Below, in pieces: positions 1 to 64,000 of a stretch of 64,000 nucleotides of DNA; the first letter of the stretch is position 1; each line of letters starts with the position of its first letter. A program made the translations under genes and the position numbers. The notes under the pieces were generated by a model. The model saw only the letters and a list, made by a program, of their open reading frames with translations. It was not told the origin of the DNA and made no database searches. The stretch is from Moniliella sp. 'wahieum' (Eukaryota), in contig RSEE01000090.1 of NCBI GenBank assembly GCA_003971905.1, positions 1 to 64,000 on the forward strand, given 5' to 3'.

Positions 1-2152
1 GGGGCGGATTGTGCTGACCGCGTGACCGCGACGTGCGCCCGGTGCCGGTGCCCGGGCGGCGCGGGGAGAGCCCACGTATCCGATCCATAATGTTATGCTG
101 CTGGTTCAGGCTGAACGCTGAACCTGAACGCTGAACCGTTGAACCGCAGCCTAAGGGCCGAGCCGCTGAATATGCATATTGAGGTCATTGAGGGAAGAAA
201 TCTAGCAGAAAAGTGGCCAGTGGATGTGCTAGCCTCTGCGCTCGCTAGTCACTAGTCACTAGTCACTTGAACGTGAGACCTTGGGATCTTGAGATCGATC
301 AAGCTTGTCGCGGGTCGCTTGTCGCCGTCCCTCCCAGCTTGAAGCTTGAAGCTATTCCGCTGTTCTTAGTACTAGGTGTCGGAAACGCTGATGCGCTTTC
401 GCTTTAGGGGCGGGAAGGTGGAACACCGACGAAAGTCTCCGTCACCGTCAACCGTCATCGTCATCGTCATCAATCGCACGCAGTCTGTCCTCTGTCATAC
501 TGCACAACGCTCTTTCTCGCTGTGGTCGTGTAGCCGTTCTATCTGTCGTCGGCTCCACGGTTCCTATGGGACGGACCAAGCTGCATGGGTATGCGCGGGG
601 CATGCCCATGGACATGTGCTTGCGTGCTAACCCGAACGTTGACTGAGTACTAGGACTGAGGTATGAGGTATTACTAGTATCTAGTTATACTGAGCGCTAA
701 AGCCCAAGGCGCTGAGGAAGAGCATCCTATATCGTGCGGACCGAGTCGTACATACGTATTCGCCGCTGGCCTCAATTAAGTTCCAACGTAAGGTTCAACG
801 GACCGGTACGCGTACCGCGTACCGCGTACCGTTCAACGCCGGAACGTCTAAACCGTGAAGCGAACTCGGGAGCCGCAACGCTGAAGCGCGGAGCTGGTAT
901 AGCATTGGTGTCCGCTCAAACGTTGCACATATGGAGCGCTGGGGTATCGAGAGTATCGAGTATCGAGGACCGAAGATCGGAAGCGTCAGCGGCATCGGAT
1001 GCGGGTGGGTGCAGCCGGCAGCAGGGGCCGAAGCGTGCTATCGTAGTACCAGCGCGAGTGAGCGACACGGGGGGACACAGCGAGAAAGGGGGAGAGGAGC
1101 GGTGAGGGGTGAGGGGTGCGGCCTAAGCCTGAGGCGTGAGCAGAGGAAAAGCAGAGCAGCTGGTGCGGGTGGGATAGGGGGCTGAGCTGGGCTAAGTACT
1201 AAGTGCTGGGCTCAAGTCTGGGCTGGGGAGCGCGGCGCCCGGAGCAGATTCGGCCGAGATGGGATCGGGGCGGCGGGGGGCAGGCAGTGGCAGTGGCAGT
1301 GGCCCAGCACCAGCACCAGCACCAGCGCCCGAGGCGGACCAGGCAGGGCGCGATGGGTTGGGAAGGTTTGGGACAATGAATGAGCCACTGGCCCTGGCGA
1401 GCGCCGAGCCCCAGCCCGGCATCCCCAACACACCCGGAGCGCCTAGGCGTCACGCGTCACGCGTCACGAGTCACGCGTGCTCAGCCCTTGGCCTGAGCCC
1501 ACACCGGCGCAGCAGGCGCTCCCAACCCTAGTGCCTCCTGCTGCGCTGGGAAGCAAGGAGGGGGCGGCGGCGCCGCGCTGACATGGACAAGGCAGGCGCA
1601 CGCCGTGGCAGAGCAGGGGAGGCACTCGGCAGGCAGCGAGGGGATCGGGTATCCAGCACCCAGCAGCTAGTATCCCATGGTCGATGGTCCAGGATCCAGG
1701 ATCCAGTACCCACGTCCCCACGGCCCACTGTCCAGACCCACTCCCGCCCACGGCCCAGAGCAGGACAGTGGCCGGACGCTGCGGCCCTTAATTCGGCGGC
1801 CGAGCAGCCCGCCGCGCCGAACCAGACACTGGCGCCGTGCACGCGTGCTGGGCGGCCGTTCCTGAAGCGCAGGGGCAGTCACTGGTCACCGCTGGGGGCG
1901 GGCGCCCGGGGGCGGTGTTGTGCACGGGCACGGCAGCGCACTGCTCCGTCAGCGGCGCCACGCCCCCTCCGCCACTTGGAAGGCCGACGCGTGACGCGTG
2001 AGCCTTCCGTGACGCTTGACGCTTGACGCCCCGCGCCCCCTTCGCTTCTCCCGCCGCCGCCGCCCTTGTTTCGCCCGAGCGCTGTGCCTGCTGCTCCCTC
2101 CGCCTCCTGCCGCCACACCACCTCCACCTCCGCCCTCGGAGCGCCTGCCGCC

Positions 2153-4602
2153 ATGAACACCCAGGCCCCCTTCCTGCCGCTCCAGCTGCCCGTCCCCACC
2201 CTCGAGCAGAGCGCCCATGGCTTCCCTGCCGCTCCTGCCAGCGGCCCACCGGCCCCGCCCCCACCTTCTCCGCCCCCCTTCCTCCCTGTCCCCGGCCTCG
2301 CTCCGCCGCCGCCCGGCACCGCCTCCGCCCCGCCTCCCTCCCCTTCCCTCCGCACCCCTTCTTTGCCGCGCCCCACCAGGCCCCTCCGTCCCAGATGCGC
2401 ACCAACCCCGGCCTCCTCCACCCGGCCCCCAGCATGGCCGCTACCGCCACCACCAATGCCTCTCTCGCCTACCTCAACGACCAGCTCGCCCGCTTCGCCG
2501 CCACCGGTGGCATGCCTTTGCTTCCCGCCCATGGTCTCCACCAGTGCCACGCCCTTGCTCCCTCTGCTCCCGCTTCGGGCGCCAGCAGCCCCGGAGGAGC
2601 AGCGCACGAGGCCTCGTCCGCACCGGCTACTCCACCCCGGCCTTGGCCTTGGATCGTTTGACCCCGCCGCTGCTTTTTCCCAACTCGGCGCCGCCGGCTT
2701 GCCTGCCGGCTTGCCTCCCGCTGGTCTGCCTCCTGCTGGCCTTACCGGCGCTGCCGGCCTCCGCACCCTTCCCATGGCCACGGACCCCGCTCCTCCCCCT
2801 TTTACGTCAATGGCAAGCGCTTGGTTTGGTCCGACATGATCTGCGCTACCATTGCCGAGTCCCCGCAGCGCCGGTTGGTGATCCAGGATCTGTTCCATGC
2901 ATGTGCCAAAAATTCCCCGAGATTCACGAATGGCCAATGGCAAGGATTGGGAGGTGAGTTTTCCCTTTTCCTTTCCCTTTTCCTTTTCCTTTCCCTTTTC
3001 CTTTTCCTTTTTGTTTCTTTTTGTTTTTTGTTGTTTTTCTCCCACTTTGGCTTGGAAAAAGGTAGCTAACCGGATCGGACTGAACGCATAGGCCCGCGTT
3101 AAGAATCGGATCAAGTCGACCTTGTCAATCAAGAGCAACTTTTTATCAAGGTGCCTCGGCCTGCCTCGGCCGCTGGCAAAGGATCCTGGTGGACGCTGAG
3201 CGAGGAAGCTCAAGACATGTACCGTTCTGGTCGTCTGTCAACGAGCACAAGCAACAGGGTGTGCTTCAATCGGCTACGCACCACGTAGGACATGCTCACC
3301 ACCACCACGGTGCCCACGCACACCATTCCACTCACTCCTCCCGTTCCTCCAGCTCGGTAGGACAGCGCGCTAAGGACCGCACCCCACATGCCCATCCTGC
3401 CTCGGGCCATCAAGTCGGTGGCACATCCACCCTGTCCCGTCCTACCTCTCGCCCGGCCAGTCGGCCTAGTCGGACTGGTTCCCCCTCCCTCTCTCGTCGC
3501 TCCCCCGTCCCTTGGTCCCATGAGTATGACCGCGCTTCGACCCGAGGAGGCTCCCCCGTACAGGCTCACCAACAATACCCGCCCCCTGCACCACAGCCCA
3601 ATGCCACTGCCAATGGGAATCCTAATGGGAATCCTAATGGGAATCCTAATGGAACGGGAATGGATACCCTCTACCCTTACCGCCCGGGATGTTTTTTGAC
3701 TTGAGCGGGCTCAACCCTCTTGCTCTGGCCCAAGTTCATGCCGATGGTGCCTCGTCTCCGTTCCCCCACCTGCCCCACCTGCCCCACTTACCAGGAAGCG
3801 GGACGATGACGCCATCGCAAGGCTTAAAGGTGGACAGTCTGTCGCTGTCGCTTACCCCTCGTCCGCCTTCGGACCAAGAAGTGGCACAGTGGCGCGCACT
3901 CTTCGATGCTGCCGGACCGTTCCCAGGATCGGTCCCAACTTCCGGATCGGTTTCGGTTGCCGGATCAGTTTCGGCGTCGGGATCGGGATCAGGCTCGGCT
4001 TCTGCATCGGCTACAGCTTCCGCTTCCCCAGTCACTAGCTCACCACAACAACCCGGCGCACAGGCTCCTAAACCGGACGATAGCCCCCTTTCTTCCGGTC
4101 CGTCCGTTGATTCCACCAGCTCGGCCGCATCTCACTCCCAATCCCACATCTAACTCCCAATCCCAATCCAACTCCCAATCCCAATCCAACTCCCAATCCC
4201 AATCCAACTCCCAATCCCAATCCAACTCCCAATTCCAGTCCCTCCCGGTCCCAGTCCCAGTCCCAGTCCCAGTCCCAACCCTCGGTCACGGCCGAGGACA
4301 CAGAGACGGACGCGCTCCTGCGCTCCTTGGTCGGCGGGTCAATGTTTGATTCCAAAGTGCCTTCTGCCTCTGCACCTGCACCTGCATCTGCACCTTCACC
4401 AACCTCTGGACCGGCCTCTGGACCTGCACCGACGTCGGGACCGACGTCAGGACCGGCACCCACGTCCACATCTACCCCTACCTCCTCCCACCCGACCCCG
4501 GCGGACCCACAGCCTTTTTCACTAGACCTCGCGTTCCTTGGCGCAGCGCACGACGGCCAAGCCAAGCCCGTGCCCGTACCTGTGGCTACGACGTCGACCT
4601 AA
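2153..4602 (+). CDS. Forkhead (winged-helix) transcription factor; intron 2954-3091; several apparent frameshift errors
   Basis: Joining frames gives PPPFYVNGKRLVWSDMICATIAESPQRRLVIQDLF...IHEWANGKDWE|ARVKNRIKSTLSIKSNFFIKVPRPASAAGKGSWWTL. This fits the forkhead pattern (I..AI..SP..RL, N.IR..LS...F.KV.R, GKG.WW). Intron GTGAGT(2954)...GCTAAC...TAG(3091). Flanks are Pro/Ser-rich; start and stop are inferred. Confidence 0.85.
4152..4278 (+). repeat. 18-bp coding tandem repeat (NSQSQS) followed by a CCCAGT hexamer repeat
   Basis: AACTCCCAATCCCAATCC repeated about 4 times, then (CCCAGT)n. Confidence 0.85.
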
Positions 4603-7600
4603 CTAGCACTAGCTACCTACCTAGCTACCGACCTAGCTTCTTGCTTCTTACTTGTTACTTGTTACTTGTTACTTCTAGCTACCAGCTTCTCGCTTCAAGC
4701 TTGCGAGATCGCCTCGATCACCTCTCTGGATCACCTCTCTGGATCACCTCTCTGGATCACGATACTTCCGGGGGGACTTTTTTCCTCCCCCTTTCCCCCC
4801 CTCGTCTCTCGTCCTTCCTCTCCCCTCTCTCCTCTCTCGTCTCTGGTCTCTCGTGCCTCGTGCCTCGTCTCTTTCATACATCACTTTCCACCCCGTGGGC
4901 CTCGCCTGTCTCCCTCCGGTCGGATCGTAATGGCTCTGGTATGGTGCTGGTATGGTGCTAGGATGGTGATGCTAAGGTGATGCTGTGCTGCTGGTATGGG
5001 ACTGTTGGGTGCGGGGTGCTGGGTACTGGGTACTGGGGTACTGGGAACTGGGTTCGCTTGGCAGAAGGCCGGCGGCGGCATACGACGGTGCCGACGAGCA
5101 GACTTGCGGGGGGGGCTGGTATGCGTACGAAGTCCTACGTCCTAAGGATGGAGCCAAGCGGCGTGCAGCTTGATGTGGCAACCAGCGTGGCATGTGGCAG
5201 CCCGTCGTCCACAGGGCCGTACGATGCAAGCACTACGACTTACTACTTACTACTACTACTACTACTAAAGCAAAAACCTGGGTGGGTGGCAGTGGGTTGC
5301 CGTGGGTTGCCGTGTCTTGCACTAGGCTGTAGGATGGTAGTAGCACACGTATTGTGGCAGGCGAGCAAGGCAGAACCAGAGTTAGGTCTGGGAATGGTGC
5401 ACATCCAATCTACCAGAGCCCACCCAGAGGCACAAACAAATAGGGGGCGGAACACAGGCGGAACGCGGCTGCTGCGCACAAGGTTTCCAGTATGCCCGAT
5501 AGCGCTGACCGGTGACGCGTGACGTGTGACGCGCCGACTGAGGTATCACATGTGCGGGTCCGATCATATAGGGATGGGTTCCTATGGGGGGTTTTGCTAC
5601 GAACCGGTTTCCTATAGGTTGCTACGATATAGTTTCCTATGGGTTCCGGCTATACGGTTTCCTAAGGGGCCTCAAGCCTCAGGACCGTCGTTGAAGGTTG
5701 AAAGTTCAGTTGAACTGCAACGGTGAGGAGACAGAACGCAAGCACCAAGCGCTATAGCCAGCTGCCCAGCTGCCAGCTGCACCTCGATGAGGCCTCCTCA
5801 GGCCTCAGGCTGGAATATACGTTCACCATGGTTCTGTGATCGCAACAAAAGCCGATCCAGAGATCAACACACTCCGACCAAGCACAGTCATTAACCATTC
5901 ATCGACGCCGAGTGTTGTACATTCACGTGCATGGGCATGAACATGATCCATTCACTCGCACCATTTCACCTCGGGCCTGGGCCTCAGGAATCAACCATCA
6001 ACGTTCAACGTTCAACGCCTCAAGCCGTGGCGCGCCGTGTGGATCTCTCGGGTACTACGCTCTCGCCCCAGCAGGCCACATGCGTCTTGCCTCTTCAAGC
6101 TTCAAGCTTCAGTGGTGCCTGTGACCTCTGTGACCATATTCTCACGCGGCAGCTTGAAGCTTGAAGCTTGAATCTAAGCACAGCCGCGGGGTTAAGTGAC
6201 GCGCGTGACGGATGTATTGGGCTGCATGGATAAAGGATGCATGATGCAGGATGGTCGATCACATGTCTAGGGGCTAGTTGTTGGGTCCATGGGACCGCAA
6301 TGGGGGCTATAGATGCCACTCTGCTGCAGCTGTGTGGGTGGGAAGAGTATACGGAGAAGGGCAATGTGCCGGCGGTTTGGGAGCCGGGCGGTGCTTCCAG
6401 GTACTTTTAGTAGTTTTGTTGATGCCGGCGGAGTATGTGAGGTCAGAGGTGTGTTCAAGATACTTGTTACGACCCGTCAGCTCAAGCGAGAGATGAAGTC
6501 TCGTTCACGTCGTTCCAGAGGGATAAACGTCCTGTGGGCACATGTTCCTTTCAATGCACAAAATACTGATGATCTCATTCGTCTTCTGTGGGGTGTCGTT
6601 CAAGGTAAAAGAGGCTCCATCTCCATAGTTCATTATGTATCTATCCAACGGAGTGCTGGGCCGAGTTTACCTGGTACACTATCAAAGGGTAGTTACCCCA
6701 CCGCTGTGTTTCGATCTTCTTGTTGTTGTTGTTGTCACAGACCGGTTCATTCACAGTTGCACTTGCGGCCAAAACTCATCTGTAAAACAACACTTGGCTC
6801 ATTATCATTGGGGTGCATTGCCCACTCTTATAAGGTAACGCAAAAGGCAATACCCCGCGTTTCGTTGCGTCCCTTTCATCTCACAGTGCGGATATACTTA
6901 TTTACTGGTCTCGTCGCGCGAAAAGTAATATACGGCCAATGCTTTTTTCTGTGAATTTGGTCGCCCTCTACCGGTCGAGCAAGACGAGGTGGGGGGGGCA
7001 CAGTTGGATACTCAAACGAGAGACCATGTCGCTCATAACAATTTATCGACACGTTAATCACACGTGCTTGAATCCTTTTTGTGCATTCCCCCGCTTTTCG
7101 CCGAGAGCTTTACCCGCATTATATTCACGCCTTGTCTTAATTCATCAAGGCGCGGTGCACCGAAGTGGATCGCGTAATATAGGATCCCTGTTAGATGCCT
7201 GTTCCCAATGGAAGGGCACTCGAACATCAGACTCCTCAGACCCTCAAGCCTCAGGGTGCTAGGCTTGCAGAAGATCTCTCAGGCATCTCAGATCTCACAG
7301 AGGCCTCAGAACCTTAACGCTGTTATCCCGTACTTCAGAGAAGCTCCTTCTAGAGCTTTAAGCTTGGTGAATGATTCAAGGTATGTGCTCACAACCGTGC
7401 TCATAACGTATACCAACTAGGTTCAACCCAATCGTGGGTCCCTTCCTGATGTTGCTCTGGGATATGATCTTGCATGGGCTGGGGGAAGGCGCCAAGGGCT
7501 GGCAAGGTAACCAGTAATTGTAAAGGCAAGGCAACAGAGGACAAGGCCTGGGTGCTAGTTAGTTACTAGGTTACTACGTGCGGCAGTGGTTACTGCTTCC

Positions 7601-8454
7601 TGGTTATAGACTTTTAGACGTTACGCGTTAGGCCTTACATGCTTACACCAGAGGGTACAGCACTGTGACACGTCGTGACGTGCAATGTGACGCGTGACGT
7701 CCAGGTGCTCGGGGGGGCGGCACGGGCGGCAGCGGCAGCGGCAGTGGTGGCAGCCGAAGTGTGAGTGGAGAGCTTGAAGAGAAGAGCAGTGACTAGTGAG
7801 CTAGTGAGCTAGTGAGTACGAGTAGCGGCTACTCAGTTGAAGAGTACTCAAAATCTCTGCCATTTTGCGCCGCCACACTGCCGCCACACTGCCGCCACCC
7901 TTTTCCCACCGATGGACCCGTGCGGACGGGGGCCTGGACATCAGCGATGGTCGATGGCCATGAACGTTGAACTCTTTTCATCGGATCATCCATTCGGCCC
8001 GCCGGACGTATCCACGGCAGCAGACGTCTGATGGTTGCGGCCGCCAGCCACACGCGTGGCCACCTACCCTGTCCTATGCCTGCCCTAGATCCCCTAGATC
8101 CCACCGGCTTGCCATCGCTGTCACCCAGCCTCGCGCGCTTTGCGCTGTCGGACAATAGATCCGCGGTGGTACCTACTGTTTGTACTTATGCTTCGTCTGC
8201 TCCCGTACCCTGCGTCGGCAGGGGTCAGTGATCTGGTGATCTTCGAACGCATGTGCTGCCTGATCGGACGGTCACCGGTCACCGGTGTCACGTGTGCACG
8301 TCACCTGTCACAGACCCCGTGTCACCTGTCACCTGTCACCGGTCACCATGCCAACGCATCTTGCACTCATTCTTTCATCCATCCATCCCTCCATCCACCC
8401 ATCCATCATTCCAGTGGGCCATCCGTCCATCCATCCATATATCGGGGACACATC

Positions 8455-8614
8455 TGTTGACATCCGTCCTAGGACCGCGCGGACCCTGAGTCACGTGAGT
8501 CAGCTTTCATTCCTTCCGAGCTCGCACCAGTCTTCTGGACGAGTCAGTCGCAGAAGCTTCTTAGTCAAATACGACGTTCAGTGCTCACATTCTTTGGTAG
8601 TAGCGAGGCCGACA
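8455..8614 (+). repeat. 5' LTR (160 bp)
   Basis: TGTTGACATCC...GAGGCCGACA. Differs from the 3' LTR by 2 substitutions and 1 indel on visual alignment. Confidence 0.97.
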
Positions 8615-8627
8615 GAGTTACATCCTT
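8615..8627 (+). other. Putative primer-binding site, non-canonical (GAGTTACATCCTT)
   Basis: Directly follows the 5' LTR CA end. It lacks the TGG start of tRNA-3'-end sites; see findings. Confidence 0.45.
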
Positions 8628-8667
8628 ATCTGCTCATCCCTGAGCTGGCCAAACTACACCCACAACC

Positions 8668-9911
8668 ATGGGCGCCAACGCTAACACCGATCTCTCGGTC
8701 AGCGACACCACAATGGTGAACAAGCGCGATTACTGGACACCAACCGGTCGCGATCCGCCACCGATTGGCACCGACAACGAGGAACTCATGATGCTTTGCG
8801 CCGAAGCGCACCTGTGGTTCAAGAAGACGAACGACATCGATGTCGTTAAAGAGAAGATCAACAGAACTATACACGACAGAGCCGAGTGGCTTGGATGGAA
8901 GGACGAACCTACGTCTATCACGACAAACTGGGTTCGACGGGCTACGAATTTTGTGGTGCAAAACATCCACCAAATGGAAACTCAACCCAACGCAACTTTG
9001 GGGGCACCTACAGGCGCAGCCTCGCGACCCGAGTACGACCTTTACAGATCACTACGCGAGTCTCCCACCAAGAATATCAAGTGGCCTGATCTGAACAAAG
9101 ACCCGTCCGCCTACAGCGCTTGGGAAGACGAATTTCTCTTCGCGATAACAGATGCCCACCCCCACGCAAGCGACGTCGTCCAGAATGGTCGCAGCTCCCG
9201 CTACTTCACCGAGGACCTCGACAGACGCTTGCACAACCTTCTTAGGGAAGCCATGCCGTCAACCCTCTTCCGGACGATCCGCACCCACACGAAATATGCA
9301 CCCAGGACACGCTGAACATGCTGCGTCAGCGGTATGGATATACGCCTACCGCAAACAGAGGGCCTCTACTCATTCGCTACTTTTCGGCCGACCAAGGAAA
9401 CCGATCGGGTCGAGACTACCTCGACTACATGGAAGAGATCAGTGCAAGCCTGACGCGAGCGGGCATCCCACTTACGGAAGAGCAGGAACGCACTGGGATC
9501 CTACTCGGCTTACGCGACATGAGCATTCGCCAGCGTGAAGAGCGCTCGAGTCTAGACAAGTTACGGCAGGCCGTGATGACATACCAGCCGCCACGTATCC
9601 CGGTGGAGAAAGGAAGAGAAACGGAGGCAAGCCGGTCAACGGAGGAACGCCTTGGACTCGACCCGACAGCGGGGGACGACCCACCAGCGGGGGAAAAAAA
9701 CTCCAGCGGGGGCAAAGCCGGCGACGACAACCTCGCGGACACAAAGACCAAGGGGCAAGACCGCACCAACCAACCCTGGCGCAGCGCGACGTCTAATAAA
9801 CCTGTTGTCCCTCCGCGCAACCCAGGCCGAGCCAACGCTCACGTCGCTCAGAGAGCGAGCTCTCCCGAGTCTGAAGTGATTGACGTTGATGCGGGCACAG
9901 CTGACTACTAG
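8668..9911 (+). CDS. gag: Copia Gag; one apparent frameshift near 9295; ends at in-frame TAG
   Basis: ORFs 8668-9315 and 9318-9911 join with one extra A in GAAATATG. Y.AW...F and L..L..RYG segments resemble Copia Gag. No CCHC knuckle seen. Confidence 0.8.
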
Positions 9912-12900
9912 GAACTCGGGGGCGAAATGCGAATCATCCGGGCATTATATGACAGTGGGGCATTCCCATCCATTTGGAAAGACAAATCCGTCTTCACATC
10001 CATGACCCCTTGCGACGACGAGATAGAGGTTGCTAACGGGACACATGTAAAGGCGGAAGGACGAGGCACGGCCACAATCCGTATCCGATGCTTAGGAGGA
10101 CACCAAATGGAGATAAAACTCCCCAACAGCCTATACATGCCCCGTTTCAGCCGAAATCTCGTCAGTGTAGCACACCTGTCGAACACCGGAATCGCATCAT
10201 ACTTCGCCCCACACCAGAAGGGTATCTGGCTTGGTAACCCAGGATCCACCCTACGAAAAGTAACCGGCAGTGACTATCAATTCACGATCTTACACAACCC
10301 GCGAACGCCACCCACCCCTGCGGGCCATGGCGACCAAACCGATCAAACCGGCCGACCCCCCCAACCCCAAACTCCCTCGCAGCATCCCTGGCCCTGGACC
10401 ACGTCTCTAAAGCCCCAAACGCTGGAACCACGCATCGACCTCCTCCCCTGGCTTACACGATCGGAAACCGCAGGCCTCCGCGTCACAGCCAAGCATATCT
10501 CCCTCTGTCGTTCAGAGTGGGATTGCCCAACATGCGCGGTGGCACTAGCGACAGCATCGCCCCATCCGAGCCGGGACCGCCTCCGATCCAAAAGACCTTT
10601 CGAGGTCCTCCACGTCGACGTAGTAGACCTCCCCCGGGTAACCGGCATGGGGCACGGATACGCCCTCGTCGCCGTTGATGACTTCACGCGGTACGTCTTC
10701 ACCACAGCGATCCCGACAAAGGGCGCTGCAACAAGAAGGAACTGCGGACCTCATATTGCGGGAGCAACGCTACGGCCCGGACAGACTGCTGCGGACTTTG
10801 CGCACGGACAACGCCCCCGAATTGACAAGCGCACTGCAACCTTTTCGGACGAGCAAGGCATCAATCATCAGAACGGACAATCCCGGGGCAGAGTGCAGCA
10901 ACGGTGTGGCTGAGCGTGCCATCCGAACCATAACGACTCGTGCAAGGCAGTTGCTCTTGGGTACAGGTCTTCCGACGTCGGACTGGTGGGAACACAGCCT
11001 CCACGCTGCGTGCTTCACCCAAAACCAAATGCCACTCAAAACATCCGGGGAAGACAACAAATCGCGATTTGAGCGATACAAAGGCCACGCATACTCGTTA
11101 CCGATGCAACCCTTTGGCCGCGTTGCATACCTCCATCTGCCCGAGTCACGCCGCGAGCACAAGCTCAGCGCGCGGGCAGAGGAAGGTATGCTGGTAGGAT
11201 ACCACCATCAGCGCGGATCAAAGGGATGGCTCTTCGCCACATACCAACCATCCCTGGGTACCTTCACCTACCGCTGGTCGAAACCGTACAAATGGGGCAA
11301 CGCCATCTACCCCCATCTCCACCCCGACCACTTCCCACCCGACATCTCCAAATCACCTCAAATTAAAATCGACAGTGAAAAAGACGCTAACCCTACTCCG
11401 CCAGCCGCGGCAGCACCCATGCCCCGAACCGCCGCCACACCCCAGACACCCGCTCCCACCACCACCCCCCCTCCGCGCCGCTACCCCCTCCGCCAGCGCA
11501 CCACCCGCACCTCCCTCGACCTGCACACACTCCCAATCGCTGACGACCCCACCGACACGACCTACCATGCTCGTGCTGCAGCCGCCACGCCCCACTGCGC
11601 CGCACCAGAGATCGGCATCGCCCGCCCCCTACCTGACACATCCGCCCCCCCGTTTGCCGACACAGTTCAACCTCCCGAATACGCCGCCATGACTGCTCTC
11701 AGCGCACCCATCCACCCGGACACGGTTCAGCTCACCAAGGATGGCGTACCCCTCGCTCCCAAGACGCTCAAGGGTCTCGAGACTCACCCCTCCTTTGCCA
11801 TGGTCAAGCAGGCTATGGCCGACGAGGTGGCCACACTCGCGCGATACGGCACCTACGAGGCTACGTACCCACCACCGGGTGCACAAATCCTCATAGGACT
11901 ATGGCGCATCACCACAAAGACGGACGCCGAGGGCCGGTTCCTGCGCCACCGCGCGCGCTTTGTCGCGGGCGGACACCAACAATCGGCCGAGACTTGGGGC
12001 CAGACGTTCGCACCATCGGTGCGCACACCTGCCATCCTGACCCTCGTCGTGCTGGCCGAGAAGTATAAGTTTGGCCTCTTCTCGGCGGACGTCAATGCAG
12101 CGTACCTGAACGCCCCCCTCGAAGAAGCAGTCTACATCCGCCCACCCCCCTACTTCCCCGAAGCGGGTGGTCGCGTGTGGCGTCTCAAGAAGAGTCTATA
12201 CGGGCTACATCAGAGCGGAGCAAACTGGGCACGATACATCCGGAACCTGCTGCGTGACAAGCTCGGCTTCACGCAAAGCTTGACCGAGCCCTGCTTGTTC
12301 GTGCGCGCTGCACCACCGGGTGAGCAGATCCTCCTGGCGGTCCACACCGACGATCTGCTCCTCGCATGCAAGTCACACCAAAAGTACGAGGAGTTTATGG
12401 CCGAGATAAACACACACATTGATGTTCGTGGTAACGGTCCCCTTCACTACCACCTGGGATGCCAATACGATCGGATCGGTGGGGAGCTGTACCTGAGCCA
12501 ACCAAAGTTCATCGAGGAAGTGGTGGCAAAGCACCACATCAAAGCCCCGTGGATCCGGACTCTCCCACATCCCGTACGGATGATACCGCCCCGTGCCGAC
12601 CCTGAACCCCCATCCCTCCCAGCCTTGCGCAAGGCATATCAGGGGAAGATCGGATCGGGACTGTGGGCTGCACGAATGGGCCGGCCTGACTCCCTCTTCG
12701 CTATCACGGCCCTCAGCAGAGCCGCTGCCGACCCATCGCAGCAGCATCATCAAGCAGTCGATGACTTCCTTCGCTACCTGTACCATACTCGAGGAAAGGG
12801 CCTGAGGTTGACCCCAACATCAGATGCACCGGCCATTGCGCTGTATACAGATTCCGACTTGGCGGGAGATCCCATCCAGGCACGCTCCACATCTGGATGC

Positions 12901-13347
12901 CTACTGATGGTGTACGGTGTGCCGGTGTCGTGGCGATCCATTCTTCAGCCGAAGAGCGTTACCAGTACCGCCGCCGCCGAATATACGGCAGGATATGATG
13001 GACTGGTTGACGCCAACTATGTCAAGAACATCATGATCGAGCTTGGGGCCATCGGCGAGGGTACACCCATTCATTGGTATTGCGACAATAAGTCTGTCGT
13101 CGATCTCGCCCACAAATTTGGCAGCACCGGCAAGCTCCGAGAGCTGAAGATCCGGTACCACAATGTACGGCAACACGTGGACTCGGGCGAGGCCATACTT
13201 GTACACATCCCCGGCGAAAGGAACCCAGCGGACGTCCTCACCAAGCCTCTCGGCCGTCCCGCCCTGACAAGCCATCTTGCTCAACTCCGCGTCGAGGAGA
13301 TGGATCCAGTCCACATGACTGGGCCCTCCGGTCAGCGGGGGTGTTGA
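9912..13347 (+). CDS. pol: Copia Pol (protease, integrase, RT, RNase H); apparent frameshifts at about 10250-10500 and 10740
   Basis: Protease YDSGA. Integrase CPTC, HVDVVD, VDDFTRY, RTDNAPE, NGVAERAIRT. RT ADVNAAYLNA, LKKSLYGLHQSG, HTDD. RNase H YTDSDLAG, CDNKS, NPADVLTK. The stop TGA falls at the start of the 3' LTR. Confidence 0.97.
13334..13341 (+). other. Polypurine tract
   Basis: AGCGGGGG immediately before the 3' LTR TG. Confidence 0.8.
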
Positions 13348-13500
13348 CATCCGTCCTAGGACCGCGCGGACCCTGAGTCACGTGAGTCAGCTTTCATTCC
13401 TTCCGAGCTCGCACCAGTCTTCTGGACGAGTCAGTCGCAGAAGCTTCTTAGTCCAATACGACGTTCAGTGCTCACATTCTGTGGTAGTAGCGAGGCGACA
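13342..13500 (+). repeat. 3' LTR (159 bp)
   Basis: Near-identical copy of 8455-8614, followed by TSD ACATC. Confidence 0.97.
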
Positions 13501-13508
13501 ACATCAGG

Positions 13509-13687
13509 GTATGTACGTACTCGGCATTCAATCCATCGCCATCTCCGATTCCTCTTCTGTCGGGTCTCGGTCCAGGCCTGGCCGGCGCACGCGCTCATCG
13601 CCCATGCATCGCCCATACATTGCCCATGCATCGTGCGTCGCCCATCGACGATGGGTGTTTCTTTTCTCGGCTAATGCTCTGCTATAG
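13509..13687 (+). other. Putative spliceosomal intron just downstream of the 3' LTR
   Basis: Donor G|GTATGT at 13509, pyrimidine tract, branch GCTAAT at about 13670, acceptor TAG ending at 13687. Confidence 0.6.
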
Positions 13688-13856
13688 CTCTGATGATCCC
13701 CCTCCTCCTACTTTTCTTTTTTTTCATCATCATCCCCTGCTCCTCCACCTTCTCTAGCCACCACTCCGTTTCCATTCTTCCTGCTCCCCCTCAACGCGTC
13801 CCCATTCCACACCCTGTTGGCTGCCGTTCGGGGCTTCCACTCTGCAGGCGTCAGCG

Positions 13857-13932
13857 TCAACATCAACATCAACATCAACATCAACATCAACATCAACATC
13901 AACATCAACATCAACATCAACATCAACATCAC
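13857..13932 (+). repeat. (TCAACA)n hexamer microsatellite
   Basis: About 12 perfect copies. Confidence 0.95.
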
Positions 13933-15641
13933 ACTACATCAACATCAATTCATATCGGCACGTGCTACGGGGGGTGACACAGTGACGTGTCCCGTGGTAC
14001 GCGCCGTCTCAAAACATCACCCAACGTCTGTCTTTCAGGTGCGTGTGACATTCCAGCAGTAGAGCTGCTTTTGCATCCTTCCCCCATTCCATTCCATTCC
14101 ATCCCATCCCATCCCCTTCGTCCCCTACCCAGGCCCATCCCACCCGCTGCCGTCCGCGGCCGCTTTCGCCTCTTCCCTGCGCCAATTCCTTATTGCCAGC
14201 TGCAATGCCCAAAGCTTGTTCGGCCCGTGCGCTGGGTCTCTGTGGTTCCCGCCCGTGCCTCGCTCTTCCGCGTCCACTTCTGCGTATCGGTGCGTAGCGC
14301 GTATCCCACAACGCACACAGCACAAAGCACACCGAACACAAGTGACAAGCCATCGAGTCACTAGTCACTAGACATCGATCATCTAGCCGCTAGTCATTTG
14401 GTCCAGTCGCTTGACGACCTTGTCCTGCGCCATGCACAACAACCATTCCGCAGAGCCCTCATCGTATGTGAATGTGACCGGTGATGTCTGGATCAATGAT
14501 CGATGATCGAGGTGGAGGGGCGGGTTGAATTTTACGCTCGCAGTTCCCAACGTCCAACCAGCTCCGATCGCTTCCCATTCACTCTCCAAGCTTCACGCCC
14601 CTCCCACTCCTCCAAGCCTTCAAGCTTTATCGATCATCTACCATTACCATCACCTTGGCATGCACCTGGGATGAATGCATCCCGCTTGGGCTGGGTTAGG
14701 TTGCCTTCTTTTGGCCCCTCATCGTCCTGTCGCGTGCCCCCATCCGTCCCCGTCATGGTCACGGTCACGCCGTCACAGGCATGGTCACGATCACAGCCAC
14801 GGTCACGCGGGCACGAGAGCCCATCGTTCCTGGACGAACGGCCTGCTGGCAATGAACGCCGAATGTTGAAGAGCCTGAGGCCTGAAGGTTGAACCGTTTG
14901 AAGCTGGACATGATGCATGACCCACGGTATGCGTGGTGCATGGTGCATGGCATACATGGCAACGCGGACAAGCATTTCAATCCCCCGTCGATCGCATCGT
15001 TCGAAGGTGTCACAGACGTGCTCCGCGTGATATGAGCCAGGTCCCATGTGACAGGCGGTGAGCATCTGGCTTTTGTGCTTCTATTTGTCGTCCCGTGGTC
15101 CCGAAAACGGTGACCTGCGCTGGTGAAGTTGGCGTCGCGCAGCCAAGGCGTTCGGATGCAAACATACTCCTTCACGGACGGAGGTGTGCTGTGGAGAGCG
15201 TCGATCAGCCCCCAGGCCTCAGGGCCTCAACTGAGCTGAGTGCCAGGCTGGCTGGACGATGCAAGGGTGGGAGGCGTCAGGCACGTGGGGCCTTCAGGCC
15301 TCAGGGTAGAGGACTCCGGTCGGTCACACCATTATGGCCGTTGCAAACACCTAATTGCTTGTGATGACTTGACGTGGAGCGTGAATACGAATGTTGGATG
15401 CTGACATACTCTCTTGTTTTGTTTGCTGCTCTTTGCCCGTCTATCGGCTATATCACTGGCCGTCTACCGTGACATGCCATTCATGCTCTCTTGGATATCG
15501 TCTGAACTATGCGGACCCTGTCTGCGCTTCTTCTGATCTGGTCCTGCTGACCTGCTTGATGGACGACTGTTTTGTCACATTTTCGCCTTCGCAGCTGCTA
15601 GGATCTTTCAGTCCAGAACTGCTTCCACCACCCCACCCTGC

Positions 15642-17739
15642 ATGTCTCGTCCCGATCTTGGTGCCAGGGAACGCGTCGAACGGGATGTTAAATTCCCTCT
15701 CGCACTTCCTCTCCCGCCCAACCCAGGCCCCGTTCCTGCATCGGGTCCAAGCCCCTACCCTGAACCGAGCAGCAACGATGAATTTCAGGGCTTTACCGAC
15801 TCCTTTGGTAGGACCCTGCCGCGGCGGAGTTGGGAGCGATCTTCCCTAGTCCCCCCTGGCCCGACCCATCCGTACCCGGTTACCAACCGTGCGTACTTCC
15901 CTAGTGGGTCATACCAAATTCGATCCGCTGCAGAAGCACCAGAAGCCATGCCTGCGCCAGCCATACCACCCATGGTGCATCCCGACGAGCACAACATGAA
16001 GCCACGCGTTTTGGGACGCCCTACACCTTTCCCTTTGCCCCCAATGGCGAACCTTCCACATTCAACCACCCACATTAACTCTTGGCCAGCAGAGACACAA
16101 AGCTACGCACTCCCTGCAGACCCACCAACTTCCCGCCCGCTCATGTCCTCCCTTCCTACACTCGAACTTCATCCGGCACACCCTGTACCAAGTGTGCCGG
16201 CCCATCCAGCCGCCATGTTGAGTGTGCAGGATGAGCGGGCGCTGGCTCCGTTCCTAAAGGCAAGATCCAAGCGCCGGCGCCACACAGACCCGGCGAAACT
16301 GCCCTTGCACCACTTGAGTTATACTCCTCCCCCTCCTTCGCTCTCACCGGCCAACGCTGCGCTCGTCGTACCGGACTCGTCCACCAGTCGACGCAACACC
16401 ACAACCCGCAGCCGCAGCCGCCCTGCCCCTATCATGGTTGATGGAAAAAAGAGGTATCCATGTGGTGTGTGTAGCGAGACGTTCAGCACAAGTGGACATG
16501 CCGCTCGTCACAGCCGCATCCACCGTGGTACGTGTGGGAACCAGGGCCTGAGTCTATTTTTGCTTTGCTTTTTGCTTGTTTCTGACCGTGCCTGTATCTG
16601 TACAGATGCGCGACCGTACCTGTGCACCTTTCCTAAATGTGGTGCCCGTTTTTCGCGTCAAGACAATAGTCTGCAGCACTACAAGACGCATGTTGCACCC
16701 CGCAGCGCGGGACAAGGATCTCGGGTTCCTCTTCAAGTCGGCGGCCGAGATTGCGAGAGAGGATGAGCTGGTGGCAGTGGGGAAAAAGGCCTTGTTGGAT
16801 GGCACGGCGATTGCGGTGATGCAAGAGGTGTTTGCCCCCGATGGCACGCGGACGGGTGAGAGGTTGGTCCGTTCGGTCGGAGCCGACTTGGCAACGCGTC
16901 TGCCCCGCCCTAGGCATGAGCCGCGTCGCAGTTCCTCCGCATATTTCCTTGCACAGCCTGCTTCTGCCTTTGCCTCTGCCTCCATTTCTGCCTCGGCCCC
17001 TCCTGCTGCCTCGGCGTCTGCCTCGGCTTCTACGGCTGCCTCTACCTCTGCCTCTGTCTCTGCCTCTGCTTCTGCCTCTGCCTCTGCCTCTGCCTCTGCG
17101 CCGGCGTCGGCGTCGGCCTCCCCCTCTTCCATCTCTGCACCATCGTACCCTGTTGCCTCCCACCACCGGCATATGTTCGACCTCAATACCACGCAAGGCC
17201 CGGCCGAGCAGCGGGTACACTCAGGTGGGCCCGTGTACTCTCTCTCGGCAGACGTCGCCGGACACGGACACCACATTGGAGCTGGCAACAAACCCACCCG
17301 ATTGGTTACCGGTCTCGTTTCTGCTCCTTTCCAGTCCTCTTCCTCTTCTTCCGGGGGAAAATACCTGCCTGAGGGCTGGGATGGCAGTGCGACGAAGTAC
17401 GATTCGTACGCCGTGTCTGGCACTGGCGCTTGGCGCCCCTCGCCTTCCTCTCCGCCTCAAGTATCTTCTTCTGTTCAGCCTCCTGCGCGGGCCCAGCAGT
17501 GGCACAACTATTACTCCCCCGCCATGGCTCCTCCGAGCACACAGGGCACTTTTAGCCAAGCGCCATCGTCCTCTGTCCCTTACCTTCCTGCCAGTCAGGC
17601 TAATCAGGCCAATCAAGCAACTCAAGTCAACCAGGTCAACCAGGCGAATCAGGCCAATCAGGCGAATCAGGCCAATCAGGGGCATGGCGCCGGAACGATT
17701 ATGGATACTGAGCATGATTCGGCCCTGAACATTGGTTAG
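15642..17739 (+). CDS. NRG1: Nrg1-like C2H2 zinc-finger transcription factor; intron 16528-16605; apparent frameshift near 16692
   Basis: YPCGVCSETFSTSGHAARHSRIH R|DARP YLCTFPKCGARFSRQDNSLQHYKTH matches the Nrg1-type finger pair (F.TSGH.ARH.RIH; FSR.DN..QHY.TH). The tail is Ala/Ser- and QAN-repeat rich. An upstream exon is possible (acceptor at 15594). Confidence 0.85.
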
Positions 17740-18708
17740 GATCAACGATCAACGTTCTGATCTCAGCGTTCTGCAAGGAACTGCTTACGAGTGTATCCTA
17801 TCCATCGTCCACCCTTCTTTCCCCCGGATACACTCCAGTTGTTGTCCCGGCCCGGCCTCCTTGGGTTGGCTTTTCCTCCCCCACCTCCCCCACTTCAAAG
17901 GCAAAGACGGTGGCCTTCCACACTGCCTTTTGCGCTTTCCTTTTCTTCTTCTTCTCTCAACACCTGTGCTTTGTTGTCATTGAGCCTCGCCGTTGATGCT
18001 CTCTGACGCATGGCCTCGCTTCCCCTCTCTTCACGGCCTCGCTGTCCCCCTGCCGTATTATTGCCTTTCTTCTTTTGCCTTATGGCCTCGCTCTCCTGCC
18101 TTCCTACTAATGGCCTCGCTCTCTTCCCTGGTGCGGTCGTATGGATTTGCTCTCCTTCGGCTGTTTCCTTATAGTTTCGTTCTCCCGTTTCCATCTATTC
18201 CAGTTCACCAACCTGGCGCCTACTATTCAACGTCAACCGGCCCTTTAGTAGCTGAACCATGAACTCCTATAACATTTTTAGAGAGAATCAACTAAGCAGG
18301 GACATATATGAGGCACACTGTTGGCGTACCGGGCTCTCGCTCATCGGGCGTTTAGTGGTATCCTGTCCGTCAGCTCGTTATACCAGTGTCCCCACCCGCG
18401 ATCACATCACAGACTTCCCCTCGCGTGCCCAAACGTCTGGCAGGAGCCTATGATGCATGGATGCCGCTATTCGTGTTCAATCGGAAAGCACAGTGTATGC
18501 GGCTGCGCCATTACTTATTGACTGCCCCACACCCACCCATTTTCAATTGCAAGTTGATCGCGACGCCCCACCGTTCCTCTGCCTGGCTGGAGTAATTAAT
18601 GATTGCGGGGCGCAGTGCAGTCGCAGTTACTCCTGTGCTCGTTGCTGCCATCAGCAGACCTCCGCTCAGCTGAGCGCAACGCCCAGCCACCATCCCGTCC
18701 TGGCCACC

Positions 18709-20200
18709 ATGCTCTCACCCGCCAGCACACGCCCTCGCCCTCCCTCCGCAGCAACACCTTCGCCAACACTCCCCGTGCCCTCTTCCGGAGGCTCCTCCGC
18801 CCGCTCCTACTCCCGTGCCCGCTCCCTCGCCCTCGACACAGTCAGCACAGCCGCACGGCAGGCGCAGGCGTCCCGCGTCACAGTCGACCCCCTTCCCTCC
18901 CCGTCTCCTCCATAGCGTCCATCAGCACCAAGCGCACTGTCGGCAAACCTATCCGCCCCCGCCGGCACCAGCTGCTGCCCTCCCGTGTCCCAACTAGCCA
19001 CTCGTCCCACCCTTTCGACCTCCCTCGGCGCTTGGGGGGGCGATTCAGCTTGGCCCCCATAACCCCCATGCGAGCAAGGGAGACCGACACCACAATCGGC
19101 TGGCTCGCGTCTTGGCAGGGGAGAGACGTGCTACTTAGTTTGGGCCAGCATGCTGCTCGGATCTTGGCTCTGCTTTTGTCTGTTTCGCCTTACCCCGCCT
19201 GCCACCACCACGCGTGTCGTCTCCGTTCCTGGGCCGAGTTTTGCTCTGATACGCGCTCCCTCTTTCGCGTTAGCAGCCTACTGGCTCTCGTCCGCTCGGT
19301 ACGTCCTGGTGTCTTTCTTCCTTGCAGTGGTTGGTTCGGATGGGCATCTGATCGATGCATGATACATGGTGCGTGGTGCGTGGTGCGTGGTGCGTGGTGC
19401 GTGGTGCGTGGTGCGTGGTGCGTGGTGCGTGGTGCGTGGTGCGCGGTGCAGATGATTCGATTGGAGTCCTGCTCAGGACCAGGTGGGGCACTCACCAGCT
19501 CGCTCGGTTCCAAGGATGGGTCCTACTGGTCCTGCTCCCTCTTGAGTTGGTAGCCCATTTTTCTAGGCATTCCCTCCTTACTCTCTCTCCCCAGCTCCGT
19601 CATGCCCTCTCCCAAGCGATCCGGCGTTCGTGGCTCCTCTATCTCGCCGTACGATTCGTTCACTTGCTTCGGGGGCGTGGGCGTCCACCAACACCACCCC
19701 GATCACCAACAACATACCCCGCCCCTTATTCATTTCGTGCCCCCAGATCTGCATCTGCCGCCACCAACATCGTTTCCACCGTTCCTCTTACCACGGGGCC
19801 AGGTCACTTTACTCTGTCTGGTATCCAACCCCTGACGAAACAGACATCCCACCGCGGAAGTGGAAACCAGGCCTCGCCTTCGCTCGATCCAATCAACCCA
19901 TCGATGGAACGGGGCCGGTTGCCGCTCACCGGCACCCCACGCAGGGACAAGCGCCAATCTTCCTTCCCATTGAGTCTGATCATGTGCTTTGGTCAGTTGG
20001 TCAGTGTCTGGGCTGGTCCGGGCCCTATCTCGCTCTCGTTCCCTGCAGGCTATGCGCAGTCCAGCTGGGGCTGGGAAACACTCCAGGCCGTGACCTCCTT
20101 TCTTCTGTTACGACAGGGATGCTTGAGCAACCGTGATCTCGCCGCGTACAGTTACTGTGGTGATTCACCTGTTCTCTCCATTCCTGCCTTGGCGCCTTGA
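18709..20200 (+). CDS. PEX11-family-like peroxisomal membrane protein; intron 19299-19451; frameshifted
   Basis: WLASWQGRDVLLSLGQHAARILA resembles the PEX11 GRDK.LR..QY..R motif, and RSLFRV resembles RK.FRL. LPLELVAHFSRHSLL...SWLLYLAV resembles the central PEX11 helices. Recognised by eye only. Confidence 0.5.
19367..19442 (+). repeat. (TGGTGCG)n heptamer tandem repeat inside an intron
   Basis: About 11 copies. Confidence 0.95.
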
Positions 20201-21021
20201 CGCCTTGACGCCTTGACGCCTTGACGCCTTGACGACGTGACGACGTGACGACACAACGACGCAATGACTCGCCTTCATATTTGGATGTCTCCTTCCACGA
20301 CCCACAGGTTCCAACCGCGATTGCGCATTCCTGACGAGGTCTCTCAATTCTGTGACTCGGTCTTTTCTAGCTAGCTGTCACATCTTTTTCCACCGGAAAC
20401 AAAGTAACAGTTTGCAACCGTGACGATCTCCCCCCCCCCTTCCCCTTGACGCCTACCCACGACCAGCAAGGCATAGGCATGCCTTTGGATCTTTGCCTGG
20501 CGGTCGACCGTGGTCTGGGATCCGTAGCGCCTGCTGCCCGACTTCTCAGCTTCATTCTGGCCTTACCCGGGGCATTACTTACGCATTACGCATTACGCAG
20601 CCGAGCGGTTAGTCACTGTAGTGCCGAGCAGGTCTACTCTCTGGTGCCTCCCTCAGAGAGGCAATTAGTCCCTTGTGCTCACGCATTGTTGGTCATTGTA
20701 CAGCCGAGCCAGCCTGCGCTGTGGTGCCTCTGCTGGCCATGCCCATGTATGCGCTCGCCTTGTCCAATTAAGCCTGTGCTTGCCATCAGCTTGTTCCCAT
20801 CGTCTTTAACCTTGCGCCGGCCATCTCCAATCACATGTGCCCACCGCCTTCAAGCCTGTTCGCCATCCCCAAGCCGATGCTCGCCATCATGGCTGTCCGC
20901 GCCATCTCTAAGCTTAGGTTCGCCATCTTCAAGCCCGGGCTCGCCATCAAGTCTGTGTGCTCCTCATCTTCAAACCTGCTGTGAGAAGGCACAGCCCGGG
21001 GGAAATAGTGAGGAAAAGAAG

Positions 21022-21093
21022 AGACTCGAATGGGATTCGAACCCATGTCATCGCCTATTGGCCAGGGATGCGTTACCACTACGCTATCGAGCC
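21022..21093 (-). tRNA. tRNA-like gene with aberrant anticodon arm (nominal anticodon CCA); possible pseudo-tRNA or SINE head
   Basis: Minus strand reads GGCTCGA TA GCGT AGTGGTA ACGC A TCCCT GGCCAAT AGGCG ATGAC ATGGG TTCGAAT CCCAT TCGAGTC T. Acceptor, D and T stems are fully paired and A/B boxes are present. The anticodon stem has a C-C mismatch and the loop has G32/G33. Confidence 0.65.
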
Positions 21094-23140
21094 GGGATAA
21101 GAGCAGCTGCAGGATCACAGTCTAACACCTGCGCTCGCCGTCTTCAACACCACGCATGTGTAGTAGGAACATAATAATGCGTATCATTCAGCTTACCTCT
21201 CCGTCCGTTATCGTCTTGTGAGAACATGCTGCACAGAAGCATCCGAGCACCTATCATAGATGTTGAAGCGGACAATGACTGCGACGGTCGTGGGTCTTTG
21301 AGGCGAACATAACTACCACTACCACCGTTTGTCAAGCGCACCACGGTATGCACTTTGAGAGATGATAAAGAAAAAACTATACCACGTGGGACATCATCTT
21401 CACGAGTAGACCAATTGACGTTAATGACGGATGCAGACGTTTCACGCAAGCGCAAGACAATAAGCATCGGGATGAATTTCCGTTTGTGCATTACCCTGTA
21501 CCAAAACATGAACCCCGCTTGTCGTCTCGCCCCAAAGACAGCCTAAGCAGCAGCAGATAGAGCAAGCAAGTGTTGACGTGCCTTGGCCGGCCAGACCGAC
21601 GAATACCATCTCTACTAAGGCCACATGGCTTGTCGACAATGTATCTGACCTTGACCTTCAAGGGGGTGACGTCGACGACGTTTCTTTCCTGCAGCGCGTG
21701 CACTGTTTTGTAGGTCGCAAGGGATGGGCTACTCACTAGAGTCACTGCAGTTAGGCCTGAGATCAATGAGAGGCCTGAGGGCCTGAGGCCTGATCGGCAC
21801 GCCGCCTGGGAGTCATATTGGAGTCACTTGACGCTCTTGTAGCGTGTAGCTTGAGGCTTTAAGTTTGGTTAGTCAGACTGACTTCTCAGAGTCACAGGAT
21901 GCATGACCCCACACAGCATGGACAGTGGTCTTACATTCTGAGATCTGCCAACGTCGAGCCTGCTCCAAGGGAGGGGCCAAGTCAAGCGAGTAGTACTACA
22001 CGCAGGCCTCAGGCGCTCAGGCTTGGTCACTAGTCACTAGTCACGCGACACGCGTCACGCGTCACGGCGACTACGTAGCCAGTAACCGGTAACGTGCAAC
22101 GTGTAACACCAAAGGGAACCAACCGGCTGGGGCTTGGGCGTGCCACTCTATGTACCGGAACAGCATGGCCCTGGTGTGTGGCACCACAGCCGCCCTGCCG
22201 CTTCCGTGTGGCGTGTGGGCTTGAGTACTTGAGTGCTTGAAGCTAGATTGGTTACCGAGTACTGATGAATGATTAATGATTGCCAGGAGTACTGATTGTC
22301 TGGAGCCCATCCATATTTGGCAAACTGCGACGCGTCGACTGTACACCGAAAGCCCTCGAGGCACCACATGACATGTTGCATCGACATTGGGATGGAGTTC
22401 GAAGCTGTACGTAGGCTGCACATCTCTGCGTAACCCAACGGGCAGTCCACCAGCTGCTGCACACTAATGGGATCAGAGTGCCTGACAACTGAGAACTTGA
22501 GCAGCGTGAGAAGCAGCCTGGGCATCGCGTGTGGACAGCGTGTGGACGCGCGGGGGACGGCGGAGGCCGGGGGCAAGGCGTGTGTGTGTGCGTATATGGT
22601 TGTGCGTGCGACAGGCCGCCACCTGCGGCCTCCGGTGTTAATGTTATCGCCGAGTCGGTTTCCACTGGTTATCTCGCTGACGGGGATTCCGCCTGTGCCG
22701 ATGCGGATTACGAGGATGCAGCGGATGGACCACGTGTTGTGTTTGTCAGGCAGCGAACCAGGCACGCAGCGGCTGGCACAGTGGAGGATGCGCCTCGGAC
22801 GGAGCGTCGGTCGACCAGGCTGCTGGGCTGCTACTGCTACGCCGGGCGTGTGGATGTGGTCCTATCACAATCAACCACCAAATTCCGCGGGGGTGCAAGG
22901 AGTGCAAGGGTGCAAGGGGGACGTGGACATTGGTGGACATGGCATGCATCGTTTATCACCCGCAGCATCACACATCGCCACTCGCCCTCACCATCCCCGC
23001 CGCCACCCCGTCCGGATGGGCAGCATCAGCGATCACTCAATCACCTTAATCACCACCCGCCGCCTGCATCCCGTCTTCTCGCCCGGTCGTCTGCCCCCCC
23101 CCACCACCTCCCCTCCCCCGCCCCCCCCTCGCTTGGCCGC

Positions 23141-26100
23141 ATGGAGTCTGCCATGCCCATCTCGCCTCTCGAGGCGCGGTGGCTCATGCGCTCCTTCGCC
23201 CTCCCCCTCGCCAGCCCTGCCGCGGCCAACCCACCCTGCCCGCCGCCCTCGCCGCCGCGCCCCGCCTTCGTCCCACTGGACTGAACGCACCCTCCTCGCC
23301 GTCCTGTCCAACGTCGTCCCCGCCTCCTCGTCCTCCTCTACGCCCTGGTCCTACGCCCCCGTCCAGCACGTTGTCCTGCCTGCCTGGCATCGCCTTTCTC
23401 CGCCGCTCTTTCCAGCCCTTTGTTTCCGTCGACGACATTGCCATTTCCCTCGACGCCGAGAAACGCAGTCGGGGCCAGTCCGACTCGGACGACGAAGGCA
23501 CCGACCTAGTAGACGCCCCCGCTACCGAACACACCCGCTTCTCCTGCCTCCGCTAGTGCTGCGTCCCCGCGCTGGCCTGCACCTAGCGTCACCATTGGCC
23601 TCAGCGTCGTCAGTCTCATCCACCTGGGTGTACTCTTGGCCCGCTTTGCTATGTGGCCGCAGGCCAGATGTGGGATGCGGGCGAGGAGCCATGGTCGCAA
23701 GTCGTTACCGACCTTGTTCTCGACTCGGCCGGATGGGCCTATGTGCTGGTGCGCACCCTCTTTTGCCCCCAGCCCACGCCGTCGTACGATACGCTAGCAT
23801 TGCTCTTGGTCCTCCTGGCCAGCTCGGTGGTACGCCTGCACTTGGTTTCCTTACGTGGTACGATGGGTCGGGGCTGTATGCCTCACCGGCCTGGTACGCC
23901 TCTGCGGCAACGGGCAGCATCGTGTTGTCTCTATGCTCTCTACCTCGTTTTTCCCCCGCTCTCGGTGCTTACACCACAGTTGCAAGCCGTGCTGGGATAC
24001 CGCAGCGCCCAACTCGCCCTTACCGCGCCGGCCAACCCGAACATGGACGCTTCGAAAATCACCCGCCCGAAGCATTTGCTCGTTGTGGCAGTGGTGCACG
24101 TTCCGCTGGATCGACTCGCTGCTCCAGGCGTCCAAGAAGGGCAAGATTGCCGAGGAGGATGTGTGGCGCTTGGGCGCCGACTTGAAAGCGCGCGTGTGGA
24201 TCGCAAGTGGGGTCAGCTGCAGGGCATGGGGATTGTAAGCGGATCTGGACGATGAACTCGCGCGATCTGTTGCTCGACTTGTTTGACTGTACGTTGTGCT
24301 TTCGTTTGTTTGCTTTTGTCTTTTTCTTCTGTCGGGATGCATGGAAGAGGGAAGGAAACGACTCTATTACTTCCCCCCTCTCCCTAGGTGGTAAGCACTG
24401 TGCTTTCGTATTCCAAGCCACTTGTGCTCAAACGCGTACTGGAGGGCATCGAATCCGGCAAGCGCAACTCGGATACCAACTTGGGCGTTCACGAGGTATG
24501 GATGGCGCTCGTCAAAGGTGGTTCGTACACCAGTCACGAAACGGCGTATGCGATTGCTGCGCTGGGGCTGTTGCTCGTTGCATGTGGGGCCGAGGCCGAC
24601 TTGCTGCACCTGTATGCCGGTCGTCGTGTGCGGTGCGCACGCGCGGCGAGCTGATCAGCGCCATGTTCTCCAAGGGCATGCGCTGCAAGGACATTTCGGG
24701 CGCTGTGGAGGACGCATCCAAAGATAAGGAAAAGGAGAACAAGGACAAGGATGCCACGTCGGAGACGTCATCGGACACCGACTCGACCCAGGCCGCCTCG
24801 TCGGAAGGGAAGAATGCCGAGGCCAAGGAAGACGACAAGAAGGCGTCCAAGGAGGCTGTGGAGATGAAAAAGGCAGAGCAGAACCAGAATGGTCAAGGGG
24901 TCGGGCGGGCGGTAAGCCTCATGTCGGTGGATGCGAATGGGGTGGGAATGTTCCTGTCGATGCTGTACCTGTTGTATGGCGCGCCGCTCGACTTGACCAT
25001 CTGTCTCATCATGCTCTACACGCAGTTGGGCTGGTCGGCGTTTGTAGGCTTTGCCATTGTGCCCATTGTGATTCCGATCCAGTCGGTGGTGATGGGCCAG
25101 ATGATCAAACTGTACAAGCGCACGAGCAACGTACGCGACTCGCGGATGGCGGCACTGTCCGAGCTGGTCAACAACTTGCGCTTGATCAAGCTGATCAACT
25201 GGGAGGGCAAGTTTAGTGAGCGCGTGATCAAGCTGCGCAACCAAGAACTTCGTTTGCAATTCTTGCGCTACATTGTCGGCTCCATCACAGGTCTCATTTG
25301 GGCCCTCGCACCTGCCTCCATCTCGGTGATTGGCTTTGCCTCCTACACACTCTGGTTCAAGCAACCGTTGACTGTCCCCGTCGCGTTCACCGCGCTCAAC
25401 CTGTACCAGCAACTTAACAAGCCCTTGGGCGTACTGCCCATGATGATCAACCATTCAGTCAGCATGTTTGTCTCGGCGCGTCGGATTGAACGCTTCCTCG
25501 AGTACCCCGAGGTGCCCGAAGGGGTCAGTACACTTCACCGACCAGTTACCTTGGCCAGCATGCCGTTGCGCGACAATGTCATCGCATCCAACGCGACCTT
25601 CCGCTGGCACAACACCCAGCCCCTCGACGATCCTACCCCCAAGGCCAAAGCGTCGCGCTTTGCTTCGGTCCGTAAGGTGGTTGCCAAAGCGGCCTTTTGG
25701 CGCAAATCCGCCCCGGCTCAAGAGACGGTGGCTCCGGACGCGGCCAGCAGCTCGGCTGTCAGCTCTTCCGACCTGGCTCAGACCCAGTTCACCTTGCACA
25801 ACATTACGCTTACCGTGGATGAAGGTTTGACTTTGGTGTGTGGACCGACGGGCGCGGGCAAGAGCAGTTTGCTGTCGGGTCTGTTAGGCGAGATGGATGT
25901 GGTGTCAGGCAAGTTGGTATTGGACAAGCAACCTGGCATTGTCGATCCCGTCACCGGTTTGCATGGTGGCATCTCATTTTGTGCGCAACAACCCTGGCTG
26001 CAACAAAAGAGCGTGCGGGACAACATTTTGTTCGGGGAGAAGATGGACATGGACCGGTACAAGGCCGTGTTGGAGGCGTGTGCGTTGATGCCGGACATTG

Positions 26101-28869
26101 AACTGTTTGACGATGGCGATCTGCAAGAGATTGGTGAGGGTGGCATCTCCCTCTCGGGCGGACAAAAGGCTCGGGTGGCCTTGGCACGCGCCGTGTACTC
26201 CAAAGCACGCACCGTTTTGCTCGACGATGTCTTGTCGGCCGTCGATGCGCATACGGCACAAAAGCTCGTCACCGAGTGCCTGACCGGCCCGCTGATGCGC
26301 AACCGTAGTATCTTACTCGTCACGCACCACATTGATCTCGTCCTGCCCCATGTCAAGCGGGTGATCAAGTTGGAGCGCGGTACCGTGGCTGCCATGGGCT
26401 CGGCCAGCGAGCTGGTCGCCTCGGGCGCGATCGAGGTGCATTCCAACCACGATGCCAAAGGAAAGGGAAATCGTCCGGGTCACCGCAAGGCAAGGAGAAG
26501 GATCAGGAATTGGAATCGGAGAAGGACCAGGACCAGGAACAGACCATGGGAAGGACAAAGCTCCCCAAGGCGACAAGCCGAGCAAGATCGGGCCCCTGGA
26601 TGGAAGTAAGGCGACCCACAATATTGTGGAGAAGGAGAAGGTGCGGGTGGGACGAGTCAAGAGCCACGTGTACGGCATCTACCTCCGTGCGCTGGGGTGG
26701 TGGATGATTGCCCTGGTTGGACTGGCCCTGGTTGTCACCAATGCGACGGACCGTCTTCGTCGGTTTGGCTCTCTTACTGGGCTTCCGGCGGCAGCGACTG
26801 TGGTCAGACAGGCGACTTGGCCGGCCCGATTGTCCCCCTGACAACGTCCGGGATGGTGTACCACTCGCGCTGGACCCCCCTGCTCGTCAAGGTGCTGTTG
26901 CGTTTCCACCTTCAGGTGCGGGCGATGGCGTTGGGGTGGCGGAGAAACGGTGTTGGTTGCCGCCGGCCCAGACGGCCCCCTACCCTACATGCTCATTTTT
27001 GCCCTGATTGAATTCTTTTCGTGCATCGCCTCGGTCATGGCCAACGTGCTGATGTGCATTGCGTCGCTCCGAGCTTCGCGTGCACTGTTTGTGCGGATGC
27101 TCAACTCGGTCAGCCACTCGACCACACGCTGGTTGGACAAGACCCCTTCAGGTCAGATCCTCAATCGGTTCGGAAAGGACATTGAGTCGCTCGACTCGGG
27201 TTTGCTCCAATCGGCCTCTACTGTGCTGTTCCAAGTCTTTTCCCTCATCACTGCGTTTGCCACGCTTTCGGTCTTGGTCCCGGCCTTTATGATCCCAGCA
27301 CTGGGAGTCATGTGGCTCTACTACTCACGTACGTACCATCCGCTTTGGTTTTGGTTTGCGACTGTCGACTGCCTCGGTGCCGGAACCGGAACCAGTGTCA
27401 CTGACCTTGTCTCTCTGTCTCTCTGTTTGTCTGTCCAGTCGCCAAGGTGTACGTTGCTTGCTCGCGCGACCTCCGTCGGCTCGAGTCGGCCCACCGTTCT
27501 CCATCTTTAGTGGGTATTCCGAAGCGCTCAAGGGCATTGCGACCATCCGTGCCTTCTCGGCCGAGACGCGGTTGCTGCATGAGGTGTACCACAAGGTCGA
27601 CTCGTTCTCCTCGGCGCACTTCTTTTGGTGGATGACCAACCGCTGGCTCATGTTCCGTGTAGACTTTGTCGGAGGCCTATGCGTGTTTGCTACGCAAATC
27701 CTTGCCTTGTCCGGAGCCATGTCAGCTGGCATGGCGGCAGTTGCTATCACGCAAGCTGCTAACTTCACCTTGTCGTGCTACTGGCTGTCGCGCGGCTGGG
27801 CCAACTTGGAACAGGAGTTGACGTCCATTGAGCGCGTGGTGGATTACCTCCCGCCGAAACTGCCTCAAGAACCACCGCAGGTAATTGAGGGCCACGAACC
27901 CCGGCTGCCTGGCCAAGCAGCAAGGCGACGATCCGGTTTGACGACGTGTGGTTGCGGTACGACCCGTCCTTCGACCCGGTCCTCAAGGGCGTCTCCTTTG
28001 AAATTCGACCAGGGGAGAAGGTAGGTATCGTAGGTCGCACAGGCAGTGGCAAATCGACCTGTGCTAGCAGTTTGCTCCGCTTTGTGGATCCGGACAAGGG
28101 CACCATCTCAATTGAAGGTATTGATATTCGCACGATCGGACTACGTGACCTCCGTTCTCGCATCTCATTTATCCCTCAAGACCCCGTCCTCTTCCAAGGT
28201 ACCGTCCGCGATAACCTCGATCCCTTTGATGAACATACCGATGAAGAGTGCCGCACCGTCTTGGCCCAGGTCCGACTCAGTCGCTCCCCCCTGCCAGCCA
28301 AGCTGTCTCCCGCGCGCCTACGCGCCCACCGTCCCCATCGGCAGATGGCCCGTCTGACGCAACAGCAGCAGCCGATGCGGGTGCTGCTGCGCCCACGTCG
28401 CCAGCCACGTCAGCGGTGGCAAACGTGGGTGAAGTAACGGAACTGACGCTCGAATCGGCGGTGGCCGATTCAGGGGCAACTTATCGCAAGGTCAACGGCA
28501 GTTACTCGCTATGGCCCGTGCGCTCTTATCCCACAACCAATCGTGATTGCGGACGAAGCCACTGCGAGCGTGGACTTTGGTTCGGACCGGGCCATCCAGC
28601 AGGTGATCCGTGACCGGTTCAAAGAGAACATTATGCTGGTCATTGCGCATCGCTTAACTACCATTGCGGAGTTTTCCCGTGTCATGGTCCTGGATGCTGG
28701 CAAGGTCGTCGAATTCGATACGCCCGCTCGGTTGTTGGCTAATCCGGACGGTCACTTTTATCGCATGGCTGAGCACTCGGGCGTGTTTGATACCCTGGTC
28801 CGGATGGCCCAGGCGAGCGCCATCTCGAATGAAAATGAAAATGAAAATGCCACTGCGAGCAGCAGTTGA
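23141..28869 (+). CDS. ABCC/MRP-type full-size ABC transporter (Ycf1/Ybt1-like); introns 24289-24387 and 27329-27438; many apparent frameshifts
   Basis: NBD1: GPTGAGKSS, LSGGQKARVALARA, VLLDD. NBD2: GRTGSGKS, IPQDPVLFQGTVRDNLDP, ADEATASVD, IAHRL. TMD motifs DKTPSGQILNRFGKD and RDLRRLES. The start is uncertain (ATG at 23007 or 23141). Confidence 0.95.
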
Positions 28870-29391
28870 GACCAAAACTCGGTTGCGGCGGCTGGTTTGC
28901 TTCTCGCTCGCGTTCCACCATGCATCATCTATGTCCTACTTTCCTTTTTTTTTCCCCTTTCTTCTCTTGCCCCTCGATCTCCCTTTCTCTCCTTTCTCTC
29001 CTTTCCTTTTCTCGTCTTTCTCCTTTTTTTCCTTTTCTTGACCCCCCCCTCTTCCCCCCTCTCCCCTCTCCCCTCGCCCCTCGCCCCTCGCCCTCCCCCG
29101 GTTTGCCAGGATGCACGTCCCGTTTTGTCCCCGGTTGGCTCCAAACTGAATTGCTGTTCTGTTCTGTTCTGTTATGCTCTGTTCTATGGTGTGCTGTGCT
29201 CTGCTCTGCGCGATGGGAGCGCCAGAGTGGTAAGGAGGATAGGACAGGAAGCAGTTCGTGCGTGGGTCGCTGCTTGGCGGCGGGTGGTACTACCCTCCAC
29301 CTCGATCCCTTGTACTCACCCAGTGTACGTCGACAAAGCCAACACGCCAACGCGGGTGTGGGTACGGGGGAGTGAGGACTCAACTAACAAA

Positions 29392-29463
29392 GGGCGGATA
29401 GCTCAGGGGTAGAGCGCTTGCTTAGCATGCATGAGGTCCGGGGTTCAATTCCCTGTTCGTCCA
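29392..29463 (+). tRNA. tRNA-Ala(AGC)
   Basis: GGGCGGA...TTCGTCC-A with the G3:U70 alanine identity pair. Anticodon loop TT-AGC-AT, T loop TTCAATT, followed by the TTCTTTTTT Pol III terminator. Confidence 0.95.
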
Positions 29464-29702
29464 TTCTTTTTTGTCTGCGGTGACCGATGACCGATGATCG
29501 GTGACCGAGATAGGAGTGGTAGTAACTAGTAATCACCGACAAGGACCGAGCAATTAGTAGTGGTACCTAAGTAACCCACACATCCAACCTGCCTGACGCG
29601 CGTGCGTCGGCTATTGGGGACTCGAACGAACAGCAACCGTACCCGGCACGCAACAACCATACCCGGCAACCATACCCGGCACATATCCGGTAAGCGGCAA
29701 CC

Positions 29703-30852
29703 ATGTCTGCGCCCAACGCTGTTGCAGCAGAGGCGATCGACATTCGTCCGCGTCCTGTCCCGACCGAGTACACGCAGTTGGCTTCGCTTGTCCTGGCTGC
29801 CGGCCAGCTCGTCGCGCACGCCCGCGCCTCCTGGCCGCCCGCCAAGCCGCGCCCCATCCAAGTCCAGTGCGCTAACCTCCCCTCGCAAGACCGCGCTCCC
29901 CTCGCTATTCGTACCCTCCGCGCACCCCATCACGTTTCCACTTCTGCCTCTGCTTCTGCTTCCGCTTCTGCTTCGGCTTCGGCTTCCGACCCCGACCTGG
30001 CTCGCTTCGATTGGTTTGGCAGACAAAGTGTGCGTCGCCCCCTTCCGTATGCCTTCGTTCCCGCCCTGCCCATACGCGAGCGACTGACACACCGACGACT
30101 CATGGGTGCACGGACGGACGAACGAACGAACGATCTAACCATCTGACCATCTGACTGCTGACGATCTACCCGCGTCGCCTGCATCTGTTGACAGGTCCAT
30201 TCGCGCGAAGCGTACGACACGTTACTACCGCGGTCTGCTCGTCGACCACACGCTGATGAACAGGCTACATCCACGTCCTCGAGGCGGCCATAAGCTGCTT
30301 CCTGTCCATCAGGGCACCCTCCAAGCCGACGTGTGGGGACTGACTTACCACCTTCCTTGGCCTCTCAAGCGACGCTTCTTTCTCGAACTCGTCATGACCA
30401 TTGCCCTGCCCCCACACGCCAGCCTCTAGGACCAGCACATTGGGAGCAAGTTCGTGCCTGGCTCGCGGCCGGGGCACGCGGAGGAGCCAGCAATGAGCCA
30501 GCAAATGAGCCAGCAAATGAGCCAGCAAAGGAACTGGAGCAGTCGACGGGGGAGCGCGAGGAGGCCCCGGTAAACCCCAGCTCGCTCCTTCCTCGTGATC
30601 GCTTGCCCGTATCGCTGCCGGAGGAGGCGCAGGCGCAGGCGCAGGGGGGCGGGCGAAGCAGGGTGCGCGGTCGGTACGCGAGTGTGGAGGCAGTGGTGGA
30701 GGGGCAGAGGGGACCGAGTGGTGCATGGTGACCCAATCGGATGCGGGGGGCGCGGTCAAGCCGTGGCTCGCGCACCTCTCCATGGCACGACGATTGCAGC
30801 GGACGTGCCGAGCTTTTTGCAACTGCGGCGCGGAGGCGGTAGGGCCGAGTAG
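29703..30852 (+). CDS. DUF3074-family (START-like) protein; intron 30030-30194; frameshifted
   Basis: Segments WFGRQS|VH, VWGLTYHLPWPLKRRFFLELV, VRGRYASVEAV, TQSDAGG and IAADVPSFL match motifs I recall for fungal DUF3074 proteins. Confidence 0.7.
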
Positions 30853-31204
30853 TGGATGTGGAGGAGGGAGGGGGAGGAGTAGGAGAGCAGGAGGGCAGGA
30901 GCGCGCGGCTGGGCCGAATGCATGGCGACTGCGTCCCCCGCGCCCCCGCATCCCCGCGCCCGAACACCGCGGCGGAGGTTTGGCGCCGGTCGGCCTGCAC
31001 GGAGGCAGCCAGCATAGTCCTTAGCGCGGCATGGCGCCATGTGTGGAGCGGTGTCGCGTCGGCCTCGCTTGTATTGGTTGGCTTGGGCTCGGGTAGGGCA
31101 AGAGGGCCAGTGCCGCAGCACCCGCACTGGCATTCTCCTCGCCGCCTCCTTCTCGCTCTCCTTCTTCTCTTCCTTCTCCTCCTTCTCATCCTCCTCCTCC
31201 ATCC

Positions 31205-33583
31205 ATGCGCTCCGCTCGCGCCCCCATCGACAAGCACCCTCCTTTGCTTCGCTTCGTTTCCTCCACCGCCTCCGCCATGCCCCGTCCTGCTGCGCTGCGT
31301 CTTGTAACCCCCAAGTGAGTCTCTCTCTCCCCCTCATACACCCTCCTGGGTCGTCTCCCCCTCCATCGATGTATCTATCATGCACTGCGTGTCCTAACGG
31401 CGCCTTCTCTGCCACACAGCTGCCATCACATACACGCCCATCTGCCTTGCCCGGGCCCATACTAACCCCTCGCCAACAGTAATAGTCCCACAGACCCGCG
31501 TCCGACCTCATCGCAAGCCCCCTTGGCGGCCAGCACCCAGCAGCCCTCCCTCCCCCCTCCCTCCCCTCGCCCCACAGAAACCGGCCACCTCCTCCATCAT
31601 CACACCACGTCCCCCACCCATTCCCCGTCTTTCTTCCGCAACCATCCTGCCGTCATTGGCACCTTTGTCGCCGTCGCTGTCGTGGCCATTCTCTTGGTTG
31701 CCATCAGCATCACACTATGTATCTGGCACTGCCGCAGACGCGCCCTCCATCCACACCACCCCAACACGCATCCCTTCGCTACTACCCCCCCCTGCGTCCC
31801 TCATCCAAGCGCCGCCCCTTTTACGATTCGATTTCCGACACACCGCCCCTGCCCTCACCTGCCATGCAGTCCCCCTATTCATATGCTCCCCCAGGTCTGG
31901 CCTCCGCACCGAACTATTTAGCGACACCCGATATGCCCCCCCCACCCCAGCTGCACCTGTTCCACCCCCCCCTCCCGCAATGCACCGGTCAACGCTGCAC
32001 TCGTCGCCATGGCCTTCGCACTGGACGACGCCCAACGCATTAGAGCGGCACTTCCCCCTTTCCCCTTCCACGATCGGGATGGGCTTGACCAGTCCGCTCA
32101 ACTGGCCCTGGCCTCTTCCACCCTCCTCGTCTCGACCTAGCAGCTCCCTTTCCCCGTTACCCCCCGACGACCGACCCGTGATCCTATTCTCCTCCATGGC
32201 AGCGAATGAGCTTGGTAATGAGAGTAGAGGCGGGTCCACCACAAGGAGCAGCTTCCCTCCCGTGGCTTATTCGCGGGGGAGCAGACGCCGCTCTGCCGCC
32301 CTCGCCTTGCGCCGCGGCAAAAGACTTTCTGCCTTGGTAGGCACGATTGTCAACCCGCCCGTTTGGGCTAACTCCAAGTACCAAGGGGGAAGGCAGTGCA
32401 TCCTGGCCAGCTCAAGATGCCCCGCCTCTCTCAGCAAGATCGGCAGATACACATCGGACGACCAGCAAGTCGGATACAACTCGCTCAGGTGCCAGTGCCC
32501 TGAACGTAGCCCCAGCCCACGACATCAATCCGTCGTCACGATCCAAATCGTCCCTCGGCACACCACCTTGCACCCCGCCAAGATCGAGGCCTTCACCGGC
32601 CTATATCTCTCCGACGACGAACCTCCACGGGGCCCAGATATACCCCCAACGAGAACGAGCCTGCTGGCCACCGAACCGCGCTTGCCTTGTCCCAAATATG
32701 TGCCGACGCTGCGGGGGGAAACGAAGAGGGACCCAGGGATGCAGATGGGACCTCTTCGGGTCGCTCTGTTGCCATGTATCCTACCACCCAACCGTTCGCA
32801 TTCGACATTCCTTTAAGCTCTATCGCGTACCCTGATCTGCCCCCTTCGCCACCCCCCGCGCGCGACCGGACTAAGTGTGCCATTTCGACCCACTCACCAG
32901 CTAAGAAGGCATCAGCGGTCACGGTACCTCCACCCAAGTGGGACGACGAGACGGGCGGGGGGATGGAATGGGACCGGAGCGCTCAGCCTCCTAGTGCGCT
33001 TGCGACGGGGGACAGCGATAGCCGATTTGGTCCGAGTACCCTCGGTTCGGTCCCGTCGTCCATGCCAGCCACACCGCCCACTACCACCAGCTCCGTGGGC
33101 ATGTCTTCGCGTATCGACCCGTTCCAGCACACGCCTGGCCTCCGCTTGGCCAAGCTCAGCCCTGATACCCAGGCCCATCTCACCCACTCGGCTGGGGCAT
33201 GCCACGGACATGTGCCTGGCTGATACCCAGGAAACTTTGGACGACAACGACAATGACAATGACGACAACGATGGTGGTGGTGTTGGCGTTTGCGTGACGG
33301 TGGTGTTGACGTTGACAAGGCCGATAATCGGTTTCCCGTCTCGGTTACTGCTGCTGGGAGTTCAGAGGTGGTACAGGCCCCGTCGGCATCACCGTCACCG
33401 TCGGCATCACCGTCACCGTCGTTCACATGGTACACGCGTCCACCTAACCCTTTGCCACTACGTCCGACCACGGGAGGATCTCCTACCGCCTGCCTCCTCC
33501 CCGCCTCGGCTCGCACGGGCACCCCAGAGTATACCAATGCAACCCCGTACGCGCCTTGTTCGTCACCAATACGTAATACCTAA
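31205..33583 (+). CDS. Hypothetical single-pass membrane protein with Ser/Pro-rich tail; boundaries uncertain
   Basis: SFFRNHPAVIGTFVAVAVVAILLVAISITLCIWHCRRR is a transmembrane helix plus basic stop-transfer. Probable intron starting GTGAGT at 31315. Several Pro/Ser-rich ORFs follow in shifting frames. Confidence 0.4.
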
Positions 33584-35269
33584 TACCTAGCAACCTTACT
33601 CGGCTGTGCGAAGTGGGTGTGGGGTTCTGGGTACCCTTGCGTTGGAGGGTGGGGTGGGTGGGTGAGGGTGAGGGCGTTACCCCAACCCCCATTGATTAAC
33701 GGTCAACGACCGGTAACCGACGACGGACGACCCTTCGCACCCCGACTAAGGACCATCGCCCAACGCCACACAATACATTAAATTCCAGTTATTGTGCGAT
33801 GGGGATCGCGCTGTGCTTCCCGCTTGACTTATATGTTTTCTGTTGAGGTCGGTTGCTGCTCCTCACTCCTCCCTCTGATCCCTTGCCCCTACTTCTCCTT
33901 CTTTTTGACCTTGTCCACCCGCACTATCCGCACTCTTTTGTTTCTCTTTCTTTCTTTTGTTCTTCTCCTTCTCCTTGTCCGCACGATACGATCTGTTCTA
34001 CTAGCATCAAGCGTAAGAGCAAGAGCAAGAGCAGGTTCCAAAGAGCAAGGTCTTTCCCGCGTCAAGGAATGCGATACGGTACACTGTGTACTTGGTACAC
34101 TTTGTACTTGATACACTTTGTATTTGGTACACTCCTCCGTACGGGAACCTCGTCACACTCTCCGCTAGTTCGTCCCAAGCTCTTAGTATTGCGCGGTGCT
34201 GCGGGTGGTCAAAATCCTCCCCCGAAGAGACACTCTTCAGAGATCCTGAAAGGTCCTCCGACCCCCTTTTTTGCGGACTCAAAACACGCTCTCCTATTGT
34301 GCTCACAAGCGCTCTCAGCGCTGAAAGCTGAGAACTGAGAGATGTGGGGTGAGAGGTGAGAGCTTAGAGCTGCGAGCTGCCGGCCCCAAGATCCACTAAA
34401 AGTCGGGACCACACCGTGGCCAAATACTTTGCGCGCGGCGCCAGCGGTCGTCTTTGGTCTCCTCCTCTCATCTCCTCCTCTTCTGTTCTCCTCTCCCGTC
34501 TCCCCGTCTCCCCGTCTCCTCCTTTCCTCTCCCCTCTCCCCCTCTTCCCTCCTCTCCCCCTCCTCCTCTTCCATCCTAGACTCATTTCGTCGTTTTGTCC
34601 ACTCTCTCCAATCCCTGTCGCCACTTTATCCGCTTCTCGACCGCTTTGTCCACTCCTTCCACTTCATTTCCAACATGGGTACGTGCCGTCGTGCGCGTCA
34701 TGATTCAGGTACAGTCTAGTTTGGCACGTGGGCACCGCACTGCAAGGCGCGGTGTGGTATCGTGGCCGCACTCTCTATCGATGTGCGACCTGGAGGATAG
34801 AGACGGTACGCGGTACGGTAGGTACTGATTGGTAGGTAAGTAAAAGTACTTGTAGGTAGAGAAAAAACTCCCTCGGCTTTTTGGCCCGGTTGCACCACGT
34901 GCATTAGTTTTGGACACTGTACTGGCCACGTTAGGTTTCCCCGGGTCTATAAAGAATGCTGCGGACGATGCATAGTGCATTGCGCATAGTATGTGACGCA
35001 TGGGGTTAGTAGAAGCGGGTTGCGCACGGACATCTATGTGCTAATGTGCGAGGGTGCGCTTTACGCTACGTGCCAGTCCACCGTACTTCTTTCTGAGCCT
35101 GGGCCCAGCCACAGCGAGCAGTGCCAAGAGGGATAGGATGGCATGCGTTTCGTGTTTTTTTGCGAGGGGAGGTGCGGGGGGTGAGGTGAAGTCATCATCA
35201 AGATGAGCAGCGTACGAGCACGAGTCACGAATCCACAGCACGACCCACCGGCAAACCACCAGCCTCTGC

Positions 35270-35859
35270 CTAGTCCGACGTGGCGCGCGTGTAGACCAAC
35301 TGGGCATGGTGGTGCACCACGCGCTTAATCTGGCCTTCCTGTTCCAAGTGGCGAATGGCGCGACGGGCAAGGGAGCCATTGATCTTCAACCGGTCAATCA
35401 ACGTCGACTGCGAAATAAACTTAAACGTCGGCACCTCCTTGATGATCCGGTCGTACGTCGCCTTGTCCAGCACCACATTGTTCTGCCTTGTCCTTCACCT
35501 TGCCCTTGCTCCACTTCTTTTTCTTCGCGCTCTTGGTGGCCGAGGCCAGGATCGCCGATTTCTTCGGAGGCACTGCACAAAAAGAACCTAACGTTAGCCA
35601 ACTTGGTCCCAATTCCCATCTCCCATCTCCCATCTCCCATCTCCCATCTCCCATCTCCCATCTCCTGTCCCTTGTCTCCCATCCCCCATATCCATCTCTC
35701 ACGGCGCACGTCGCCCGCGTCGGTGCGCGTCCGGCCCGCGCGCCATCACATGGGTGCACGACACGGGGGGGGGGGGGGGGAAGAGGTAGTAGACATGGGA
35801 GGGGAGGCACGCGCCGCGTTGAGCGACGCGTAAGATTCGGATTCAGGAAGGTACTCACT
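35270..35859 (-). CDS. RPS25: 40S ribosomal protein S25 (eS25); intron 35858-35573 splits the ATG; one apparent frameshift near 35483
   Basis: A|TG PPKKSAILASATKSAKKKKWSKGKVKDKA.NNVVLDKATYDRIIKEVPTFKFISQSTLIDRLKINGSLARRAIRHLEQEGQIKRVVHHHAQLVYTRATSD*. Intron GTGAGT...GCTAAC...TGCAG. Confidence 0.97.
35617..35664 (+). repeat. (CATCTCC)n heptamer repeat in the RPS25 intron
   Basis: About 6-7 copies. Confidence 0.9.
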
Positions 35860-36483
35860 TGGGACCACTCCAGGCGGGCGTTGGCTTGGTAGAGCAGAGC
35901 CGGCGGGAAGACAAGGCACGGCAAGGCCAGCCTGGGCCAGCGCCCGCCCAGTCGCACGCGCCGTGGGAGACAGCGCCTGTGCCCCCGCCAGCTCCCCACC
36001 CCCCGCTGCGGCCCCCTTTTCATTGCGCCCGAGCATGGTGCAACCCTACGCCCGTCTGCCCCCCCGCTGCCTGGGTAACCCTATCGCCCGATGCTCACGC
36101 GCTCACGGCATGCTGCCCGACGTGATGTATGTGTGATTGTGATGCCTCAAGTCTCGGGGACAGATTGAAATGTGAAATGGCACGCGTCTCGAAATGATGG
36201 AAGCGTCACGTGCAGGACATGCGACACGTGAGGATCGCACGTGACCGCGTGACCCACTTCCCACTGGCCTGTCACTGTGACGCGACCACTCCTACCACAG
36301 TCACATGTCACATGTCACATGCGACCGCCATCCGACCGACGCCGACGTCTAACTATTCCTCAACACATCCTCTCGCACGGGAATGGATTGGATCGCGTAT
36401 GGATCGACAGAGTGTTGCTGGCACCCATCGCCACACGTCCAGCACGCATGCACCCGCATGCACCCAGCGCGTCCCTCGGCAGC

Positions 36484-37873
36484 TCACATGGCTTCGGGGA
36501 ACAAGTCATCAAAGTCCTTGCGGTTGCGGAACCACACTTGCCGCTCAGCCAAGCCGTCGGGCATGATCTTGCTGTGTAGCTGCGCTGGATCCATTCTGGA
36601 TTGCTTGGCCTGCAGCTCGATCAGCCGGTTGAGGTAGGCGTCGCCCTCAGCGCGAATCGCCTTGGCCTCCGCCGCAGACACGTCGGCCCAGTCGCAACGG
36701 GGCAGCATCAGTTCCCGCCACGCGCGGGTCAACCAGTACCCGGTGTTGGCTTCGGGCCGACCGCCACTGGCACGCAAACCAAACAGCACCTTGTACGGAC
36801 GCACAAGCATGAAGGTCATATCTTCTCGGTCGGCAGATTCTTTCGAGGTGTACTTGCCGTTCTTGAGTTGACGTGTCTGCGGCTTGGGAAGTACCGTGAA
36901 CAGGTGCGCGACTTCCATCGGCATCAAGTCGTTGCGCAGATGGTACTGGATGGACGAACGATTGATGTGCATAAACACCCTTTCGAGGGAGAAGACGCGC
37001 ACGTGTTTGTCCACTGGGCTTCCGATACGACCATCGGTCGTGCACAACGGATGGCGTACACCGTGCTTGGCCGAATCACACCACCGGCTCGGAACGTACC
37101 ACCACAGTGTCGGTTTGACCGTGCGGACCGCGACCAAGCCCGACTTGAGGTGGAGCGTCATGCGCGTGATCGCCCGAGCTTGGAGTCCAATAAATCAAGT
37201 ACCCCCCACCCCGACAGCGCTACAAACACCGATGCCATCACCCGCAGCCAAAGCGGAGCAGGTTGCGACTTTTCCGGATCCGACGCATCAAACCCAAAAA
37301 AGGGTAACGGCCAGGGCAAGTAGTTCAAAATATATACGAAAACGTACCGCCCACAAGCAGAAACAGTAGGCCCACCACATCATTGAACGGCGTCGCAGAC
37401 GCTGCCCCGCCACGGTAGATCACCACGGGGTCATCGGACAATTTCGCGCCCACCACCGACTCGGTGATGGTGGAGCGGTCCGCAGAGGAGTGGGGAGCAT
37501 GCGTGGAGGTAGGCGTAGGCGTAGGCGTAGCCGAAGGAGCCGGGGTCCGTTTGGTAGGTGCCGCCGCGGCAGGAGGGGCGCGCTTGGCAGGGCCAGGAGG
37601 GGCAGGGCGGGGTTTGACTGTCCGAGACGTTTTGGCGGGCGAAATGGGCGAAGGGGTCCAGGCGGCGCGGGCGGTGGAAGAGAAGGCGTGGTGGAACAGC
37701 GGCGACAGGCCGCAGCTCAGCGCGGGAGACAGGCCCACGCCCAGGCCAGGCCGCAGAACGCGCGAAGCACCGGCCACGCCGGCCCGAGCGACCGGAGCAG
37801 CCACCGCCATGCGCCCGGCGCATAACAGCGGACGCAAGCCGACGCCCAGAGACAGGCCACCCAACTGCGCCAT
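36484..37873 (-). CDS. Probable mitochondrial inner-membrane protein (possibly TMEM223/Mrx15-like); frameshifted at about 37150-37400
   Basis: Arg/Ala/Leu-rich, acid-free presequence ending HAFSSTARA. Two hydrophobic segments, then a soluble C-terminus ending FRNRKDFDDLFPEAM*. The family assignment is a guess from architecture. Confidence 0.55.
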
Positions 37874-38854
37874 GGAAGAAGGGGAGCCACGGAGGGAGCG
37901 CAAAGAGGGACGAGTTGGCGTTGGTGGATCGGCGGCTCTCGACTGGATTATTGTACCAGTGGCCTGCCTCGCCCGTTCTTCGCGCCTCGGTGCGGAGTCC
38001 CCAACCGGGCGGAATGCGTGCTTCGCCCCTCGGCTGCGCATTCTCGCACGGTGCAATTTCAATTTCAACGTGGGTGGTCCAACTTTTGTATGTCGGCGGG
38101 TTAATAGGGTCGATCTTGGAATGGGCGGCCGAACAGCCTTTTCTGAGATCTTGCAGACCTGTCAACATGTCAACGGTTCAACCCTCCCTCCCTCACCTCA
38201 TGGTCACCGGACCGCCCCGCTGGCATACATACACATCGACCTGCAACGCTGCTATTGTTGGTTCTTCCATCTGGCAGTAACTAGTAAAAGTTCTTGGTTC
38301 TTGCGGATTGGACCCCATCCGTCGAGTCTTGTTTGGGCAAAACGAGCCGTGCTTTGCGGGTTTTGGCGGCTTGCCACAAGCAGGCCAACTAAGGCCGCCA
38401 AGACCATCCGATACGATACACCATGGCATATGTATCCCTCATCATACCTGCATCATGCATCCCTCCTAATAGCATCACTGGCATAGATCCGCATCGTGCC
38501 CAAGAGCCCCAAGAGCCCCCAATATGGATCAACGGGCCGATGGTGTTGATGTTGCAGTGGATTTGGGCACAACATCCTGTTTGTTGGTCTTTGGAGTATA
38601 CCCTTTTCCCCCCAGACCACCCTCTTCCTCCTCGATTGGTAGTACGACGTCCAGATACGGACTCAACCACCTTCGCCATCGCATCGACCCACAGCGGATT
38701 TCAACAAGGGCCATCAGACCTACTGAACCTAAGGCCTCACGCCGCAAAGTGAAGTCTCTGGCAGGTTCGGAGACCTAAAGCAAACACACTGCATACGTTG
38801 AAAGCATCTATATCTCTTCGGTTGAGAACCCTGCTATAGGTTCACGAGGAGGAC

Positions 38855-38901
38855 CACCGGGCCTACGGCCCGGTCGGCTGGGGCTTCGCCCCAGCTTGGT
38901 G
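38855..38901. other. Twin GC-rich hairpins (Y-shaped fold)
   Basis: ACCGGGCC-TAC-GGCCCGGT and GCTGGGGC-TTC-GCCCCAGC, enclosed by CCA/TGG-type pairing. Confidence 0.8.
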
Positions 38902-38913
38902 CTGCGTCGCTAC

Positions 38914-39030
38914 CTTAGCCACCGTTCCACCGTCGCCACCTTAGCCACCGTAGCCACCGTTCCCCCCATCGCCACCTTAGCCACCGTTCCACCGGCCACC
39001 GTTCCACGCTGGAACCCTTCCACGCTGGAA
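38914..39030 (+). repeat. Degenerate GCCACC-core minisatellite (about 9-nt units)
   Basis: TTAGCCACC, GTAGCCACC and GTTCCACC variants in tandem. Confidence 0.8.
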
Positions 39031-41344
39031 AGACAAAATAATATCACCGATTGTTGCTGGTGGCTGGGACGGTGGCTGCGCCACCCGGTGGCTGACGTGA
39101 GGCTTATGTAAAAAGTGCACAGGCGTTTCCCATCGCTATATTCTCTAGGGATGTACGTTCTCATCGTCACACTAGAAGCACTAATCGATAATCATCGTAG
39201 GATGATCGATGACAGACGGCGCTTTAATAAAGTGAACTTCACTGCCGAGGTTAATGTTGCGATGCGGGAGAAGCACCACTAGTGCGCCGGTGAGAAACCG
39301 CGATGGATCATGGATCATGGATCATGGATCGCCATCGAGTCTGTTGTATGTCTGTCGCCCAAGTGACAAGAAAAGTGGGGTTTGTGACATGGATTCGCGT
39401 ACGCTCGAAGAGAACCACATTTTGGCCGCGGGTTTCGGTTTCGTGTTTGGATGTGTGTGCGACTCTATTAAATGATTGGCATCGATGAAGTTCTTCGGGG
39501 GTGTACGTCGATTAATACTAAGCCTTAGTAGTAACCATGCATGGACGATGAGTACCTCAGTACTGAGTCTCAGTACTCAGACTGAGTGAGATGCAGGTAG
39601 GTGTCTCTGGTGCGGCAAGCTGAGACCCTAGATGGTCTTCATCCACTGACCTTCCTGTTGAAGACATTGAAGCTTGAAGCTTGAAGCTTTGACGCGTTGA
39701 CGCTTGACTTCAAGGCCCTCTCACACGCTTCATCCCATGCATCATGCTCCAACTAGTAAGCATCCACGCCAAAACACGGCCTAACTTCGCAACCACGCAT
39801 GGATAACCAGGAAGAGGCAGCCAGGACCGTAATGCATGGCAGCAGCGGCAAGGATGAGAGAGAATGGGCCATTTCAGCAAGACGGAGGGATAGATTTGGG
39901 GCTTTTTCTTGTTGAGATAGAACCGATGCCGATGAACATATGTGAGCGCTGAGCGCCGGTGAAGACCATGCTTGTGTCGCCACCGCCTTGTTCGTCGATC
40001 GGAGTAGGACGTCCAAAGACAGGTACATTGGGCCTCGACAGAGACTTTCATCCTGGCATTATCGACATCATGCATCATCGATCATGATGACGAGATGCCT
40101 TTAGGCGTTTAGACGTTCAGGTTCAGTTCAGCGCTCAGCCTGAGCAGCTTCTAGAGCACCAGCAGGACCATCACCGATACACTCAACACATCAAACTCAG
40201 GACAATCGATCAGCGCTCAGCTGAGCGGCCTGAGCGGCCTGAGCGCTCAGGTAGTGCTCAGTGTCAGCCCGAGAGTGCTGAGGCTGAGCATCGAGATCAT
40301 CCTCCAACATGATCTAGTTTGGCAGACAGGAGGAAACAGGACGCGTCCGCAAAGTAATAGAATACACCGGGTGCCGAGGGTGCCCATTTTGTGCCACCAT
40401 TTGCCCAATGTGTATAGCACGCCCGCCTCAGATCACATGCACACACAGGCTCAGCGCCCTCAGCATCTCAGGCTTCAGGGCCCCAACATCATCTGCCAGT
40501 CTTCTTCTGACCGCCACACGCAGAACTGCCTGGTGCAGAGAGGAGATAATATGTGGATGATAGAAACGGGCCGAGCTGCTGAGGCTCAGCGGTCGCTGAC
40601 CGCCACCCTCCCCACGAGACGCAAACGGCGCCCAATCCTCACTGCCTTTACACCTGCCCTGTGCCAGCGATCGGCCAAAAGATGGGGTTGTGAGGCCTGA
40701 GCCTGAGGCCTGTGTGAGGGCGGTGGGAGCATGTGACATGTGATGGGCACACGGCGGCGTCGGTGCGATCTACACCGATCTGTGATTTCTGATCGCACTG
40801 GCCGATCTAGCTGCTATCTCACCGGCCCACTGTACACTGCCGGTCTCGCTGGGTTGATCCGCACCACCTGCTTGTGGGCCAGGCGTGGGTAGCTTCAAGC
40901 GTCATGCATCATGAGTCGCCTTGTGGGTCCGCCTACTAGGTCGCCTAGGTTCGTCCGCGGGCACGCCCTAGCAGTCCTATACCAGGTCGGAGCACACTGC
41001 ACTGTCGCTGTCGGAGCCCAGGCCAGGCCAGCCGCTTGCGGTGTGCGGCTGGATGGCCACCAACAGCACGTGTGACATGGGCTCGTTCACTTGCACGCTG
41101 AACGTGACCGCGTGACCGCGGTGCCATGGTCATGGACATGGGACAAGTGGTCGATGATCGATGGTGATTATCTCGATCATCCCAGTAGGCCTGCGACTCT
41201 CGTACCAGTCCCTAGTCACTTGACGAGCTGACGAGCACGGCGCCAGCCTCGGGCGCGTGCTGGTGTCATGACATACATGGTACATGCTGCCCACTGGGAC
41301 GCCCTCTGCTGCGGGCGGCTATCCGTTGCTGTCCACGGACGGGG

Positions 41345-41351
41345 TATAAAG
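41345..41351 (+). promoter_or_regulatory. TATA box of the mannoprotein gene
   Basis: TATAAAG about 90 nt upstream of ATG 41436. Confidence 0.55.
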
Positions 41352-41435
41352 GGAGATGGCCACCCCCAACCCCCACCGCCGACCACCAGCAACAGCCACC
41401 CTCTTCGTCCCTCTTTCCTTGCATCCAGACCACCG

Positions 41436-42872
41436 ATGCACGTCGTGGGATCGTCTCTTGTTGCTGCTGCTGTGCTGCGGCCAGCAGCGTGTCCGCACGC
41501 GCCATCCTCTACCGTCCCGAGGCCCGCATCCCTGCCCCAACCAACGCAATGGTCGACAAGCGGGCAGTGACCAAACGTCGTCCGTGTCGGTGGTCACCAC
41601 CATGCCAATTACCACGACGCTTGCTACTGATGTGGCATCTGGTCCGTTGCCAGCCCTGCCCCCTTCTCGTACGGCTCCCCCAGCCCTACCTACTGGGGCG
41701 TCACGGGCCGCGGCAAGAATGGTCCCACCAACCACCGACGAACCCGAACTCAACACGGCCATCAACCAGACTTCGGACTCCCGCTTGGCCAGTGTCACTC
41801 CATCGATGACTGGTGCACGTTTGCCCCTTCTCCCCTTACCAATACCGACACCCTAGGAGATTTGGAGCAGACGACAGTCGCTTACTGTACCAAGCCTCGC
41901 AACATGCCCGTGTCATCGTACGTTCTCTGGCCGTCCTGCCCTCTGTGCTTGTTGTCCTTTTCTTTGCTGGATCCGCCGAGCCCATGGCTGACGTCTGCTT
42001 TCTCTGTTTTTTCTCACCTGTAGCCCGATGGTACCGTCACTGCGGTCCAGTTCGTCAAGACGCCGCTGTACCTCCAGCTCTACGCCATCGGCGACTTTAC
42101 CAACATCAATGTCGCTCCCGGTGACTCGGGGGAGAGTTGGATCCTCACGGTGCGACCAACATGGGCAATCCTGTGGGCGGCAACGTCACCTCCAACATCC
42201 AAGATGGCAAGACGGATGTGTTTTACGAAGAGTGGATGAACTACATCTCTTCGTCCGAAATGTGTTTCCGTGTGTGCATTGCCGGTCGGACGAGGCAACG
42301 CCAACGACCGAATGCAGCACACCCTACGAAATGGGATGCCAGTTCGTCATGGCCCAACTTCCCCTTACCAACGGGACATTTGAATCGTGTGAGGCCGACT
42401 CGGCTTACCCGCCTGGCCTGTACCCGCAACCCGACGGCTCCACCTCCACTTTCCAACAGTACTTTTCGGGCTACACTGTCGGCGCCACCGCCTACTCGTA
42501 CCAGAACGCACAGGAGGACCAGGTGACCCCGTCCGCTGCGTACTCGTACCCGACTCCAAGCTCTTGCTCGGCCGTGTCGACAATTAGCAATGGCTTGCTC
42601 GGATTGGGTATGTAGACAGTAACAGTGTACTCCCTGTGCCTTCGTCCACAGAGCCTGCGGCCCTTTCTTCTCTCCCTACCACCGCCGCCATTGCCACCAC
42701 CGACCTCTCTGCCTCACCCTCGGCTTCCCCGCGCCCAGGCCACCTCGGCCAGTGCCGCAAGCAGCCTGATTGGCTCGTCGGCACAACCGAAAAAGTCCGG
42801 AGCCGTCAAGACGGTCGTAGGGGCCGCAGTGGCTGTGGTCGCTGCGCTAGGAGCGGGGCTGGTTTGCTCTAA
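41436..42872 (+). CDS. MP88-like / macrophage-activating secreted mannoprotein, probably GPI-anchored; intron 41918-42023
   Basis: Signal-like N-terminus. Core VAYCTKPRN.ARVI|PDGTVTAVQFVKTPLYLQ...GGELDPHGATNMGNPVGGNV...YEEWMNYIS..EMCFRVC...EMGCQFVM is typical of the basidiomycete MP88 family. Ser/Thr/Ala-rich tail and hydrophobic C-terminus. Confidence 0.85.
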
Positions 42873-43334
42873 ACTTGAGAAGTGCACCATGTGCCACAGC
42901 CTCCCCCCCCCCTCCCCCTCCTCCCTTTCCCCCTCCCCACCAAACCTACTACGCTGCCCATCGGAAAGTAAGCACATCTGCTCCCACAGATATAACAGCC
43001 CCTCCCCCTCTCCGCTCCTACACTGGGATCATCTACCCCTTTTGTCTTTTGTCATCCCTTGCTCAAGTTCCCTTTGCGAGGGTTTTCCTTTACCTGCATG
43101 TCTTTCCCCTGTCCCCCACGCGGCGGCATGCTGGATTCGGACCTTTTCTCACCCCATCTCTATCACCCCACCCTCTGAATTCTGTACCCCTCTCCCTGGC
43201 GCACCCTGCGTTGGATCTGTTGGATCGATAGGATACAAAGACGATACAACTCCACTGTTCTGGCCGCTGAGACGCTGAGACTACCCCCATGCGATGCGGA
43301 AACGCGCCTTGCCCCGGCGCACGCCCTCGTAGGT

Positions 43335-44271
43335 TTAGATTAGAGGTACACCAACTAGAACTCTTCTTCGGACGACGAGTAGTCCCGCACAGTTCGCCGG
43401 GCCGGAGAGGGATCCAAGGCTTCCTCCCCTGCCCATCGGCATCGACATCGGCATCGGGGGAGAGTAGTCGCACCATTGCGGTGCCGGTACGCAGAAGAGA
43501 ACGACTGATGTCGCGCCCGTGACGTCGGTCCGACTCAGGGGAAGAAGAGTAGCTTCGGCCTCGTGGCAGGTCCGGTCCTCGCGTTCACGTTCGCGTTCGC
43601 GCCGTGAAGAACGAGGGGAACGCGAAGTGCCCGCTTGTTCTGCCTGCAGGGCCGGGTTGGATGTGGCAGTGGCAGTGGCAGTGGCAGTAGTATGACCACC
43701 CGCTTCATCGGGGTGGGCAGTGCTCGCGCCATTTCCAGTGGTCAAGCCCTTGTCCAGACCCGTGTCGGCAGGGTGCGTGGTCGGGTCGAGCTCCATCTCG
43801 AGCTGTTCCATGGCCAGAACCTCCGCCTCCATCTTCTCATACAGCAAGCTGTGGGCCACATGCGGCATGGGCGTGGGTAAGGCAGTGGGTCAGTTGGTGT
43901 GAAATGCGGGGATAGGGGTTGTGGCTCGCCGTCGACGTTGACATGGACGTTGACGTTGACGCGGAGCAGGGAGGCAAGGAAAGGTACGTACGCACGTTCC
44001 AGACGCATACGCTGGATGTTGCGCTTGAGCTGCAACGTTGTGGTGTGCATCTGGTCGTTCTGGCTTTCGATGAGGAGGACTTGGCGCTTGAGGTCCTTGT
44101 ACTTGGCGCGGTACTTGGCTGCGTCGGAGCGGAGGGCAAGGGTGGTGTTGTAGGCTTTGCTCTTGTGCTTGCCGGCGCCGACGCCGCCGCCACCGAGATT
44201 GGCCTTGTCCTTGTCCTTGTCCTTTCCTTGTCCTTGTCGGGCGCGGGGGGGGCAGGCGCAGAGGAGCCCAT
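43335..44271 (-). CDS. INO80-complex subunit-like coiled-coil protein (Nhp10 N-terminal / TFPT type); intron 43991-43849
   Basis: KYRAKYKDLKRQVLLIESQNDQMHTTTLQLKRNIQRMRLERA|LLYEKME matches the KY..LK....E..N......L.R.I..MRLERA.L motif. The 3' end is uncertain. Confidence 0.65.
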
Positions 44272-44411
44272 GGCGGGCGGCAGATGGGGTTCGGGGGACA
44301 AGGTGCTGTGAGATGGCGCGGGCAAGAGCCAAGCTCGAGTGAGATGTCGGAAGTGGGTCGCGTTCGTTGCGCTGGCTTTCCACCCTAACCCTACGGAGCA
44401 GCGCGTCGGTG

Positions 44412-44460
44412 GAATTAAATTGAATTGAATTGAATTGAATTAATGGAATTGAATTGGATT
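44412..44460. repeat. (AATTG)n pentamer tract in a short divergent promoter
   Basis: AT-rich repeat between divergent ATGs at 44271 and 44543. Confidence 0.8.
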
Positions 44461-44542
44461 GGTGTGCCGCTTACCGCTTACATCTCGCCTCCTCGTCTCG
44501 CCTCGCCGCCGCTTCTCCTCGCCGCCCCGCATCCCAGGCGCC

Positions 44543-47237
44543 ATGCTGGGCCGCCTGCTGCGCTTCAGCGCCACCTTCGTCCACCGCGCCTTCCGCCGCT
44601 TCGAGGCGTTTGCCGACTGGCTCACCGGCGCCGCCGGCCCGTCTTCATCGTGCTCTGCTGGGCCCTGGTCGCCATGGGCGCCTGGTCCTACTGTGCGTCT
44701 TGCCTTGCCCTCCTCCGTGACCAGCGCCGCGACCCTGCTGACCCGTTGATTCCCAGTCACGACCATGTTCGCCGTCTTGACTCCCTTCCCGGCGTCCTAT
44801 GCCCCGCTCTGGGACGCCCACGCATCCATCCTCGCCCTCCCGCGGCTCACCTGCCACGCTCTCGTCGCTGAACCACTGCTGCTGGCGCGCTTTTGGGCAA
44901 CCCTGGCGGCGTGTATGTTTATCGGCTACAGCGTCTTTTTCCACTACTACATGGCCACCACCGAGCCTCCCGGGGGCGTGATGACAGGCCTCGCTCCTTC
45001 CCTCCACGAACACCGCATCGGACCAGGCAGCACGCACTGGTGGCTCACCATGCGCAAACGTGTTGCTCGCGCTTCGCCCGTCTCGCTCCGCGCCCATTCC
45101 GACTTGGTCGTCGTGCCTTCCAAGCCGATCAAGTTACTCAAAGCCAGCGAATCCAGCGAGCGGCTCGCACGCGCACGCGCACGACAAGAACACAGTGCCA
45201 AGGCCAGTGTCAATGTCAATGCCAATGCCAAGCCACGAACCACCCCTCTCGTCTCTCCCTTGGCCCTGCCGGCGGAGGGAATGCGAGGACGGCCGGATCG
45301 GGATCCCACACCGCTCCGGACCCGGCTTGGTTGGCCCGCCACGCACGTGCCGGCGCCGGTACCGGTACCAGTAGCGGAAAGTAGCAGCCCGGCGCCTCCT
45401 TCCTCTTCCCTGGTGCGTCGCACTATAACCCCGTGGCCGCACGCGCTCGCCTCCCCCCCGTTCCCCCGAACCTCGCCGCGCCCACACGCCCGATGCTGCG
45501 CTGGAACAGGACCTGTATGCTCCCCACACCTGCGCGACATCCGCGACATCCGCCGCACCCACTGCACCCACCCCAGGTCGCCCAGACGATCTCATTGGTC
45601 TCAGCAGCCGTGCAGGCCACCGCACCGGCGCCAGCCTTGGTTCCTTACCGCTCGCAACGCCGACGTTTTGATTGCCCCCACGCCGCGCGCTGGTGCTATC
45701 CACCACATGCCCACAATGCCGATGACCCAAGGCTTCCAGTTCCCCCCCGGTGGTTCGATGGGACCGATGGGACCGATGGGTCAGAACGCATCGTCTTCCT
45801 ATCCCTTGCCGGGGGGAGTGGCGCTGGCTTCGCCTCGAGCTCACGCAGCTCGCTCGACATGCCGAGCGCGGCGTTGGTGGCTGGCACAAGTGGCGCACGG
45901 GGCGCAGTAGGTGCCGACCCAGTGCTGGAAGACATTGATTCGGACGATCTGTTCCCCGTGACAAAGATGTGCCACAAGTGTCCCAAGGTACCGCTGTTCA
46001 AAGCGTTGGCCGCGTTGCCGCCTGAGATTCGCTCGATGGAACGGGCAATGCGGAGCAAACATGCGTGGCCACCACGATCGGCTGGCTTGGCCCACCACAG
46101 CAGCGCTAGTGATGAAGATACGTCTCTCCGCTGGCGCCCCTGACGACACAGGCGTAGCATTAGCACAGGACGAAACGGAGGACGATATTCGTGCTTGGTT
46201 GGAGAGGAGGAGGCTTGGTACTTGTACCCCCTCCCAAACCGGAACGTACGCACACTGCTCAGTGTGCAAGACGTGCATCTTGAAATACGTACGTGCCCCC
46301 CCCCCGCCCCTGCTTGTCCCTTTGGCTGCGCTTGCTTCGCCTGCATCCGCTTCGTCCCCCCTTTCAAGGGAGAATGCAGCACGAGATGGAACTGACCGTT
46401 TTCGTTTTCGTTTTCGTTTTCGTTGGGCGTAGGACCACCACTGTCCCTGGCTGAACCAATGTGTTGGCCTGGGCAACGAGCGGTACTTTGTCTTGTTCAT
46501 GGCGTGGCTAGGCGTAGCCTGTATCATCATGTGCCACGGGCTTCCCCGTGGCACGACAAGCTTTTACTGCGCCTCACACTTGGACGCACACTTACACGCC
46601 CCGCGTGTGCGTACTGCTCACGTGGACCTTAGCCTTGGTCATTGGCTTGGGCGTCGCCGTCATGGCTGCATGGCAAATCTTGCTCGTCGCGCGGGGGAAA
46701 CCTCCGTCGAGTCACACGATAACAACCACTACGATATGCTCGCACGCCGCCGCGGTCAACGCTTCGTCAACGTCTACGATCTCGGCGCGGTACAGAATTT
46801 GCGCCTGTTCTTCCATGTCGGCCTTGCCGACTCGGCTGGACAGGGTCGTCAGGCGGAATGCCCAGTGCATGTGCACCCAGTGGCTCGAGTGGACTGGAGA
46901 GGTCAACGAGAGCTTCGAGGGGGGACCGAGGCTTTGCTACTGCGCCTGGTCTGGGTCTGGGTCTGGGCTAAGCTCCCTCTCCCGCAGCACCTTCGTTCTT
47001 CTCTTCTTCTGCCTCTGCCTCTGCCTCTGCCTCTTCCACTTCCACTTCCACTTCCGCGTTGGCCTCGGCGTGCCGGCCCCACCGAGACGCAAGGGGATGG
47101 GCATCGATCTTGCTCCCTATCCGCGTTGCTCCCTATTCCGACGGATGGCACTGGGCCAAACGCCGCGGACTGGGCGGTCGTCATGGCGGGATCGAGGCCG
47201 TGGAGAATTGACGGACGAAGAGGAAGATTACTCGTGA
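44543..47237 (+). CDS. DHHC palmitoyltransferase; introns 44693-44756 and 46289-46432; frameshifted
   Basis: N-terminal transmembrane helices, FHYYMATTEPPG, CHKC, HCSVCKTCILKY|DHHCPWLNQCVGLGNERYFVLFMAWL, FVNVYDLG..QNL..FF. Confidence 0.95.
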
Positions 47238-48387
47238 TTTGGGATCGGGATTGGGATCGGGATCGTCCTGATGCTCTCTCTCTATCCCCTCTATCATCTC
47301 TGTTATCTCCCTCACCAATCATCTTCGCTACCCCTTCGGTTCCTTTGTGTCCCTATCCCTACCAGCATCACCCAGCAGCTCTGCGCCCCGCTCTGCGCCA
47401 CCTGCGTCTGCGCTTCCCGGACGTTCCCTTGTCCGGCCCCTACTACCCCGGCACGTCGTACCCTGCCACTATTTCCCTCTCTTTCCTCTCCTCTCTCTCG
47501 AGCTCAGGCGATTCGATCCGAGGCGATTCGATTTGATGGTTGGTCGCTTCAGCCTCTGCCTGTAACTTGTAACCCACAAAGAGGCAATAGGCAATAGGCA
47601 ATAGGCAATAGGCAATAGGGGGCGGGGCGATAGGTGATAGCCGATAGGCGATAGGTAATGCAACGAGAACGCGCTTGTGTGATTTATTCTACTCCTCCGC
47701 TGAGCTGTCTTTTCTTTTCTTCTTTTCTTTCTCTTGTTCTCTCTCTTTTTTTTCTCTCTCTTCTGACTGATCTGACTTGGGTTGGTTTCTCCGCTTGCGT
47801 ATCGCGCATACCGAGCGTAGCGAGCATATCGAACCGATCGAGCATATCGAGCAATTCCCTCCCCCTCCCCCCCCCCTTCCCGCCTACTCTTGATTACTTC
47901 CTGGCTTGATTGTTTCCCCGCCATTCCCACGCGTCTCTGCTGCACTGCTGTATTGCCTCCCCTTCCTCCGTCTCCCCTCTCCTAGGGAGGGCAGGATGGG
48001 AGGATGGCATGGGCGGGGGTTCTTCTCGTTTCTCGTTTCTCGTTCTCGTTTCTCGCTTCTCGGGGGCACAGCGTGGCTGGGCCTAGGGAAGAAGTTGATT
48101 GTTGATTGACTACGTCCTTTATTTCCTAGGTAGAGAAGTTGATTGAGGGGGAAATGAGGAAATGAGCAAAGGGCAAAAACAAAGGGCAGGAAATGCATGT
48201 GCAGGAAGTCAAGTGGAACGCGAATGGCAGGAACCGGAAGGGGAACATGGAGCTTGGAGCTTGAGCGTAAAGATACGGCGTAACGCGTAAGGGTCAATGG
48301 TCAAGGTGAAGGGTGAAGGGTGAAGGGTGAAGGATAAAGCTTAAAGCGTAAAGGTGAAGGCGAAAACGGCACGCGTTTGAGTTTTTT

Positions 48388-50311
48388 TTACTCGGGTCCA
48401 CGGTAGACATAGTACTTGCGAACGAGGTGGAAAGTGAGCAAGTTGAATCGCAGCAAACACGCAGTAGACCAACCCGCCTTTCCCGCCATCGAGGTACGAC
48501 AGCGCACGACGAAGGGGCAAAACGTCGAGGCAAGCGTAATGTTGCTGACCAATTGATGCTCAGCCACGGAACCAGCCAACGACGCCGCTTGCGGCGGTAC
48601 AAGTTCGGGCAAAATCAAAAATGGTACGGTCCCAGACCTACCGCGAACCCGTCACAAATACTAAGATCATCAGTGCCGCCAGCCAGCCAGCAGGGTCAGC
48701 TCCAAACTCAAGCCCAGCACTGATGTCGCGATCACAGAGACCATCGTCGAGAGTAGCAGCAGCCGTTTCCGTCCAACACTTCTCCGACACGAGCAGAATC
48801 GGCGGGAACCTGGTTCGAAGGGAAATACCACCCAAGAGAGCAAGGTGAGGCGGCGGGGGGGGAGGAGGTCAGGATTCGGGCACTCGGGATACACCCAGAA
48901 GTCGACCCTACTCAGCGTAGGTCGTTTGCACGGAAAGGAAGGGGACAGGGGGGGGGGGGGGGGAAGACGTACGTCATCAGCGCATTGACCACCGTGATGG
49001 TGACCGACAAGGTCCGAACAATCTCATCCTTGTTGGCATGATCGGCAAACAGGTGCGCTCAAGATGCCCGACGAGTAGTACAGAATCGCATTCAGCCCCG
49101 ACAATTGTTGGCCCACTTGGGTCACTACGATCATCCACATTCCCGGATGCAAGGCCGGGTCGGTAAACAGCGCTTTGACCGTGATGGGCCGGCGGGGCAT
49201 GGTCATCGGCAAGCGCGGCAGGCGTCGAAGACGGCGCGGACGGGCGGGCGGAAAGGCGGCTGACGTTCGTCGGTCGTGTCGGGGCCGAGGGGCTGGCTGC
49301 GGCGGCGGTGGCAGTAGCATGGCAGTGGCAGTGGCAGTGGCAGTAGCCGTGGTTCGCGGTGGGTGGACTGGTGGTGCCGGGGAAGCTTCCACAGCACCGA
49401 CCGAGACGGACGTAGGCTCGGCCACCCACAACAAGTCCCGAATGCGATCGGCTTGCGCCTTGGCCTGTGCGCCGCCGCTGGTTTCCGTCGACACGGGTCC
49501 ATCGACAGCCAGCACCACGCCCCAGATCAATTGGGCCAAGGACATGGCTGTACTCATCAGGGGGACCAACCGCCAGGCACTGCTCCTCTGCTCGCCTCCG
49601 CTGGGCTGGTCGCGTACGACGCCAGGGCAACGCCAATACTTTGGGCGACCACGATGCCCACCACGTTGCCCACTTGGTTCAGCACGCCGATCGAGCCCTT
49701 GATCGAGGGCGGGGAGATGTCGCTGTGGAAGGAAGCGAAAGGAAAGGGAGGGAAATCACAGAAAAGAAAAGAAATGCGGGTTAGGGCTAGGGCGCATGCG
49801 GGCATCTGAGCAGAGAGAGAGGTAGGGAAGCCAAGGCAGGCAAACCGTACTTGAGGTAGACGGGCACGGCGACCAAGGAAAAGCCCGAGCCGAGACCAGT
49901 GACCAGGCGCCGAGCCCGCCACGGCGCCCGACTGGGCCACGGCAATCAGCACGTTGCCCAGCTCATTGAGCGTGAGGGCAGCAAAGAGGGAGCCGCGCAA
50001 GCCGAGGCGGAGGGCGCGCTGGACCAGGGGCAGGGTGGCGGAGCCGACCAGGCCCGACGGTGAAGAGGGCGGTGACGAGGCCGAACTGGGTGTCGGTCAG
50101 GCCGAGGCAGTCGAGCGGGGGGGCTGAGGAGGAGGCAGGGAGGAGGCTGTGGGTAGCAGGTCAGTGCGCCCTGGAGGGCATTGAGCTCGGCAATGCCGTA
50201 GCCGTAGGAGAAGGAGCTGAGCGTGACAAAGAGCACGACGAGGTAGAAGAAGGGCCGTGGGCGGAGGAGGGTGGCCGCGGGCGCAGTGTCGGGGGGGGGT
50301 TGGTTGGTCAT
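48388..50311 (-). CDS. MFS sugar-porter family transporter (Vps73/YBR241C-like); at least two introns at about 49723-49850 and 48890-48973
   Basis: SSFSYGYGIAELN, ISPPSIKGSIGVLNQ, QQLSGLNAILYYS, GLGPVPF.ILPELVP and INW are sugar-porter signatures. Confidence 0.9.
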
Positions 50312-51050
50312 GGCGGGGGGGGGGGAAGGGGGTGGGGGGGAGGGGGGGGAGGGGATGGGATGGGGATGGGGATGGGATGCGATGGGGAGGGGATGGGGAT
50401 GGGGGAGGGGGATGCGGATGCGATGCGGATGGGGATGGGAGGCTATGTGCATTGCGGTCTTTATCGACTTGTGCGTGTGGGATGCGGCGCAGAGACGCGA
50501 GGGCGGCGGTGCAGGACACTGCCCCCCCGCGCGGGCAGGCGGCGGGTGGGCCAAGGGCGGCGTGTTTGGCCAGCGGCGAGCCCCGGCATGACGCGTGAGT
50601 GCATTCCCCACGCGCCACAGAGCGTCCACGCGCCCTGCTCGGCCATCACCGTCACCCTCCACACGATGCCCTCCACGCGCTTGGGCGTGCTCGGGAGTGG
50701 ATAGTGCTTGCTATGCTGATCCTGATATGATATTGATGATTGCCCGCGGACCATTCAGGCAGCGCCGCAGCCAGTTCGATGCGCGTTCCGCCCCCGCGCG
50801 GAACACCCGATGAGTCGCCGGCACCAATCACGCGACGGCGCCTGCGCGACGCACACTGGCGCCGTGCGGGCGCCGGCAGCGTGCTGGGGTTGGTGGTTTG
50901 TGGCTCTGCGGTTGCGCTTCGACGCGTTGGGACGCTTTGGGCCGACGCATTCCCCGCCGCATTCAGCCGCCGCCGCCTCCCGCCTCCCGCACCACCACCA
51001 CCCCCCCACCGCCCCCCCCGCCCCCACCGCCCCCACCGCCCCCACCACCC

Positions 51051-53286
51051 ATGGCCCGCTCTGCCACCGTCCCCGTCGGCGGCCCTGCCCGCCCCGGCGA
51101 GACCCGCGTCCACCGCGCCTTCCTCAGCCCCGACCACCTCGTCGAGCGCCCCGCCGACGCATCAACACCATGGCCGACCTCCTGCCCGCCGCCGCCAAAA
51201 GTGCGTCTCCTCTCGTCTCTCCTCCCCGCTTGCCTCGGACTCCTGACCCCCCCCCCCCCCCCCCCCCGCAGAGTTTGGCTCCAAGCATGCCGCCGGGTGG
51301 CGCGACGTGATCAAGTGCACAACGAAGCCAAGGAGGTCACCAAGACTGTCGGCGGCAAGGAGATCAAGGAGACCAAGAACTGGCAGTTCTACGAACTGTC
51401 CCACTACCACGTATGTTCTCCTCCCCTCCCCTTTCTTGTTTCTTTTCTTCTGACCCCGCCCCCCCCCCCCCCGCAGTACATCTCCTACACGGAAATGCTG
51501 GAGCAGGTCAAGATCATCTCCAACGGTCTCTTGGCCCTCGGCCTCAACAAGGACACCCACTTCAACATCTACTCCCAGACCTGGTATGTGTTGCTCGCTA
51601 TCTCACCGCTCTGATTTTCGAGTGGGTGGACTGACTTGCTGCTTGCTTTCCAACCTCCCACAGCCTCAACTGGCAGCTTGTCGCCCACGCCTGCTTCCGC
51701 CAGAGCATCGTCTTTTGCACGGCGTACGACCGCTGGGCGAAGATGGTCTGACCTTTTCCCTCGACGAACCCGAAGTGGTCGGCATGTTTACCAATGCCAA
51801 TCTGCTGTCCATGTTGGCCAAGGTGGTGGCCAACACGCCCCACCTCAAGTATGTCATTTACGATGGCAAGGACGAGGCCGGCAAGGCTGCCGCGCTCGAT
51901 GCCGTGCTGACCGAACGCGGCGGCAAAACCTTGACGCTCGACGAGCTCATTGAGCTGGGTAAGACGGTGGACCAGGAACCCACCTTGCCCTCACCCGATT
52001 CGTTGGCCTGCATCATGTACACCTCGGGCAGCACGGGCCAGCCCAAGGGTGTGTTGCTGTTGCACAGGAATGTCGTGTCATCGGTGGGTACGGTGACCTT
52101 GCTCCTCGGCCCGTACTTTGCTGCGGACGATACCTTGTTGGCCTACCTGCCCCTGGCGCACATTCTTGAATTTGTGGCGGAATGTTCGTTGATCCACCTG
52201 GGCTTGACGTTGGGCTATGGCCGGGTCAAGACGTTGACCAATGCCAGCGTGCGCAACTGCAAGGGCGATCTGCAAGAGTTCCGACCGACCTTGTTGGTGG
52301 GCGTGCCGACGGTGTTTGAGACGATCCGCAAGGGCATTTTGGCCAAGGTGAACCAAGGTGGTGCGCTGAAAAAGACAGTGTTCAACACGGCGCTCGCACT
52401 CAAATCGAGCGGTTTGCCCCTGGTTAAGAATGTGGCCGATTTGGTGTTTGGCCAAGTGCGGGCGCAGACGGGCGGCCGACTGCGCTTGTCCTTGTCGGGC
52501 GGCGCACCCATTTCGCATGCCACCCAATCCTTTATCGATACCACCCTGGTCCAGATCCTGCAGGGGTACGGTATGACCGAGTCGTCGGCCATGTGCGCCA
52601 TTTGCACCCCGGAGTTCAACTCCTTGTCGAGCGTCGGCGTCATCTCGCCTGCGATCGAAGTCAAGTTGGTGGATGTGCCTGAGGCTGGGTACAAGGCGAC
52701 CAACAACCCACCGCAGGGCGAGGTGTGGATCCGTGGTCCGGCCGTGTGTGCCGGGTACTATAAGCAGCCCGAGTTGACCAAGGAAACGATCAACGACGAG
52801 GGCTGGCTCATGACGGGCGACGTGGGCCAATTCAACAAGGACGGCACACTGTCGTTGATTGACCGTAAGAAGAATTTGGTCAAGTTGGCGGGCGGGGAGT
52901 ACATTGGTCTAGAAGCGTTGGAGAGCACGTACAAGAGCAACGTTTTGGTCGGTAACATTTGTGTTGTTGCCAACTCGGACGCTAACAAGGCAATGGGCGT
53001 CGTCTTCCCCAACGAAGCCAACTTGCGCGCCCGCATTGAAGCGGGTGACGTGCCTGGCGTCCAACCGGACTGGGACTTGCACAAGTTGTGCGACTCGAAA
53101 CCGGTTGCTCAATACGTCTTGGCTTCCCTCACTGCCACGGGTAAGGCCGCTCGCTTTGCCCCGCTCCAGTTGCTCCAAACTGTCTTGCTTGTCCCGGACG
53201 AACTGGACATGACTGCCGCTCAGAAAATCGAACGTAAGAAGGTCGAGGCCAAGTATAAGAAGGACATTGATCGCATTTACCCGTAA
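51051..53286 (+). CDS. FAA1: Long-chain fatty acyl-CoA synthetase (Faa1/Lcf1-like); introns 51201-51271, 51411-51476 and 51584-51663
   Basis: IMYTSGSTGQPKGV (AMP-binding), YLPLAHILE, QGYGMTE, GWLMTGDVG, IDRKKNLVK..GGEYI.LE.LE. Confidence 0.95.
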
Positions 53287-54848
53287 GCGTCTCCATGCCC
53301 GTTTCGGTAACGTGCACGTCAAGATGAAGGTGAAAGGGCGGGCTACGCTGCCCCCCCTTTCCCCCCCGCCTCCTCGGACCTCTCAGATCTCAATCCCTCA
53401 ACCCTCAATATTAAACCCCTCAATATTCACCCATCAACACTCAACCCTTTACCTCCCTTGCCTCCCCTTCCCCCTATGCGCAGCACCTTAGCTCCTCGCT
53501 TTCCGCGCTCTGGCCCTTTATGTTCTGTTTTTTTTTGTGGCCTGGTGGCCGTGGTGGTTCTGGTGGCCAGGCTCGGGCTCGGCCAATGGCCGTTCCATGT
53601 TCCATGACCGGCATGACCACTGGATTCACTTGGACGTTTCACGTCAGTCAAGCTAGTCATTAACTTCAAGCTTCATTAGCTTCACTAGCTTTCACTAGCT
53701 TCCCTAGTTTCACTACTGTTCACGTCACCGTTTCACTGTTCAAAGATTAATCTTTAAATGATCGATGATCTCTTTCTTTCTTTCTTTTTTTCTTTCGTTT
53801 TGGCTTCGTGTTTTCGTTGGTGGGAGATTGTGCGTGGGATTGGTTGTGCGTGGGTGGTGGCGTTTCTTGGTGCGGTTATCGATTACCGGCAACGCGTTGT
53901 TTAACGTTTAGCTGCGCTTCATCGACGATCGAGAATCGATCGATAAATCCTGTTGGTGCGCTCGATCCACGCACTCCTGTTGGTCAGTCGGTCGGTCGGG
54001 CTCAGGCTCGGTCGGGCTCAGGCTCGGTCGGGCTCGGTCGGGCTCAGGCTCGGTCGGGCTCGGTTGGGCTTGGCTTGCGACTGCAAAAGTTTTCCAGGAC
54101 ACGCGTCAGTTTGTCTCCTCCTGCCATGTCGCAATGTCACATCTCATATGCCTCGCATGCCACACCTCGCATGCTACATGTCACAATATATGTGTTTCCG
54201 TTCGCCTCGTTGTTCGGCCCCTGTTTCGCTTGCCTCTCGGTTTTGCTTTCGCTTTCGCTTTCGCTTTCGCTTTCGCTTTCCTCAGTCTCTTCCTCTCTGT
54301 TTCCCTGCACCGTTCCCCTTCTTTCCCCTTGCCTTGTAACCTGTAACATGGTAACCCTGCTGGATCCCTCGCCTTTCCCTCGCCGTTCCCTCGCCTTTCC
54401 TCCGTGGTGGTCCTCGACTCTCGACCATTGAGAGTACTTGCCGTTGACCACGCTACACTCCCCTCCCGTCCCCTCCTCATCTCTCCTCTCTACTCCACCC
54501 CCATATTAGTTCAGTTCAGTTCAGTTCAGTTCAGTTCAGTTCAGTTCAGTTCAGTTCAGTTGTTCAGTTCCCTTCCCTTCCCTTTTCACGTCACGTCCCC
54601 CCTGTTCTACTTGTCTTTTTTCTCTTTTCGCTTTTCGCTTTTCGCTTTGTTTCTCCTTTGTCTTTGTCCCTTTTCTCGTTTGACTTGGTTCACTTTGGTC
54701 TTTTCTTTCTCAGGGCGCTTTGGGTCTATGAACCGCCCCACCCTCTTCGTATCGGTTCCTCCTTCTCCTCCTTCTCCTTCTCTTTCTCCTTCGCTCCCTC
54801 ATCGCCCCATTCCACTGCTCTCGACCATTCGTGATCCGCCGGTCCGTC

Positions 54849-54900
54849 GAATCCGCGATCCTGAATCCGCGATCCTGAATCTGCGATCCTGAATCCGCGA
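54849..54900 (+). repeat. 14-bp tandem repeat GAATCCGCGATCCT
   Basis: About 3.7 copies with one substitution. Confidence 0.85.
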
Positions 54901-55092
54901 CCCGTTGAACCATTGAATTGAATCGACCCATTTCGAGCGCGGGGGCAGGAGGGGTATGGGTACCTAGTACCGAGTCGAGGAGCATCGCAGTGCGTACACC
55001 CGACCAGTCGGGCTGGCGTTATGATGTCCGTATGCATGGTGTGCATCGTGTGCATGGTGAGCATGGTGAGCATGGTGGGCATGTTGGTGAGC

Positions 55093-55239
55093 ATGGTGGG
55101 GATATACTGGCGTATGGTGGGGATATACTGGCGTATGGTGGGGATATACTGGCGTATGGTGGGGATATACTGGCGTATGGTGGGGATATACTGGCGTATG
55201 GTGGGGATATACTGGCGTATGGTGGGGATATACTGGCGT
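55093..55239 (+). repeat. 21-bp minisatellite ATGGTGGGGATATACTGGCGT x7
   Basis: Seven perfect copies with degenerate flanking copies and no spacers. Confidence 0.95.
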
Positions 55240-55416
55240 ATGGTGGGCATGCATGGTGGGAATATACTGGCGACAGTAGGTGCAAGAGAGAGCATCGATG
55301 CCTAGCATGCAGGATAGACATGGAACATGGACCGCAACCCACTCCAGATCCAACCGATCCCCCGACGCTGGCCGCCTGGCCCCCTATCCCCGCCGCCGCA
55401 TTTCTCCTTCGATGCA

Positions 55417-57416
55417 TTACAATCGACTTGCCCTTGGACCACCCATTTGCCCACTCGCACCATCCACCGCATCCGCCGCACCCCCGCCATCCACCGCATC
55501 CCCCGACCCACACATAAATCCTTCCTGCCACGCACGTTGGTCCGTCGAATTGCCACCGGCACAAACCCCGCCACCGTGGGCCTCACATAAATCCGATGCA
55601 CACTCGGCCCCGTGCTCGACGGCGCAGCATCGCGCCCGCATTCGGGATTGGCGTACGTCCCATCCGTCGATTCAGGAGCGGCGTACGTCCCACCTGTCCG
55701 CACCGCCCCAACGAGGGTGGAACGCGCAAGAGCGGCCTTGGGATCTTGCGCCGCAAGACCGTACCCATCGTCTTGCCCCAGTAACATCACCCCCATCACG
55801 GCAGGGGGGGCAGGGGGGGTAGGGGCACTGGTGCGGATACCATTGGCATCGGCATCGCTACCAGATATGGTGGTGGTGGTGGTGCTGGTGCTGCTGGTGG
55901 ATTGAACGAGGGGGACAAATGGGACGGGATGGATCGAGAGAGGAAGACCTCCTTTTCTCCCCTTGCTCCCCTTTCACCATTTAGTGCTTCTCCAACAGCA
56001 GCAGCAGAAGAAGAAGTAGTAGCAGCAGCGTCGTCTTGCCACTGCGCAAGCTCAGAAAGAATGTACAACTGAGGAGGGTAGAGCGTCTTGTGGCCTGCCA
56101 ACGCACCGGCTACCGTTTCCCCGCCCGACAGAGCTCTAGCGCCGTAAGTTCCGCCCCGTCCGGACGCGCGATGGGAATGCCCTTGGGCCAGGGGTTGGGT
56201 GAGGTGGTGCGCGCGGCACTGGGTGCGCCACTGGGTGAGGTACTGGGTGAGGAAGTGGGTGAGGGGGCGACGTAAGCGGGACCCGTACCGATGGGCCTAT
56301 CGAGGCAGAGCAAGTAAAACGATGTGTCGAATTTATGTTTGGGGGACGCTTGGCCCGCCAGGCCAATGGGCGCGCACCAGCGCATTACTGCGGCCAGCCG
56401 TCCAGCAGGGCTGTCACCAGCCGACTCGCGTACTTGGCGTTCAGCGGCGCAGAGTAAGACGTTGAACCAGGCGACGAAGAAGAAGGAGAAAGTGAAGTGG
56501 AAGGGGAAGTGGAAGTGGAAGTGGAAGTGGAAGTGGAAGTGGAAGTGGAAGAAGTAGTAGATGATGGCGGTGATGATGATGATGCAGCTACCACGGTCGC
56601 GGCATGGCGGAAAAGCAACGCGCCGAATGCTTCGGGGTTCGTGTGCACATGATCAATCAGCTCGTGCCACTCGGCCTCGCTGTAACCCCAATCTGACGGT
56701 AGCAGCGGAGAAAACAGGGGCGGGACCATCACTCCCGTTGGGTGCCCACCTAAGTGCCCCACTGGGTGCCCCGTTGGGTCTCCTCCTTCTCCTCCTTTTT
56801 CTCCTCTTACTTCTCCTCCTTCCTCGTGCGTTTCCCCCCGTGGGCGTCAAGCTGGTATCCACGACTGCCGTTGGAACCAGTAGCAAACCTGTCTCTTCCA
56901 ACGTCTCCCGCAGCGCCGCCACGCGTACCCCCAGCTCTTGCACTGCCACAGCATCCGCTCGGCTAGAGCTACAGTCCAACGATCCGCAGCCGGAGGGGCA
57001 AGGGGCGGAATGGTGCTCTGGATCTTGACGTTGACCTTGCTGTTGTTGTTGACCTTGCTGTTGATGGGGATGGATGTGGGGATGGGCTAGGTGAAGGAGA
57101 TGCTGAGCGGTGGCCAAATCGGCCGGGTCGACTTTACCACCAGGAAAGACGAGCGCGTTGCGGAACCTGCCGCGGGCAGAACGTTGCAGGAGCAGAAGGT
57201 TGTATTCGCTTATCGTCGTGCCCGACGCAGAGACAGTGGCCGAAGCAGAGGCAGAGTCTGATGCAGAGTCTGAGGCAGAGTCCGAGGCAGAGGCAGAGAC
57301 AGGGGGACGAGGACGATGGCCGAGGCGGCGCGGCGGTGACCCGGTGCGGCGGCCGGGACGAGAGGCGCGGGCGAGGCGGGCGAGGTGTGGGAGGTGTGGG
57401 AGGTGTGGGGTGACAT
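55417..57416 (-). CDS. NUDT19-like Nudix hydrolase (acyl-CoA diphosphatase type), probable PTS1 (-SRL*); frameshifted
   Basis: RRAASAIVL, LLLQRS....F.NALVFPGGKVDPAD...AALRETLEETGLLL (split Nudix box as in NUDT19), KFDTSFY, PDGAE, LYPPQLYIL, HRIYV. One terminal frame ends RASRL*. Confidence 0.85.
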
Positions 57417-58143
57417 GGCGGTACGGTGGTGTGCGGGCGAGGCGGGTTGGTGGGAGGAACGGTAGGCACCCGTCCGGCTGGGGCCGAGGGAGAAGCAAGC
57501 TGCGGCGCGTCGGGTGCTGCGGGCGACAGGGAGCCGCGGGAACATCATTCGTCGCTGCTCAGCCAGTCGCGATCAGCACCGTCAGTACTCAGTCCCGTCG
57601 CGCGTCCGCTCGAGCCACGCGGCAAGTGAACGGGAACGGGAATGGGAACGGGAACGGGAATGGGAACGGGAACGAGAATGGGAACGGGAACGGGAACGGG
57701 AACGGGAACGGTGCTCAGGTTGAGCGTCAGCGTCGCCCAAGCCAAGATGGAATCCCCCCCATAATAACCCCAACCCGGCTGCCGGACAGAACCAAGCCGT
57801 GGGCCGGGCGGTCTGTGCTTGGATCTCGGATCGTCTATCTAGCCATCACGATTCAATATTCAGTTGCCACATCCATGACGTGGATGACGTCCACGATGAT
57901 CGATGAGGCTCAGCAGGGTGATGCTGATGCATGATGCAGGTGATGTGCGCGCCTTGCCTCGCTCGCCCTGTGCCGATCACAACAAACATCAACATTCCCA
58001 CTGCGAATGCAATTTAACTTGTCCGTCCTCCATCCCCCATCCTCCATCCCCCATCCTCCATCCTCCATCCTCCATCCCCCATCTTCCATCCTCCATCCTC
58101 CATCCTCCATCCCCCATCCCCCTATCCCTCCATCCCCCATCCC

Positions 58144-59662
58144 ATGCCACCACCGCCCCCACGCGCCCAACAAACCCTCGAGGCAGCCGGATTCCTCTCG
58201 GCCCGCCCCGCCCCACCGCCGTCTTCCCAGCCGCCCCGCGGCAAGTGGAAACGCATTGCAAAGAGCGTCGCCATCCTCAGCAACCTCGACCGCGCCCAGC
58301 ACGAAGCCTACCACCGCCACTGCCAGCAGACCTCCTCTGCCTCAGCCCCAGCCCCAGCCTCATCCTCAGTCTCTGCCTCTGCATCTACCCGCAGACCAGA
58401 TCCGCCCGCCGAGTCGTTCCCCCACAGGCCAGGCGGCTCTTACCGCCTCCGCTGGCGCACCCCATGAACCTGCCCCCTTCCCGCGTTCTGCTGCTCAATG
58501 TGGCTCCGCGCACGCAACGATCCCATCCCATCGTGCCCATCGCCCACCCATCCTCCTCCATCTCTTCTTCTTCTTCTTCTGGTCCTTGTGGTCCTTGTGG
58601 TCCTTGTGGTTCTGATCCCGCTACGGCGCAGCATCGGACCAAACGCGCCGACTCGACCCCGACCCCGACCCATCAGCATCAGGTACATCCACTCGGCCTT
58701 GTTGCCCGCAGCACTGACCCCACCTACTGCAACCGGCTTCTCGCCCCGTGCGCGCACCCACCTCCGTAGACTCACCTCCGCACGGCTTTGGCCGCCGAGC
58801 ACAAGCCATCACGCATTCCGACATTGTCCACCGCTCCCAGCTCTACACTACCGCCAGTCGTGGGCACCAGGAAAGTTCGGGATGGGGTCGGGGGCCGAGG
58901 CTGTGCCGCCGCTTCGTCTGGATCGGCGTCTGCCTCGGCGTCTGGATCTGCGTCTGGATCTGCGTCTCGCACGTCTTGGATGCAAGCACGCTCGACCAAG
59001 TTGCGTGGCTCAGGCGGATCGTGCGGTACGTGTGCATCCGACTGGAGTTTGAGTGAGGTGGAGTTTGAGGGGAGCGGAGGGGGCTTGGGTTGGGTGCAAG
59101 TAAGGGACGAGAGAGAGGGGGGCACTGGGTGTGGACGGACGGACGGGATTTGTGGGGTTGGTGGGGTTGTGGGATTTGTGGATGCAGACATCAGATGTGT
59201 TCAAGGGCGTGCGCGCGTACATTACAGGCTACACTGCCAACACGACGCACCGGGAACTGGCGCGGTGCTGCACCTGCATGGCGGACAGATGGAGCTGCAC
59301 GCCAACAAGCACGTCACCCACACCGTGTCATCGATGGGCTTGGCAGGGAGCAAGATGCACGCGCTGCGCTCGGGCCGCGGACGAGGCGCACAGTGTGTGG
59401 GCCAGCTGGTACGGCCGGCGTGGGTGCTGGACTCGGCGGCGCGCGCTACCGCTTGCCCGAGGCGGACTATCCGGTGGAGGAGGGCGCGCTGAGGGGCGTG
59501 GGGTGGGGGAAGACCCCCGCAGGCACAAGGGACAGACGAGTGTCCTGGCCTGGTTGGCTGCCCCACCGCCCAGCCAAGCAAGCAGCGAGTGATTGGTCCA
59601 TCACACCCCACATCCCATCCCATCCCATACCATCACGTGATAGACAGCAATGTGGAGGATGA
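58144..59662 (+). CDS. Fungal BRCT-domain protein (Rev1-like BRCT); intron at about 59026-59187; end uncertain
   Basis: VFKGVRAYITGYT...ELARLL.LHGG...VTH....LAGSK...VRPAWVLDS...RLPEADY is a BRCT signature, preceded by a GHQ...R..KL motif. Confidence 0.75.
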
Positions 59663-60185
59663 GCTCATTGGCTTTGCTCATCGATCGCCCATGGATGACC
59701 ATCCAGTCGATAAGAGGTAGGGTTGGCCACCCCTGTTCGCCGTGGCTTGGTGGGAGGGGATCGAGCAGGGGAGGGGCGATGGTGGGATGGGATCATGGGG
59801 GTGATACGGAATGGGATGGGAGGGGAGGGGAGGAGAGAGGGGAGCGGAGGGAGCGGAGGGGAGCGGAGGGGAGCGGAGGGGAGCGGAGGGGAGCGGAGCG
59901 GATGGATGGAATGGAATGGGATGATGTAATGGGATAGGATGGATGGATGGATGGATGGATGACGATGATACGAAGGGTGCGTAGATATGGATTGCTGATT
60001 GGGGGACTGGATCGGCCGACACACAATACTTCTGCCCTCCAACCACCAGTGTGGCTACACTCGACAGGCCAGTCCTGGCTGGCTTTGCTTGCTGCGCTCC
60101 TCGTCTGCCCCCCCTGCCGCTGCCTCCGCCGGCGATGCCCCCGCGTGCGACGCTGTGAACGACGACCACCACCACCGCCGCCAGC

Positions 60186-63100
60186 ATGCCCGCCTCCCCC
60201 CCTTCGCCCCGGCCTTCGCCCCGGCCTTCTCCCCCGCCCCCGTCTCCACGCCCCCCCCCCTCCCTCCCCCCCACCCACACCCCCCCGCCACACAGAGCAC
60301 GACGACGGCCTGGACCCCTTCATCACCACCCCCGCACCCCGCCCACCCCCACGCCCACGCCCACGCCCACGCCCACGCCCACGCCCACGCCCCGCCCCCT
60401 GCCCTACGATGTCGATCCCTTCTCGGGCGCCGTGCCCGACTACCAGTCCCTCGACGACCCCCGGCCCAGGCGCCCACCCAGACCCTCGTCCAGGTCCTCG
60501 CCATGGTCGGCTCCACCCTCCTCACTGCCGACCGCAACGGCCTGCTGCCGCTCCCGCCTCCCTCTCCCGCTCTCCGCCCCCTTCGCCCCCTTCGCCCCCT
60601 TCGCCCCCTTCGCCCCCCTCCCCCCTCGCCGCGCTCCCTGCCCCCCCCGCCTCAGCCCCGCTGCCCCCCTGCCCCCTGTCCCGCTGCTCCTAGCCTGTCC
60701 CCCGCACCATCCATCTCCCCCCCGCGCGCCGTCCCCGACCTCGATCCAGAGCAGGAGCCAGACCTCGACGAAGCCCAGAGAAGGAGGTCCTCGATGCACT
60801 CGCTTATCTCCCGCCGAGCCGGCCACCAACCCATCCGCTTGGCCCCAAACGCCACACCGGCGACTCGGTATGTCTGCCCCCCCCCGTCCCATTTTGCACT
60901 GTTGGCGTGATCCCTGGATGGACTGGACTGACTCACTTCCCGCTTGATGCTTCCCGCTTCCCGCTTCCGCCTCCTTAGGTTCACCGACCTTGTTTCCCGT
61001 TTGAGCTCGTCCCAGCTCAGTGATCTTCCCACCAGCAGCATGTCCATCGGCAGCGGTACCACGCTCGAGCCCAAGATCGCCCTCGAACCAGCACGGGAAG
61101 AGTCCCAACTGCTGCCTAGGACCGAGCCCTCGTCGCCGCCCCTGCCTCCCCTGCCTCCCCTGCTTCCCCTGCCTCCCCCTGCGCCGGCGGCTGCCTCGTC
61201 GCTGTCGGAGGATGTGCGTGGCGGGACAACAGAGGACGTGCTATCGTCCAGTGGCGACGTACAAGACAGTGCGCAACCTTTGCGCGACAAGTTGGCCCAA
61301 AAGGTCCGCCGCGTCTTCAACTTGCCCGCGTCGGAACAACTACAGTCGTACCATGGTTGCTGGATGTACCGCGCCACGCTGTTCCTCAAAGGGTACGCCT
61401 ACCTCACCTCTTCCTACCTCTGCTTCTACGCGCCATTACCCAAGACCCCTGTCCTCGCCACCGGCGCCTCGGCAACACAACCGGCGCCATTGCAGATACC
61501 GCCCAACCCGCCACGCTGGCTCGTTGCTCAACGCACCCGTCACACTCATCGCTGGACCCGGCATTGGGTTGTGCTGCATGACACTCCTTGGCCTGGTTCG
61601 AGTCGGCCCAGGACCCTTACTTTCCACAAAACCATCTCGACCTCCGCCTCGTCAGCTACGTTGGCCCCGTCACACCCACATCCCGCAGCAGCCAGCCACC
61701 ACCGAACAAACCACCAGGTCCGAGCCAGAGCCGAGCCAAGGCCAGAGCCAGAGCCAGAGCCAGGGCCAGAGCCAGGGCCAGAGCCAGAGCCAACCGCCGG
61801 CCCCGAAACCAGCGAGTTCATTATCGATGTCCCGGTCGCACCCTACTTGTTTTGTGCCCCAGCCCCGTTTCGCGCGATGCCTGGGTCGACGCGCCTTAAC
61901 CAAAGCCGTCTTCCGTGCCAAGACGGGCGAGAGCGTGCGGATCACCCATACCGCTCGAAACGATTTTGGATGTCGAGGCCAACACGCTCCTCCCGGGAAC
62001 GGAGACGGTGGTGCCAGTGCCCCCTCGTGGTCCCCGTGCTCGCTCCACCACCTCTCCCCTCGACATGGGCTTATCTGACGTACTAGCATTCAAGTGGCCG
62101 AAGCGAGAATGAGTATGCGCTGGACGAGTTTTACTTTCTCCATTTTGCTCCCAACGTGACCACCTTGTCGATCGGCTGCTCCAGGCACTTGACGAGTATG
62201 CCCAGCCACCCAAGCCTGCGCCGGTGCCGTTGCCGTTGCCGTTGGGCTTGGTGGAGCAGGAAGAGGTCAGCTCCGACCCAGCTCACGTGTCGGATCCCCT
62301 CCTGCTCCCCGGCACTCAGCCCATCAACATCCCCCGCGCAGTCGCCGCTGCTACCTCGGAACCTCTTGACGGAAGTGGCGGTAGCCACCTATCCTACTCG
62401 GTCACCCCTCGCCAGTCTACCATCTTCCGCCCACCTCCTTCCCTCCTATCGGCACCTTCCAGCCCATGGGGCGCTGGAACCCCACCCGCGGGCATGGGCA
62501 CGGCCACAGGCACGACCACGACCACGGGCAGCAGCATGGCCAGCACCCAATGGTCCACCGCGGGCAAAGTGTCCCGCTGGGTCTCTCGTTCTTCCTCCAG
62601 CGCCAAGCGGTTGCTCCGCCGTGCCCCCTCGGCGGCCCAGGCAGCGATGCAGGGCCCACGCACTCGCTTGAGCGCCTTGGTCCTCGGCACCTTATCCGAA
62701 ACCGAACGGCAAGCACGCAAGGTGCACGAAGTGTGGGACCACCCGGGCCCGTGGGCTGCGCCTCACCTGTCTCTCCCCTCCGACCAGATCGGCCCGGCGT
62801 TAGCTTCGCTCCAGGGGGGGGAAGGTACACAGCAGGACCTGTCTGATGCATGGTCCGATTCGTCAAGCGAAATGTACTCCGTCATGAGCCCGCCAGCTCC
62901 CGGTCAAGCCCACGACCCCGTCCCGGCCGACAAGGCCGATGCGTTCCGTCGCGCTTTCCCCTTTGCAAGGAAAGAGTCCATCCAATTGACCGTACGGTGC
63001 TACCTCTACCGCGTCATTCCTACCCGTGGCCGACTGTGGATCACCAATCGTCACCTCTGTTTCCAGTCTTCGGCCCTCGCCACGTCCACCCTCGGACGTA

Positions 63101-64000
63101 CCTTGATGCAGTTGCCCCTGGCTGACGTGATCAGCGTTACCCGCCACCACGCCTTGCAGCCCAACACCCACGGCCTCATCGTCGTCGTCCGCGGTCACGA
63201 AGAGATCTTCCTCGAGTTTGCCACCGTCGGCGCGCGCGAAGCCGCCGTACAGACCATCCAACCGTTGTTGGAGGCCGTGCAGGACGAGCAACTGGCCGCG
63301 GTGCAAGCCCAAACCCAAGCTCAAGCTCAAACCCAAGCGCGGAAAGGAGGACGCGGTGATACGGATGCCTCTTCCACCACGACGGGGGAGACGTTGCAAC
63401 TGGATGCTTTGACTGCCGAATTCGCCGCTGCCACCCAACCGGAATACGAATCGTCGTCGCTCGCCAACTCTCGCGTGTCCCTCGCTGCTTCCGAGGCAGA
63501 CCCTTCGGCGCGATCGGGATCGGGATCGGGCTCAGGATCCGGATCCCGCTCCAACTCCCGCTCCCACTCCCGTTCGGGATCGGGATCGGGATCGGGACTC
63601 GACTCGGCTGCCAGCAGCGGTATGCTCAGTGGCATCTCCTTTCACTCCTCGGCCATGCTCCAGTTTCAACCTCCGGTGCCGCTGCACTTTACCCTGCTCA
63701 CCATTGGCTCGCGCGGCGACGTGCAGCCGTACATTTCGCTGGCCAAGGCGTTGCAGCAGGACGGACACCAGGTCCGGATCGCTACCCATGCCGAGTTTGG
63801 ACCCTGGATCGAAAGCTTGGACATTGGCTTTTATGCCGTCGGTGGCGACCCGGCCGAACTGATGCGCGTCTGCGTCGATAACGGGACTTTTTCCCTTGGC
63901 TTTTTGCGCGAAGGCGTCACCAAGTTCCGCGGATGGCTCGACGACCTCCTCGTCTCGGCTTGGCAAGCTTGCCAAGGTACCGACGTGATCATCGAGGCTC
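60186..64000 (+). CDS. ATG26: Sterol 3-beta-glucosyltransferase (GRAM-PH-GRAM-GT28), runs off the window; intron 60868-60978
   Basis: LAQKVRRVFNLP...YHGCWMYR...LKGYAYLT..YLCFYA (GRAM), PH segment WFESAQDPYFP, a second GRAM at about 62940-63240, and LHFTLLTIGSRGDVQPYISLAKAL..DGHQVRIATH.EF...VGGDPAELM (GT28 N-terminus). Confidence 0.95.

Follow-up and report, generated by a model that had tools for sequence, protein, structure and literature searches.

Transposons of the hAT, Transib and MULE groups, like RAG, produce hairpins on the flanking DNA, and repair of these ends by the host leaves footprints, as described in PMC5499845. The footprints of Ac/Ds in Candida albicans, according to the account in PMC5873905, contain short deletions and P-nucleotide palindromes, and they are heterogeneous, with 28 footprint types among 128 excisions. 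Target duplications of 7 bp are reported in Basidiomycota for hAT7, in rust fungi (Pucciniales), and for Kyakuja, in Laccaria and other Agaricomycotina (PMC12730594). Transib elements, which are RAG1-like and form flank hairpins, make 5-bp target duplications with a preference for GC-rich targets, and soybean rust is the only fungal case given in the 2005 survey (PMC1131882). Short inverted repeats can also be produced without any element by short template switches, either of the four-point type or in the Ripley-type conversion of quasi-palindromes, which create new short inverted repeats beside direct sequence in one event (PMC5453318).

The insertions described here recur at T-N-A triplets in the window, by which is meant the whole stretch of 64,000 nucleotides of the smut-related fungus Moniliella sp. 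'wahieum' that was analysed. They resemble the footprints of hAT elements (Ac/Ds), Transib and MULE, as well as the P nucleotides of V(D)J coding joints, in that a direct repeat of the target flanks the joint and short inverted copies of the flank lie between. Unlike the heterogeneous footprints obtained experimentally, they show one product, with exactly two inverted bases and no loss, and in every case the inverted bases derive from the end distal to TNA. The likeness to hAT7 and Kyakuja is one of duplication length (7 bp), of phylum and of the flank hairpins of hAT, target consensus and footprints standing outside the comparison; a 7-bp NN-TNA-NN target would centre the symmetric TNA in the staggered cut. 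The source that describes these two families does so from Pucciniomycotina and Agaricomycotina, not Ustilaginomycotina, and no such transposase was seen in the window. Transib matches the literal content of the 12-nt product set out below, five bases repeated directly together with P nucleotides, but NN-TNA is asymmetric within a 5-bp cut, and the window yielded no Transib-like ORF. PIF/Harbinger and IS5-type elements make 3-bp TNA or TWA target duplications, and excision of mPing is mostly precise. These elements share the target word TNA with the insertions, which duplicate not 3 nt but 5, including two variable bases; by our own reasoning, a 3-bp target duplication of the PIF/Harbinger type does not lead to the observed product by any route. 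Template switches, as the four-point account describes them (PMC5453318), are tied to no single triplet and vary in length, whereas the insertions have a fixed anchor and fixed lengths.

The elementary event is a 7-nt insertion beside TNA

In what follows, TNA stands for the T-N-A triplet, a core is a pair of TNA triplets with the same N that enclose a palindromic tetramer, and x' and y' are the complements of x and y. The window holds 66 cores, compared to an expected count of 1.8 obtained from 60 order-3 Markov simulations. When all TNA-N4-TNA words in the window are counted, 76 are palindromic and 106 are non-palindromic, while simulations of Markov order 1, 3 and 5 (100 each) give mean palindromic counts of 6.4, 4.8 and 10.7, with maxima of 15, 13 and 25. 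As a sample of real DNA we used 80 metagenome loci of eukaryotic origin, 630,373 bases in all, which were obtained by a metagenome scan with an acyl-CoA ligase alignment and are all at most 54% identical at the protein level; these contain 47 palindromic and 632 non-palindromic words, a share of 6.9%, which is the chance level. The 7-nt pattern of TNA plus palindrome which the first-pass annotation had claimed is therefore real, and palindromic tetramers exceed the Markov background within the 64-kb window (76 against 4.8 at order 3). The same units appear among the tandem repeats: 13 of the 43 exact period-7 runs of at least 16 nt have a unit composed of T[C/G]A and a palindromic tetramer, for which the chance share is about 1.4% by our own arithmetic with uniform base composition.

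The pure arrays that had been listed on first inspection are all in place. Exact period-7 runs are formed by TCA-CTAG (245-267, 3.3 units), TGA-AGCT (336-353, 6151-6172 and 39667-39689), TCA-ACGT (5998-6017), TCA-CCGG (8269-8286, with the Copia 5' LTR about 170 nt further downstream), TCA-CATG (36300-36321) and TCA-CGCG, the last reported by TRF as 4.6 units at 1447-1478 with one core decayed to CGAG and exact over 1447-1468; the arrays at 245-267, 336-353 and 1447-1478 were also seen in the register view. TGA-GGCC is present at 21784-21793, within an array of two units at 21780-21793, and a further exact run, of TCA-AGCT, lies at 6093-6111. The mixed arrays, all five of which were followed in the register view, likewise match their earlier description: 5502-5533 (GCGC-TGA-CCGG-TGA-CGCG-TGA-CGTG-TGA-CGCG), 7621-7641 (on TTA, with CGCG, GGCC and CATG), 14358-14384 (TCA-CTAG-TCA-CTAG-ACA-TCGA-TCA, the array as a whole spanning 14356-14384 and including an exact period-7 run), 22027-22066 (CTAG twice and then CGCG three times, with one TCA decayed to ACA; the array begins at 22026, and its TCA-CTAG part is an exact period-7 run over 22026-22044) and 40068-40084 (TCA-TGCA-TCA-TCGA-TCA). 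About 55 arrays in total occupy 19 of the 64 one-kb bins and are thus clumped by kilobase, and 44 of the 55 are single junctions in which only 5 nt are repeated. Clustering below the kilobase scale is not significant, since 15 gaps are shorter than 60 nt compared to 11.4 expected (P = 0.14).

The composition of each palindrome can be read from the two bases that adjoin it. The 12-mer xy-TNA-y'x'-xy-TNA is a five-base direct repeat with the inverted complement of its first two bases between the copies, and 71 such 12-mers are found at 47 loci, where Markov simulations give 0.25-0.8. The flank completes this 12-mer in 56 of the 66 cores (on both sides in 15, on the left only in 21 and on the right only in 20), and in 71 of the 133 words of the form xyTNA-NN-xyTNA the NN is exactly y'x', an outcome for which chance gives 1 in 16. 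Palindromic words whose flank matches the rule number 8 in the 630,373 bases of the control loci and 56 in the 64-kb window. The elementary event is a 7-nt insertion which converts xy-TNA into xy-TNA-y'x'-xy-TNA and so makes the palindrome y'x'xy between identical TNAs. It is seen singly, by the flank test, at 7286-7297 (TC-TCA-GA-TC-TCA, five direct and two inverted bases with an unrelated right flank), 14909-14920 (CA-TGA-TG-CA-TGA), 48279-48290 (on TAA, CG-TAA-CG-CG-TAA) and 57895-57906 (GA-TGA-TC-GA-TGA, upstream of a NUDIX ORF). The same test, applied to arrays, finds the junctions of 40068-40084 alongside a one-sided period-7 run of TGA-CGCG at 1986-2001, whose left flank CG matches and whose right flank does not, and the CCGG junction within 5502-5533, where neither flank matches (one of two bases per side).

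Every palindrome is templated by its own flank, and this is why many different palindromes stand in a single register. The earlier argument that slippage cannot swap one palindrome for another was right, but the paired changes to which it points require no paired mutation: since the flank templates the palindrome, once a single base next to TNA has been substituted, the next event produces a fresh and perfect palindrome and mimics a paired change. The cores carry no message: 14 of the 16 possible palindromes are used, roughly in proportion to the frequency of the dinucleotide before TNA. A further 45 cores form a decayed class, one change short of a palindrome.

The anchor is specific. Cores number 66 for TNA, 10 for CNG, 6 for GNC and 5 for ANT, and the four TNA triplets account for 71 matches to the 12-mer rule compared to 69 for the other 60 triplets together. 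Because TNA so far exceeds CNG, GNC and ANT, the anchor looks protein-recognised and not determined by base pairing. T-N without the following A shows no excess, period-7 runs with four matched bases fitting the rule in 7 cases where 4.3 are expected. When the two triplets of a pair are compared across the window, 66 cores share the same N and just 3 have complementary N, so that the duplication is direct and not a long inverted one. It is always the variable end, and not the TNA end, that supplies the two inverted bases; inversion from the TNA end is not in excess (2 pure matches, both in the same array). In the window only the two-base inversion is enriched: one inverted base is found in 20 of 69 cases (chance being 1 in 4), three in 3 of 47 and four in 0 of 49. 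Equally without excess are the double-palindrome class (1 of 83, and that one misfits the flank rule), plain TNA-centred 7-bp duplications (2 of 22) and 6-base palindromes between TNAs (1 compared to 0.4 expected). TNA with a 2-base palindrome was considered as a separate class, having 16 occurrences compared to 5.0, and was set aside: its flank rule is inconsistent and two of its members lie inside Copia ORFs. A spectrum of footprint variants, with variable P length or plain duplications, did not appear in searches that recognised products of defined shape, those of deletion type excepted. Arrays that follow the rule exactly reach at most 23 nt, and other heptamer arrays reach 77 nt.

Coding DNA, the Copia element and the search for a transposase

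The Pfam-supported ORFs, which comprise 15,469 bases and hold 457 of the 2,185 TNA triplets, contain not one of the 66 cores; the coding test thus covers ORFs with a Pfam match, as distinct from a full gene annotation. The Copia-type LTR retrotransposon at 8455-13496 on the forward strand is also free of cores, and the absence of arrays from conserved coding DNA and from Copia that had been noted is borne out on both counts. The LTRs of this element, about 160 nt long, differ by 2 mismatches and 1 indel, and its target duplication, in our own reading, is the 5-bp ACATC. Because no core falls in a Pfam-supported ORF and 45 cores are decayed, the pattern behaves as a neutral or deleterious mutation would. 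Arrays are also found near genes, both upstream, at zinc-finger, ABC-transporter and NUDIX ORFs, and downstream, as at 53383-53910, beyond the acyl-CoA ligase ORF, for which Tilletiaria anomala is the best named relative (63%).

Pfam detects no transposase besides the Copia polyprotein in 153 of the 184 stop-to-stop ORFs of at least 140 aa, the 198 ORFs of 90-139 aa lying outside the scan, and the matches in the 153 are to Copia domains and host genes only. A scan of the window for terminal inverted repeats bordered by duplications of 7, 5 or 3 bp returned only the candidate 40133-40590, which was rejected: with 10-nt ends it is weak, it is built from the scar motifs themselves, and it is probably due to chance.

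Origin of the insertions

The reading that we prefer, with a probability of about 0.45, is that the arrays are not functional motifs but scars of a stereotyped kind, left by the repair, through a flank hairpin, of a break that a protein had made; most likely they are the excision footprints of a cut-and-paste element. A TNA-recognising protein would make a double-strand break and one flank end would be sealed as a hairpin, which would then be opened two bases from its tip to yield two P nucleotides, the ends being joined without loss. The agent would be a flank-hairpin cut-and-paste transposon with a 7-bp NN-TNA-NN target duplication, and at its excision two P nucleotides from one 7-bp copy would take the place of two bases in the second copy; alternatively, a 5-bp NN-TNA duplication together with two P nucleotides would give the same product. 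Each scar would correspond to one insertion and then one excision. Arrays would grow when the event is repeated on either strand at a new or an old TNA, which keeps the 7-nt register, and the palindrome would change within that register when an event draws on the opposite flank of that TNA or when it follows a point substitution.

An excision footprint is expected to keep a direct repeat on both sides of the joint, and the 5-nt xyTNA is such a repeat in 56 of the 66 cores, fitting either a 5-bp duplication or a 7-bp duplication trimmed by 2; inverted P nucleotides templated by the flank are found in 71 of the 133 words. Two of the candidates named in the first-pass annotation are consequently retained in altered form. 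A hairpin or template-switch process nucleated at TNA stands in outline, as the palindromes are templated by the adjoining two bases (56 of 66 cores, 71 of 133 words), and a TNA-targeting transposon is the most likely agent, with the correction that the duplication is of 5 nt (or of 7 nt minus 2) and not of the 3-nt TNA; the Pfam and terminal-repeat scans of the window found no such element. Set against excision footprints as a class, the density is very high, some 55 arrays falling in 19 of the 64 one-kb bins, and a single product type in excess is unlike the heterogeneous footprints obtained experimentally. A symmetric two-hairpin model does not predict inversion from the variable end only unless assumptions are added.

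The alternatives differ in what they say of the agent. The same hairpin-type break and repair could be the work of a host enzyme, a domesticated transposase or some other TNA-specific nuclease that cuts accessible non-coding DNA with no mobile element involved. Such an enzyme would accord with the failure to find a DNA transposon in the window and with the high density of arrays clumped by kilobase (55 in 19 of 64 bins), and the presence of a single product type in excess suggests that one enzyme, and not variable end joining, sets the whole geometry. The 5-nt direct duplication is nevertheless the classic mark of the staggered target cut of an integrating element, and we know of no candidate gene for a TNA-cutting host enzyme of this kind, the involvement of which we regard as unlikely. 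Another alternative is a replication error in which the nascent strand turns back at TNA, copies 2 (or 3) bases of the complementary strand and returns five bases upstream. The four-point model, as set out in PMC5453318, is mechanism-free and creates new inverted repeats, and by our own derivation the product can be expressed as one switch-and-return with a reverse-complement segment of 2-3 nt, for which no element is needed. The return jump, however, would have been made without microhomology in 31 one-sided isolated events, the inverted segment has one set length, T-N sites without A show no excess (7 compared to 4.3 expected), and a turn driven by pairing predicts CNG and GNC counts at least as high as that of TNA, when 10 and 6 are seen compared to 66; we accordingly judge this origin improbable.

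Two further explanations fare far worse. The arrays might be functional cis-elements, either binding sites for a reader of TGA-N4-TGA or A-NNNN-T hexamers under selection, and they do lie in non-coding DNA near genes, including upstream of the zinc-finger, ABC-transporter and NUDIX ORFs; some of the hexamers presumably also resemble known fungal promoter boxes. Yet there is no conserved core, 14 of 16 being used in proportion to background, the neighbouring two bases dictate the core, 44 of the 55 arrays are single junctions, many copies are decayed, and arrays are also found downstream of genes (53383-53910). The DNA-binding or chromatin factor proposed at first inspection is not supported on the same grounds of background usage and flank dictation, and a functional role of this type is very improbable. 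Ordinary microsatellite slippage, chance, or an artefact of sequencing or assembly is hardly credible. Short tandem repeats of all periods are indeed abundant, with 56 exact period-6 and 33 exact period-7 arrays, but slippage can neither produce the two inverted bases nor single out TNA, and it does not account for rule arrays of at most 23 nt when other heptamer arrays extend to 77 nt, nor for the 44 single junctions among 55; chance predicts fewer than one rule 12-mer where 71 are found, and avoidance of ORFs is not expected of an artefact.

Significance of the proposed scars

Should the arrays indeed be break-repair scars, the genome of this fungus would preserve a natural record, genome-wide in extent, of a single defined reaction of breakage and repair. 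The density of this record would suffice to affect the form of promoters and other spacers, and the scars would be the origin of a whole class of short tandem repeats, to which 13 of the 43 exact heptamer arrays in the window belong. Such a record would serve as a sequence-only assay of DNA hairpin opening in the lineage, always two bases from the tip, and would indicate that a highly active element or enzyme is at work on T-N-A targets. It would also illustrate that what look like "paired" changes or a "grammar" in non-coding DNA may arise by templated mutation, with no requirement for selection.

A more specific claim, which we put forward tentatively and hold to be doubtful as yet, is that an undescribed, highly site-specific DNA-breaking activity writes exact 7-nt templated scars at TNA across the non-coding genome of the lineage. 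Its source would be either an active family of transposons that target a 7-bp NN-TNA-NN and whose excision is repaired in one fixed way, or an enzyme of the host that descends from a transposase of this sort. No description of the heptamer pattern was found in a search of full-text literature, subscription journals being outside its reach. Were the activity of this kind, each scar would be a better target, being palindromic, so that the process would extend itself and seed heptamer repeats, and the genome would be a ledger of thousands of break-and-repair events together with a fixed rule of hairpin opening.

Palindromic words anchored on T-N-A

Every array named in the first-pass annotation, in which T-N-A triplets alternate with palindromic tetramers in a 7-nt register, is present where it had been placed, and palindromes do exceed a Markov background. 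Among TNA-N4-TNA words with any N, 76 carry a palindromic spacer and 106 a non-palindromic one, while 100 simulations at each of Markov orders 1, 3 and 5 produce 6.4, 4.8 and 10.7 palindromic words, respectively. If both triplets are required to have the same N, 66 palindromic words (hereafter cores) are observed against 1.8 expected from 60 order-3 simulations. A control with real DNA, consisting of 80 eukaryotic metagenome loci (630,373 bases) retrieved with the ligase alignment, contains 47 palindromic and 632 non-palindromic words, a share of 6.9% which is at chance level. Specificity of the anchor shows when other triplets are put through this test: A-N-T gives 5 cores, C-N-G 10 and G-N-C 6, as against 66 for T-N-A. 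Exact period-7 runs reaching 16 nt or more number 43. In 14 of them the unit consists of a palindromic hexamer and one further base, and in 13 of these 14 it takes the form T[C/G]A followed by a palindromic tetramer, for which our own arithmetic, assuming uniform base composition, puts the chance level at about 1.4%. The palindromic T-N-A grammar is thus confirmed.

The window has a G+C content of 58-64% and abundant short tandem repeats (375 TRF rows), and among exact tandem runs of at least 2.5 units the commonest periods are 6 (56 runs) and 7 (33 runs). Pfam identifies a Copia-type polyprotein (9912-13344) and host genes for a C2H2 zinc-finger ORF, an ABC transporter (24186-28434), INO80F, a DHHC palmitoyltransferase, a sugar-transporter fragment, an acyl-CoA ligase (51454-53283), a NUDIX ORF and a GRAM/GT28 sterol glucosyltransferase. 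Of these, the acyl-CoA ligase ORF shares 63% identity with Tilletiaria anomala, 52-60% with Tilletia, Violaceomyces, Ustilago and Malassezia, and up to 86% with assembled contigs, which points to an Ustilaginomycotina-like fungus. The arrays had not been noticed within the Copia element or conserved exons, and none of the 66 cores lies in the Pfam-supported ORFs, which span 15,469 bases and hold 457 of the 2,185 TNA triplets. All 55 arrays (one or more palindromic junctions in register) fall in 19 of the 64 one-kb bins.

Other repeats are also present. A 9-nt unit, GCCAATCAG, is repeated ten times with 79% matches at 17590-17680, where a long ORF (16552-17736) ends; the unit includes a CCAAT word and is a candidate for a coding (three codons) or regulatory role. 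About 9-10 tandem copies of a 21-nt unit, the inner ones identical, lie at 55051-55281 beside period-7/8 ATGGTGAGC-like units, and G-rich low-complexity arrays of GGGGAT- or GGGGAG-like units occur on the + strand near gene starts (50299-50446 and 59782-59890). The longest exact heptamer array, (TGGTGCG)11 at 19367-19443 (77 nt), does not follow the TNA-palindrome rule, so ordinary heptamer microsatellites in the window can reach great length.

Flank templating and fixed geometry

For each core, the two bases before the first TNA were compared with the second half of the palindrome, and the two bases after the second TNA with the first half. Both flanks match in 15 of the 66 cores, the left alone in 21, the right alone in 20 and neither in 10; the corresponding counts for the 44 isolated cores are 6, 16, 15 and 7. 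On these counts the unit of the pattern is the 12-mer xy-TNA-y'x'-xy-TNA, in which five bases are repeated directly and the first two of them also appear as their inverted complement between the copies, and the one-sided cases make a palindromic starting site unnecessary. The 12-mer occurs 71 times on both strands, at 47 loci, compared to 0.25-0.8 in Markov simulations, and when all 64 triplets are tried at the TNA place the four TNA triplets give 71 matches and the remaining 60 together give 69. The spacer of xyTNA-NN-xyTNA words is y'x' in 71 of 133, where chance is 1 in 16. An unbiased survey of maximal period-7 runs finds 117 with exactly five matched bases (44.6 expected), of which 29 obey the inversion rule (5.0 expected), 16 of them with TNA at the far end.

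The lengths involved are narrowly fixed. In the window, one inverted base shows no excess (20 of 69, chance 1 in 4), and three or four are found in only 3 of 47 and 0 of 49 words. The variant expected from a 7-bp duplication with one base replaced is at its chance ratio (12, against 33 with the other three bases), plain TNA-centred 7-bp duplications make up 2 of 22 exact two-copy heptamer duplications, and a double palindrome between TNAs occurs in 1 of 83 TNA-N8-TNA words, where it does not obey the flank rule. Two-base palindromic spacers number 16 against 5.0 expected, without the flank rule and with two inside the Copia ORFs; six-base spacers number 1 against 0.4. N is copied directly, complementary Ns being found in only 3 cores, which rules out a long inverted duplication. 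Usage tracks background, both for the central N (C/G 55 and A/T 11 in cores, 1,663 and 522 in triplets) and for the cores, which follow the dinucleotide frequency before TNA and represent 14 of the 16 possible. Only in one array, (GATCATG)4 at 39303-39330, might the inverted pair come from the TNA side (xy-TCA-TG) instead of the variable side. Two off-period relatives, TGA + GCTAG at 7784-7816 (period 8, 4.4 copies, directly following a TGA-CTAG-TGA that obeys the rule) and two copies of TGAGCGGCC at 40222-40240 (period 9, amid GCGC/GGCC units), may be scars, as we propose to call single 7-nt templated insertions beside T-N-A, with an extra base or nested events.

Array growth and decay

A TNA preceded by xy and followed by rs could be a target on either strand: a left-type event would write y'x'xy to its left and a right-type event rss'r' to its right, so that events on both strands at one TNA would place two unrelated palindromes in one register with zero mutations. 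A third palindrome would need one substitution beside the TNA, after which a new event would produce a new perfect palindrome. Decoded in this way, each of five mixed arrays requires at least one extra substitution. At each of the junctions at 5506, 7628 and 40075, where neither flank matches in full, one or two of the four flanking bases agree, and substitution followed by a new event is therefore a plausible though unproven explanation of these junctions. The earlier claim that palindromes are exchanged in register by paired changes stands as regards the shared register, while the need for paired mutation plausibly falls away under this scheme.

Arrays that follow the rule are short (16-23 nt, other heptamer arrays reaching 77 nt). 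Of the 55 arrays, 44 hold one junction and 11 hold two, and no perfect array goes further. If TNA sites were hit again at random, 2.5-4.5 double arrays would be expected (P about 0.002 or less), and the surplus implies either that scars are better targets or that slippage adds some units. Matches on both flanks in 6 of the 37 flank-matched isolated cores, against about 2.3 by our own estimate, hint at a preference for symmetric flanks.

Scars are old enough to have decayed: beside the 66 intact cores, a non-palindromic spacer is found in 76 same-N cores, of which 45 are one change and 31 two changes from a palindrome, where random tetramers would have a ratio of 2:3, and a decayed class therefore exists. 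The Copia-type LTR retrotransposon (8455-13496) is young. Between its LTRs, which are about 160 nt long and run from 8455 and from 13342, there are 2 mismatches and 1 indel, and ACATC on both sides is, in our reading, a 5-bp target duplication; the domains Pol_BBD, rve, SH3_retrovirus and RVT_2 are spread over two ORFs (9912-10910 and 10642-13344), an arrangement that suggests a frameshift or a break in the reading frame from one to the other. Because the element is young and scars have had time to decay, their absence from its 5 kb says little about current activity.

Origin of the scars

A staggered target cut would yield the direct repeat of flank bases, and a covalently closed hairpin on the DNA end, nicked two bases from its tip, would leave two P nucleotides, the inverted bases that remain when a hairpin opens off its tip. 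A hairpin is suggested because the two inverted bases adjoin the direct repeat without pre-existing homology. The product could arise from an NN-TNA duplication of 5 bp to which two P nucleotides are added, or from an NN-TNA-NN duplication of 7 bp in which the two P nucleotides of one copy take the place of two bases of the other; in both geometries the new junctions of the inserted heptamer would each abut a TNA, and the product would follow if, on the strand that leads into each hairpin, the cut fell immediately 3' of T-N-A. Among the DNA-transposon superfamilies of eukaryotes, Transib is described as the only one whose duplications are 5 bp long (PMC1131882). We favour the 7-bp geometry, because the symmetric T-N-A then sits at the centre of the cut and because duplications of 7 bp are on record for Basidiomycota (hAT7 in rust fungi and Kyakuja in Laccaria; PMC12730594).

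The pattern works like the footprints of flank-hairpin excision. Such hairpins are made by hAT, Transib, MULE and RAG enzymes, with host repair leaving the footprints (PMC5499845), and Ac/Ds footprints in Candida albicans comprise short deletions and P-nucleotide palindromes with a host-specific bias (PMC5873905). Against a transposon stand the excess of only one product type, the consistent origin of the inverted pair from the end away from the TNA, and the very high density of scars; Pfam on 153 of the 184 stop-to-stop ORFs of at least 140 aa, and a scan for TIRs flanked by 7-, 5- or 3-bp duplications, found no DNA transposase or convincing TIR element in the window. One TIR candidate, at 40133-40590 (444 nt, GCTCAGC on both sides, inverted ends of 10-12 nt), is formally NN-TNA-NN but was taken as chance because its ends consist of local CTCAG/CTGAG scar motifs. 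A replication template switch (the four-point model, PMC5453318) is ranked lower, mainly because T-N-A works but C-N-G and G-N-C do not, which argues for recognition by a protein and not for a turn driven by base pairing. A microsatellite origin, a binding-site array and a 3-bp TNA duplication were each rejected for the pattern.

The pattern cannot be assigned to any named element family, since the element is missing from the window and the footprint spectrum expected of excision was tested, for products of defined shape, and is absent there; no description of a similar genome-wide heptamer pattern was found in the full-text literature (subscription journals lay outside the scope). What the window contains is a 7-nt templated insertion whose anchor and lengths are fixed, which is absent from the tested ORFs and which decays over time.
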